Below the pieces are notes generated by a model. That model did no database searches. It was given only the letters and a program-made list of their open reading frames with translations, and had not been told where the DNA came from. Positions 1-64,000 of a stretch of 64,000 nucleotides of DNA are shown here, piece after piece. Origin of the DNA: Mobula hypostoma (taxonomy: Eukaryota); contig NC_086108.1 of NCBI RefSeq assembly GCF_963921235.1, positions 86,678,001 through 86,742,000 of the forward strand. Direction: 5' to 3'. Position 1 is the first letter of the stretch; the number at the start of each line of letters is the position of its first letter. The position numbers and the translations under genes are program-made.

Positions 1-439
1 CTGGGCTTGTTTCCCTGCAACGAGACGGTGCCATCGAGGGGTGATGGGAGACAGTGATATTCGATATTCCTTATGTCCAGTCTATTCCGCAATTTAGTTT
101 TCATTGCATTCATTACAGAGATATGTTGGAAATGGAAGCAACATTTTCAGTGCTTTTGTGGCTATCTCAGGATATTTAGCCTTGACTTTGATCCAGAATG
201 TCAGCAGAGATGTTATGTCAAATGTACTTTTCAGCCTGCCGTCATTTGCAAGCTGGAGGAGTTGATCTTCTTCCCGCGCTGACATGGATGATGCGCAGGT
301 AATGACCTCGCGTGCGTTCAAGCTCAACAGTGCATGACAGGGAATGAAGAAAGGTGCAGCTGACTCGTATCTCCAAATCATATCATTTCCTCACCGCGCG
401 GTAGCACATGCTTTGTGGCCCGGTTGTTGGGGACCACTG
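1..439 (-). mobile_element. hAT (Charlie/Buster-type) DNA transposon, internally deleted; continues off the left window edge
   Basis: Minus strand starts at 439 with the Charlie-like TIR CAGTGGTCCCCAAC, flanked by GTCTAGGG (440-447; fits the Buster NNNTANNN target). ORF 94-381(-) holds the hAT C-terminal dimerisation motif LLTFWIKVKAKYPEIATKALKMLLPFPTYLC. Confidence 0.85.
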
Positions 440-632
440 GTCTAGGGTCACCTCTCCTCTAGGAATGGGAATCCCTATACAAACGAAAAGTGTCACAAGA
501 AATTTCATGACCTCATAAGGCATGTCAAAGTGAGGTCTAAACCACTGCCCCCTTGTTAAGACAAATTTGTCAGGAGCCTCTAACACCTGTACGCACACAA
601 ACTTTAACCTAGTCCGGCAGACCAATTGAATC

Positions 633-803
633 AAGAAAGGAGGCTACGTGCAGGATGGGGTGAGAGGCTTAAAGAGGAGTGCTCGTAAGCTTTTGGCTTT
701 TTCCAGCAGCTCAATCAAAACGAAAGAAGAGGCTACACACAGGTCGAGGTGAGAGGTTTAAAAAGGAACATTTGTGGGCTTTCAGCTTTTTCCTGTAGCC
801 CAA
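633..803 (+). repeat. Diverged ~85-90 bp direct tandem duplication
   Basis: aagaaaggaggctacgtgcaggatggggtgagaggcttaaagagga...gctttttccagcagctcaa vs aagaagaggctacacacaggtcgaggtgagaggtttaaaaagga...gctttttcctgtagcccaa. Confidence 0.7.
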
Positions 804-1129
804 ATAGTCATAGTCATACTTTTTTGATCCCAAGGCAAATTGGTTTTCATTACAGTTGCACCATAAATAATTAAATACTAATAAAACCATAAATAATTAA
901 ATAGTAATATGTAAGTTATGCCAGGAAATAAGTCCAGGACCAGCCTATTGGCTCAGGGTGTCTGACCCTCCAAGGGAGGAGTTGTAAAGTTTGATGGCCA
1001 CAGGCAGGAATGACTTCCTATGACGCTCTGTGTTGCATCTCGGTGGAATGAGTCTCTGGCTGAATGTACTCCTGTGCCCACCCAGTACATTATGTAGTGG
1101 ATGGGAGACATTGTCCAAGATGGCATGCA
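804..1129 (-). mobile_element. Rex1/Babar-type LINE, 5'-truncated 3' end with (TATGAC)n tail
   Basis: ORF 945-1130(-) ...LDNVSHPLHNVLGGHRSTFSQRLIPPRCNTERHRKSFLPVAIKLYNSSLGGSDTLSQ matches the C-terminus of ORF 58738-59586; same 3' UTR and tail. Confidence 0.9.
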
Positions 1130-1418
1130 TGATTTGTTATGAGCCATGATTCATTAGCAAGGGCAGATAAAAATAAGGTAGGGACTGGCAGAGCAGCCAT
1201 TGTTGGAGAACCTATTGTATGAGTGGATCAGTATTAGAGTGAGGAGGCGTTGGCTAAACAGACTTTAGTGAGAAGAGACTTGGGCAAGGTAAGTTTCTGG
1301 TAAGATTCTCCTTCTGCATTCCTCGTCAGTTAGTATGGTGGGAATAGCTCCAGGGGTTGTATTGCATTCTTTGTGTGAGACATGGAAATTCTGGGAGATC
1401 TCCAGCCTTCCAGATATG

Positions 1419-2221
1419 CAATGTTTCCTCTAATTTGTAATGACCAGTATGCACAAAAATCTTGTACTGTGCAATTTTTTGCCCAATGACAACAACATAC
1501 GTGCACAGAATTTTATATATAGAGGTATTCATTTTTAATAGCTAGCAAAAATACTGTCAATAAGAACTTGATCTCCTCTGGGTTTGATTGTTTTCATTCT
1601 CATTTGTCTGCACTCTCACAAAACATATGAAACAGGCCTGTTGTGGGTAATGAAGGATTTTCTCAATGGAGCTTTTGCATATCATCCATATATGATTTGC
1701 TTGCTAAATGCTTTAAAAAGTCAAGTTTCCAAATATCACTCCACTTCTTCCCACTTGAAAATTCTCCAGCAACTTTTGCATTGCAACAATACATGAAGGT
1801 AACACCAGTTTCTGTATTGTACATAAATATTTTTCATAACTGCACGTTCCTGACCTCATGAGCTTTCGGTGTAGCAGTTTCTATTGTTTCATCAAGCCAT
1901 TCTGCTTTAAATGAACTAGCAGTTCTTTTACGCTTCACACCCTTCGCTTCTTTGAATTTCAAAATAGTCAATCAATAATTTCTTCAATAAAAAAGTATAG
2001 ATAAGCCAGTTCTAAAATCTGCAGAAAAATCATCACAAACTCCATGCTATCAACACTGTCCACATCAAAAACAAGAAAAGGAAATGTGAGTGTGTATGAT
2101 CGTGAAATATACTTAGCATGCCAACAAGGTAGAGGGTGATAACCATTGGTGCACAGTCTAAATTCCTTTGTGCACTTCTAGTAAATGATGTGTATACATG
2201 CACAGCTTAGAGGGAACATTA
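1419..2221 (-). mobile_element. Non-autonomous hAT element retaining a transposase N-terminal (TTF-type zinc-finger-like) remnant
   Basis: TIRs CAATGTTTCCTCTAA (1419) and TTAGAGGGAACATTA (ends 2221). Minus-strand relic reads KRKRTASSFKAEWL...YCCNAKVAGEFSSGKKWSDIWKLDFLKHLASKS. Splits the CR1 ORF1 cleanly; TSD degenerate (cagatatg/tggataac). Confidence 0.7.
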
Positions 2222-2590
2222 TGGATAACCATACCTGCACCAGATGCACTGAGCTGCAGCTCCTCAGAAAATGTGTTAAGGAACTGAAGCTGCAGCTCAG
2301 TGACCTTTGGATTATACGGGAAACTGGGAGGTGATAGACAGGAGCTACAGGGAGGTGGTTACCCCTAAGCTGCAGGAGGCAGATACCTTGGTTGCTGCCA
2401 GGAGAGGGAAAGGAAGTGGGCAGTCAGTACAGAGTGCCTCTGGGACGGTTCCACTCAATAATAAGTATACCACTTTGGATATTATTGAAGGGGATGAACT
2501 ACTGGGTGGAGCTGCAGTGACCAAATCTCTGACACTTGAGTCTAGCGCTGTGACTCAGAAGGGAAGGGGGTGATGAAAACTGCCTTAGTG

Positions 2591-2808
2591 ATTTCTAAAT
2601 AGACATTGAACCCATGAACACTACCTCCTTACTTTTTCTTACTTCTGTTTTTGCACTACCTCTTTTAATTTAACTATTTAATGTACATGTAAGCTTGCTG
2701 TGATCCAGCTTTTTTCTATATTTAACATGTATTGCATTGTATTGCTGCCACAAAATTAATCAATTTCATGACATATGTTGGTGATATTAAACCTGATTCT
2801 GATTCTGA
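2591..2808 (+). mobile_element. LINE 3' tail fragment ending in (GATTCT)n; same family as 51230-51482
   Basis: ...aatttcatgacatatgttggtgatattaaacctgattctgattctga; inserted in CR1 ORF1. Confidence 0.65.
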
Positions 2809-3099
2809 TAGGGCATTCCATAGTTAGATGAGTAGACAAGACATTCTGTGGACGTGAAGGAACACCCAGATGGTATGTTGCCGCTCTGGTCCCAAGGACA
2901 TCTAGGAACAGGTCTACAGCATTCTAAAGTAGGAAAATGAGCAGCCAGCGGTCTTGATACATATTGCCACCAATGACGTAGGTAGGAAAAGAGAGGAGGT
3001 CTTGAAGAAAAATCTTAGGGAGTTAGGTAGAAAACTGAAAAGCAGGATCTCCAGGATTGCCGCCTGTACAACTCATCAGTGAGTATACATTTAACAGAT

Positions 3100-3997
3100 G
3101 AAGCAATGCACACAAAGTGCTGGAGGAACTCGTCAAGTCAGACAGCATCTATGGAAAAGAATAAACAGTCAATCTTTTGGGTTGAGACCTTTCATCAGGA
3201 CTGGAAAAAAAGATGAGAAGTTAGAGCAAGAAGTTGGGAGGGAGGGGAGGAAGAAGTACGAGGTTGTAGGTGAGAAGTGAAACTGCAAGAGGGGGAAGGA
3301 ATGAAGTAAAGAACTGAGAAGTTGACAGGTGAAAGAAATAAAAGGGCTGGAGAAGGGGGAATCTGTTAGACCTGAGAAATTGCTTTGCCAAGCATCTGTG
3401 CTTCACCCACCAGAAAAAGCAGATGTCCCGGTGGCCATCCATTTCAATGCTATTTCCCATTCTCATTCTGACTTGATAGTCCATGCCCTCCTCTACTGCT
3501 GCAATGATGTCACACTCAGGTTGGAGGAGCAACAGCTAATATTCTGTCTGATAGCCTCCAACCTGATGGCATTAACATTGATATCTCAAACTTCTGGTAA
3601 TGCTCCCCATCTCCTTCACCATTTCCCACTTTCACCTTATCTTCTTATCTGCCTATCACCTCCCACTGGTGCTCCTCCCCCTTTTCTTTCTTCCATGACC
3701 TTCTGTCCTCTCCTATCAGATTCCTCCTTCTCCAGCCCTGTACCTCTTTCACCAATCAACTTCCCAGCTCTTTACTTCACCCCTCCCCCTTCCAGTAAGA
3801 CCTATCACTTTTGGTTCTTTCTCCCCTACCCCACCTTCTTCCTCCGGCTCCTCTTTTTTTTTTCCAGTCCTGGTAAGGACCTCGGCACAAAACGTCAACT
3901 GTACTCTTTTCCATAGATGCTGCCTGACCTGCTGAGTTCCTCCAGCATTCTGTGTGTGTTGCTTGGATTTCCAGCATCTGCAGATTTTCCTTTGTTT
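3100..3997. mobile_element. Penelope-like element 3' part (+) with an inverted terminal copy (-) at its 5' side
   Basis: 3103-3370 is the reverse complement of the terminus at ~3720-3962. The + part encodes the Penelope C-terminus PVAIHFNAISHSHSDL...RLEEQQLIFCL. Confidence 0.8.
3166..3203 (-). ncRNA. Degenerate minimal type I hammerhead ribozyme motif (Penelope terminus)
   Basis: Minus strand CAGTC-CTGATGA-AAGGTCTCAACCC-AAAA-GATT-GACTG; stem I and CUGAUGA box intact, GAAA box and cleavage triplet mutated. Confidence 0.6.
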
Positions 3998-5909
3998 GTT
4001 TGTATTGAGCACTCCCTTTGGATAAGGTTCTCCAAGGTTGGCATTTCTGTGCCTCCTGTTTGAGATTTATAACCTTCTCTCAATTGTCTGCAATTCCTTT
4101 TAGAGCCTCCAGTAATGGAGTTCTGCCAATAGCATTGCCACAGAGACATCCACTGAATGAGCAGTTCAATAAGTAAATGCCGCCCATGTTGGTTTCAGAA
4201 GGTTTGCTGGACTCTGGGAGTATTTCAGTAACTTGCAGTCAGTTCTGAATTCGCCCCTTGAAGGGTCCCAATATTAGCAACCTGCTCTTTAACTAAAGAT
4301 GAGAGCAAGAACGCGATGCACTCTGCTCACGAGATCTCTTGAGATGATTACACAACAGCTGTTGACTGGAGGTTTGGTTTATTTCAAAAAGGTTTCAGCT
4401 GGAGTAGAATGACGATTGACATCTTTAGTGCAGATCTGATTCTGGGCAAGCCTTTTGCCTGCTGATCTGAATCATGACTAGAACTACCTGACCTTATTTC
4501 TAAACATTTATATGTAATGTAGACAATGTTGCCTCTAATTATTTTTTCATGCTGCACAGACCAACTATTGCTCTGAACTGGAAATTTTTACATGGCCTGA
4601 AAACTGCAATGCACTTTAACAAAATACTATATAAAAGAAAATTCCAGCTGTGTGGGAACATTGTGCGCGGGAGCATTTCAGTTACTGTGTGGCTGTGCAT
4701 CCATGCAGCTTAAAGGGAGCAGCGAATCGAGATGCCTTTTAAAAGGAGGAATCATAATTACAGTAAAGATATCCTTTGTTTTTTTTTTAAATCACTACCT
4801 TGTTTCCCATACCACATATCAAAGGGAAGCTATTGACTCTCCCACCCTGGATCATTTCCATTTTCTATATTACAGCTGCAGCACATCTTGGTGTTTAACA
4901 ATTATTTCCTCCAGAGAATACATAGGGCCCAGGAAGATACCTTTGCTCCTTTCCACACCATCATCATGCAAGAGTTCTCATTAAGAGCTTTCACAGCACT
5001 GTGGATGATTATCCTGGCATTTTTTTATCTGCTGCATGCGAACCTATTGGTCCTGCAGTCAGTCTATCCATCTCAAAAACATCAAGGCCAGTTGTAATGT
5101 TATCATAGCTGAGATAAGCTAAGTAGATAATGGCATGAACTTGTTTGATCTGTGTGGATGAGTTCTGCACTGTACAATTCACTTACCCCTTGGGCAGCAA
5201 CAGAATACTGTTCAGAAACAAATTGCACTCACCGCAATCGATGGATTCCTTTTCGTTTTGGACCATTACGAATTTATGCGGAGGACTGCCAACCATGTGT
5301 TTGCAACTTTATCAGTTACCCAGAGAAGAACTTAGGGAGTCGTGGCGGATTTTGTTGAAGGGACTGTCAAAAGTGGATGCAGTCAAACTGTTCACTTTGG
5401 TGAGGGATCGCAAATGATGCAACAGTGGTCTAAAAATTGGCTAATATTAAAATGAAGTCAGGCACATTGTTGTCTTGCATGGCACCCACTAGATACAACA
5501 CCCAAGAATGTCCGTATTAAGGCACTCTTAGAAGTGCATGGGCAGGATGTGCCTCAGAACATATCTTCTCAGGATCCTTCACAGGTAATGAAGCAATCCA
5601 ACTTTTAGATACCTTTCTGTGGCAGAGTACTGAGCCTACAGCAGCCACACTAAGCACAACCTTCACCTTCACACTCTGACAAATAACTTGCTCCAACTCT
5701 TATTTTGTATTTACAGTCAAGCTTAGCATCCCACTGGGTAAGCTGGTTATGATGCAGCTCATCTGAATATTACAATTAGGAAACAAATTTATTGTCTCTT
5801 CCCCCTCTTTTTTAATGTTAGTGCTACTTCATGTTGGAATCTGCTCTTTATACAGTCTCCAAGGCGAAATTGACTTTGAGTTAAGTCTCCAGTATTGACA
5901 GTTTCACAT

Positions 5910-6900
5910 TCTTAAGATCATGTCTTCCTAACCAGGGCCTCAATATCTCTTAAAAACCAAGATTCCCTAAAACCTGTTATCCTTGCTTTTTATTCTGACA
6001 AAAACATACAAACTCTGTACTCTCAAAACTTCACTTTTGAAGGCCTCCCATTTACCTAATACACATTCGCCCGAAAAAAAAACTGTCCCAATCCACATTT
6101 GCCAAATCCTTTCTGATATTATCAAAATTGGCCTTTCTCCAATTTAGAAATAAACCCAAGGACCAGACCTACCCTTCTCCATAATTATCTTGAAACTAAG
6201 GGTATTATGATTACTAGATAACTTATGTTCCCTACACAAAGTTCTGTCACATGCTCTGTCTTATTCCATAATAGCAGGTCTATGACTGCACACCCTCCTG
6301 TTAGAAACTTTATGTATTGATTAAGGAAATTTTCCTGAACACATTTGACTAACTCTATCCCATCCAGCTCTTTTACAGTTTTGGAGTCCCAATCAATATG
6401 TGGAAAATTGTAATCACCTATTATCACAACCTTGTGTTTCTTGCAATAGTCTGCAATCTCTCTACTAATTTGTTCTCTAAATCCTGCTATCTATTGAGTG
6501 GATTATAATATAATCCTGTTAACATGGCAATCCCCTTCTTATTCCTCGTTAAATGGCCTCAGTAGACAAGATCTCCAAATGGCCGCAGTAGACAAGATCT
6601 TCAGTTTGTCCTGTCTGAGCACTGCTCTGACATTTTCCCTGACTAGAAATGCTACTGCTCCCCCTTTAATCCCTCCTGCAGAACCCCAGAATATTGAACT
6701 GCCAATTCTTCCCTTCCTGCAGCCGTCTCACTAATGGCTGCAATGGCATAATTCTGCATGCTGATCCATGCCCTATGCTTATCTGCCTTTCCTATAATAT
6801 TCCTTGCATTGAAATATACACAAGTCAGGACATTAGTCCCACCATGCTTAATCTTCCAATTCTTGACTTTATGTTGACTTAAAGACATCTTTCCCCACAG
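5910..6900 (-). mobile_element. CR1 LINE fragment (ORF2 AP-endonuclease region)
   Basis: CVYFNARNIIGKADKHRAWISMQNYAIAAISET and IIGDYNFPHIDWD...VKCVQENFLNQY. Confidence 0.85.
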
Positions 6901-6904
6901 CACT

Positions 6905-7175
6905 TCACAGTAAATTACCCCAACAGACTCACAGGTTAAATGTTGCCTCACCTGGAAGGGCTGTTTAGGGCCCAGAATGGTCGTGAGGGAGGAGGTGTAG
7001 AGGCACTTATTCCGCTTGCAAAGATAAGTGCCAGGAGTGAGATCAGTGGGGAGGGACAAATAGACAAGGGAGTGACATAGGGAGTGATCCCTGCAGAAAG
7101 TGGGGGGTGAGGGAAAGATGTGGTGGGATCCCATTGGAGGTGGTGGAAGTTTTGAAGAATTATCTGCTGGATATG
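6905..7175 (-). mobile_element. Penelope-like fragment (linker and start of GIY-YIG)
   Basis: GTYLCKRNKC...ILGPKQPFQVRQHLTCESVGVIYC; homologous to 13600-13865 and 54110-54390. Confidence 0.8.
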
Positions 7176-9660
7176 GAGTTGGGTCATAACAGGCTCCAAC
7201 ACCTATGGTGTAAACTTGTTTCTCACCAACAAACTAGGGCAGAGTCGGGACTGCTAGTGGTGGGGCTAACAGGCTGTATTCACAAGCTTTAACTTGGGAA
7301 CGTGGAAAGTGAGATTGGTCTTCAGGGTCTGAAGGAGCTGCAAGGTGTCGGCCACCAGGTTTGCTTTCCTGAAAGTCCTGAAGGGTCCAATAAACTTTGG
7401 TGCCAATTTCCAGGACTCCACTTGGAAAGGTAAATCCTGAGTCGACAGCCAAACCTGTTGCCCAGGCTACAAAACTGGTCCCTGTCTTCTCTTGTGGTTA
7501 GCCTTTACTTCAGCCTTCCAAGAAGAAGCTAACAAAATCCCCCTTGCCCTAGTCCATCTCTCCCTGTAGCATTGGACAAGATCTTCAGCTGCAGGAACTC
7601 CAGCCTCTGATTCCTGCTCAGGGAAAAGTGGTGGAGAATACCCAAACTGGCATTTGAAAGGAGAAATCCTGTGTGCTGAATGCCAAAAAGGTGTTGTGGG
7701 TGCCCTCTGCCCACATCACATAGTTGTTCCACTTGTTCAGTCTTTCAGAGACCATGCATCTGAGGGTACATTCTATATCTTGGTTTACCCACCCTCTCTG
7801 GCCATTAGACTGCAAGTGAAACCCAGAGGAAAGACTCGCTGTTGCCCCAGTCAGTTTGCAAAATACCCTCCAGAAATATGATGTGAATTGCAGACCATGA
7901 TCCAACACAATACCCATCGGAAAACCGTGAATCCTGAAGACCTGCTACAGGACAATCTTAGCCATCTCTGCCACACATGGAAGTCTGTCCAAGGCGATGA
8001 ATTTGTAGGCCTTCAAAAAACAATCCACAATTACAATGATAAGGGTCTTCCCTTTGGAAGAAGGAAGACCTGTGACAAAGTCCATGGAGATGTGTGCCGG
8101 TGGTCTGTCTGGAACAGTCAGAGGGTGAAGCAGTCCTTGAGGCCGGGTGTATGGCTCTTTGTTCAGGGCACACAATTTGCATGCCAGTACATATTAAAGG
8201 TCCTCCCTCATCATTCCAGGCCACCAATATCTTCTTTTGATGAACTTGAGGGTCCTAGCAATCCCTGGGTGAGATATCAATCTTGATGCATGTCACCAGT
8301 GAAGAACCTGAAACTAGATGGGTCTAGGAACGAACAGCTGACCCAGAAGGCCATTCTGAGGAATCTCTCCTTGCACCTGGGCCTTGCAAACAAGCGTGTC
8401 GATTCCCTGATAAATTGGTGCAATCACCTTGACTAGAGGCAAAATGGTGGCTTTTCTCATTTGAGTTCGTCGAACTGATGGGACAAGGCATCTGGATTTT
8501 GGCTCTTAGATACTGGTCGAAAGGATGGAATGAGATTAAAAAGGTTAAAGAAACGAGACCATCTGGCCTTCCTGGCATTCAGTCTCTTGGCCTCCTGAAT
8601 ATAAGCCATGTTCTTGTGGACTGTCCATACAATAAAAGGGTTCTTGGCCCCCTTAAGCCAGTGACGCTATTCTCCAGAGCCAACTTTACCACGAGCAGCT
8701 CTCTATTCCCAATGTTGTAATTCACTTCTGCGGGGGATAGTCACTTGGAAAAGAGTGCACATGGATGTAGTTTATTGTCCAAAGGTGTCTGTGGATACAA
8801 CACTGCATCCACTCCAACGTCCAAAGTGTGCACTTCCACGATGAAGAGAAGGTCCAAGTTGGGTGCAAACAACATGGGAGGTGCTGTGAACCATTGTTTG
8901 AGCTCTGAGACAGCAGCCTCCACCTTGGTAATGCAGACAAAAGAACCTGTAGATCTTTTGGTTAGTGCTGTCAGCAGAGCCACTACTGCGCTGAGGTTCC
9001 TGATAAACTTTCAATAAAAATTTGCAAATCTCAGGTTTCGTTAGACCTGTTTCATACTGGATGGTGGTGGCCAATTTCCGACTGCCTGTGTCTTACTCAG
9101 GTCCATCTTAAAATTGCCATTAGAGATGATGATGAAGCCCAAAAAATAAATAGTGGTTATGTAAAATTCAAACTTCTCCAGCTTGACAGAAAGTCCATGA
9201 TCAAGAAGCCTTTCCCAGATATTTGGAGAGGTGGATAGCCAAATTAATCCCAGGGCAAAAGCCACCTTAATATAATCCTCCATAGCGCTTCTCTGCGGGC
9301 CTGAGAATACATATAATCAACCCCGCGGAGGACGTGTACCTGACACTGGATCTATTGCACAGTCGTAGGTTGGTGGAATGGAAGAGTCGAGGCCTTTCCG
9401 GTACTGAATACCTCTTCCAATTCCTTGTAGATGGAAGGAATTTCTACCAGCTGGGTGCTATATGGACCCCTAAACCTGCATCCGAAGATGACTACTGAGA
9501 CTCTGTTGGTGGTGGGGTGCTTTGGCACACCTAAGAGTCTCCCCATAGGTCTACAAGATTCTTTAGTGAAAACAGAAGGCAAATCACAGTCCAAATCCTC
9601 GTCCATCTCTTTAGATATCAAGAGACTTTGATGAAAAGAGACTGAAGCCAAAGACACAGG
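7176..9660 (-). mobile_element. Decayed Sushi/Tf1-type Gypsy pol (RT, RNase H, integrase), left half of a split element
   Basis: VFSTGKASTLP; KLEKFEFY; FIVEVHTLDVGVDAVL...KLHPCALFS; HISMDFVTGLPSSKG; ASLSSGFHLQSNGQ. On minus, a purine-rich stretch then TGTTATGACCCA marks the start of a truncated 3' LTR near 7187. Confidence 0.85.
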
Positions 9661-12600
9661 TAAGAAGGGTTAGATTTTTCCTTTCGTTATTGCTGATTTG
9701 GTCTTGGCTGCCCATAGTACAGTGCAGGCAGGATGGCAGATATGGCAGTGGAATGCTCCACCTGTAGGATATGGGAATTCATGGAACATGATAATCTCCC
9801 TGATGACTACATCTGCAGGAAGTGCAGCTAATTCTAGCTCATGGAGCTGGAGTTGGATGAATTTAGGATTATCCAGAAGCAATTGATAGATTTAACTTTT
9901 GTGCAGGTGGTTACACCCAGAGTGGAAATTCAGGGAGTAGATGGGTGAACACTGAGAGAGGTAAAGAGAGAAGGAAGTCAGTGCAGGATTCCCCCTGTCA
10001 CCATTCCCCTCAGCAACAGGTTTACCCCTTTGGATACTGCTGTGGGGGATGACCTATCTGGGCAAGGCAGCAGCAGCCAGACCAATAGCACTGTAGGGAG
10101 AGTGAAGTCAGGTGGAGCAATAGTATAGGAGACTCAATAGTTGGGGGCAGATAGGAGAATCTATGGCAGCAAAAGAGACACCAGGATAGCGTGTTGCCTC
10201 CCAGGTGCTGGGGTCCAGGATGTCCCTGAGCAGTTGCAGAATATTCTTGAAAGGGAGGGTGAGCAGCTAAAGGTCATAGTACATGTTGGTACTAATGATA
10301 TAGGCAAGAGAGGGGCATAGGTCCTGCGCAGTAAGTTTAGGTTGTTAGGAAGGGGGCTGAAGAGCAGGACCTCCAAGGTGGTAATCTCTAGATTACTTCC
10401 AGTGCCACGAGCTAGTGAATGTCAGAACAGGAAGACAGTGCAGATGAATGCGTGGCTGAGGAGGTGATGCAGGGGGCAAGGTTTCAAGTACTTGGATCAT
10501 TGGAACCTTCTCTGGGGAAGGGGTGGCCTGTACAAGTAGGAAGGGTTGCACTTCAATTGGAGGGGAACCAATATCCTGGAGGAAGGTTTGCTACTGCTGT
10601 TGGGGAGCATTTAAACTAGATTTGCAGGGGTGTGGGAACCAAAATGAAGAGGCAGAAGGTGGGGCAGTTGGCACACAAGTAGTGATAGCTTTGAGGAAGG
10701 ATAGGCAGATGATAGAGCTAAGAAGCACTCAGCCAGATGGTTTGAGATGTGTCTAATTTTAATGCAAGGAGTATCATGAGCAAGGCAAATGAATTTAGGA
10801 TGTGGATCAATACGTGGAACTATGATGTTGTGGCCACTACAGAGAGAGAGATGTCTCAGGGGCAGGAATGGCTGCTGAGTGTGCCGGGCTTTAGATGTTT
10901 CAAAAAGGACACAGAGAGAGAAGCAAAAGAGTTTGGGTGTGGCATTGCTATTCAGGGATAGTACCACAGCTGCAGAAAAGAAGGAAGTCATGGAGGGATT
11001 GTCTACTGAGTCTCTGTGGGTGGAAGTCAGAAACAGGAAGGGGGCAATAACTCTGCTGGGTGTTTTTTAAAGACCACCCAATAGTAACAGGGACATCGAG
11101 GAGCAGATAGGGAGGCAGATTCTGAAACAGTGCAATAATAATAAGGTTGCTGTGATGGGTGATTTAACTTTCCTAATATTGACTGGCATCTCCATTAAGC
11201 AAGGGGTTTAGATGGGGTGGAGTTTATTAGGTGTGTTCAGGAAGGTTTCCTGACACAATATGTAGATATGCCAACTAGAGGAAATGCTATACTGTACTTG
11301 ATCTGGTATTGGGAAATGAACATGGTCAGATGTCAGATCTCTCAGTGGGAGATCATTTTGGAAGTCGTGATCACAATTCTATCTCCTTTCTATCATAGTG
11401 CTGGAGAGAGGTAGCAGCAGAAAATTTGGGAAAACATTTAATTGGGATGGGGGAAATATGATGCAACTAGGCAGGAAATTGGGAGCAGATGTTCTCAGGG
11501 AAAAGCATGGCAGAAATGTGGCAAATGCTCAGGGAACATTTGCATGGCGTTCTGCATAGGTATGTTCCATTGAGGCAGGGAAACAATGGTAGGGTTAAAG
11601 AACCATGGTGTACAAAGGATATAGAAAATCTAGTTAACAAGAAAAGTTTACAAAAGGTTCTAGAAACTAAGGACTGCTAGAGTTCTAGAAAATTACATGG
11701 GTTCCAGGAAGGAGCTCAAGAGTGAAATCAGGAGAGCTAGAAGGGGCCATGAATAGGTCTTGGTGAGCAGGATCAAGGAAAACCTCAAGGCATACTACAA
11801 GTATGTGAAGAGCAGGAGGGTGGGCCATGTAAGAATAGAAGCAATCAGGAGTGAGAGTGGAAACATGTGCATGGAGCCAGAGGAGGTAGTGGAGGTACAG
11901 AATGAATAGTTTGCTTCAGTAGTCACCAGTGAAAAGGACCTTGGCATTTGTGGGGATGACTTAAAACAGATTGAAATGCTTGAGTGTATAGACATTAAGA
12001 AAGAGGATTGTCTGGAGCTTTTGAAAGGTATTAAGTTAAATAAGTTGCTGGGATCAGACGAGATATACCCCAGGCTACTGTGGGAAGTGAGGGAGGAGAT
12101 TGCTGAGCCTCTGGTGATGATCTTTGCATCATTCATTGGGATGGGAGAAGTACCAGCGTATAGCAAGTCTGCAAATATTGTTCCTTGTTCTAGAAAGGGA
12201 GTAGAGATAACCCAGAAAATTATAGACCAGTGAGTCTTACTTCAGTGGTGGACAAGTTGTTGGAGAAGATCCTGAGAGGCAGAATTTATGAGCATTTGGA
12301 GAGACTTGATCTGATTAGGGATAGTCATCATGGCTTTGTCAAGGGTAGGTCATGTAACAAAACACGTTGATAGAGGTAGAGCAGTGGATGTAGTGTATAT
12401 CAATTTCAGTAAGGCACTTGATAAGGTTTCCCATGCGAGGCTCATTCAGAAAGTAATGAGGCATGGGAACCTAGGACACCTTGTTTTGTGGATTAAGAAT
12501 TGGCTTGACCACAGAAGAGAAAGAGAAGGAGGATGATGTGTGTGAGAATAGGACCAATCAGGAATAAGAGTTGAAACATGTGCATGCAGCCAGAGGAGGT

Positions 12601-12686
12601 AGCGGAGGTACTTAATTAATACTTTGCTTCAGTATTCACCAGTGAAAAGGACCTTGGCAATCGTGGGGATGACTTAAAGCAGACTG
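9661..12686 (+). mobile_element. CR1 LINE (ORF1, ORF2 endonuclease, 5' part of RT), 3' end missing, inside the Sushi-type element
   Basis: ORF1 MAVECSTCRIWEF...PDDYICRKC with GDSIV esterase motif; ORF2 FNARSIMSKANEF..., GDLTFLILT/GDFN-like region, VDVVYINFSKALDKV; many stops and frameshifts. Confidence 0.9.
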
Positions 12687-13588
12687 ATGACAGCAAGTGA
12701 CCTGCTTCTCCACATTAATGGCAGCAACCTTGATTCCGATGCTGGAACTTCTCATTGGCAGAGATTCTTATGCGACCAGTTTGCATGGCTTGACAGGATC
12801 CTGAGCAGGAGAGGCTGATCATTTCTGAGATCAGAGTGGAACTACGATGTGTTGAGTTGGGGCTTGGGCTAGCCCTCTTTGATTTCTTGATGTAGTCCCA
12901 CTTGCACTCTGCCAGACAATTATCAAGATGAATGGATTGATTGATCAGAACCTCTAAATCCTCAACCGGTTCTCCCAAGGCGAGGAAATCCTTCAGTTCA
13001 TCGTGGAGTCCGTGTCAATACAGCATCAAGGCCTTCCTGTTCCAGCTACTCTCTTGGGCCAAGGTCCGAAATTCAATCATGTAATCAGCTGCTGATCTTC
13101 TACCCTATCGAATCTTCATCAGGCGGTCTGAGGCTTGGCCGGCTCTGGTGGAGTGGTGGAACATCTTCCTCATGGCAAACACAAATTCCTCCAAATCCTA
13201 GCAAACCCTTGACCTGTGCTGTCAATGCGCAGTGGCCCAGGCCAGGACTCTCCCAGTCAGAAGAGAGACAATGAAGGCCACCTTTCTGCACTTGGAAGGG
13301 AACCAGGACGGCTGGAGTTCAAACACTAATGAACACTGGATGAGGGAGCCTTGGCAAGAACCCAGGCCACTGTCGAACTCTCCGGGGTTGGAAGATGGAC
13401 TGGCTCCACTGAGTGACTGACAGCCTCAACTGAGTGATTTTGGCTTCCTCCCTGCAATAGTTGGCACATGGTGACCTGAGGTTGTGTATCTCCAGGCTCT
13501 GTCTTGAAATTTTCTTGTTATGACTGGCCACAGCTGACAGAAGATTCTGATATCCTGCTGGGTCCATGTTTGTTCAATCATACTGTAC
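12687..13588 (-). mobile_element. Decayed Sushi/Tf1-type gag, right half of the split element
   Basis: MDPAGYQNLLSAVASH..., RQWPGFL (CRGFL-like), DYMIEFRTLA-like motif, EPMQTGR, zinc-knuckle relic CH*CGEAGH; 5' LTR absent. Confidence 0.8.
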
Positions 13589-13589
13589 T

Positions 13590-14370
13590 GAGAGTCCTTG
13601 ACAACTTCCAACATTTCCAATGGGATCCCACACCAAGCACATCTTTCCCTCTCTCCCACTTTCTGCTTTCTGCAGGGTTTGCTCCCTACACGACTTCCTT
13701 GTCCATTCATCCCTCCACACTGATCTCTCTCCTGGCACTTATCCTTGCAAGCAGAACAAGTGCTACACCTGCCCCCCCCTCCCTCACTACCATCCAGGGC
13801 CCTAAACAATCCTTCCAGCTGAGGTGACACTTCACCTGTGAGTCTGTTGGGGTCATATGCTGTACCTGGTGTTCCTGGTGTGGCTTCCTGTATAGCGGTG
13901 AGATCTGGCATAGATTGGGAGATCGCTTCACCACTATATTCCATCTGATAGCCTCCAACCTGAAGGCATGGACATCAATTTCTCAAACTTCCAGTAATGC
14001 CCACCCATCCCTTCACCATTCCCCATTCCCATTTCTCACTCTCACCTTATCTCCTTACCTGATCATCATCTCCCTCTGGTGCTCCTCCCCCTTTTCTTTC
14101 TTCCATGGTTAACTGTCCTTTCCTATCAGATCCCCCTTCTCCAGCCCTGTATCTCTTTCGCCAATCTACTTCCTAGCTCTCAACTTCAACCCTCACCCCT
14201 CACAGTTTTACCTATCACCTTGTGTTTTTTTCCTCTCCCCCCCACCCCCCAACCTTCTTTTTCTGACTCCTCATCTTTTTTCTCCGGTCCTGAAACGTTG
14301 GCTATAACTCTTTCCATAGATGCTGTCTGGGCTGCTGAGTTCCTCCAGCATTTTGTGCATGTTGCTTGGA
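13590..14370 (+). mobile_element. Penelope-like element 3' part (GIY-YIG relic + terminus)
   Basis: FTCESVGVICCTWCSWCGFLYSGEIWHRLGDRF (GIY-YIG VIYC..C..C.LLYIGET pattern); terminus gatgctgtctgggctgctgagttcctccagcattttgtg. Confidence 0.85.
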
Positions 14371-14935
14371 TAGAGAAGCATTGATGTTTAATGAGGAAAG
14401 AGTCCTGGTTTTAGAAAGAGTTGCTAATTTGGGACATGCAAGAAGTCAGAAGTAGGAAGAGCAGTTATCACTGAATACGTCGCAGTGGATGATCTTGCAG
14501 AGGTTGGGAGGACAGAACTAAGTATGAGCATTATAAAACTGAGGCAAGGCTCAGAGGGCAGGCAACCTCAGTACTTGTACTTGTTGCTGGTTAATGTATA
14601 GGAGGCAAACTTTTCAGAATCAGAATCAGATTAATTATCACCAGCATGTGTCGTAAAATGTGTTAATTTTCAGAGTTAGGCTTGTGGGAGATGAAGACTT
14701 ACCAGAAAAGTCAAAGCAAAGATATGTATAAAGATTTCATCAGCGGTTGGGCTGAAGAAGGACAGATTGAGGGTTATAGAGGTGGAAGTTAATAATGGAG
14801 AAGGTATGTGGTCAGCAGCTCATCCAGGGCACAAGCCTTTATAATCCAAGACTAATTGCACTTTTAAAGGACTACTTTGGCTATATAGTGTTTTCAGGAC
14901 TCATGGAATTGCAAAATAAACTATATGAAAAGAAG

Positions 14936-15151
14936 CAGAAGAGATTCTGCAAATGCTGAAAATGTTGAGCAACACAGACAAAATGCTGGAAGAACTCAGC
15001 AAGTCAGGCAACATCTATGCAGGTGAATAAATAGACAACATTCCAGGTCAAGTCCCTAATGAAGTCCTGAAGAAGAGTCTCAGCCCAAAACATTGACTAT
15101 TCCCCTCCACAGATGCTGTCTAACATGTTGATTTCCTCCAGCATTCTGTGC
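14936..15151. mobile_element. Fold-back element of two inverted Penelope termini with 15-bp imperfect TSD
   Basis: Arms are reverse complements. Flanks ctatatgaaaagaag (14921-14935) and ctatgtgaaaaggag (15152-15166). Confidence 0.75.
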
Positions 15152-15499
15152 CTATGTGAAAAGGAGTCTTTATTTCTTATATTTTCAGTAATGTTGTGAA
15201 GACTGCTTAAACACACTTACCTAAGGCAGTATATTGAGTAGGACAGCATAAAAACAAAAAGAGCCATTGTGTAATGATCTAAAAATGGTAATGCTGAATT
15301 GGCCGCCCACTTTATGTCCAATAAAATCAATCAACCATTTTACACTATCACAAAAATTCAAAATGGCCACAAATTATTGTGTTGGTAATAAAGTGTTATG
15401 TTTGTCAGTAATTTAGGATTTGTGGTGTATGAAACAGATCCATTTTAATCGCCCTGCCTACTCTAGAGCAGTTTCCACTTACAAAGAGATGTGATTCTG

Positions 15500-15705
15500 T
15501 ATAAGAAAGAACAATTTGCATTAATATAAACTCCTCTCACAACGGTAAACTGAGCCACTAAAGTAATCTTGAAGCTTAAATGCTGCAATAAAGTCAAAAT
15601 GTGGTAGCCATTTGTGCACAACAAGATCCTACAAACAATAGGTCCTTGCTGTACAAGTTATGTTGTTTGTGTGTGGGTTGGAGAAAGAAAAGATTAGTCA
15701 TAGTG
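15500..15705 (-). mobile_element. Ancient Deu-domain-type SINE relic
   Basis: aagaaagaacaatttgcatt...gtggtagccatttgtgcacaacaagatcctacaaaca resembles the reverse complement of Deu-domain SINE 3' parts. Confidence 0.45.
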
Positions 15706-16234
15706 TGACAGGTTTTCTATCCCACTACCATTACCTACACCATGAGATGGCCAAAAGCTCCAGTGAGGTCAATGACATCTGTTGTGACGAACTAAAACTG
15801 AGCCACATGGAAGCGGTAAGGATCTTCATTTACAATGCAAACCTTCAAAAGAGAGAGTCTAAGAGAATTTCGCTCTCTGAATGAATTTTTTTATATATTT
15901 TAAAGCACAAAGATAACAATAAACAATTAGCTGCAGTTTCAATGGCTATAATCTCCTTTGAATATAATCAGGCAACTTTACAGAATTATATATTTACAAT
16001 GGTAGCACATCTTAATTAACAGTGCTCATTTGAATATTTATTATTGCCGTCTGATCTAAAACCTCTCAGCACAAATTTCTGACTTTCCAAATATACTACT
16101 TTTGCTTCAATGCTGAAGGATGACCCCGTGACTAAACTATTAGCCAGAGTATTAATTAACAAATCAGACTTGTCCTGAACTGCACACTAAGTGGCAGGGA
16201 TTAACTTTTAACCATGTGCTTATACAGGAGGTGG

Positions 16235-16540
16235 TTACCTGCCTATCATCACTCCTGGTGCTTCTACTCCTTCCCCTTCCCCCATCTGTTGCATTCTTCC
16301 TCTATAACATTCCTTCTTCTTCAGCTATTTACCTTTTCCTCCTATCTCCTCCTGGCTTCTTACATTTCTGTGCCCCCCCCCCCGCTGCACCCCCAACTGG
16401 CTTCCACTTATCACCTTCTATTTTGTACCCCTTCCCTTTCTCCCACCTTCTTACTCTGACCTTTTTCCCCCTTCCTTTCCAGTCCTGATGAAGGATCTCG
16501 GCCCAAAACATTGACTCTTTATTCATTTCCATAGATGCTC
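16235..16540 (+). mobile_element. Penelope terminus fragment
   Basis: Pyrimidine-rich UTR then cagtcctgatgaaggatctcggcccaaaacattgactc...catagatgct. Confidence 0.75.
16480..16516 (+). ncRNA. Near-consensus minimal hammerhead ribozyme motif
   Basis: CAGTC-CTGATGA-AGGATCTCGGCCC-AAAA-CATT-GACT; most differences from the reconstructed consensus are CpG-type transitions. Confidence 0.6.
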
Positions 16541-16554
16541 TGGGATATCCAACA

Positions 16555-17260
16555 TTTCAAAGTTCAAAGTACATTTATTATGTAAGTATGCATACTACAT
16601 ACAAACTTGAGATTAATTTCTTTGCAGGCATCCACAAAAAGACAGTTGAACCCATTAACAAAGAACATCAAAGACCCAATGTGCAAAAAGAGAACAAATT
16701 GTGCAAACAATAAAAAATAAGCAAATAATATTCAGAACTAAAGTTCACAGCAATGAAACCCGCCAACTGACCTGTACCTACCTCCAGCCCCAACACCCTG
16801 ACCTTTGAAATCTGGCCCAACATGTCCAGGAACTTGAAGCAGCTCACCCTTTCCATTGCTGATCCTTTCATGAGTTGTCTCCTGACTTCACCTTCTGGAA
16901 CTCCATGATTAATTCCTTGGAATTAATGATGTTGAGTGCAAGTTTGTTGTTGTAACATCACTCAGCAAGCCAACCTATCTTTCTCATGTATGCCTCCTTG
17001 TCACCAACTGAGATTCTGCCAGCAACATTTCTGTCATTGGTGAATTTATCAATGCCATTTGAACTCTGTCTAGTCGCACAGTCATGAGTGTAGAGAGAGT
17101 AGAGCAGTGGGCTAAGCATACATCCTTGAGGTGCACCTGTGGTTGTGAATGAGGAGAAGGTGTTATTTCTGATCCACACTGACAGTAGTCTCCGGATGAA
17201 GAATTTTAGGATACAGTTGCAGAGTGAGGAATAGAGGCAGGAAAGGTTCTGGACAATCCC
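16555..17260 (-). mobile_element. Rex1/Babar-type LINE fragment (RT + 3' tail)
   Basis: TTGAPQGCMLSPLLYSLYTHDC...KFTND; ERVSCFKFL; repeated TTTGAAC-type tail shared with 61615-61760 and 63330-63530. Confidence 0.75.
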
Positions 17261-17820
17261 TGAGGAGTTCAGCCAATCAGGAAGCATCTATGGAGGGAAA
17301 TGGACAGATGACATTTTGGATTGTAACCAATCAATAGGACTGAAAGGCAGAGGGGAGATAGCCAGCATAATAAAAGTTGAGGGGAAGGGTTGGCTGGCAA
17401 ATAATAGGTGGATTGGGGTGAGGGGGAGTGTTTGACAGATGGAGGAGGGAAGAGTGGAAAATGCAGCGAAGGCTGGGAGGTAATAGGTGGATGCAACAAA
17501 GAGCTGAAGATGATGCAATCTAATATGAAAGAAAGGTGGAGCATGAAATCAGAGCGAAGAGTGTGATGGGCAGATGGGAGCAGTAACGGTCAGAGACCCA
17601 ATGGAGGGAGTGTGCGAGTGATTAGTAGATGAAATATATGCAGAAGAGAAAGAAACAGAGTGACGGAGGCTTGGGCAGGTGTAAGAGGAACTGGGTGGAT
17701 AATGAGAAGGGTTGGGGTAGTGGGGGTGGTAGGGGTACAGTTTACCTGAATTAAAGAATTTAGTGTCCGTGCCATTGAGTTACAGACTAGCCAGGCAGAA
17801 TATGAACTGTTGACCCACAG
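17261..17820 (-). mobile_element. Old Penelope terminus fragment
   Basis: gaggagttcagccaatcaggaagcatctatggagggaaatggacagatgacatttt... followed by the purine-rich UTR. Confidence 0.6.
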
Positions 17821-18199
17821 TTGGTTTACCTGCCTAGTGCATCCAGTCTGTTGCTCCATGAGACCATACCTGATGTTAGCACAGTCAGCTCCATTCATAA
17901 TGAGTGGGAGATATTGGCTGCTAGGACAAAGGCAAGTTGTTATTGTTTGATTATTATTTTCATCTAGCTAGTTGCTATTGATTTTAGTGTATTAACGTTA
18001 TGTTAACATCTTTATTTTTCACAGTTATTTATTGGTGGGCCTAAGCATTAGTGTCTTTGACTGTAAAGACTCCCATCTGAGTGCAGCCAGCCGCCTGCAT
18101 TGTGACAGCTCCTTCACTGCCTTCGTCCACTTAGGGGAGCTGGGAATGGGATCCCAGAGGAAAATTGCACCTTGGGCCAGACTTCTCATAGGATAGGCC

Positions 18200-18420
18200 A
18201 CCAGCAATTATGGAGCAATGGAAGATCTGCCTCGATGTAGTGGGACTTTTCACATGCATCCAAAGGGCAGATGGGACCAGGCCCATCCAGGAAACTGCCC
18301 ATCTCATAGCACAGTCTTCCCTCAGTACAATGCTGTAGTGTTTGTCCCTTGGATTTTTGGGATTGGCACTTGTCACCACATGTTTCTGACGCAGAGGCAT
18401 GACTCACAGCACAGTGTGGA
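18200..18420 (-). mobile_element. Ancient tRNA-headed (Deu/SacSINE-like) SINE relic
   Basis: gcacagtcttccctcagtacaatgctgtagtg...ggcacttgtcaccacatgtttctgacgcagaggc resembles the reverse complement of this SINE head; similar to 41870-42135. Confidence 0.45.
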
Positions 18421-20687
18421 CTTGGCATCCACCATCAGACAGATTTGCAACATTTCAAATGGTGTTACTGGTGTGTGATACTCCACTGGTCTTGGATTTC
18501 GATAAAATGCATTTATTTTGTAGCTGATGCTATAAAGCTTCATATCAACGTGGCTTTGATAGAAGCTAAATGGCCTGCCAAAAGCTGAGAGGCCTCTATC
18601 CCACTTTGGTATTTTGCTAGAATGAATAAATTGCTTTGCAAAATCCAAAAGATTTTATAGTTGAATTGAAAAGCTGCTGTAAATGATTCTTAAGTGATTA
18701 GTATGCAGTAATATTAGTCTAATCATACTGTTACCTCAGGTTACCTTTTATGAAATTTGAGCACATAACTACATAAGTTGACCCAACTATAGTAAAATGA
18801 TTAATTGCAATATGGTGAAGTTTAGAAGGAATATTTATTTTTCAGCAAGCTAGTGTAATAATTTGTTTAGTCTTTAAGAAACAGAGAGATGACAGTAATT
18901 GATTAGGGAATAGAGCATCAGTGTGTGGCTCATGACATCATCATTTATTATACTTGCAAGTTAGTTGGCCACCTTTCCATTGTGGGTCCCCACTCTATCT
19001 AACCATGGATGTTAGCGTTAGCCACAGTCTAGAGAGCAACAATGCCACACTTTGTACCATCTGTTCAAGCCACTGATGCAGAATAAAATTATCAGGGTAA
19101 ATGCCAAAAACTAAGTAGATTATGAGCCCTGTCTTTCTCCAGGGAATAAATAGAAGGATAAATAATCTTGAGTTATTCATTTGGAACTGAGTTCTGTCAG
19201 TGCACTGATGATTTTTTTTAGTATGAAGCTAAAGCAGCTTGATAATGCCCAGTGCTTGTTTGAGCCCACATGTGTTGAAAGGACCTGTCTAGAGCAGAAT
19301 TCACCTGGCTGTATACCAAAAGAGTCATTGAGGAAAAAGGACAGAATAGGTGTAGAGGCATATGAAACCACCTGGGGCAATGTGGAAGACAGCAAAAATT
19401 TTACCCCAAGAAATTTAATAAATACCAAGAGTGATTTTCTTTGAAACACTCTTGTGCATAGAACACAAATATTAGAAACAGAATACTTGCTGGAAATACT
19501 CCATTCTTTGGAGAAGGATACTGACACTGTTTAATTAGAATGAATTTTCAAGAGAAATTATTTATACTTGTTCCAAATTTTCAAAACCTTCTACAGGAAG
19601 AAGAGTGTGCAAAACTAAAGGTTTTATCAAAAATATTGTGGCAGTGTATCACTAAATGTGTGATGGTAGCAGGTTTCCTGACCACAAAGTTCTAAACCTT
19701 GATGAAGACCTAATGCCCTATCGGATATAAATAGTCATGAGTACTCACTGAAGGGAGATTATACTCTAAATACCCAATCTTCAAAGACTACTTTACTTCC
19801 TAGTTTATTCTCCATGGTGAGTTTAGCTGCCAATAACCACTAGTCAAATGATGGGTCCCCTCTCCCTACCAAGGCAAAAGTAGTTATTTTAAACTAACAA
19901 ATTAGTTTAAAGCACAGTCAATTTATTTTCAGTGATACACATTTAAATCCTAACAACATTCTTAAAACATTAAAAACTCAGAGAGGATTTCTATCTTAAA
20001 CATTCCTAAATTACAAACCATTTCTAGTACACAAGACATAAAGGATTTCCAAAACACAGGTACAAGCTAAAAAGACATACCAAAGATGCAGTTTGTTCTT
20101 CGCAGAACTTGTAGTGAGAGGAAATGGGTTCTAGTTCACCCTGTGTTTCATGAATAGCTAGTTCTCAGCTAATGTTGTAAAGCTAACTTCCTGGAGTACA
20201 TAAAACTCCCAACTATAAACACATCAGTTATTGATATGCTAAATGATGCTATCCATTTGATCTGCAAACTTCCTTGAACTAAGCAACTTAGAGTCAGTTT
20301 GTCTATTTTAAAACAAGCCAAATTGAAAACACTATTGTCTTATACTGCACCTCTGAGCAGAAATAAAGCAAGTACAGTGAGCTAGCATCTGCTTCTACAG
20401 ATGGGCTATCTCTTATATACAGAGCTCATTTGTAAAACTTTGTTTTTTTAACTTCAAGCTGATCACTGCTTTTCATTTATATTTTAAGAACTAATGACTC
20501 TCACTTATGACAGAAGTTAAACAGTGCAATATTAGTTGGAACTTTACTTACAATACATTTGTTTGTGATCTTATAAGTGGCAGCTACTGTGTTTATAAAG
20601 CAAGCTTTGCAAATCACCAAGCAGCCCATTGGCGAAGAGGAAATGTCCATAACAATTGTAATTTTTTGGATTTTGTGGATTCCATAT

Positions 20688-20920
20688 TATGGTAACTTCT
20701 ACTTTGAAAAAGGCACACTCGACAATTTCATGCAAAAGAAACAACTTTATCTCAAACTTCAAAACGTTACGTATATATAGAGGGTTTCACAACCCATACG
20801 GCATGGCGGGGACAGTATGTGCCGAGGGCCTCCAGAAGAACAAAAATGGAAGTAGAACCCCGCCCCCACCAATATCCTAATTAGTATTAACTTACTTTTA
20901 ATTATGCTCACATTACAACA
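20688..20920 (-). repeat. 3' LTR of the Mag-type element
   Basis: About 90% identical to 28145-28378 (by eye); begins TGTTGTAATG on minus. Confidence 0.9.
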
Positions 20921-20930
20921 CTTCTCCCCC
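20921..20930 (-). promoter_or_regulatory. Polypurine tract of the Mag-type element
   Basis: Minus strand GGGGGAGAAG immediately before the 3' LTR. Confidence 0.8.
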
Positions 20931-21305
20931 TTTAAAATCCAGCATTTTCACTCATTACCCTGTCCATTTAAACCCTACCTTGACTAGAATTCTCTGCCAG
21001 TTTGTCCCAGTTCTGACCTGTGTTGTTCTAGCCTGTCATTGTGACTTCTGCCAATCGATTTTGCCTGATTCTGTGTTTTGGATTTTGCCCGTTCTTGGTC
21101 CTGATTTTTGCCTGTGCGCTCTGGATTGTCTGCCCTCGCCTGACTGCCTTTCCTGGTAAGACTTCTGGCTGCCATTTTGGATTCGTGCCTGTCTTCTGTT
21201 TTTGAAAGACTGTTGCCTTTGTGCTCCTTAATATATCCTGGTGAAAAAGTATTTATTAGTCTGCACTTGAGTCCCACTGAAACCCCACAGAACAAACTGG
21301 CCAAG

Positions 21306-22274
21306 ATGGACTCAGCGGACCCCAACCAGGTGCGTGAGGCCCTCTCCCGACAGGGCGTGTTGTTAGGGAGACATGAAACGCAGTTCGCCGCTATCAACCA
21401 GTCGATGGAAGCCTTCTCCGCCACTCTGACCAGCATAGCCTACCAGCTACAGCAGATTCAGCTGGCGCTGAGCTCTAACCAGTCTTCTCTTGCTGTGCCA
21501 TCAGCCCCACAGGCTCCAACCCAACCACCCCGAGAGCCCCGTTTACCTCCACCTGAACTTTACAATGGCGAACCAGGCATCTGCAGATCCTTCCTGTCTC
21601 AATGCTCGCTGATTTTTGAGCTGCAGCCCACTACCTTTCCCACTGATCAATCCTGTATTGCTTATGTTATCACCCTGCTGTCAGGAAGAGCAAGAGAGTG
21701 GGGTATGGCTGTGTGGGACAGCAGAGCCTCTTTTTGCCATACGTTTAAGGACTTTTGTGAGGAGATGAGAAGAGTCTTTGACCGTTCCCAGCAGGGGCGA
21801 GAGGCAGCAAGGGAGATGTTGCGAGTTCGTCAGGGTAACCATTCTGTTTCGGACTACGCCATTCAGTTCCGCACACTAGCCGCCACTACCAATGGGGATG
21901 TGTTCCTCTATGGGCTTAGCAAAGAGGTTAAAGATGAACTAACCACCAGCAACCAGCCTGCTGGCTTCCAAGAGCTGGTCGATTTGGCCATTAAGATTGA
22001 CAGCCGCATAAAACAGCGTCAGCAGGATAGTGATGTCCAGGGGTCATGAAGAACCACCAGGGGGTGTCTGACCTCTTCCCAGCCAGCAGCCAGATCTCCT
22101 TCCCCGAGTCCTCAGTCACCTCCATCCAGCCCAATGGAGCTCATGCAGATTGATCGTACCCGTCTGTCTCCTTCGGAAAGAAGGAGGAGAGTCAGTACCA
22201 ACTCCTGTCTGTATTGTGGTCAGGCTGGTCACTATGTATCTACCTGTCCCGTAGAAGCCAACGCTCACTCGTAA
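21306..22274 (+). pseudogene. gag: Sushi-type gag (family related to PEG10/RTL1) with premature stop at 22047-22049
   Basis: MDSAD...PPELYNGEPGICRSFLSQC...IAYVITLLSGRAREW...RQGNHSVSDYAIQFRTLA; downstream MQIDRTRLS and zinc knuckle [14 protein letters not shown]. Confidence 0.9.
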
Positions 22275-25200
22275 AGAGGGGACTACGGGCGAGCGGTACT
22301 TCCTTCTCCCGGTTCCCCGTCACTCGAACCCTGCTATCTGCTTTTATACTGGTTGAAGGGAGGAGACGCACCGTTTCAGATTTTACCAACTCTGGGGCTG
22401 AGGGAAACTTTATCAGTTCCAGCTTTACGGCCAGTCTCGGGATGCCACTCTCCCATCTGAAGCAACCCCTGGAGGCCAGCGGCTTAACCGGAGTGAAACT
22501 TGCCATGGTTACCCACTCTACAGGTCCGGTGAGTCTCCTCATTCCTGGCAATCACCAGGAGAGCATGGCTTTCCATGTGATAGATTCCCCCAAGGCTGAC
22601 GTTGTGTTAAGCCACCCGTGGCTAGTTCAGCCCGGTCCACACATTGACTGGTCTAATAACAGAGTGTTAAGCTGGAGTCCTTTCTGCCTAAATCATTGTC
22701 TGCATGTTGCTCATGCTACTCAAAGTCCAGTTCCTCTGCCTACAGAAGAGTTTCCTGATCTGTCCTCTGTACCCCCTGAATATCTGGACCTAAATCTGGT
22801 ATTCAGCAAGACTCGGGCCACCACCTTACCCCCACATCGCCCCTATGACTGCGCTATAGATCTCCTTCCGGGAACCTCGCCACCGAGGGGCCGCCTGTAT
22901 TTCCTGTCTCCACCTGAAAAGGAAGCGATGGACGAGTACATCCAGGAGGCCTTGGCTGCAGGAATTATCCGTCCCTCTTCCTCCCCAGCAGGCCCAGGGT
23001 TCTTCTTTGTAGCCAAGAAGGACGGGTCCCTGCGTCCTTGCGTGGACTATAGAAGTCTCAGTGAGGTCACCATTAAGAACCGCTATCCTCTTCCTCTTAT
23101 GTCATCTGCATTTGAATTGCTCCAGGGTGCTTCTATCTTCTCCAAGCTCAACCTCCGCAACGCTTACCATCTGGTCCGCATAAGAGAGGGGGATGAGTGG
23201 AAGACCGCGTTCAATACGCTATCTGGGCACTACGAATATTTGATAATGGCTGTCGGACTTTCTAATAGTCCTGCTGCGTTCCAGTCCCTGGTGAATGATG
23301 TCCTCAGAGATATGCTGAATCAATTTGTATTTGTGTACTTAGATGACATTCTGAGATTTTCTAGGTCCCTCTCTGAACACATCCAGCAAGTCCGTCGGGT
23401 GCTCCAATGACTTCTGGAGAACCAGTTATTTGTGAAGGTGGAAAAGTGTGAATTTCACTGGAGTTCAACTTCGTTTCTGGGATATGTGATCAGCGCTGGA
23501 GGAATCCAGATGGACCCTCAGAAGATCAAGGAGGTATAGAAGTGGCCACAACCCACCTCTTGACGAGATGTCCAACGCTTTCTTGGGTTTGCCAACGTCT
23601 ATCACCAATTCATTTGAAATTTCAGCATCCTGGCCGCCCCACTGACTGCTCTAACCTCCTCCAAGTCGAAGATCGCCTGGAATCCAGCGGTTGAAAAAGC
23701 CTTTTCTGATCTAAACACTCGTTTCACCATGGCACCTATCCTCCTTCAGCCCAATCCTACAAGGCAGTTTATTGTAGAGACTGACGCCTCTGATGTAGGA
23801 GTAGGGGCTATACTGTCACAGCGTTCAGCAGAGGACGACAAGCTACACCCGAGTGCCTTTTTTCCCCACAAATTTTCGCCTGCAGAATGCAACTATGACA
23901 TTGGCAATCGAGAGTTATTGGCTGTTAACCTTGCTCTTGAGGAATGGCGGCATTGGCTTGAGGGAACGACTACTCCTTTTCTAGTCTGGATGGATCACAA
24001 GAACCTGGAATATATCCGTTCAGCCAAACGCCTTAACTCCCGCCAGGCCCGGTGGTCCCTGTTTTTTTGCCCATTTTAGGTTCACCCTGGCCTAGCGTCC
24101 TGGCTCTAAGAACAGCAAGCCTGACGCGCTCTCCAGGCAGTTTTCAACAACTGACGAGGCGCCCGAGGTTACGACCATTCTCCCCAAGCAATGTCTGGTC
24201 GCCACAGCACAGTGGGAGATTGAATCTGTGCTCCAGTCTGCCCAGCAGGGTGAGTCTATTCCCAGTGCCTGTCCTGCTAATCTATTGTGTGTTCCCCCGT
24301 CTGTCCGCTCCCAGGTTCTCCAGTGGGGACACACCGCCAGGCTGGCATGTCACCCTGGCATCAGACGCACGACGGCTTTCATCAGTTGAAGATTTTGGTG
24401 GCCATCCCTGAGGAAGGATGTTGAGAGCTTCATTTCTGTCTGCCCAGTCTGTGCACAGAACAAGACCTCCAGACAGCCACCAACTGGTCTCCTGCAACCC
24501 CTGCCTGTTCCTAGAAGGCCCTGGTCATACATTGCACTGGACTTTGTCACCGGACTCCCTCCGTCCGACGGTAACACTACCGTTCTTACCATAGTGGATC
24601 GTTTTTCCAAATTGGTCCACTTATTTCCCCTTCCCAAGCTGCCCTCTGCCAAGGAGACTGCCAACCTGGTGATTCACCATGTTTTCCATATTCACCATCT
24701 CCCCGTTGAAGTGTATCTGATAGAGGTTCACAATTTACCTCCCATTTTTGGAGGGCCTTTTGCAAACTACTTGGGATCAGGGTTAAACTCTCATCTGGGT
24801 TTCATCCACAGTATAATGGCCAGACCGAGTGGGCTAATCAGCAGGTGGAGGTGATGCTCCATTGTGTGACGTCTCAGGAATCTTCCTCTTGGAGTCAGCA
24901 ACTTCCATGGGTCAAGTACGCCATTAATTCTTTGCCCTCTGCTTCATCAGGTTTATCACCATTCCAGTGCTGTCTTGGCTATCAACCCCCCTTATTCGCA
25001 TCTCAGGAAGAGGAAATGGGCGTTCCCTCAGCCAGAGCATTTGTCCAGAGGTGTTCACGGACCTGGAGACGAGCCCGAAAGGCTCTGCTTCAATCTACAG
25101 CCAGAATGAAGCAGCAAGCAGACCGTCACCGCATCGAGGCCCCCCGTTACCGCCAGGGTCAGAAGGTGTGGTTATCTTCGCATGACATCGCATTGAAGGT

Positions 25201-25600
25201 GGACTCACGCAAGCAGGCGCCACGCTACATTGGACCTTTCCCTATCACCAAGGTGATCAGCCCTTCGACGGTATGTCTAAAACTACCCCCTACCCTTCGC
25301 AGAATCTGTCCTACCCACGTTTCAAGGATTAAGCCCTTTATCTGCAGCCCCCTCTGTCCCACCCCAAGCCTCCTCCCCTTCTCCGTCTCATCGATGGCTC
25401 AGAGACCTTCACTGTGTGCCGATTACTGAACGTTCGATGCAGAGGTCGTGGACTGCAATACCTTGTTGATTGGGAGGGCTATGGACCCGAAGAGAGGTGT
25501 TGGGTTCCCGCTCGAGATATCCTGGATCCCTCTCTCCTTAAGGACTTTCATAGGAGCCATCCTGTACCAGCAAGAAGGGCGTCTGGAGACGCCTGTGGTG
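22250..25600 (+). pseudogene. pol: Sushi-type pol (protease, RT, RNase H, integrase, chromodomain), disrupted
   Basis: Mutated protease site [58 protein letters not shown]; chromodomain [19 protein letters not shown]; several stops and frameshifts. Confidence 0.9.
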
Positions 25601-26143
25601 GGGGGGGGCGTGTGTGTACTGTTAATGACCCGGCCTGAACACTGGGTCGAAGGGCCTCTGCTGGTAGCTCTGGATCACGACAGTCTTTAATTTCTGTTTT
25701 CTTTCACCTGGCCATGTGGGTTCCGACCCAACCCCCTTCCTTTTTAGACTTCTTCCAATTACCTGCTTGTCTCCTCATTTGCACCCACCTGTTTCTAATT
25801 TTCATTCATTACCCTGTCCATTTAAACCCTACCTTGACTGGCATTCTCTGCCAATTCGTCCCAGTTCTGACCTGTGTTGTTCTAGCCTGTCATTGCGACT
25901 TCTGCCAATCGATTTTGCCTGATTCTGTGTTTTGGATTTTGCCCGTTCTTGGTCCTGATTTTTGCCTGTGTGCTTTGGATTGTCTGCCCTCGCCTGACTG
26001 CCTTTCCTGGTAAGACCTCTGGCTGCCATTTCAGATTTGTGCCTGCCTTCTGTTTTTGAAAGACTGTTGCCTTTGTGCTCCCTAATAAATCCTGGTGAAA
26101 AAGTATTCATTGGTCTGCACTGGAGTCCCACCGAAACCCAACA

Positions 26144-28071
26144 ATAGGATCTCGCAAGGCTTTTCATTCAAGACACTCCTGGGTGAGCCTCATGAATTTC
26201 CTCCACAATCTGTGAACGGCCAGGGGGAGGCACGATGACCCTCGCCCCCCAGAAATTGCAGCCATCCTGCAGACTGAGTTCTGTCTTGTGTTTGGCATAA
26301 GGCCTCAATTCCTCTCGTTCCTCGACTCTGGGCCAACCTTGTAAAAGAAAAGTCTTGACTTGGGACAGGACCTGGGTCCCTCTCTATGCACTGTTTGATC
26401 TGGGTCACCTTTACAGGTGTCTCTGACAACCTCTCCAATATAAACACAGTCTCTGGAGGCACATGTGTAGTGACAGGTGTCTCAGATAAAGGTAGTCAAC
26501 TCAGTGCATCAGCATTTGCATTATTCCCACCTGCTCTGTACACTATAGTATACTGGTAGGCTGACAATGTACGAGCCCAATGCTGTATCCTGGTTGAGGC
26601 TAGCGGTGGGATGCATCTAGTCTCACTGAACAGGCTCATCAGTGGTTTGTGTTCTATATGAATTGTAAATGCGCATCCATAAAGGTACTGATAAAGTGTT
26701 TGACCGCAAAAACAATGGCCAGACCTTCTTTGTCCAGCTGTGAATATCCCTTCTCTGCAGCTGTCAGGGTACGTGAAGCAAAACCAACAGGCTTCTCTGA
26801 ACGGTGCTCCGTTACATGCGAGAGAACTGCCCTGACTCCATAGGGCGAGGCATCACATGCCAGGGTGATCTCCTTGTCTGGGTCATGGTGAACAAGCAGC
26901 TTTGCTGAGTGGAGAAGTTCTTTCACTTCCTTGAAGGCTTTCTCCTGTTCTTCGCCCCATTGCCACTTAGTGTCATTGTGAAGCAGCTTATACAGTGGGG
27001 TCAAAACCCTTGAGAGGTCCAGAAGAAACTTGCCATAATAATTCACCATGCCCAAAAATGATCTGAGTTCTGTGACAGTCTTAGGGCTTGGGGCTTCCTT
27101 AATAGTTCTCACTTTGTCCTCCACAGGGCAAAGCCCCTTAACTGTGATCTTGTGTCCCAGGTAAGTCACACTCGATGCCAGGAACACACATTTTCCGCGT
27201 TTCAACCGCAGCCCTGCATCTGACAGCCTCTTCAGCACTCGTTCTAAGTTAGCCAGATGCTCTGCCTCCGTAGCCCCTGTGATCAAAATACCATCAGGGT
27301 ACAGTGCTACGTGTGGAATCCCCTGCAGCAAAGTGTCCATTGTCCTTTGGAAAATGGCAGGGCTGGACGCGACTCCAAACACCAGGCGATCGTACTTGAA
27401 TAATCCCTGTGCGTATTAATTGTGACGTGCTCCTTTGAATCCTCGTCGAGCAGCAGCTGTTGGAAGGCGTGGCTCATGTCCAGCTTTGTGAACAGCTTAC
27501 CCCCTGACAGGATTGCAAACAGGTCATCCACCCGTGGCAATGGGTACTCCTCCAGCCGAGAGGCCTGATTCACCGTAAGCTTATAATCCTCACATATCCT
27601 CACCGTTTTGTCTGCCTTCAAAACTGGAGCAACGGGAGCTGCCCAACTTGAAAACTGAACAGGCTCAATAATGCCCAGCCTCTGTAAACGTTCCAGCTCC
27701 TCTTCGACTTTGCCTTTCATGGCATAGGGCACCCACCTGGGCTTAAAAGAACGTGGTGTAGCCTCAGGGTCGATATGGAGTTTCACTATCACACCCTTCA
27801 GTGTTCCCAGCTCGTCCCTGAAAACGTCACTGTACAGCTGCAGAATCTCCTCCGTTGTGGGTGCATACTTAATTTCATGCCAGCTTAGCCGGATTTTGCG
27901 AAGCCAATCGCGACCCAAAAGACTGGGTCCCCTGCCACTCAGGAGAATAGAATGCTTCTTAGCCTCCTCCGTAATTCCATTAGCACAGAAAAAGTGTCCC
28001 AACCTTTCCTCATACTCCAGCCAGTCCTCAGCTTCTTCCAGGAATTCACAGATAGTTCCAAACGTAGCCAT
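26144..28071 (-). pseudogene. Mag-type gag-pol remnant
   Basis: ORFs 27307-28071 and 26654-27382; RT catalytic motif decayed to YPDG. Confidence 0.85.
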
Positions 28072-28129
28072 ACTGAATGCAAAAGCTCCCCTTCAAAACA
28101 CATGCCAATACATTCACAAAATCAGTTCA

Positions 28130-28140
28130 CCTTGTCACCA
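28130..28140 (-). promoter_or_regulatory. Primer-binding site, probably tRNA-Ser(GCU)
   Basis: TGGTGACAAGG four nt after the 5' LTR; two CpG transitions from TGGCGACGAGG, the complement of the tRNA-Ser(GCU) 3' end. Confidence 0.7.
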
Positions 28141-28144
28141 AAAA

Positions 28145-28378
28145 TGTGGTAAATTCTACTTTGAAAAAGGCACACTCGACAACTTCATTTCAAAGAAACA
28201 ACTTTATCTCGAACTTCAAAACGTTGCATATATACAGAGGGTTTCACAACCCGTACGGCATGGCGGGGACAGTATGTGCCGAAGGCCACTGGAAGAACAA
28301 AAACGGAAGTAGAAACCCCCCCTCCCCCAATATCCTAATCAGTATTAACTTACTTTTAATTACGCTCACATTACAACA
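28145..28378 (-). repeat. 5' LTR of the Mag-type element
   Basis: TGTGGT...ACAACA; pairs with 20688-20920. Confidence 0.9.
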
Positions 28379-28535
28379 TATATGTTGGGATCAGATGTCC
28401 TCTGCAAAAAGAATAAGTACTGGCCCACTCTCTGTTATTCTGTCATTATAAAGTTTAGGCCCACACACACTAGTAGCAGAATTAGTGTACAAATCTGTGA
28501 GGAAATTAGTTTACAGGTTCAGAAAAACCACACAG

Positions 28536-28832
28536 ATGGCACAATGGTGCACTTAGTAAAGCCGCTACCTCACAGCTCCAGCACAACAGGTTCAATCCTG
28601 ACCTTCAGTACTGTCTGTGTGGAGTTTGCATGTTCTCATGTGGCTGCATGGGTTTTCCCTAGTTGCTCCAGTTTCCTCCTAGAGCCCAAAAGATGTGTAG
28701 GTTGGTTGGCTAATCAGCCAAAGTTACTTGTCCTCAAGGTGTAGGTGAGTGGCAAAATTTGGAGGAAGCTAACGGAATGTTGTGAGAAAGACTTGTGGGA
28801 AAAATTAGTGAGGAATGAAATTTCTGTGTGAG
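28536..28832 (+). mobile_element. HE1/V-SINE-type tRNA-derived SINE
   Basis: A-box-like ggcacaatggtgcacttag, B-box ggttcaatcc, V-domain-like tgtgtggagtttgcatgttctc...ccagtttcctcc. Confidence 0.8.
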
Positions 28833-28835
28833 CTA

Positions 28836-29382
28836 TATTCAGTAGTCACTTTATTTGGCTGAAGAGGTACCTAATAAAGTGGCCATTGAGTGTATGTTCA
28901 TGGTCTCCTGCTGCTGTTTTAGCCTTTAAGCTTTAAGGTTTGACACGTTGTGCATTTAGAGATGCTCTTCTGCACACCACTGTTGCAAGGTATAGTTATT
29001 TGAGTTGCAGTCGCCTTCCTGTCAGCTTGAACCAGTCTGGCCATTTTCACTGACCGCTCTTATTATTAAAGCATTTTCACCTACAGAATTGCTGCTCACT
29101 GGATTCTTCTTTTGTTTTTTTCTCACACTGTTTTCCAGTAACTCAAAGGACTGTTGTACGTGAAATACCACCCCGTATTCCACCAACAATCATTCCATAG
29201 TCAAAGTGGCTTAGATAACATTTCTTCCCCATTCTGATACTTGGTCTGAACAACAAATGAATCTCTTGACCATGTTGGCATGCTTTTATGCATTGAGTTG
29301 CTGCTAGACGATTGGCTGATTAGATAGTTGCATTAAAGTGCAGGTGTAAATCAGGTGTACCTCATACAGTGGCCACTGAGTG
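28836..29382. mobile_element. Tc1/mariner-type non-autonomous element with TA flanks and an extra internal right TIR
   Basis: TA|tattcagtagtcactttattt (decayed CACTCAGTGGCCACTTTATT); right TIRs ...taataaagtggccattgagtg|TA (28892) and ...cagtggccactgagtg|TA (29382). Confidence 0.75.
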
Positions 29383-29619
29383 TACATTACCTCCTTCTAT
29401 GTCATGAGGCAAACTACTTCTCATCTGGCCCCCATGCATTCAGTGAACTTCTCACAGGTTAAAGGGCAGTCCAGTTGAAACGTCTTCTAAGGAGGTGGTG
29501 GTAGCATCGGATGCATTCACTCTTTCACCAATGAAAAGATTATAATGTTATGTTCCTGGATGCAATTGACTTACCAGTCTTATTCCATTGAAATTTTGCA
29601 TTGTAAGGGCTTTGTTTTC

Positions 29620-29892
29620 TGTCTGTCATATTAAAACACATCTCAACTGCCTCTTGCCAGTGGACTGTTAATGAATCACGGCATCTATTCAAAGAAGAAC
29701 AGAGAGTTCTTCTTGTGTTGGCATTTTTCCCTGAACTAACATTATCAAAGGAGAATTATTTTTGGGATCCCATGGTAAATAATGCTATTAGTCATTGGTT
29801 GTAAATAATAATCAGTGCTGTCTTTTTTTTTTGCTTGCATCCATTGCATGAGATATTCTGAGAGATGTGATGAGATGTAAGTCCTTTACTTA
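29620..29892 (+). mobile_element. Ancient Deu-domain-type SINE relic
   Basis: atcacggcatctattcaaagaagaacagagagttcttcttgtgttggc...gagatgtaagtcctttactt. Confidence 0.45.
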
Positions 29893-29974
29893 TCATTTAC
29901 GTTGAGTTGAATGATGGGAGGGCACCAGTTGCAAGCAGATGCACTGCGGCAGTGTGTTTGGAAGATTGCCATAC

Positions 29975-30067
29975 CTTATATCTGTTCCGGACACAAGCAT
30001 AGAACAAAACTTCCAATGTTTTGGAAGTTTTGACAGGATTTGTTTTTGCTGGAAACACTTTTTGACC
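29975..30067 (-). CDS. Candidate internal exon (93 nt) of an unidentified host gene
   Basis: Acceptor ttcctttatttcttag|, donor AAG|gtatgg, length divisible by 3. Phase-2 frame VKKCFQQKQILSKLPKHWKFCSMLVSGTDI joins the candidate exon ending at 40575 in frame. Confidence 0.35.
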
Positions 30068-30739
30068 CTAAGAAATAAAGGAATTTAAAATAACAGGGAA
30101 ATCTCTGAATCTGCGATACCTCACTTTGGGGAAGTTGCCTGGTTTATGTTTTTTGCCACATGAGTCAGAAGTTTACAACCTGCTTTAGTTGAGTCTGCCT
30201 AACAAGCCAGAAGTCAATGCTGGCGGCTTTCATTTGAGCTGTGGTGTCAGGGGTCTCAAACAATAAAGAAGCAATTGAAGCTCTGGAAATCTCCACAGAG
30301 GATTTCACTCGTAAATTCAAACACGGGTATTTACTGTAGAGCATGTTTGCCAGGGATAAATGACAAAGATGATAAAGGAGGCTTGTAAGAATCTATAGTT
30401 GGCACAATTTGATCAGAATGTTGATTTTTGGCACACTGTGGGGCTCAAATGGGACAAGAAAGTGAATGGTGAAAATGTTTACGGGGGAGAAGATGGGATT
30501 TGAAAAAAAGGGTGTGCAAGTTAGAACACAGAAGAGTACAACAGGCCCTTTGGCCCACAGTGTATGTGCTGACAATAATGCCAATTTAAACTGCACATTT
30601 GCCTGCATGAAGTTTGTATGCCTCAATTCCCTTCCTTTTTATGTGTCTCAGTTTTGATGGACAATTCTCCCTGTAGGACTTCAGCACATTTGGGTATACA
30701 AAAACATTACCTACACCTTTAGCATTCTCTCCCCTTGAG

Positions 30740-32405
30740 GATTATAAAGAAGCTAGAAAAGGACTAAAGAAGGGAATTAGGGACCATGAAAAGTTCTTGG
30801 TGAGGAGGATTAAAGAGCATCCCAAGGCATTCCATACATTCATCGTGTAAGAGGATAACTAAGGAGAGGGTAGGACCATTCAAGGATAAAGGGGGAAATA
30901 TTTGCTTGGATGAGTATTTTACATCAGTATTTACCGAGGAGGAGGGCATGATGGAACAGGAGATCAGTGCTGAGCGTATTAATATGCTAGGGCATATTAA
31001 TAAAAGGATGGGGTAGTGCTGGATCTCTTAAAGAGCATTAATGTAAATAAGTTTCTAGGGTCTTATGGGATATACCCCAGGCTATTGAGACAGGCAAGAG
31101 GTGAGAATGTTGTGGTCTTGACTAATATCTTCCTGTTCTTTCTAGCCACAGGCAAGGTCACAAAGGACTGGCAAATAGCTAATGTTGTTCCGTTATTCAT
31201 GAAGGAAATCAGCAATATTCCTGAAAACTATTGACTGCTGAGTCTTACATCAATGTTGGGGAAGTTATTGGAGGAAATTCTGAGGAATAGAGTTTACAAT
31301 CATTTGGAAAACCATGCCCTAATTAAGGAGAGTCAGCATGGCTTTGTGCAGGGCAAGTTGTGTCTCACTAAGTTGATAAAGCTTTTTGACGAGTGATGAA
31401 GGTAGTGATGTAGATGTTGCCAGCATGGATTTAAGTAAAGTGTTTGACAAGGTGCATCATGGGAGGCTCATCCAGAAGATTAAGATGGATGGTCTCCATG
31501 GTGAGTTGTCCATTTGGATTCAGAACTGGCTAGCCCATGCAAGACAGAGGGTAATGGTTGATAGGGCTTATTCTAGCTGGAGGTCTGTGATTAGTGATGT
31601 TCCTCAGGGATCTGCATTGGAACTGCGACTTCCGCTGTGTCTGATGTATGTAGATGAACTGAATAAAAATGTAGATGGATGTATTAGAAAGTGTGCAGAC
31701 GATACAAAGTCTGGTGGTGGTGTGGATATTGTAGAAAACTGGCAACAAAAGCAGTGGGATATAAACTAGTTGCAGATATGGATGGAGAAATGGAAGATGG
31801 AGCTTAGCCCACCCAAATGTGAAGTATTATACATTGCTGAGTTAAATTTAAAAAGACAGTACACTGTTCAGGGCAAAAAAACCTTAATGTTACTGAGGAA
31901 CAGAGGGATTTTGGGTCCCAACTTCATTGCTTCCTGAAAGTGGCTACACAGGTTGATAGGGTGGTTAAGAAGGCTTATGGCAGGCTTTCTTTTATTAATT
32001 GAGGCATTGAGTTCAAAAGTCAGAAATTGTGTTGCAGCTTTATAAGACACTACTTAGGCCAAATCTGGAATATTGCATACAATTCTAGTTGCCCCAAAGT
32101 AGGAAGGATGCTAAGACTTTGGAAAGGGTGTAGATGAGATTTACCAGGATGCTGTCTGGATCAGGGGGCATGTATTATGACGAGAGGGTGGGCAAACTTG
32201 GGTTGTTTTCTCCGACATGGCAAAGGGGAGATCTGAGAGAGGTTTATAAGATTGAGAGAAATAGATAAGTAGATAGACCGTATCTTTTTCTCAGGTGTGG
32301 TGGTAGAGACAGAGACATTAGCAACTTTTAAGAGACATTTAGGTAGGCTCTTATGAGGGATATGGAAGGATAAGACATTATGTAGGTAGAAGGGATTAGT
32401 AAGTT
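30740..32405 (+). mobile_element. CR1 LINE ORF2 RT and 3' region, decayed
   Basis: WQIANVVPLF; DVASMDLSKVFDKV; VPQGSAL; KCADDTK. Confidence 0.85.
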
Positions 32406-32761
32406 GTTCTATATCTTGAGGGAAGGGTTCCTTCTGGAGAATACGTAACCTGGCTCCTGACCAACTCATGACCAATAGAAAATAAAGAAGAATGAGTTGC
32501 AAATTTGTTCCTCTGAATCTGCATCCCACTGACATGAACACAATACTTCCAGAATCTCTGGAGTGTAAAAGTTTAAGGTGCAGTTGGGCCTGAAAACTGA
32601 ATATCTACAAAGTTTTTTGGAGGCACAAAAACATAGAATCAAAAATAAAAAAAATCATCAAAATAATAGCACTTTGTGTGGTGTCACCAGAGAGATCTTG
32701 GAATAGGTTAAAATTTAGCACAACAGTGTGGGCTGAAGGGTCTGCCCTGTGCTGTACTGTT

Positions 32762-34922
32762 AGAAACATAGAAATGTAAAAAATAGGTGCAGGAGTAGGC
32801 CATTCATCCCTTTGAGCCTGCACCGCCATTCAGTATGATCATGGCTGATCATCCAACTCAGAACCCTGTATCTGCCTTCTCTCCATACCCCCTGATCCCT
32901 TTAGCCACAAGGGCCATATCTAACTCCCTCTTAAATATAGCCAATGAACTGGCCTCAACTGTTTCCTGTGGCAGAGAATTTCACAGATTCACCATTCTCT
33001 GTGTGAAGAAGTTTTTCCTCATCTCAGTCCTAAAAGGCTTCCCCTTTATCCTCAAACTGTGACCCCTCGTTTAGGACTTCCCCAACATCGGGAACAATCT
33101 TCCTGCATCTAGCCTGTCCAATCCCTTTAGAATTTTATATGTTTCAATAAGATCCCCCCTCAATCTTCTAAATTCCAAAGAGCATAAGCCTAGTCGATCT
33201 CGTCTTTCATCATATGAAAGTCCTGCCATCCCAGGAATCAATCTGGTGAACCTTCTTTGTACTCCCTCTATGGCAAGGATGTCTTTCCTCAGATTAGGGG
33301 ACCAAAACTGCACACAATACTCTAGGTGTGGTCTCACCAAGGCCTTGTACAACTGCAGTGGTACCTCCCTGCTCCTGTACTCGAATCCTCTTGCTGTGAA
33401 TGCCAGCATACCATTCGCCTTTTTCACCGCCTGCTGTACCTGCATGCCCACTCTCAAAGATTGGTGTACAATGACACCCAGGTCTTGTTGCACCTCCCCT
33501 TTTCCTAATCGGCCACCATTCAGATAATAATCTGTTTTCCTGTTCTTGCCACCAAAGTGGATAACCTCACATTTATCCACATTAAATTGCATCTACCATG
33601 AATTTGCCTACTCACCTAACCTATCCAAGTCACCCTGCATCCTTTTAGCACCCTCCTCACAGCTAACACTGCCGCCCAGCTTCGTGTCATCTGCAAACTT
33701 GGAGATGCTGCATTTAATTCCCTCGTCTAAGTCATTAATATATATTGTAAACAACTGGGGTCCCAGCACTGAGCCTTGCGGTACCCCATTCATCACTGCC
33801 TGCCATTCTGAAAAGGTCCCGTTTATTCCCACTCTTTGCTTCCTGTCTACCAACTAATTCTCTATCCACATCAATACCATACCCCCAATACCGTGTGCTT
33901 TAAGTTTGCACACTAATCTCCTGTGTGGGACCTTGTCCAAAGCCTTTTGAAAATCCAGATATACCACATCCATCCCTATCCACTCTACTAGTTACATTCT
34001 CAAAAAATTCTATGAGATTCGTCAGACATGATTTTCCTTTCACAAATCCATGCTGACTTTGTCCGATGATTTCACCGCTTTCCAAATGTGCTGTTATCAC
34101 ATCTTTGATAACTGACTCTAGCATTTTCCCCACCACCGATGTCAGGCTTACCAGTCTATAATTCCCTGGTTTCTCTCTCCCTCCTTTTTTTAAAAAGTGG
34201 GGTTACGTTAGCCACCCTCCAATCCTCAGGAACTAATCCAGAATCTAAAGAGTTTTGAAAAATTATCACTAATGCATCCACTATTTCTTGTGCTACTTCC
34301 TTAAGCACTATGGGATGCAGACCATCTGGCCCGAGGGATTTATCTGCCTTCAATCCCTTCAATTTACCTAACACCACTTCCCTACTAACATGTATTTCCC
34401 TCAGTTCCTCCATCTCACTTGACCCTCGGTCCCCTACTATTTCTGGAAGATTATTTATGTCCTCCTTAGTGAAGACAGAACCAAAGTAGTTATTCAATTG
34501 GTCTGCCATGTCCTTGTTCCCCATAATCAATTCACCTGTTTCTGACTGTAAGGGACTTACCTTGTCTTAACCAATCTTTTTCTTTTCACATATCTATAAA
34601 AACTTTTACAGTCAGTTTTTATGTTCCCTGCCAGTTTTCTCTCATAATCTTTTTTCCCTTTCCTAGTTAAGCTCTTTGTCCTCCTCTGCTGGACTCTGAA
34701 TTTCTCCCAGTCCTCAGGTGTGCTGCTTTTTCTGGCTAATTTGTATATTTCTTCTTTGGAATTGATACTATCCCTAATTTCCCTTGTCAGCCATGGGTGC
34801 ACTACCTTCCCTGGTTTATTCTTTTGCCAAACTGGAATGAACAACTGTTGCACTTCATCCATGTGATCTTTAAATGCTTGCCATTGCATATCCACCGTCA
34901 ACCCTTTAAGTAACATTTGCCA
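32762..34922 (-). mobile_element. Relatively young CR1 LINE, 5'-truncated, with intact 3' end
   Basis: Long ORF pieces: [21 protein letters not shown]...[25 protein letters not shown]; tail ...tttctatgtttct. Confidence 0.92.
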
Positions 34923-35244
34923 TTGTTCATTGTTTAAATCTCACCAAAAATTTGACGAAGGAGCAGACACAATCCATGTACCTCATAGCAGCAGATAAAC
35001 CTCTATGGAAACGAGCTCATTGCCCTTTTCTGAGATTGAGGTCTTCAGTGGGACACTGCTAACAAACCCTTTTATTCAAAAACATGACTGTGGCTTTGCC
35101 CGTGGATTTTCCTTGATTTACATTCAGAAAGTTGGATGAGAGAGATTTCCTGCCAGTCTTTGATGCCCATGTATCATAAATTAATTACTAAAGAAACTGA
35201 TAAGTTAAAACTGCAAATTTATGCCACAAGAACAGAGGACATTT

Positions 35245-36582
35245 TATCCTGAGAGGCAAGATTTATGGTCATTTAGAGAGGCATAATATAATTAGGAATA
35301 GTCAACATGGCTTTGTCAAAGGCAGGTCATGCCTTACGAGACTGGTTGAACTCCTTTGAGAATGTGACTAAACACACTGATGATGGTAGAGCAGTAGGTG
35401 TTGTGTATATGGATTTCGGCAAGGCATTTGATAAGGTACCCCATGCAAAGCTTATTGAGAAAGTAAGGAGGCATGGGGTCCAAGGGACATTGCTTTGTGG
35501 ATCCAGAACTGGCTTGCCCACAAAGGCAAATAGTGGTTGTAGACGGGTCATATTCTGCATGTAGGTTGGTGACCAGTGGTGTGCCTCAGGGATCTGTTCT
35601 GGGACTGCTACTCTTCATGATTTTTATAAATGACCTGGATGAGGAAGTGGAGGGATGAGTCAGTAAGTTTGCTGATGACACAAAAGTTAGGGGTGTTGTG
35701 GATAGTGTGGAGGGCTGTCAGAGGTTACAGCGGGACATTGATAAGATGCAAAATAGGGCTGAGAAGTGGCAGATGGAGTTCAACCCAGTGTGAGATGGTT
35801 CATTTTGGTAGGTCAAGTATAGAATATATTATTAATGGCAGAATATAGTATTAATGGTAAGACTCATGGCAGTGTAGAGGATCAGAGGGAACTTGGGGTC
35901 TGAGTCCATAGGACACTCAATGCTGCTACACAGGTTGACTCCGTGGTTAATAAGGCATACAGTGCATTGTCCTTCATCAACCATGAGATTAAGTTTAAGA
36001 GCCAAGAGGTAATGTTGCAGCTATATAGGACCCTGGTCAGACCCCACTGGGAGTACTGTGCTCAATACTGGTTGCCTCACTAAAGGAAGGACGTGGAAAC
36101 CATAGAAAGGGTGCAGAGGAGATTTACAAGGATGTTGCCTGGATTGGGGAGCATGCCTTATGAGAATAGATTGAGTGAACTCGGCCTTTTCTCCTTGGAG
36201 CGACAGAGGATGAGAGGTGACCTGATAGAGGTGTATAAGATGATGAGAAGCATTGATTGTGTGGATAGTCCAAGCTTTTTTCCAGGGCTGAAAGGGCTAG
36301 CATGAGAGGACATAGCTTTAAGATGCTTGGAAGTAGGGATAGAGGAGATATCAGGGGTAATTTTTTTATGCAGAGAGTGGTGAGTGCATGGAATGGGGTG
36401 GTGGTGGTGGAGGCAGATACGATAGGGTCTTTTAAGAGACTTTTGGATAGGTACATGGAGCTTAGAAAAACAGAGGGCTATGGGTAAGCCTAGGTAGTTC
36501 CAAGGTAAGGACACATTTGGCACGGCTTTGTGGGCCAAAGGGCCTGTATTGTGCTGTAGGTTTTCTATATTTCTGTTTCTAT
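35245..36582 (+). mobile_element. CR1 LINE 3' fragment
   Basis: [37 protein letters not shown]; tail ttttctatatttctgtttcta. Confidence 0.9.
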
Positions 36583-36704
36583 CTTTTGGTGATCGTATAA
36601 ACAGAGAACATTAAATCATCCACCTGTAATATACGCTGTAGTTAAATTGTGGCATCTGCATTGGATGCCCATTCTGAGAATTTACTCCAACAAGTTATCA
36701 CAGA

Positions 36705-36990
36705 GACGCTGCTAGTGAAGATGGTGCCTCACAGCCCCAGTGATTTGGGTTCAATCCTGACTTCAGAGGCTGTCTGTTTGGATGTTCCAATGTTCTCCCT
36801 GTGATCACTGGGTGCTTTGGTTTCCTCCCACATTCTGAAGACGTGTAGTAAGTTAACTGACCGCCATAAATTGATTTTAGTGTGTAGGAAGTGATAGAAT
36901 CTGGGAATACTGAAGGGGAATGTAGAATAGGTTTAGTGTAGAGGATGATTAATGTTCAGCATGGACTTGGAAGGCAAAGTGTTGGTTTCC
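36705..36990 (+). mobile_element. HE1/V-SINE-type SINE, diverged
   Basis: gcctcacagccccagtgatttgggttcaatcctgac...tgttctccctgtg...ggtttcctcccaca. Confidence 0.7.
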
Positions 36991-37539
36991 ATGGTTGATG
37001 ACTCAATGAAATTGGACACACAAGATAACCCTTCTCTTAAGAATGGAAAAGAAACAACGGAACAAGGACAATACACTTAATATAATAATAGTTTCTCTGA
37101 TATGCACATTAACTGAGTTTTTCCAGTGCACTGGCGCCCTGTCTTTTGTGTAAATCTTAACCATCTCCTAATCTCCAGCTATGCTAATTAATACACTAGT
37201 TTAGGATGTAGCATTATTGAGAAACTGCAGAACTGAATTAAGGATATCAAAGGATATACAATATGCATGACAGTAATGAGTGATGACACTGGGGAAAGTC
37301 ATTATTATTTAATCTGCACTGAGTGAACAGATCATCCACCTATTATATACTGTACATTGCCAATAGTTAAAGCATGTCTATTGACTTTCCTTCAAGATGC
37401 CAACTATACCCGTACTTTGGAGTTTGAAACCTAAATCCCTGACATCTGGAAAGCCATTTATGTAGAAAAATGTACCACAACAATCACATAGGAGATGGAT
37501 CAAAGTGGAGCAAAATACATGGAGTCAATTGTAGATTTC

Positions 37540-38650
37540 TTATAAGACTTAGGAACTGAAGTAGGTCATTCAGCCCATTAAGTTCTCTCTTTTATTTGAT
37601 AATGGCTGATTAATTATCCCTATTGATTCCATTCTCAGCCTTCTCCCCATAACCTTTGACACCTTACTAATTAAGAATCTGCAGCCCTCTGCTTTAAATA
37701 TACCCAAAGACTTGGACTACACAGCCATTTGTGGCAATAAATTCCACAGATTCACTGCCCTCTGGCTAAAGAAATTCCGACTCATGTCTGCTCTAAAGGG
37801 ACATTTTTCTTTCTGAGGCTGTGCCCTCTGATCCTAGATTCCACCACGACAGAAGTCATTCACTCTATCTAGGCATTTAATATTTGAAAGGTTTCAGAGA
37901 GATCCCCTCATTCTTCTAAACTCCAGCAAGTTCCTGTTCTGAGTCACCAAACACTCCTTGTACATTAACCCTTTCAATCACAGGATCTTTCTCATAAACC
38001 TCCTCTGGACCCTCTCCAATGCCAGCCCATTCTTTCTGATGTAAAGGGGCCCAAAATTGCTCACAAGATTCCAAATGCCATCTGACCAATGCCTTAAAAG
38101 TTTCAGTATTTCCAGTCATTCGTTACAATGCCAAAATCTATCGATTCTTGAAAGATCATTGTTAATGCCTCCGCAATCTCTCCAGCTGCTCCATTCTGAA
38201 CCCGAGAATGAATTCCATCAGGTCCAGGAGATTTATCCACCCTCAGACTATTAAGCTTCCTGAGCACCTTCTCAGTCATAATTTTCACTGTACATACTTC
38301 ACTTCCCTGACACTCATGAATGTCCGGCATACTGCAGATGTCTTCCATAGAAGCATAGAAAACCTACTACACAATACAGGCCCGTCAGCTCACAACGCTG
38401 TGCCAAACACGTACTTACTTTAGAAATTACCTGGGGTTAGCCCTAGCCCTCTATTTCTCTAAGCTCCAGGTAATGTGAAGACTGATGCAAAATATGTATT
38501 CAGTTCCTCTGCCATCTCTGTGCCTCTCATTTCAATATCTCCAGCGTCATTTTCTATTGGTCCTATATCTACCCTCAACTCTCTTTTATCCTTTATATAC
38601 TTAAAAAAAGCTTTTACTATCTTCTTTGATATTAGTCGCTGTTTCTGAAG
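37540..38650 (-). mobile_element. CR1 fragments, with a short CR1 3'-end insertion at ~38347-38472
   Basis: KALVRWHLESCEQFWAP; LRVDKSPGPDGIH; EMAEELNTYFASVFT. Confidence 0.8.
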
Positions 38651-38654
38651 ATTC

Positions 38655-38910
38655 AAGCAAAGGAGTCGCCGTTAAGCTTCATCCTCCCAAGCTTCTCCCA
38701 TCAATCTCCAGAAGAGACTGGTATGATGGACCTCTAATTTGTACCAACAGCACCCTCTCAGTTCTGATTGATCTCCTATCTTGGTGTACAGTGGCTTGAT
38801 GGTTTGGATCAGCTTCTGGCTCATGTTGTATCTCTTTATTGTGGCCCAGAGTGCATCATACCAAACCCTGCTGAATGCCTTCTTGAAGTCTATGAATATA
38901 TGGAAGATAT
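38655..38910 (-). mobile_element. RTE-clade LINE RT fragment
   Basis: Minus translation IFHIFIDFKKAFSRVWYDALWATIKRYNMSQKLIQTIKPLY matches the RTE-type FIDFKKAFDRVWH motif. Confidence 0.65.
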
Positions 38911-38919
38911 TATTATTTT

Positions 38920-39500
38920 CAATAATAATAATAATAAGTACTTTATTGATCCTGAGTGTGAAATTATTTTGTCACAGCAGCAACATTTAAAAACACACTT
39001 AGCAATAATAATAAATATAATAATGATATTAATAATAAAATACAGAATAATAATATACACAATAATCATTTACCAATGTGCCATAATGTGAAATACTGTA
39101 CAATAATAATAAAACAATTGCACTATGATGTGTGTTCTCCTGTTGCACAGAGATGAACTGTTGTATATGCTTCTTGCATTTGGTAAGAAAGATTTTCTGT
39201 AATGATCCTTGTGATCGGTGAGCTGAATGAGTCTGTTTGAGATGGTGCTCTGCTGCCTGTTCAGTAGGTCATGGAGGGAAAGTGCCAGATTTTTCATCGT
39301 GTTTAGTTGGTTTAGTGACCTCCTCTCCACCACTAACACGAAAGAGTCTGGGTTGCAGCCAAGGACACATCCAGCCTTTTTGATGAGTTTATTTAGTCTT
39401 TTTGCATCACCAGCACCGATGCTGCTCCCCCAACATAAAGCCGCAAAGAAGACTGCACTCACTACAACAGACAGGTAAAAGATCTCCAACATCCTGCTGA
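38920..39500 (-). mobile_element. Rex1/Babar-type LINE 3' end with (ATT)n tail
   Basis: MLEIFYLSVVVSAVFFAALCWGSSIGAGDAKRLNKLIKKA...YRKSFLPNARSIYN. Confidence 0.85.
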
Positions 39501-39567
39501 TATTTGTAACAAATCATAAATACTTTATAGGCAAATAAGTAACATCCTCATGAATGCCACATGGATT

Positions 39568-39866
39568 TGGGCACCACGGTAGCATAGCAGTTAGCGTGGT
39601 GCTATCAGGGTATTCCAGCACTGGAGTTCAATTCCAGTGCCATTCTGTAAGGAGTCTCTATATGTCCTCTCTGTGGAAGGCATGGTTTTTCCCCAAGAGC
39701 TCTGGTTTCCTCCCACAGTCAGCTATGGATCAGATAGGTTAATTGGTCATTGTAAACTGTCCCGTGCTTAGGTTAATGTTTATCATGGCTGTGGGGTTGC
39801 TGAGGCAATGTGTTTTGAAGTACAGTACCGGAAGAAGCTGCCCTGCACGCATCGCTAAGTAAATAA
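39568..39866 (+). mobile_element. HE1/V-SINE-type SINE
   Basis: gggcaccacggtagcatagcagttagcgtgg...gagttcaattcc...ctggtttcctcccacagtc. Confidence 0.7.
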
Positions 39867-40105
39867 TAGGTACAGGGTTGGTGATGTATATCACTGCACA
39901 TGGTTAATCTGTGTGAACAGGCAACCCTTGTGAAATTACAGAACATCAGTGTAAAAATATATGACCCGCAAGACTTGTATTCTACATCAACCTCACCAGA
40001 GCTCCCTTGTTTCACTTTCCTATTCCTGCACAGTAACTGACTGATACATCATCTGTGGTTTATTACCTCAGTTTCACCACTTATTTCACTGCGTACATCC
40101 CAATT

Positions 40106-40139
<34 letters not shown>
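40106..40139. repeat. (TG)n(TA)n microsatellite
   Basis: Seen directly. Confidence 0.95.
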
Positions 40140-40574
40140 AAAAGAATAACAAAGATTCAGACGAATTGATTGAGCTTGTAGAAGTTTTCTCCTATTCTGG
40201 CATGCATAACATAGCTTGCGTAATCTTGAAATTTTCACTTCAAACACCTTTCTTGTGACATCCCTGTGAACATTTCTGTCAGTACAGCTTGTTTTTTTTA
40301 CATCTTTCTAGTATACACACATATATATTGGAAGCTGCTAATTTACAATATTATTCTAAACTTGCTTTAAACACTTCTTTAACTCATGCATCCCTACTTA
40401 ATTCCAGGACCTGTGTTTTCATACTGTGTATCAGGCCAGACACTGGAGACTGCCATCGCCTCCACCTGACCTTGTATATCACTTACTTTGACATTACAAA
40501 GTGACCATCAATTGTGGAGAGATGAATCACGAAAGCAGAAGTGATTGATATTGATGAGGAATCAGACTGCTTAC

Positions 40575-40813
40575 ATCAATAATGGGAACAAATCGGTACT
40601 GATCAGGAAACGATGCAGTTGACAGAAGAAGTGATTTGCCACAAGTAGGGCCAGCTGCATACTGTCAATATCAACACCATGTCTGGACCTGTCAATTAAA
40701 TAATCAGCAACATGAATCTGAAGAGAACCAAGCATCGTTTCCAGGGATTTAATTAGTTGATTGAGGAAATGTGAGGCATTGTTTTTGGCTGGCTGGAACA
40801 ACAATCCAGGAAG
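40575..40813 (-). CDS. Candidate coding exon of an unidentified host gene (acceptor at 40813, 40792 or 40688)
   Basis: Non-repeat open frame LPGLLFQPAKNNASHFLNQLIKSLETMLGSLQIHVADYLIDRSRHGVDIDSMQLALLVANHFFCQLHRFLISTDLFPLL ends at a good donor (TTGAT|gtaagc); amphipathic-helix-like composition. Confidence 0.45.
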
Positions 40814-40847
40814 CTGTGGTATTTATCAAATCAATCGATAAAAGCAA

Positions 40848-41490
40848 TTAGAGTCATAGAATTATGGAGCACTACAGCACAGAAATAGGCCCTTCCACTC
40901 GCCTAGTCCACGCCGGACTGGTATTCTGCCTAGTTCCATATACTGCTCCTCTCCATGTATTTATTCAAGCCTCTTAAGTGTTGCAATTGAACCCACACCC
41001 CCCAGCTTCAGCAGGCAGCTCATTTCTCACTCGCACCACCCTCCAGGTAAAGAAGATCCCCCTCACATTCACCTTCAACATTTCATCTTTCACCCCTAAC
41101 CCATAGCCTCCAGTTCTAGTCTCACCCAACCTCAGTGGAAAAAGTCTGCTAGCATTTATCGTATCTATACTCCTCATAATTATGTGTACTTCTAACAAAT
41201 CTCCCCTCATTCTCCTATGCTCCAGGCAATAAAATACTAACCTATTCAACCTTTCCCTATCACTCAGGTCCTTAAGTCCCAGTAAAATCCTTGCAAATTT
41301 CCTCTGTACTCTTTCAATCTTATTGATATCTTTCTGATAGGTAACCAGAACTGCACATAATACTCCAAATTAGGCCTCACCAACAGCTTATACATTCTCT
41401 GTGTAACATACAAACTCCTGTACCCCAATACTTTGATTTCTGAAGGCCAACATGCCAAAATCTCTCCTTAAGACCCTATCCATCTGTGAA
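40848..41490 (-). mobile_element. CR1 3' fragment
   Basis: YKLLVRPNLEYYVQFW; RRMRGDLLEV; FFTWRVVRVRNELP. Confidence 0.85.
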
Positions 41491-41869
41491 GTCTGAAGAG
41501 AAGGCTTGAACTTACCCTTGAAAAGCTTGTCAAGGTTTACTGCAGAAAGGTCACATAAGAAAAAAAAACAATCTGCAGTGAAGTCCTTCTCGAGAAAACA
41601 AGATTAGATCTGCCAATTGTCTTAAAGCTTTACTATCAAGCAGGAAAGGGTACCCATTTTAATCTGAGAAATTGATATGTACAGACAGTAATCCATAGAA
41701 ATTCAAGTGGGAGGCCTGTTGAGTTTTAACTGTTGGGCCTCATGAGTGGGCTGTTTCCCCACTGTGCAGACAATTGTGGCAATGCTCAGCTGTAAAGGTG
41801 AAGATCAAGCAACAGGCTACCATCAGCAAGACATGTCTTGGAGCAGCTATTGTAGACTGTGGGAGGTGG

Positions 41870-42135
41870 TTCTGGTTGGCTGAGAGATAAATGATGGGCA
41901 GAACTCAAGTGAACATCTTTGCACTTCTGTAAATACTATGATGGGATGTGCTATATCTGAGTGAATCACCAGGACCTTGGTTTAACATTCTATCTCACAG
42001 ATGGCACTTCTGACAGGTCAGGATTTGCCATCAGTAATCTGCCGAAATTTCAACCTATTTACTCATGCCTTGACATGGGTCTTGAACTAATGACCTTTTT
42101 AACTGAGGCAATGAGTGTCACCATTGAGTCAAGTT
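41870..42135 (-). mobile_element. Ancient Deu/SacSINE-like SINE
   Basis: ggtttaacattctatctcacagatggcacttctgacag...gggtcttgaactaatgacctttttaactgaggc. Confidence 0.5.
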
Positions 42136-43044
42136 GCAATTTAAGTGTTTACAGTCCTGAAGCAGGAGACTTGAACTCACTTACACTTCAAATGCTTGTC
42201 AGGTTCACGGCAGAAAGGCTGCATGAGAAAAATAAATCTGCAGTGGTCTTCCTCAAGAAAGACATAGCTGAAGATTGAACCTGTCAATTGTCTGAATACT
42301 TCAGTAGCCTGCCTACCTTTCCTCCCTTAAGACATGCTTTTGAACCTGACCCTATGACCAAGTCCATCTTGAAGACTGTGTGGATGTCAATTTTTGAGTG
42401 AAACATGGGGCTAAGTGAATATTGCTTTAAAAGGGTAATCTCCTGCCTGGGTAGCCTCATCAAAATGTGACTCCATGTCGTTAACTTCCCTTTGAGACAG
42501 CCCAGTAAGTGTAGAATTCTCCTATGCGTGATTGAATGTTCAGTCATTTTGTGCAAGTGATGTCTATAAGACCATGAAACCATAGACATAGGAGCAGAAT
42601 TAGGCCATTCAGCCCATCGAGTCAGCTCCATCATTCCATCATGGCTGATCCTGGATCCCACTCAACCCCATACACCCCAAGTGTGGGCAGAAAGTACCCA
42701 ACTTCCTGACAGTAGTTGCTGGGATTTTGCCAGTTAATTATATAATGACACCAACATTTTGTGAACCTCCTGCAATTAAACTGGGTGATCTGTCTGCTGA
42801 ACTTGAACTATACTAGAGTGGGTGTTGGTTCAGAGACTCTGCCCATTTTTGTTGACGAGAAAGTCACTCAGAAGAAAGGCCAGTTTCAAATTGTATGTAC
42901 TTAAATGTTTTAATTGATTGTTAGTGTTTTTTGACATGGCTTGATTCCTATTTCACTAAATATTGAGAACAACTTTTAATAGTTTTAAAAAGTGTTGTTG
43001 ATGTTTTTGAAGTATTCATAAACGTTGTGCTGTTAGCATCTAAG

Positions 43045-44082
43045 TAACATAGAACATGGAAATCTACAGCACATTACAGGCCCGTCAGCCCACCATGTTG
43101 TGCCAACCATGTAGCTCTCTCTAGAAACTGCCTAGAATTACCATACCACATAGCCGTCTATTTTTCTAAGCTCCATGTACCTACCTTAGAGTCTCTTAAA
43201 AGACCTTATCGTATCTGCCTCCACCACTGTCACCAGCAGTCCATTCAATGCACCCTCCGTTCTCTGTGTGAAAAACTTACCCCTGTCCTCCCCTCTGTGC
43301 CTACTTCAAAGCATACTAAAACTATGCTCCCCTGTGTTAGCCATTTCAGCTCTGGGAAAAATCTTCTGGCTATCCACATGATCAATGCCTCTCATCATCT
43401 TATACACCTCTATCAGGCCACCTCTCATCCTCCATTGCTCCAAGGAGAAAAAGCTAGGTTCTCTCAACCTGTCCTTATAAGAAATGCTCTCCAATCCAGG
43501 CAACATCTTTGTAAATCTCCTCTACACCCTCTCTATAGCATCCACATCCTTCCTGTAATGAGGTGACCAGAACTGAACACAGTACTCCAAGTGGGGTCTA
43601 ACCAGCTCTAGAACTCAATTCCATGGTTGATGAAGGCCAACACACCATACACCTTCTTAACAACACTGTCAACCTGTGCAGCAGCTTTGAATGTCCTATG
43701 GACACAGACCCCAAGATCTCTCTGATCCTCCACACCGCCAAGAGTCTTAGCATTAATACGATATTCTGACTTCAAATTTGATCTACCAAAATGAACCACT
43801 TTACATTTGTCTGGTTTGAACTCCATCTGCCACTTCTCAGCCCATTTCTACATCCTATCGATGTCCCGCTATAATCTCTGAAGAGTCTGCAGACTATCCA
43901 CAGCACCTCCCACCTTTGTGTCATCAGCAAACTTACTAACCCACCCTTCTACTTCCTCATCCAGGCCTTTTCTAAAACTCACGAAGAGGAGGGGACCCAG
44001 AACAGATCCCTGTAGAACACAACTGGACACCGTCCTCCATGCAGAATATGAACCATCTATAACCACCCTTTGCCTTCTGCAA
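43045..44082 (-). mobile_element. CR1 3' fragment
   Basis: QGSVLGPLLF...[32 protein letters not shown]. Confidence 0.9.
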
Positions 44083-44959
44083 GTAAAGGGGCAGAAACTT
44101 CTATAGCAATTCTGAAGGTAAGGCTGGTTTTTCTGCACCCACCCACTGCTGTTTGAATCTGGAAGACGTGTGTTTTATACGGCTGAGGGGATCATTGCTG
44201 TAGGTATTAGTTTATTATTGTTACAGGTACCAACATACAGAGAAAATCTTCTTGGCTTGCACACAAATTCATACAGAGCAAATGAGTGCTTTGAGATAGG
44301 ATAAGACAAACCAATAACAAAACAGAATGAAGTTTAACTTCTACAGAGAAAGTGCAGTGAAGGTGAACACTAAGGTGTTGGGTTATCTGTTCAAAGCAAG
44401 TGTAGTAGGTTCAATAGGTAGATGAGCCATTTCTGGTCAATTTGTTGTCATGTTGTTTTAACATTAAAGTATTAGCTAAATACTAGGCATATTTCTCCCA
44501 CTTCTATTTTTTGGAATAAATGCACCAGATTATTTTCCATCCATGTAGAATGGCATCTGGAGTCTCATCTTAACATCCCAATCTAAAGATGCATCTCTGA
44601 TGGTACAGCTTTCCCTCAGCAGTCCACTGGAAAATCATAAGAACTCCAAATATTGGAAATGCCAGGGAATAGCTTCAAGTTGGAGGGGAAAAGTTTAAAG
44701 CAATTTACAAGGCAAGTTTTCTTCACACTGAAGTTACTGGAACATGCTGACAGGGGAAGTGGTAAAAGGCAGTTACAATAACAATGTTTTACAGACATTT
44801 AGACATGCACATGAATAGTTAGGGATTGGAGGGATATAGTGCAGGCAGAAGGGGTTAGTTTGGAGCAGCATCATGGTCAGTGTAGATATCATGAGCTGAA
44901 GGGCGTGATCTTGTGCTGTAGTGTTCTATGTGTACAATTCTAAAATAGTAGATGAAACA

Positions 44960-46385
44960 AAGACCGTAAGACCATAAGGTATAGGTGACTTATGGTCTAA
45001 TTTGGCCCATCGAGTCTGCTGCACCATTTCATCATGACTGATTCAATTTTCCTCTCAGCCCCCATTTCTTGTCTTCTTCCCATATCCCTTCATGCCCTGG
45101 ACAATCAAGAATCTATCAATCTCTGTCTTAGATATACATAAAGACTTGGGCTCTACAGATTCCACAGATTCACCACTCTCTGGTTGAAAAACTTCCTCCT
45201 CATCTCCATTCCAAAAGGATACCCCTCTATTCTGAAGTTATGTCCTCTGGTCATGGACTCTTCCACCATAGGAAATATCCTCTCCACATCCACTCTGTCG
45301 GGGCTTTTCACCATTCGATAGGTTTCAATTAGGTCACCCTTCATTCTTCTGAATTCTAGTGAATACAGACCCAGAAAAACCGAATGCTCTTCATATGACA
45401 AGCCATTCAATCTTGGAATCATTTTCATGAACCTCCTTTGAACCCTTTCCAGTTTTGGCAAATCCTTTCTAAGATAAGGGGCCCAAACTACTCAATATCC
45501 AAGTGAGGCCTCAACAGTGCTGTATAAAGTCTCGACATTACACCCTATATTTTATTTTCTAGTCTTGAAATGAATGTTAACATTGCATTTGCCTTCCTCA
45601 CCACAGACTCCACCTACAAATTAACCTTTAGGGAATCCTGCACAAGGACTCAAGTCCCTTTGCACCTCAGTTTTTTTTTGTATTTTCTCTTCATTTAGAA
45701 AATAGTCAACCCTTTTATTTATTCTACCAAAGTGCATGGCCATACACTTCCTGACACTGTATTCCATCTGCCATTTCTATGCCCTTTGTCCTAATCAATC
45801 TAAGTTCTTCTGTAGCCTCTATACTTCCTCAAAACTACCTGCCCTTCCATCATCTATCTTCATATCATCTGCAAACTTTGCCACAAAGCCATCAGTTCCA
45901 TCACCAAATCATTAATGTATAATGTAAAAAGAATTGATCCCAACACAGGCCCCTGTGGAACATTACTAATCACCAGCAACCAACTAGAAAAGGCTCCGTT
46001 TATTACCACTCTTTGCCTTCTGCCAATCAGTCACTGCCTTATCCATGCTAGAATCTTTCCTGTAATACAATGGACTCATAGATTGTTTAGCAGCCTCATG
46101 TGTGGCACCTTGTCAAAGGCTTACTGAAAATCCAAGAACACAACATCAATTGATTCTCTTTTGTCTATCCTACTTATTATTTCTTCAAAGAATTCTGACA
46201 GATTTGTCAGGCAAGATTTTCCCTTGAGGAAACCTTACAGGCTACAGCTATTTTATCATGTGCCTCCAAACCCCAGAGACCTCATCCTTAGTAATCGACT
46301 CCAACATCCTCCCAATCACTGTGATCAAACTCACTGGCCCGTAGTTTCTAAAGCAACACAAGCTAATTGGCCTATAGTTTCTAAA
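44960..46385 (-). mobile_element. CR1 3' fragment
   Basis: ERVQRRFMKMIP...FFNQRVVNLWN; NYGPVSLITVIGRMLES. Confidence 0.85.
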
Positions 46386-46630
46386 GCAAATACTAGAGAA
46401 ACTCAGCAGATCAGGGAGCTTCTTTGGAGGAATAAGCAGTTGATGTTCCAGCCTAGACACTTGGTAAGGAATGGAAATGTAGAGCGATGAAGCCAAAATA
46501 TCTCCCTCCCTTCCTCCTTTGCTGATGCTATTTATTCCCTCTCATAGATGGTGCCTAACCTGCTGATTTCCTGCAGCATTTTGAGTTTGTTGCTCAAGAC
46601 TTTCAGTATCTGCAGAATCACTTTTGGTTG
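46386..46630. mobile_element. Old fold-back pair of Penelope termini
   Basis: aaatactagagaaactcagcagatcagg... vs ...cctgctgatttcctgcagcattttg plus extension to ctgcagaatc. Confidence 0.55.
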
Positions 46631-46739
46631 TGTGTCCATGAAACAGGGCATTCTCTTCCACTACAACCCTCACTACCCAAATGACTTGGGTCTGAAGCGA
46701 TCCTGTGTATATTAGTATCTCTGTTAAAGGAACTGGAAG

Positions 46740-49700
46740 TTAACTGATAAGCTAAATCAACACTACCTGGGAACCAAACTGAAGAAATGGAGGAAGGGGC
46801 AGTTGGCTCACAAATAAAGAAAGCTTGGAGACAATGTGAGAGGGAAGTAGGCAGGTGATAGAGAAGGGATGCGCTCATATCCATGGTTTGAGATGTGTCT
46901 ATTTTAAAACAAGAAGCATTATGAACAAAGCGGATGAGCTTAGAGCATGGATCAGTACTTAGAGCTATAACGTTGGGGCCATTACAGAGATTTGGATGGC
47001 TCAGGGGCAAGAATGGTTACTTAGAGTGCCAGGCTTTAGATATTTCGGAAAGGACAGGGAAGGAGGCAAAAGAGGTGGGTGTGTGGTACTACTGCTGATC
47101 AGAGATAGTGTCACGCCAGCAGAAAAGGAGGAAGTCATGGAGGGATTGTTTACTGAGTCTCTGTGGGTGGAAGTTAGAAACAGGAAGGGATCAATAACTC
47201 TACTTGGGTGTTTTTTTTATAGAACACCCAATAGTAACAAGGACATCGAGGAGCAGGCAGGGAGACAGATTCTGGAAAGGTGTAATAATAACAGGGTTGT
47301 CGTGGTGGGAGATTTTAATTTCCCAAATATTGATTGGCATCTCCCTAGAGCAAGGGGTTTAGATGAGGTGGAGTTTGTTAGGTGTGTTCAGGAAGGTTTC
47401 TTGACACAATATGTAGATAAGCCTACAAGAGGAGAGACTGTACTTGATCTGGTATTGAGAAATGAACCTGGTCAGGTGTCAGATCTCACAGTGGGAGAGC
47501 ATTTTGGAGATAGTGATCACAACTCTATCTCTTTTACTATAGCATTGGAGAAGGATAGGAACAGACAAGTTAGCAAAGTGTTTAATTGGAGTGTTAGAGT
47601 GAGTTTTTTGGGTAGATGATTTGTTTACACTTAAATGACTTTGGCCACCAGACTTGTATTTGACAAATTACAAATTGCATTGAGTCCACAACAATGCGCT
47701 TCCTAAAAAGGTGTGAATACCAGATGCTTCTGGCCCCTTAGTCCGACCTGATGCTGTCGTTTTGAAGACAGTATTATCTATACATTATAAATATTAATTG
47801 TCTTCTATGTTAGCACGGGAAATGCCAAATAATGTATCGTAGACTTAACTTACATTCCTAAAGGCTGTGGATACCAGGCATGTTGGCATCGGAAGGAAAG
47901 GATGGTGTGATAGTTTGTATGTAGCTTCAAGAGAAAGCATGGTCTATGCATTGTCTATAACTTTTTAAGTAGCGATTGCCTTTGTGTTTAGCATATAAAT
48001 ATCGAGCCCACAATGAGCTAGCAGACCTTTCTCCGGAAAGCGTCTCCATCCGTAAGATGCCTGCTGTACCTTGTTGTGTTGAATAAAGAAGGAGCTTTGT
48101 ATCTCCCAGTGACTCTGTCTCCGGTAATTTCATCCACCCTACAACAGGAGTAAGGGGAAATATGAAGCTGTCAGGCAGGAACTTGGAAGCATAAGTTGGG
48201 AACAGATTTTCTCAGGGAAATGTACAGGAGAAATGTGGCAAATGTTCAGGTGATATTTGCGTGGCGTTCTACATAGGTACGATCCAATGAAACAGGGAAA
48301 GGATGGTAGGGTACAGGAACCATGGTGTACAAAGGCTGTCGAAAATCTAGTCAAGAAGAGAAGAAAAGGTTATGAAAGGTTCACAAAACTAGATAATGAT
48401 AGAGATCTAGAACATTATAAGGTTAGCAGGAAGCAGCTTAAGAATAAAATTAGGAGAGCCATAATGGGCCATGAGAAGGCCTTGGCAAGCAGGATTAAAG
48501 AATACCTCAAGGCATTCTACATGTGAAGAGCACGAGGATAAGATTTGGAGAGAATAAGACCAATCAAGTGTGATAGTGGAAAAGTGTGCATGGAACTGGA
48601 GGAGATAGCAGAGGTACTTAATGAATACTTTGTTTCAGTATTCACTATAGAAAAGGATCTTGGCGATTGTACGGATGACTTACAGCAAATTCAAAAGCTT
48701 GAGCATATAGACATTAAGATGTGCCGGAGGTTTTGGAAAGCATCAAGTTGGATAAGTCTCCGGGACTGGATGAGATGTGCTCCAGGCTACTGTGGGAGAT
48801 GAGGGAAGAGACTGCTGAACCTCTGGCAATGATCTTTGCATCATCAGTGGGGGCAGGAGAGGTTCTGGAAGATTGAAGGGTTGCAGATGTAGTTCCCTTA
48901 TTCAAGAAAGGGAGTAGAGATAGCCCAGCAAATTATAGACCAGTGAGTCTCACTTCAGTGGTTGATAAGTTGATGGAAAAGTCCTGAGAGGCAGGATTTA
49001 TGAACATTTGGAGAAGCATAATAGGATTAGGAATAGTCAGCATGGCTTTGTCAAAAGCAGATCACACCTTATGAATCTAATTGAATTTTTTGAGGATAAC
49101 ACTAAACATGTTGATGAAGGTAGAGTAGTAGATGTAGTGTATATGGATTTCAGCAAGGCATTTGATAAGGTACCCCATGCTAGGCTTATTGAGAAAGTAA
49201 GGAGGCATGGGATCCAAGGGAACATTGCTTTGTGGATCCAGAACTGGCTTGCCCACAGAAGGCAAAGAGTGGTTGTAGATGGGTCATATCCTGCATAGAG
49301 GTCAGTGACCAGTGGTGTGCCTCAGGGATCTGTTTTGGCACCCCTACTCTTTGTGATTTTTATAAATGACCTGGATGAGGAAGTGGAGGGATGGGCTAGT
49401 AAATTTGCTGATGTCCCAAAGGTTGGGGGTGTTGTGGATCGTGTGGAGGGCTGTTAGAGGTTACAGCAGGACATCAATAGGATGCAGAACTGGGCTGATG
49501 AAGTAACAGATAATTGTGAAGTGGTTCATTTTGGTAGGTCAAATATGATGGCTGAATATAGTGTTGATGGTAAGACTCTTGGCAATGTGGAGGATCAGAG
49601 GGATTTTGGGGTCTGAGTCCGTAGGATTCTCAAAGCTGCTGCGCAGGTTGACTCTTTGGTTAAGAAAGCATTGAAGGTGCATTGGCCTTCATCAATCGTA

Positions 49701-50298
49701 GGACTGAGTTTAGGAGCCGAGAGTTAATATTGCAGCTATATAGGACCCTGATCAGACCCCACTTGGAGTACTGTGCTCAGTTCTGGTCACCTCACTACAG
49801 GAAGGATGTGGGAAGTATAGAAAGGGAGCAGAGGAGATTTACAAGGATGTTGCCTGGATTGGGGAACATGCCTTATGAGAATAGTTAAGTGAACTTGGCC
49901 TCTTCTCCCTGGAGTGGTGAAGGATGAGAGGTTACCTGAAAGAGGTGTATAAGCTGATGAGAGGCATTGATTGTGTGGATAGTCAGAGGTTTTTTCCCAG
50001 GGCTGAAATGGCTGGCATGAGAGTACACACTTTTAAGGTGCTTGGAAGTAGGTACAGAGGCAATGTCAGGGGTAAGTTTTTTACGCAGGGAGTGGTGAGT
50101 GCGTGGAATGGGCTGCCGGCGGCGGTGGTGGAGGTGGAAATGATAGGGTCTTTTAAGAGACTCCTGGATAGGTACATGGAGCTTAGAAAAATAGAGGGCT
50201 ATGGGTAACGCTAGGTAATTTCTAAAGTAAGTACATGTTCGGCACAGCATTGTGGGCCGAAGGACCTGTATTGTGCTGTAGGTTTTCTATGTTTCTAC
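46740..50298 (+). mobile_element. CR1 LINE, nearly complete decayed ORF2 with 3' tail, interrupted by a solo LTR
   Basis: Endonuclease VVVGDFNFPNIDW...LDLVL...GDSDHN; RT VVYMDFSKAFDKVPH; tail ttttctatgtttcta. Confidence 0.92.
47592..48146 (+). mobile_element. Solo LTR (555 bp) with 4-bp TSD GGAG
   Basis: TGTTAG...CAACA termini; GGAG at 47588-47591 and 48147-48150; AATAAA near 48082; the CR1 is continuous once it is removed. Confidence 0.85.
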
Positions 50299-50399
50299 TA
50301 AATTGATTATTAAGCCAAAGAACTCAGATCTGTGTGCCTACTCCAGACAAATAACTGGTTCAAGCCACTTCAATGAGGGTGTCCCAGTATCAGTGATCT

Positions 50400-50712
50400 A
50401 AAGGTACCTGATGACAGCTCCAAAGACGTGGGTTTGATCCTGACCTTGGTTGTTGTAAGTGTCGTATTTAGACATTCTACTTGTGATGCCATGGGCTTGT
50501 TCCAAGTGCCCCTCCAACCTTTCTCCTCATATCCTCAAAATATGTGGGTTAGTATGTCTCTGCAAATAGTGTAGATGAATGATTGATGCCAGGATGAGTT
50601 GATGAGAAAGTGTGAAGAGTAAACTGGTTTGGAGTTTGATTATTATAACTGGGTATTTGATAGTTGGCATGAATTTGCTGGATTGTAAAGTCTGTTTCCT
50701 TTCTGTGTCTCT
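50400..50712 (+). mobile_element. Highly diverged HE1/V-SINE-type SINE
   Basis: acagctccaaagacgtgggtttgatcctgacc...; 3' tctgtttccttttctgtgtctctct. Confidence 0.5.
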
Positions 50713-51229
50713 CTCTGCGATTCTGAATCCTCACAATACAGCAATGTACAGAGAACGTACAGAGCCATTGGTTGCATGGTCCTTTTCTTAAGGGGATACC
50801 TAGCCAATTCATATTAGCTAGACAAGGACAAAGAAACTGGGGAAATCACTTTCCTAGTCAACCCCATTTTCCTTGATTTTTTGGAGCCAAGAAACTATTA
50901 ATCAAAGCATCTATAGAACCTTGGATCAAAACTTTCTATAGATATACATTCCTCGGGATGCAAGATAAAACATCTCCTCATATCATATCTGATCCCTTTT
51001 TCTGAGGTAGATTCTACAGCCAGAAAGGGAAAGATCTGTTCTCATCATCAACCTGGTCATGTGTTATTGATACTTTGAGATGGTGGGATTCTTCAAGGAG
51101 ATTGAGTCAATTCTAACTATCAATGTGCTATAATTCAAAACATTGCAAAAAATACAGTAAATTTATTAGTTAATGACAAAAACTCTGTTCATTTATCAGC
51201 ACCTTCCATTTACTGTGCTATAATGTGAT

Positions 51230-51482
51230 TCCCCTCTGCCATCGGATTCCTAAATGGACATTGAATCTTTGGACACTACCTTACTTTTCTTTTAATACTG
51301 TCTACAGTATTTCTGATTTTGCACATTTTTAAATGTATCCAATACTGTATACGTAATTGATTTATTTGTTTACTTATTATTATTAATTTTTTTCTCTGCT
51401 AGATTATGTATTTCATTGAACTGCTGCTGCTAATTTAACAAATTTCACGTCACATGCCGGTGATAATAAACCTGATTCTGAT
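51230..51482 (+). mobile_element. LINE 3' tail ending in GATTCT repeat
   Basis: Homologous to 2591-2808: ttcctaaatggacattgaa...acatgccggtgataataaacctgattctga. Confidence 0.65.
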
Positions 51483-51824
51483 TAATGTAAGATTAGTGTA
51501 ATTGGGTGCCTGATTGTCATTGTGAACTTGGGCTGAAGAGGTTTGTTTCTGTGCTTTCCTTGGCTCAAAGTTGCTTGAACTGGTTATGATCAATACTCAG
51601 ATTCATTTGGTCTCCAATTCTTCCCTGCTAATGTTCTTTCACTCCCACCTTTATATATGCAAACAACAGCTTCAACGCATCATTTGGATTGTTATTGTGT
51701 TCCATCCTTATCTGTCAACAAACAGATTTTTGACTGGAAGCGCTTTCAAAGAAGGTGGCAGATGTGTACATGTTCACTATATGTTGTTGTTAGTCCTGCT
51801 CCTCTTTGAGATTACAGATGCTTT

Positions 51825-52000
51825 GAGACTACAGATGCTGGACCCTAGAGTAACAAACAACCTGCTGGAAGAACTCAGCAGGTTGAGCAACATCTGTAGG
51901 AAACTAAAACCCTGCTTCTGTTCCAGGACCTGAAGCACTGACAATTCCCTTTCCTTCTGCAGGGGCTGCATTGAGTTCTTCCAGCAGATTGTTTATTGCA
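51825..52000. mobile_element. Fold-back pair of Penelope termini (different subfamily)
   Basis: aacaaacaacctgctggaagaactcagc vs ttgagttcttccagcagattgtttattg. Confidence 0.55.
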
Positions 52001-52354
52001 TTGCTTTGAGTCCTCTAGATAAATCCACTTGGGCAAGACTGAACAGACAATTGCGTATGGTCATACCTCTTGAGATCCTTCCTGAGCTGCGAAGCAGGGG
52101 CCACTACCTTGCCTCCACCCATTTTCAATACAACCTCTCCATTAAAAACATTTAGGCACTCACAGGGTTCCCTTCAAAATCTGAAGAGGATACTTTATGG
52201 TAACTGGTGTTTGAACAGCTCTGATTGTAGCACCTTCAACCACAAGTTTTAAGAATTTATACAGATCATTAACCTTAATTTCCCAGTACCCACCCTGGGA
52301 CCCACCCTTTATTAAGTCTTGAAAGAGTAGTTTACAGTTAAGTGAACATTCTAT

Positions 52355-55037
52355 TGCATGTTGCCATCTACATCCACATACCTCAACTCCATTCTATCCT
52401 CCTTGGTTCAGTTCCTTCCCACTTACTTCCATGGCATTTCATATGCCCTCGATCTCCTCAACAACTTTTATTTCTCTGGCTCTGACAACCTCATTTTCAC
52501 CATGGATCTCCAGTGCCTATACACATCTATCTCCCATCAAGAAGGGCTTAAAGCTCTCTGCTTCTACCTCAGCAAAAGACCCAACTAGTTCTCCTCACCA
52601 CCACCCTCCTCCATCTGACAGAACTGGTCCTCACCCACAACAATGGCTCCACCCGCTTTTTTTCCAAACTCAAGTGGTAGCCATAGGCACTCACATGGGC
52701 CCCAGCTATGTCTGCCTTTTTGTTGGCTATGTTGAACTGTCCATATACCAAGCCTTCCCTGGTAGTGTTCCCCAACTCTTACGGCACTACATTGATGGGT
52801 GATTTGGTGCTGTTTCATTTACCCATGCTGGGCTCATCAGCTTCATCAACTTTGCTTTCAACTTGAACCCTTCCCTTAAATTCACTTGGTCCATTTAGAT
52901 TAGTTTCAACTTTATTGTCATTGTGCCGAGTACAGGTACAAAGCCAATGAAATGCGTTTAGCATCTGACCAGAAATGCAAATAGCGTTATTTACAAAATA
53001 ACTGCAAATAAAAAAAAGTGCTACAGCACACAAATATAAAAGTACTGAGACAGTAGAATACAGATGCAATACTGCTTAGCGCTGTGATGAGAGGTTCAGC
53101 AGTGTCACAGCCTCAGGGAAGAAGCTCTTCCTGTGCCTGCTGGTGCGGAAGCGGAGGCTCCTGTAGTGCCTACCAGATGGAAGGAGAGTTAAAAAGTCCA
53201 TGGTTAGGGTGAGATGCATCCCTGATAATGCTTTTCGCCCTGCCCAGGCAGCGTTTATGGTAGATGTTCTCAATGGTGGGCAATTGGGTGCTGATAATCT
53301 GCTGGGCAGTATTCACCACATGCTGGAGTGCTTTGTGGTCCGATACGGGACAATTGCCATACCACACTGAGATGCAGTTGGTGAGGATACTCTCAATGGT
53401 ACAGCGGTAAAAGTCCGACAGTATCCTGGGACAGAGGTGAGCTTTCTTGATGCTCCACAGGAAATAAAGGTGCTTTTGCACCTTTCTGATCAGGATGGAA
53501 GAGTTCAGGGACCAGGTGAGATCCTCGGAAGTGTGGACACCGAGGAGTTTGAAGCTTGATACACGCTCCACTACAGCTCCGTTGATGTAGATGGGGACGT
53601 GAGTGTGACTCCTGGCATGCCTCAAGTCCACTATGATCTCCTTGGTCTTCTGGGTGTTAAGGGCCAGATTGTTGTCGGCACACCATGCAGCCAGGTGCTG
53701 GACCTCATCCCTGTAGGCTGTCTCGTCTTCTGATGACCCTCCCCTTTCTCAATTTCTCTGTCTCCATCTCTGGAGACAAACTGTCTACCAACATCTTCTA
53801 TCAACTCCCAATTCCCACGGCTATCTTGACTACTCCTCTTCCCACCCTGTCTCCTGTAAAAATGCTACCCTCTTTTCACAGTTCTTTCATCTCTGCTGTA
53901 ACCGTTCCCAGAAAAAGCCTTTCTTTTTCAGGAGATCAGAAATGTCGTCCTTTGAAGAACAAGTTTTCCCTTCCTTCAGCATTGATGCTGCTCTGACACA
54001 TCTCCTCCATTTCGCAGACATCCACACTCACCTCATCTTCCTGCTGCCTTAATGGGGATTGGATTCCTCTTGTCCTCCCCTACCACCCCATGAACTTCCA
54101 AATACAACGCATCATTCTCCACAACTTTTGGCATCTTCCACAGGATCCTACTACCAAACACATCTTTACCTCCCCCTGACACTCCACTTTCTGCAGGGAC
54201 TTCTCCCTCTATGATTCCCTTGTCCATTCTTCCCTTCCTACTAATCTCCCTCCTACCACATATTCCTGCAAGTGCAAGAAATGTAATACCTGCCCATTCA
54301 CCTCCTCCCTCACCTCCATTCAGGGCCCTGTACAGTCCTTCTACGTGAGGCAAAGCTTCACTTGCGAAGCTTTTGGGGTTGTCTGTGGTATCCAATGCTG
54401 CAGATACGACCTCCTCTACATTGATGAGGCACAACATAAATTGAGGGACTGCTTTCTCAAGTACCTCTGCTCCATCAGCTAGAAGCAGAACCATTGGCCA
54501 GTCATTTTAATTCCTGTCCCCATCCCCATTCCAACATGTTGATCCATGGCCTCTTCTGCCACAATCAGGCCACTTTCAGGGTGTAGGAGCAACACCTCAT
54601 ATTCCATCTAGGTAGCATCTAACCTGATGGCACGAACATTGATTTTTTCCTTCTGTTTTTTTTTCTTTTTCCACTTCCCCTTCCTGCTTCTTCTGTTCCC
54701 CACTCTAGCCTTTTATCTCTTCTCCTGATCTGCCCTTTCATCATCCCCTGGCGCCCCTCCTTCTTCCCTTTCTCCTATGGTCCACTCTTCTCTCCTATTA
54801 GATTCCTTCTTCCGTAGTCCTTTACCTTTCCCACCCACCTGGCTTCACTTATCACCTTCTACCTTATCCTCCTTCCCTTCTCCCCACCTTTCTATTCTGG
54901 CAACTTCTTTTTTGCTTTCCAGTTTGATGAAGGGTCTTAGTCCAAAACGTCGACTATTTCTTCATTTCCATAGATGCTGCCTGACCAGCTCAGTTTCTCC
55001 AGCATATTTTGTGTGTTACCCTGGATTTCTAGCATCT
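52355..55037 (+). mobile_element. Penelope-like retroelement (RT + GIY-YIG + terminus), decayed, split by a Rex insertion
   Basis: IFTMDLQCLYTSISHQEGL; VAIGTHMGPSYVCLFVGYVE; RHYIDG (YIDD); CKCKKCNTC...FTCEAFGVVCGIQCCRYDLLYIDE; terminus with hammerhead relic at 54920-54955. Confidence 0.9.
52897..53727 (-). mobile_element. Rex1/Babar-type LINE 3' fragment inserted in the Penelope RT
   Basis: VERVSSFKLLGVHTSEDLTWS...FYRCTIESILTNCISVWYGNC...DASHPNHGLF; the Penelope sequence rejoins at ggtccattt|ttctga. Confidence 0.9.
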
Positions 55038-55388
55038 GCAGAATCTCTTGTGTTTATGTTGCCATAGTTCTAGTTTTCAAATGAGGTAGATATTCAGAGA
55101 ACAATATCCTTCCCAGTCAACGTAAGTTATAGCAGTGGTGAAGAGAAAACATATATCCATGTGAGTGCAATCTCTAGATCTTTGGACTTTGGGGAAATCG
55201 TTCACTTGGCAAAATTGAAATACTCTATCAAACTGCCGTTAGTTGTCAATGAGAATGTAAATTAAATAGCTTACTCTGGCAAGGAATGCACATATGAACA
55301 ATATAATGCATTTATACAGAGCTGATTTACTAAAGTTACTGTTATTCTTAGAAGCAAGATTAAATAATTTGGTAGAATAAATGGTCAG

Positions 55389-55412
55389 GATATATATATA
55401 TATATATATATA
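55389..55412. repeat. (TA)n microsatellite
   Basis: Seen directly. Confidence 0.95.
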
Positions 55413-55994
55413 AAATGTATAGAGGGAATGGAGAAAGAGGAAACGTATGATTTACTAAGATGATGCTGGGCCTTGGAGTCAATACCTTTCCAGAAAGATT
55501 GAAAATACTGGGGCTCTTTTCTGTATAGAAAAAATTAAACTGAATGGTGAATTTATAGAAATCTGGGACTATGAAAGAATTTGATGGCAGTAAACAATTG
55601 TTTCCACTTGCAGATGGAAACAGAAGTTGGTCCCTATTGAATCCAGGAGAGTAATGAGATTGTTTCTCCTGCAACAAGAAGATGGGTTGAACTGCTTTCG
55701 AACATAAAAATAGATGCAGAAATCAGCCATTTGGCCCATTAGGGCTCCCCTATTATACAGAGAAATCATAGCTGTTTGTTTTTCTTACCATTAGATTCAA
55801 GATTCAAGATTGTTGATTGTCATTCTTCAGTATACGAGTGTAAAGGAGAAGAACATGATTGTTACTCTGGATCGGATGTAGCATTAAGAAACACTATAAC
55901 CACAAAGAACTTAATACTTCCCAAGATGAAACTTTGAAATCTCTAGTTGTAATATATACTGTACAACTGAAATATATATATCATTGATAGTGAT

Positions 55995-56605
55995 GAGAGA
56001 AGTGCTGGAAGACCGGAGGATAGTTAATTTATGTCTTTTTTTAAGTAGAGCTGCAAAAGAAAATATCTGGAAACTATAGACCAATAAGTTTAATATTTCT
56101 GGTAGACAAATTACTAGAAGGGGTCCTGAGAGACACGATATACATGCAGTTGGAAAGACATGGTCAGCATGGCTTTGTGTATGGGAAATTAAGTCTAATG
56201 AATTTTTGACAAAGTATCTAGGTTGATGGGAGCAGGGTGATAGATATAGTGTTTATGGTCTTCAATAAGGCCTTTGAAAAGGTTCCATAAGGTAGGTTAC
56301 TATGGAAATTTGGATCACATGGGATAATTGGATACACAATGGTAGGAAGCAGAAAGTGATAGTGGAAGTTTGGAATCCCATATCTCGCAGGGATCTCCAG
56401 CAGTCAGTGCCACCAAAACTGCAGTATTTCATCTGCTGTACATGGATGAACCAGATGTGATTGTACAAGGCATGGTTAATAAGTTTGCAGATAACATTAA
56501 AATAAATTGTGTCATAGAGAATGAAGTTGGCTATCAGGAATTATAGAGAGATCTTCATCAGTTGGGTAAGTCAGATAAGGAATGGCAAATGGAGCTTAAT
56601 GCCTT
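55995..56605 (+). mobile_element. Old CR1 RT fragment
   Basis: ggaaactatagaccaataagttt; cagcatggctttgtg; aagtttgcagataacatt. Confidence 0.7.
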
Positions 56606-58337
56606 AATGTGGTAGATTCTTAACTGCCCCCTCAGTTTCAGGGCAGTTAGGGAGAGATAATAAATGAAAAATTGCCGTCAATGCCTGCATCAATCAATAA
56701 ATAAATAAATCCAGTGCTGTTGATTAAATGGCAGCGTTGTTAGTGAGGGGCACATCTTCAGTAATGGATAAAATAAATGTTTTATGTTTTGTCATTAATC
56801 AGAGCATCATTTGATCTGAATATTTAAAGAGGAAAGCAATTTATTTGTTAATTGACTTGAATAAAAGTCAGATCACATTTATGATCCACAACTATGTACC
56901 ACAAAGAAACTCACACATAAAACAAGTTAGCTGAGTGTTAGCTGCTGTCTAATGCTTGTTTAAGTTACCAATTTGGTTAATATAATTTCAAAGTATTTTG
57001 TATTTTAATTACCATATTAAAAAAATTAAGCTTAATTATTACAATCTGCAAAAGAAATACTGAAATGCACCCACACTAAATTAGATTTATACTGTCTGTT
57101 CAAAATCACCTTCACAACACAGCTGTGTTTGTTTCTTCTAATAAGCACTAACTTCATTAAGAGTGCACAAATAACTACAATGATAGAGGTTACAGTTCAT
57201 TCTGTGACCTCAAACTTACTGAATAGTATTAAATTTCAAAGAGCAAAGATTAAACTTGACATATAACGAATGGGCTAGAATAAAATGACATCTTGTGTAT
57301 TTTGGATCTGCAGCTCATCTGTCAAGGAAGAGAGAAAAAAACTTTGCTAAGACCACCTGTAACTATATAGCATAATTAAGTGTCAAGGCAAACTTCAAAA
57401 TGTATACATATGAACAATCAGTCTCTTCTTGAAGGAATGACATTCTTGCCATCAATCAACTCCCTGACATCATATCCATTTAATTGCAAATGTAAACCAG
57501 TATTGGACAAAGACGGACAATGGAAGCCAACACATTATCAATCTGCTAAAAAAATAATAAAACCATTTGCAAATTCTTTCTGCTTTCCAGTTATATCAAT
57601 ATCTTTATCCCCCCCCTCAGGCAACTTTTGACTTCAGTTGTGCAGCCCTTTAATGGAAAATGGCATTGAGGTTTCCCTGTCTAGCATGTCACTTCTGTTT
57701 AGTGCTATTGTTACAACACACTTGCATATCAAACTTGCCAGTCTTTCAGCTTAAGACTCTTTCCCTAGGGCCAGAATGCATATTATTTGTGTTTTCACAT
57801 GGAATCGTTGCCTCATATTTATGGGAAGTTTTAAAGTATTCTAAGAATGAACCCAACTGACTGATTGGTTTTAGCCAATAAGTATAAAAAATATAAAGAT
57901 TTTACAAAGGCGAATTAATAGCCTTTCCTTATTTAATAAACTAAAGTGACCACAAGGAAATGAAAGATCAGAGCAAACAGCTGTGGCATGCTTAGTGATA
58001 TCTCAACATTCTTCAGCAAGAACTTTGGCTCTTATTTCAAAAGTAGTACCGTAACTATTTTATTTGAAAAGCTATCCAAACAAATAGGAGAAATTGTCTG
58101 AACAGGTATATTTAATGATGCTTGTGATGATCAAGATACTGTCTGCTGAAAGCAGAAACAAAACTTATTCCTTCTTACTAGCTTTCCTTCATGTCCCATA
58201 CATAAACCGTTTTAGTCCCCAGGCTTTTCACAAATTTTTTCAAACATGTTCCAGATCAATTATAAAGCTTGTTAGCTATGGCCCAGCTAGACAATGCAGC
58301 AAGATCAAGGCTGCTTCTTGTGCTGTTCCTGTTCTTG

Positions 58338-59731
58338 TGCTGTGGAAGACGTCCTGCCTCGTCCCTGTGCCGAAGACGCCGCGCCCCAGTGGCCTCAATG
58401 ACTACAGACCGGTGGCATTGACCTCCCACATCATGAAGACCCTGGAGAGACTTGTTCTGGAGCTGCTCCGGCCTATGGTTAGGCCACACTTAGATCCCCT
58501 CCAGTTCGCCTACCAGCCCCGACTAGGAGTTGAAGATGCCATCGTCTACCTGCTGAACCGTGTCTACGCCCACCTGGACAAGCCAGCGAGCACTGTGAGG
58601 GTCATGTTTTTTGACTTCTCCAGTGCATTCGACACCATCCGTCCTGCTCTGCTGGGGGAGAAGCTGACAGCGATGCAGGTGGATGCTTTCCTGGTGTCAT
58701 GGATTATTGATTACCTGACTGGCAGACCACAGTACGTGTGCTTGCAACACTGTGTGTCCGACAGAGTGATCAGCAGACTGAGGCTCCACAGGAGACTGTC
58801 TTGTCTCCCTTCCTCTTCACCATTTGCACTTCGGACTTCAACTACTGCACAGAGTCTTGTCATCTTCAGAAGTTTTCTGATGACCCTGCCATAGTTGGAT
58901 GCATCAGCAGGGGAGATGAGGCTGAGTACAGGGCTACGGTAGGAAACTTTGTCACATGGTGTGAGCAGGATTATCTGCAGCTTAATGTGAAAAAGACTAA
59001 GGAGCTGGTGGTAGACCTGAGGAGAGCTAAGGTACCGGTGACCCCTGTTTCCATCCAGGGGGTTAGTGTGGACATGGTGGAGGATTACAAATACCTGGGG
59101 ATACGAATTGACAATAAACTGGACTGGTCAAAGAACACTGAGGCTGTCTACAAGAAGGGTCAGAGCCGTCTCTATTTCCTGAGGAGACTCAGGTCCTTTA
59201 ACATCTGCCGGACGATGCTGAGGATGTTCTACAAGTCTGTGGTGGCCAGTGCTATCATGTTTGCTGTTGTGTGCTGGGGCAGCAGGTTGAGGGTAGCAGA
59301 CACCAACAGAATCAACAAACTCATTCGTAAGGCCAATGATGTTGTGGGGATGGAACTGGACTCTCTGACGGTGGTGTCTGAAAAGAGGATGCTGTTCAAG
59401 TTGAATGCCATGTTGGACAATGTCTCCCATCCACTGCATAATGTATTGGGTGGGCACAGGAGTACGTTCAGCCAGAGACTCATCCCACCGAGATGCAACA
59501 CAGAGCGTCATAGGAAGTCATTCCTGCCTGTGGCCATCAAACTTTACAACTCCTCCCTTGGAGGGTCAGACACCCTGAGCCAATAGGCTGGTCCTGGACT
59601 TATTTCCTGGCATAATTTACATATTACTATTTAATTATTTATGGTTTTATTACTATTTAATTATTTATGGTGCAACTGTAACGGAAACCAATTTCCCCCC
59701 GGGATCAATAAAGTATGACTATGACTATGAT
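58338..59731 (+). mobile_element. Young Rex1/Babar-type LINE, 5'-truncated, with (TATGAC)n tail
   Basis: WKTSCLVPVPK...NDYRPVALTSHIMKTLERL...LDPLQFAY...VMFFDFSSAFDTI; LQKFSDD; one frameshift near 58775; AATAAA then tatgactatgactatga. Confidence 0.95.
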
Positions 59732-59766
59732 TATATGGGATTAATAGCAATGGCTATCTGTCATCT

Positions 59767-59967
59767 CAAACACGAAGAAATCTGCAGTTGCTGGAAATCC
59801 AAAACAACACACACAAAATAATGGAGATACTCAGCAGGCCAGGCAGCATCTATAGGAAAGGGTAAACAAGGTCCTGGTGAAGTGTCTCAGCCCAAAACGT
59901 TGACTGTTTACTCTTTTCCATAGATGCTTGGCTTGCTGAGTTCCTCCAGCATTTTGTATGTGTTGCC
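59767..59967. mobile_element. Fold-back element of two inverted Penelope termini with perfect 11-bp TSD
   Basis: ATCTGTCATCT at 59756-59766 and 59968-59978; arms reverse-complementary; hammerhead relic at 59870-59906. Confidence 0.85.
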
Positions 59968-60072
59968 ATCTGTCATCTGACTCATTCGTTTATGGACTTG
60001 AATAGAAATATAGCTTTTGCCAGTAGAGAAATGGAAATGCACTAGATATTTGGAAAGAGTTCTACATTTAGG

Positions 60073-60968
60073 TCCATAAGACCATAAGACATTGGAGCAA
60101 AATTAGGCCATTCAACCCATCGAATCTGCTCCGCCATTGTCTCATGGCTGATTTATTATCCCTCTCAAACCCATTCTCCTGCCTTCTCCCCATAACGTTT
60201 GACACCCTTACTAATCAAGAACCTATCAAGCTCCACTCAATGACTTGACCTCCACAGCCACCTGTGGAAATGAATTCCACAGATTAATCACGTTCTGGCC
60301 AAAGAAATTCCTCCCCATCGCTGGTCTAAAGGGATGTCCTTGTATTCTGAGGCTGTGCCCTTTGGTCCTAGACTACCCCACTGTAGGAAACATCCTCTCC
60401 ACATTCATTCTGTCTAGGCCTTTAAATATTAATTAAGTTTCAATTATATTCCCCCATCATTCTTCAAACCTCCATTACTACAGGCCCAGAGCCATCAAAT
60501 GCTCCTCATACATTAACCCTATCATTCCAGGAACATTCTCTCTCATGAACCTCCTCTGGACCCTCTCCAATGCCAGCATTAGGGGTGGCACAGCAGTGCA
60601 GTGGTTAGCGCAAAGGTTTACAGTACCAGCAACCCAGGTTTAATTCCTGCCACTGCCTGTGGAGCTTGTATGTTCTCCCCGTGACTATGCGGGTGTCCTT
60701 CCACAGTCCAAGACACAACAGTTGATAGGTTAATTGGTCATAAATGTAAATCGCCCCATGATTTAGGCTAGGATAAAATCGGGCGGTTGCTGGGTGGCGC
60801 ACCTGGAAGGACCAGAAGGGCCTATTCCATGCTATATCTTATAAATAAATAAATAAACATCCTTCCTTAGATAAGGGGCCCCAAAATGCTCACAATAGTC
60901 GGTGTGGTCTGATCAATGTATTATAAAGACTCAGCATTACATCCTTCTTTTTATACTCTAGCCCTCTC
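60073..60968 (-). mobile_element. CR1 3' fragment interrupted by a SINE
   Basis: 3' end ccataagaccataagacattggagcaaaattaggcc; CR1 resumes after 60858. Confidence 0.8.
60581..60857 (+). mobile_element. HE1/V-SINE-type SINE with (AAAT)n tail
   Basis: ggggtggcacagcagtgcagtggttagcgc...tgtatgttctccccgtgac...ataaataaataaataaa. Confidence 0.8.
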
Positions 60969-61848
60969 ACGGGTTTTTAGGGCAGAAGTCAATGCGCAAT
61001 GCCACGTTCCTGACTGGGCCAGAGTGAGTTCAAATGGTGTGGGAGGTAAATGATCATAAACTCTCTAACAACCACTGCAGTGAGTGGCTCAAATGGCTTT
61101 AACTCTCACTTCAACCAGTCCCTGCCGGTCAGCTGACCCGCAGCAAGAAAGTAGGAGGAAGCTGTACCTTCCTGGCAAGCATAAGGGAAATTTAAGCAAC
61201 AAGAGGGTGCAGGAGGACATTGACAGAATGAATTACATTGGTTACAAGCAGGAATGGGCGACAGGAGGACCATCATTTGCCTGTTCAAAAAAGAGCCATT
61301 TTCAGTGGTTGGATGATCAGTGCATCTTGCTCAGTTTAAAGTAGATACTAGTGGGAACTCAGCAGGTAATCCAACAGTCCCTGTAATCTATCTAAATGGT
61401 CAGTCTCTGTCAAAGCATAATGTTTAGATCACCATCACCCATCAAACCTAAGAATAGGTGAGAGACACTAAGCTTGTGTGATAATCTGATGAAGTAATTG
61501 TTTGCAATAATAATGCCAAGAATTATGAACACGTTGATTCCAAAATATAATCAGTTGCAGGCAAAGGGCCACTGCTGCCTTTTGGACGGCGAGGCAACTT
61601 AAAAGGAATGTTCCAATGTTCAAAGGTTCAAAGGTACAATTTAGTGCCAGAAAAATGCATACAATATACATCCTGAAATGCTTTTTCATTGCAACCATTC
61701 ATGAAAACAGAGGAGTGCCCAAAGAATGAGCGACAGTTAAACTTTAGAACCCCAAAGTTACCGTACAAAGCGAGTATAGTTTCCTAAAGTGGGGGGAAAA
61801 AACGTAAGACTACAGATGTTGGGATCTGTGGCATTGACATCACCTGCA

Positions 61849-62069
61849 ATACACACAAAATGCTGGAGCAACTAGGCAGGCTAGGAAACATCTATGGAAA
61901 AGAGTAAACTGTCAACATTTCAGGCCAAGACCCTTCATCAGTCTTGGGCCTCAGCCTGAAACGTTGACTGTTCGGTTTTTACCATAGATTCTGCCTGGCC
62001 TGCTGAGTTCATTCAGCATTTTGTTTGTGTTGCTTGGATTTCCAGCAACGACAGATTTTCTCCCGTTTG
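61849..62069. mobile_element. Fold-back element of two inverted Penelope termini with 14-bp TSD, nested in an older Penelope terminus (~61805-62310)
   Basis: tgacatcacctgca (61835-61848) and tgacatcatctgca (62070-62083); arms reverse-complementary. Confidence 0.85.
61909..61943 (-). ncRNA. Minimal hammerhead motif with both core boxes intact
   Basis: Minus strand GA-CTGATGA-AGGGTCTTGGCCT-GAAA-TGTT-GACAG; the 5' strand of stem I is lost at the fold-back junction. Confidence 0.55.
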
Positions 62070-63329
62070 TGACATCATCTGCAGCTCTTTTTGCCTCTCT
62101 TGCTATTTCCACTCTTCCATCTTCCTATCACTCCTCTTCACTCGAATCATCCAATCACATATCTGCTCTTCTTCCACCCCTTTCCTTTCACCTCTTTGTA
62201 CTGGCTTTTAGTCCAAATGAAGGGTTTTGACCCTCAGTGTCAACCGCCCATTTCCCTCCGCCAAATGTTCCCTGATGCATTGGAACTGCAGAGTTCCTCC
62301 AGCAGTTTATCCCTCAGTCTAGTTTCTTGAATTAATTGTTGTAAAAATGGAATACATTGTTCATTTTTATACTTGGTCGTTTGTTCTCTATGATATCTGT
62401 AAAGCCTCATGCACATGCGTAATCACGAAGAATTTCGTTTCACTGATTTTGTTCTGTTCAGTTGAATCCTTCCATTAACACATCATTACCTCATAAAATT
62501 ACAAGATACACCTGAAACAGAGCTTTAACCAAAAAAGACAAAGATTTTTTTTCATGAGTGATGCGATGACTGGAAAATAAATTTACCGTCGATGCCAATT
62601 CTTGTATTCTTATTGTTATCACTGCAATTTTCAGCATTAACATTCTCATTCTTATCATTTTATCATTGTTCAAACTTGTATTCTGATATGATTATGTCCA
62701 TTATTTTCCCACCTAGTCTTACTGCTATTTCTGGCAATGCTATCAGTCATCCTCAACGTTGCTGAACTATTGTTTCCCCTGACAAAATTACTTCTTTAAC
62801 CTGGAGAATAATTGGCAAAAATGTAATAAAATGATACTGCAAGGTATTTGGAAGCGACGATGTATGAAATCTACACTATACATTGAAAAGATTATTTTCA
62901 CCTTGGCTGAGAGTATTGCATTGAGTTCCATTACCAGGTCAGTTTCAAAGAAGTTCAAATCCCAATTAAACTATTTCAATTTGCTGCAATATGACAATGA
63001 ACATCATTTTCATCACAGTCAATCACATTAGATTGAAATTTACTGACTATCAATTTGGTCCCTGTTTACTTTGAATGTGCTGCTTTCCATCACAGATAGC
63101 ATTCACTGCTTAATGAAACTGCTGTGTGAATAGATTCTTCAAGGTGGCCAATTAAACCTTAATCACATTTGATCAGGTCTCCTTGCCAACCTTCAGAAAT
63201 ATTGCTGCAATGACATAAGGAACAGTGATAAATCCTTCCCACCAGCACATTACATGTGGCCTTCTTCCTTGTGTGATTTTGGGCCGGTTTCTAAAGATTG
63301 GTTTTATTTGTACAATACATTTGTGCTAC

Positions 63330-63530
63330 AAAGTTCAAAGTAAATTTATTATCAAAATGTGTATACTATATACAACCTTGAGATTCAATTTCCTGCAGAC
63401 AATAGAATCCACAAAAAAAGCGAAGACTGTCCAATGTGTAAAAGAGGACAAATCATGCAAATAATGAAAAAAAAACAAATAAACCTGGGAGCATGAGCTT
63501 CCATGGGCCATCAGTGACGAGTCGGAGGAA
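63330..63530 (-). mobile_element. LINE 3' tail fragment (family of 16555 and 61615)
   Basis: aaagttcaaagtaaatttattatcaaa...tatacaaccttgagattc. Confidence 0.55.
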
Positions 63531-63835
63531 ATGCGAAACAATATTCTGATTACAACAGGATGTCAAGCATATTCCAAATTAAACTCACAAAAATCACAAT
63601 CAAAACCCAAAATGATCAGAACTGTGCATTTACAGACACCAAATTAATAACCACTGCAGAAGACCAACAAAAGTTTAATGTTGTTTCATCAAAAATGGCT
63701 AATTCTGATTAGCAAATCTGTTAAATATGCAGAGGAGGAAGATGACTCAAGATATTGCATGTCACTGGTAATTATTGCTTTTTTTCAATGGAGGTTCAGA
63801 TTTTTATTGTATGTGGGCATATGTGGAAATTAATT

Positions 63836-64000
63836 TCAAGTCAAGTCAAGTCACTTTTTATTGTCAGTTTGACCATAGCTGCTGGTACAGTACACAGTAA
63901 AAACGAGACAATGTTTTTCAGGACCATGGTGCTACATGAACAATACAAAAACTACACTGAACTACATAAAACGAAACAAAGACTACAGACCTACCCAGGA
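63836..64000 (-). mobile_element. LINE 3' end with (TGACT)n tail; runs off the window
   Basis: tcaagtcaagtcaagtcactttttattgtc (minus strand: AATAAA then the tail). Confidence 0.6.

Follow-up and report, generated by a model that had tools for sequence, protein, structure and literature searches.

Seventeen terminal fragments of one Penelope-like element were found by profile search in the window, that is, the whole 64-kb stretch of DNA analysed here. These copies are very probably the dead 3' ends of a highly abundant Penelope-like retroelement with a zinc linker of the Neptune/Nematis type, and the motifs recurring in them are almost certainly its hammerhead signature. The terminal repeat carries a minimal type I hammerhead some 270 nt beyond the endonuclease stop, and an end of 70 or 105 nt comes after it. 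Insertions are 5'-truncated and often consist of two back-to-back arms, one with a long and one with a short end, together with a target-site duplication. The features of the window are as follows.

3094..3369 (-): inverted arm of pair A; 3' UTR, motif and a short tail that stops 69 nt beyond the predicted cut
3166..3203 (-): hammerhead remnant with 10/11 core positions (G12>A), H17=U, 5/5 pairs in stem I and 3/4 in stem II
3395..3598 (+): remains of the C terminus of the GIY-YIG endonuclease, frameshifted (P0004 matches by tblastn at E 2e-12)
3598..4003 (+): sense arm of pair A; pyrimidine-rich 3' UTR, motif and a long tail reaching 110 nt beyond the cut
3865..3901 (+): hammerhead remnant with 8/11 core positions (A6>G, loss of G8, G12>A)
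6907..7184 (-): internal Penelope ORF fragment, from the linker to where GIY-YIG begins; no accompanying terminus found
13594..14371 (+): 5'-truncated copy; linker, GIY-YIG remnant, 3' UTR, motif and short tail
~14285-14304 (+): motif of the 13594-14371 copy, from which 18 nt are deleted internally
14921..15163: pair B; long-tailed arm 14933-15057 (-), short-tailed arm 15063-15150 (+)
14921 and 15152: flanks of pair B, 12-bp direct repeat with 1 mismatch
15062..15099 (+): hammerhead remnant with 10/11 core positions (G12>A), H17=U
16235..16539 (+): solo arm, ending 27 nt past the predicted cut
16480-16517 (+): motif of the 16235-16539 solo arm; 10/11 core (G12>A)
17255..17580 (-): older solo arm, absent from the sequence-only reading; motif at ~17305-17342, 8/11 core
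46388..46635: pair C; short-tailed arm 46388-46477 (-) with decayed motif
46528-46635 (+): long-tailed arm of pair C, which begins near motif position 36
51819..52010: pair D, more diverged; arms 51829-51910 (-) and ~51928-52008 (+)
51819 and 52002: flanks of pair D, 9-bp direct repeat
52355..54646 (+): longest Penelope ORF remnant; RT, CxxxxCxxC linker and GIY-YIG, with stops and frameshifts
~52897-53735: fragment of another retroelement, interrupting the 52355-54646 remnant
54676..55059 (+): 3' UTR, motif and long tail belonging to the 52355-54646 remnant
54920-54956 (+): motif; G12>A, one base lost at the border of stem I and core
59753..59978: pair E; long-tailed arm 59767-59868 (-) from about motif position 37, short-tailed arm 59871-59966 (+)
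59753 and 59965: flanks of pair E, 14-bp direct repeat with 1 mismatch
59869..59906 (+): hammerhead remnant with 9/11 core positions (A6>G, G12>A)
61835..62083: pair F; short-tailed arm 61846-61941 (-), long-tailed arm 61946-62071 (+)
61835 and 62070: flanks of pair F, 14-bp direct repeat with 1 mismatch
61909..61941 (-): sole copy with an 11/11 core; H17=U, GUU at the cut, stem I without its 5' strand (1/5 pairs), which the inversion junction has removed
61946..61970 (+): half motif, stem II through stem I 3' strand, no CUGAUGA box
62082..62308 (+): old solo arm (nhmmer E 1.3e-5); motif 62209-62246, 6/11 core

Recurrence, architecture and host element of the motif

A sequence-only reading had named nine stretches with related motifs in the window. 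All nine were found, with coordinates right to within a few bases, and seven of the named motifs have a full-length frame, including the heavily decayed one at 62210 and the one at 61909 without the 5' strand of stem I. At 61946-61970 motif sequence is indeed present, but only as half a motif lacking the CUGAUGA box, and the related copy at ~62210-62250 keeps the core at only 6/11 positions. The list was incomplete: decayed copies at ~14285, 15057 (-), 17342 (-), 46469 (-) and 51928 (+) had been overlooked. The family profile was seeded from eight of the named copies, which match it by construction, and gave 20 matches at E<1 and 17 at E<0.01 in the window, with 12.3 bits for the lowest retained match versus 7.2 bits for the best match in 20 shuffled windows. 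A family-independent hammerhead descriptor gave no perfect match in the window in its strict form, in agreement with the earlier statement that no copy is intact; the sole 11/11 core (61909-61941) lacks the 5' strand of stem I. With at most one core mismatch the descriptor gave three matches (3166-3203, 15062-15099, 16480-16517) versus a mean of 0.08 in 12 shuffles, and relaxed to two core mismatches it performed at chance level (6 in the window versus 3.6 in shuffles). An independent covariance model, trained only on ten motifs from other organisms' elements, returned six named copies as its top six matches (E 0.0003-0.11) and did not recover 3865, 61946-61970 and 62210. A search of the window with Rfam yielded no hammerhead, a result that carries no weight because Rfam also missed the intact motifs of related loci in 7/7 cases. 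An exact-pattern scan for the intact motif gave no matches in viral contigs, prokaryote genomes and metagenome contigs, and a protein-guided scan of viral contigs confirmed 0/50 candidates.

The CpG-aware consensus computed from the window is the same 38-mer that had been proposed, CAGTC-CTGATGA-A-GGGT-CTCG-GCCC-GAAA-CGTC-GACTG, and the proposed minimal type I topology also held: an extra A follows the CUGAUGA box (between 9 and 10.1), stem II has 4 bp with G10.1-C11.1, and the palindromic ACGU (15.2-16.2) replaces stem III, without loop 3. The core elements CUGANGA, GAAA and UH are all present in this consensus, and the loose-end consensus of 1,256 contigs from public run X5 has identical letters at positions 11-40 (agreement 0.65). 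In the corresponding consensus from run X1 (2,675 contigs) the palindrome carries a CpG-decayed letter. The family is very abundant, with more than 200,000 contigs per DNA run (247,521 placed on it in run X1 and 216,406 in run X5). The public data comprised four runs, all of contigs, two of them tentatively labelled as RNA. The G of GAAA is not the majority letter in the window, but it is deduced from CpG decay and supported by the outside contigs; the C11.1-G12 dinucleotide reads CA in seven of 14 rows, TG in six, CT in one and CG in none.

At 3865 and 54920 the motif lies on the sense strand, some 270 nt beyond the end of the endonuclease. Among 39 eligible related loci (80 fetched), 12 have a strict minimal hammerhead 99-304 nt past the ORF match and 27 have no strict motif; none of the 39 has one antisense or inside the ORF. 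Two of the related loci, L005 and L031, have a motif on each side of the full ORF, about 3.1 kb apart. The extra A occurs in 12/12 related motif matches and G10.1-C11.1 in 10/10 aligned ones. In these ten motifs, which were chosen for their core while position and strand played no part in the choice, the core (C3, U4, G5, A6, G8, A9, G12, A13, A14, U16.1) is invariant and the stems are entirely different. Two-sided changes were found at 7/8 stem pairs, a partly circular count as the descriptor demands pairing. The copies in the window share one source and only decay.

The assignment to Penelope-like elements was borne out by ORF remnants that lead into the motif-bearing end at three loci. Those at 52355-54646 can be aligned, in the same order, with full-length RT+GIY-YIG proteins (E 1e-35 to 1e-29). 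Both RVT_1 and GIY-YIG are present in full-length relatives, scoring 29.4 bits (cutoff 29.6) and 25 (cutoff 22.6), respectively, in P0017. As Pfam assigned no family to the 196-aa window ORF at 3326-3913, the Penelope call rests on these relatives. The RT-EN linker CxxxxCxxC (CX2-5CxxC) is found in the window remnants near 13750 and 54270 as well as in P0004, P0005, P0012, P0017, P0018 and P0020, and this linker motif suggests that the element belongs to the Neptune/Nematis clade. No full-length copy flanked by direct pLTRs was found within the 64-kb window; this arrangement was observed only in the relatives L005 and L031. Three proteins were set aside: P0001, the top match of a 58-aa search, is an unrelated repeat protein, and P0002 and P0003 appear chimeric.

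Decay of the copies and junctions of inverted pairs

The loss of intact motifs had been ascribed mostly to CpG decay. CpG columns do change 2.4-3.4 times faster, but CpG-type changes make up only 38-46% of substitutions (38/101 in 11 rows; 23/50 in the seven best named copies). These rates exclude the 6/17 rows spanning fewer than 34 motif positions, and two imperfect rows inflate the non-CpG count slightly (54923, shifted one base in stem I, and 61946 (-), with junction sequence at positions 1-5). In the seven best named copies, 6/10 core lesions are of the CpG type, every one of them G12>A. CpG mutation removes G12 in most inserted copies, and the CpG at C11.1-G12 lets ordinary methylation-driven mutation turn off the ribozyme after insertion. 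The 38 nt contain four CpGs, with fast decay at G12 and C17. Selection on the core after insertion was not detected (non-CpG changes 17/109 in the core versus 97/563 in the tail, p=0.78). In the seven best copies, which were chosen for hammerhead likeness, the core has fared slightly better than the tail (3/69 versus 45/353 changes, p=0.06). Activity of any copy in the window is extremely improbable.

The sequence-only reading did not see that many of its copies are the two arms of one inverted insertion. Twelve of the 17 fragments are arranged as six back-to-back inverted pairs (A-F), and because of this arrangement no cis dimer can form within an insertion here. Each pair (6/6) has one long end (90-110 nt past the cut) and one short end (56-72 nt). 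With pair ends placed by eye, direct repeats flank 4/6 pairs with scores of 9-11 (among 2,000 random pairs, 13 reach 9 and 3 reach 11); no target-site duplication was found at pairs A and C.

In 9/17 arms the 5' end lies within the 38-nt motif, and no arm above shuffle noise begins further downstream than the motif. Four arm 5' ends fall at positions 35-38, just beyond the predicted cut between 33 and 34, each of them uncertain by several bases or more. In the long-tailed arms, short junctions lie within the motif and not in the next 60 nt in 5/5 cases (p about 0.009, post hoc). The right arm of pair D may reach position 14, and that of pair C may be an internal deletion. The clustering of inversion junctions within the ribozyme could be a record of ribozyme action in the germ line, with cleaved RNA as the template of one arm, which is judged improbable. 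If true, it would be genomic evidence of in vivo cleavage, which the anole study (Frangieh et al. 2024, PMC11167929) did not find. Stem I together with the GTCGAC and ACGT palindromes offers microhomology at the junction site, so that annealing of opposite cDNAs explains the cluster without cleavage. Pausing of the RT at the hairpin would be another source that needs no cleavage. Genome-wide counts of 5' junctions in this abundant family could test whether such ribozymes cut in vivo.

Folding, proposed mechanism and alternative readings

In nearest-neighbour folding, which omits magnesium and tertiary contacts, the double hammerhead reaches -19.9 kcal/mol, two closed monomers 2 x -12.7 and the inactive duplex -33.7, and the fold of the monomer has a z of only -1.7 against shuffles. 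The model thus predicts that inactive forms are favoured over the active dimer. For transcripts spanning pairs A, B, E and F, the predicted folding energies are far lower than those of the corresponding shuffles.

In the proposed mechanism, the intact element would be transcribed from tandem copies, as suggested by what has been published on other families. The monomer lacks a stem III, and its core is predicted to pair with its own cut site; according to the folding model it would therefore be silent. Two motifs, located either on separate RNAs or within one tandem transcript at a distance of about 3 kb, could pair via ACGU and, by analogy, would cut after GUC, probably slowly and helped by the protein of the element. 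The two end lengths may likewise correspond to two internal start points of reverse transcription, and the two arms to cDNAs primed from both strands of a break. More likely than not, the intact consensus would show measurable cleavage as a dimer or in the presence of protein. Minimal hammerheads of Penelope-like elements cleave weakly as dimers according to the parts of PMC4209133 consulted, and the anole ribozyme is described in the sections of PMC11167929 used here as cleaving only with the protein of its element and as dispensable for insertion in vitro.

Alternatively, the motif may be a hammerhead by descent that serves mainly as an RNA structure or protein-binding signal beside the internal RT start, with negligible or dispensable cleavage. 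The preference for closed or inactive forms in folding fits this explanation, as do passages on other elements: catalytic mutations leave in vitro insertion of the anole element unaffected and its cut is not the end point of any RNA-seq read (PMC11167929), Naiad/Chlamys elements do well although they lack canonical hammerheads (PMC8557442), and 8/9 Xenopus dimers failed to cleave (bioRxiv 2026.07.22.740005). The catalytic core is, however, invariant in ten related motifs despite wholly different stems, and the explanation is considered unlikely, though a serious contender. Much less credit, and slightly less than the germ-line record, is given to the idea that the short inverted pairs are a separate non-autonomous MITE-like or retrozyme-like family copied whole. 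Four pairs of 180-230 bp do have target-site duplications and both junctions in the motif, and non-autonomous pLTR derivatives are described in parts of bioRxiv 10.64898/2026.07.22.740005; but junction positions differ in every pair (13/2, 38/35, 37/3, 6/14), the long arm lies on the left in B, D and E and on the right in A, C and F, and the window has no tandem same-strand units, the closest same-strand motifs being 1.4 kb apart.

That the hammerhead likeness is a chance pattern in a decayed repeat is hardly credible. The absence of perfect descriptor matches and of an Rfam match, and the loss of G12 from most copies, would agree with chance, but the Rfam result is uninformative, and chance is contradicted by the outside contig consensus, the equal position of the motif in related elements, the stem changes among relatives, and the covariance model built from relatives, which ranks six window copies first. 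An equally negligible probability is assigned to the idea that the host has retained one copy as a functional ribozyme or a regulatory RNA. The copy at 61909-61941 (-) has all 11 core positions, yet it lacks stem I and has GUU at the cut; moreover, pairs B, E and F fold into long hairpins in which the motif is buried, and the core is not conserved above the tail.

Relation to known hammerhead-bearing elements

Motif class, dimer model and the anatomy of inversions and tails are already published in the consulted parts of PMC4209133, PMC8557442 and PMC11167929. Minimal hammerheads at Penelope termini have been known since 2014 and are thus nothing new as a class; the value of the window lies in the material. 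The statement that Penelope-like elements carry minimal type I hammerheads proposed to cleave as dimers was confirmed from passages of Cervera and De la Pena (2014, PMC4209133), where they are located in pLTRs of metazoan elements including fish Xena, Poseidon and Neptune. These motifs share with the window family the type I form without helix III, the palindromic 15.2-16.2, the extra base at 9/10.1, G10.1-C11.1 and a stem I of 4-5 bp, and they occur mostly as single motifs on truncated copies or as opposite-strand pairs 100-700 bp apart. Stem II has the canonical 4 bp in the window family, whereas it has 7-8 bp in the Schistosoma families. Cartilaginous fish are not named in the main-text passages of that study, whose supplements may list one. 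A literature search, with most subscription papers and supplements outside its scope, returned no report of the hammerhead of this family in cartilaginous fish or of a junction pile-up at a hammerhead cut.

According to the sections of PMC11167929 used, PAc, a Poseidon element of the green anole, also has a hammerhead in its pLTR and two end classes about 35 nt apart (tail), and cutting and extension there involve both DNA strands, in keeping with the two-armed insertions of the window. PAc belongs to Penelope/Poseidon, whereas the CxxxxCxxC linker of the window family marks Neptune/Nematis, and the ORF of PAc begins at stem II, whereas the ATG within the core box of the window consensus meets a stop after 21 codons. 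Neptune-clade EN+ elements, as described in portions of Craig et al. (2021, PMC8557442), similarly have RT, a zinc-finger-like linker, GIY-YIG at the C terminus, a 5'-truncated copy in inverted orientation at the 5' end, and a tail of 30-40 bp that is present at one end only.

Vertebrate non-LTR retrozymes, in the parts of bioRxiv 10.64898/2026.07.22.740005 consulted, likewise consist of pLTR-derived units with type I hammerheads and are reported in the sole chondrichthyan sampled. A non-LTR retrozyme needs at least two complete head-to-tail units and was rejected for the window, where 1.4-38 kb separate the same-strand motifs, all of them incomplete. Retrozymes are arranged in head-to-tail tandem, whereas the units of the window are dispersed or back-to-back.

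Motif copies and their carrier

All nine hammerhead-like stretches claimed by the sequence-only reading were recovered in place and all belong to a single dispersed repeat. A profile built on eight of these stretches retrieves 17 fragments at E<0.01 and 20 at E<1 in the window, the weakest retained match scoring 12.3 bits vs. a top score of 7.2 bits in 20 shuffled windows. This Penelope family makes up ~9% of the window, which has a CpG ratio of 0.26. Two of the nine stretches are present but incomplete: 61946-61970 is only half a motif, and ~62210-62250 keeps 6 of the 11 core (catalytic) positions. Five additional relics were found near these positions:

~14285 (+), relic with an 18-nt deletion
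15057 (-), relic
17342 (-), relic
46469 (-), relic
51928 (+), relic

As had been proposed, no copy is fully intact: a descriptor built from hammerhead rules only yields no perfect hammerhead in the window. With one core mismatch it finds three matches (0.08 expected from 12 shuffles), and with two mismatches the count is at chance level. All core positions are retained in just one window copy, 61909-61941(-), and there stem I is lost.

The carrier was traced from a 58-residue protein remnant that lies upstream of the copy at 3865 and matches 11 proteins. One of these proteins (P0004) gives a weak GIY-YIG match, and through another (P0005), which has motifs of an RT, 52 longer relatives were reached, with RVT_1 in most and GIY-YIG in many. 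A reverse search with the relatives located the following:

52355-54646, Penelope ORF remnant
13594-13995, Penelope ORF remnant
3395-3598, Penelope ORF remnant
6907-7184 (-), Penelope ORF remnant

The remnants at 52355-54646, 13594-13995, and 3395-3598 each continue via a pyrimidine-rich 3' UTR into the motif, which upholds the claimed Penelope origin. By linker motif alone (CX2-5CxxC), the carrier resembles Neptune and Nematis, to which PMC8557442 assigns this pattern. A minus-strand retroelement fragment (52897-53735) splits the RT region of the longest remnant, and a Pfam ALKBH8_N match at 53173-53748 belongs to this fragment. In the terminal-repeat consensus (e.g. 3915-4003), a second ATG lies 22 nt past the predicted cut with its frame open to the tail end, and may be the element's start codon.

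Hammerhead identity, consensus and decay

Among 80 metagenome loci encoding relatives, 39 were eligible (ORF end plus at least 300 nt beyond). The strict minimal motif lies 99-304 nt beyond the ORF match in 12 of these and is absent from 27; in none of the 39 does it occur antisense or inside the ORF. At two relative loci (L005 and L031), a full ORF is flanked by the motif on both sides. Two-sided changes affect 7 of 8 stem pairs among 10 relative motifs, a partly circular count as the descriptor demanded pairing. A covariance model from these 10 motifs alone places six of the nine copies at the top of its 12 window matches (E 0.0003-0.11) and misses three. Rfam is uninformative here, as it matches neither the window nor 7 motif-bearing relative loci. 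The motif anatomy agrees with the min-HHR features listed in PMC4209133. The original interpretation is right in kind, and the motif class is already known.

When CpG decay is allowed for, the window alignment yields a consensus identical to the proposed 38-mer. The dinucleotide containing the G of the GAAA box reads CA in 7, TG in 6, CT in 1, and CG in none of 14 window rows, so that this G must be inferred. Four public runs, matched to 3080-4020 at 80% likeness, placed 247,521, 216,406, 15,229, and 9,154 contigs; being contigs, these data are uninformative on expression or RNA ends. Among the best-supported rows, a loose-end consensus from run X5 (1,256 contigs) has the proposed letters at motif positions 11-40 with an agreement of 0.65, a second X5 row (2,528 contigs) is concordant with them, and a row from run X1 (2,675 contigs) bears a CpG-decayed letter in the palindrome. 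These outside contigs lend support to the predicted G.

In the 11 rows covering the motif, 40 of 87 cells in CpG columns are changed (38 CpG-type) vs. 61 of 323 in other columns (p=1e-6). CpG decay is the fastest process but accounts for only 38% of changes, or 46% if just the seven best named copies are counted; the claim of mostly CpG decay was overstated. In these seven copies it is behind 6 of 10 core lesions, every one at G12, the G of the GAAA box, described as general base in PMC6155905. Non-CpG core positions mutate at the same frequency as the tail (17/109 vs. 97/563, p=0.78); counts for the seven best copies are 3/69 vs. 45/353 (p=0.06).

Insertion anatomy and junctions

Six back-to-back pairs of inverted arms account for 12 of the 17 fragments:

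3094-4003, pair A, no flanking direct repeat
14929-15152, pair B, flanking direct repeat
46388-46635, pair C, no flanking direct repeat
51829-52008, pair D, flanking direct repeat
59764-59966, pair E, flanking direct repeat
61846-62071, pair F, flanking direct repeat

With pair ends placed by eye, the direct repeats of B, D, E, and F measure 9-14 bp, which 0.15-0.65% of 2,000 random pairs reach; none was found flanking A and C. Each of the six pairs joins a long arm, reaching 90-110 nt beyond the predicted cut, to a short one reaching 56-72 nt (p ~0.016). This layout is shared with the elements of PMC8557442, in which an inverted truncated copy is present and one end bears a 30-40-bp tail. According to PMC11167929, the tail reflects two internal sites of RT initiation; the same study demonstrates cutting and extension of both DNA strands. 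Paired motifs lie on opposite strands, and a cis dimer is therefore impossible within a pair; the closest same-strand motifs in the window are 1.4 kb apart and both broken. Transcripts spanning A, B, E, and F have folding energies far under those of shuffles; for B, E, and F, the predicted structure is a long hairpin.

The 5' end falls within the motif in 9 of 17 arms, four of these ends lying at positions 35-38. Searching the window with a profile of the tail alone detected no arms above noise starting further downstream. For long-tailed arms, the junction cluster in the motif has a post hoc p ~0.009. The cluster could, with low probability, record cleaved templates; individual arm ends are uncertain, and microhomology is available at this spot from stem I and two palindromes. 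Literature searches listed no paper on such a cluster.

Older-tail-like sequence (61800-61845) lies immediately outside the target-site duplication of pair F; an older arm, connected with the copy at 62082-62308, may have been the insertion target of F. Another repeat, at 16558-16728 and 63329-63482, starts directly after a truncated arm at 16539, which it probably truncated.

Predicted cleavage and neighbouring repeats

Carrier, motif, insertion layout, and decay are established; self-cleavage by the intact source element is a prediction. In a folding model without magnesium or tertiary terms, the core GAUG of the monomer pairs with the cut-site CGUC (-12.7 vs. -10.5 kcal/mol for an open core), and the double hammerhead reaches -19.9 vs. 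-33.7 kcal/mol for an inactive duplex. These energies are consistent with the low dimer activity, the protein-assisted cleavage, and the cleavage by 1 of 9 dimers reported in PMC4209133, PMC11167929, and bioRxiv 2026.07.22.740005, respectively. That the intact motif would cleave measurably, either dimeric or assisted by protein, appears somewhat probable; that transposition requires such cleavage is on balance doubtful in view of PMC11167929.

Ty3/Gypsy-type LTR retroelement remnants occupy 20690-28378, with gag, protease, RT, RNase H, and integrase domains at 21144-25426 (+) and a second RT/RNase H at 26657-27415 (-). Two direct-repeat pairs (20944/25798 at 95%; 20690/28147 at 90%) suggest nested insertions. 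Numerous LINE-like fragments, 63-87% alike, lie on both strands of 30781-50297, including an endonuclease domain (46963-47616) and a weak RT match (31380-31766). A tRNA-like match at 60587-60658 (21.4 bits, under the Rfam cutoff) lies beside a ~500 bp dispersed repeat, possibly a tRNA-derived SINE, with related copies near 32777, 37542, 42572, and 44964. Finally, the 3' fragment of a retroelement is present as a young inverted duplication at 804-1129 and 59402-59728 (95% identical), the latter copy stopping ~35 nt from pair E.
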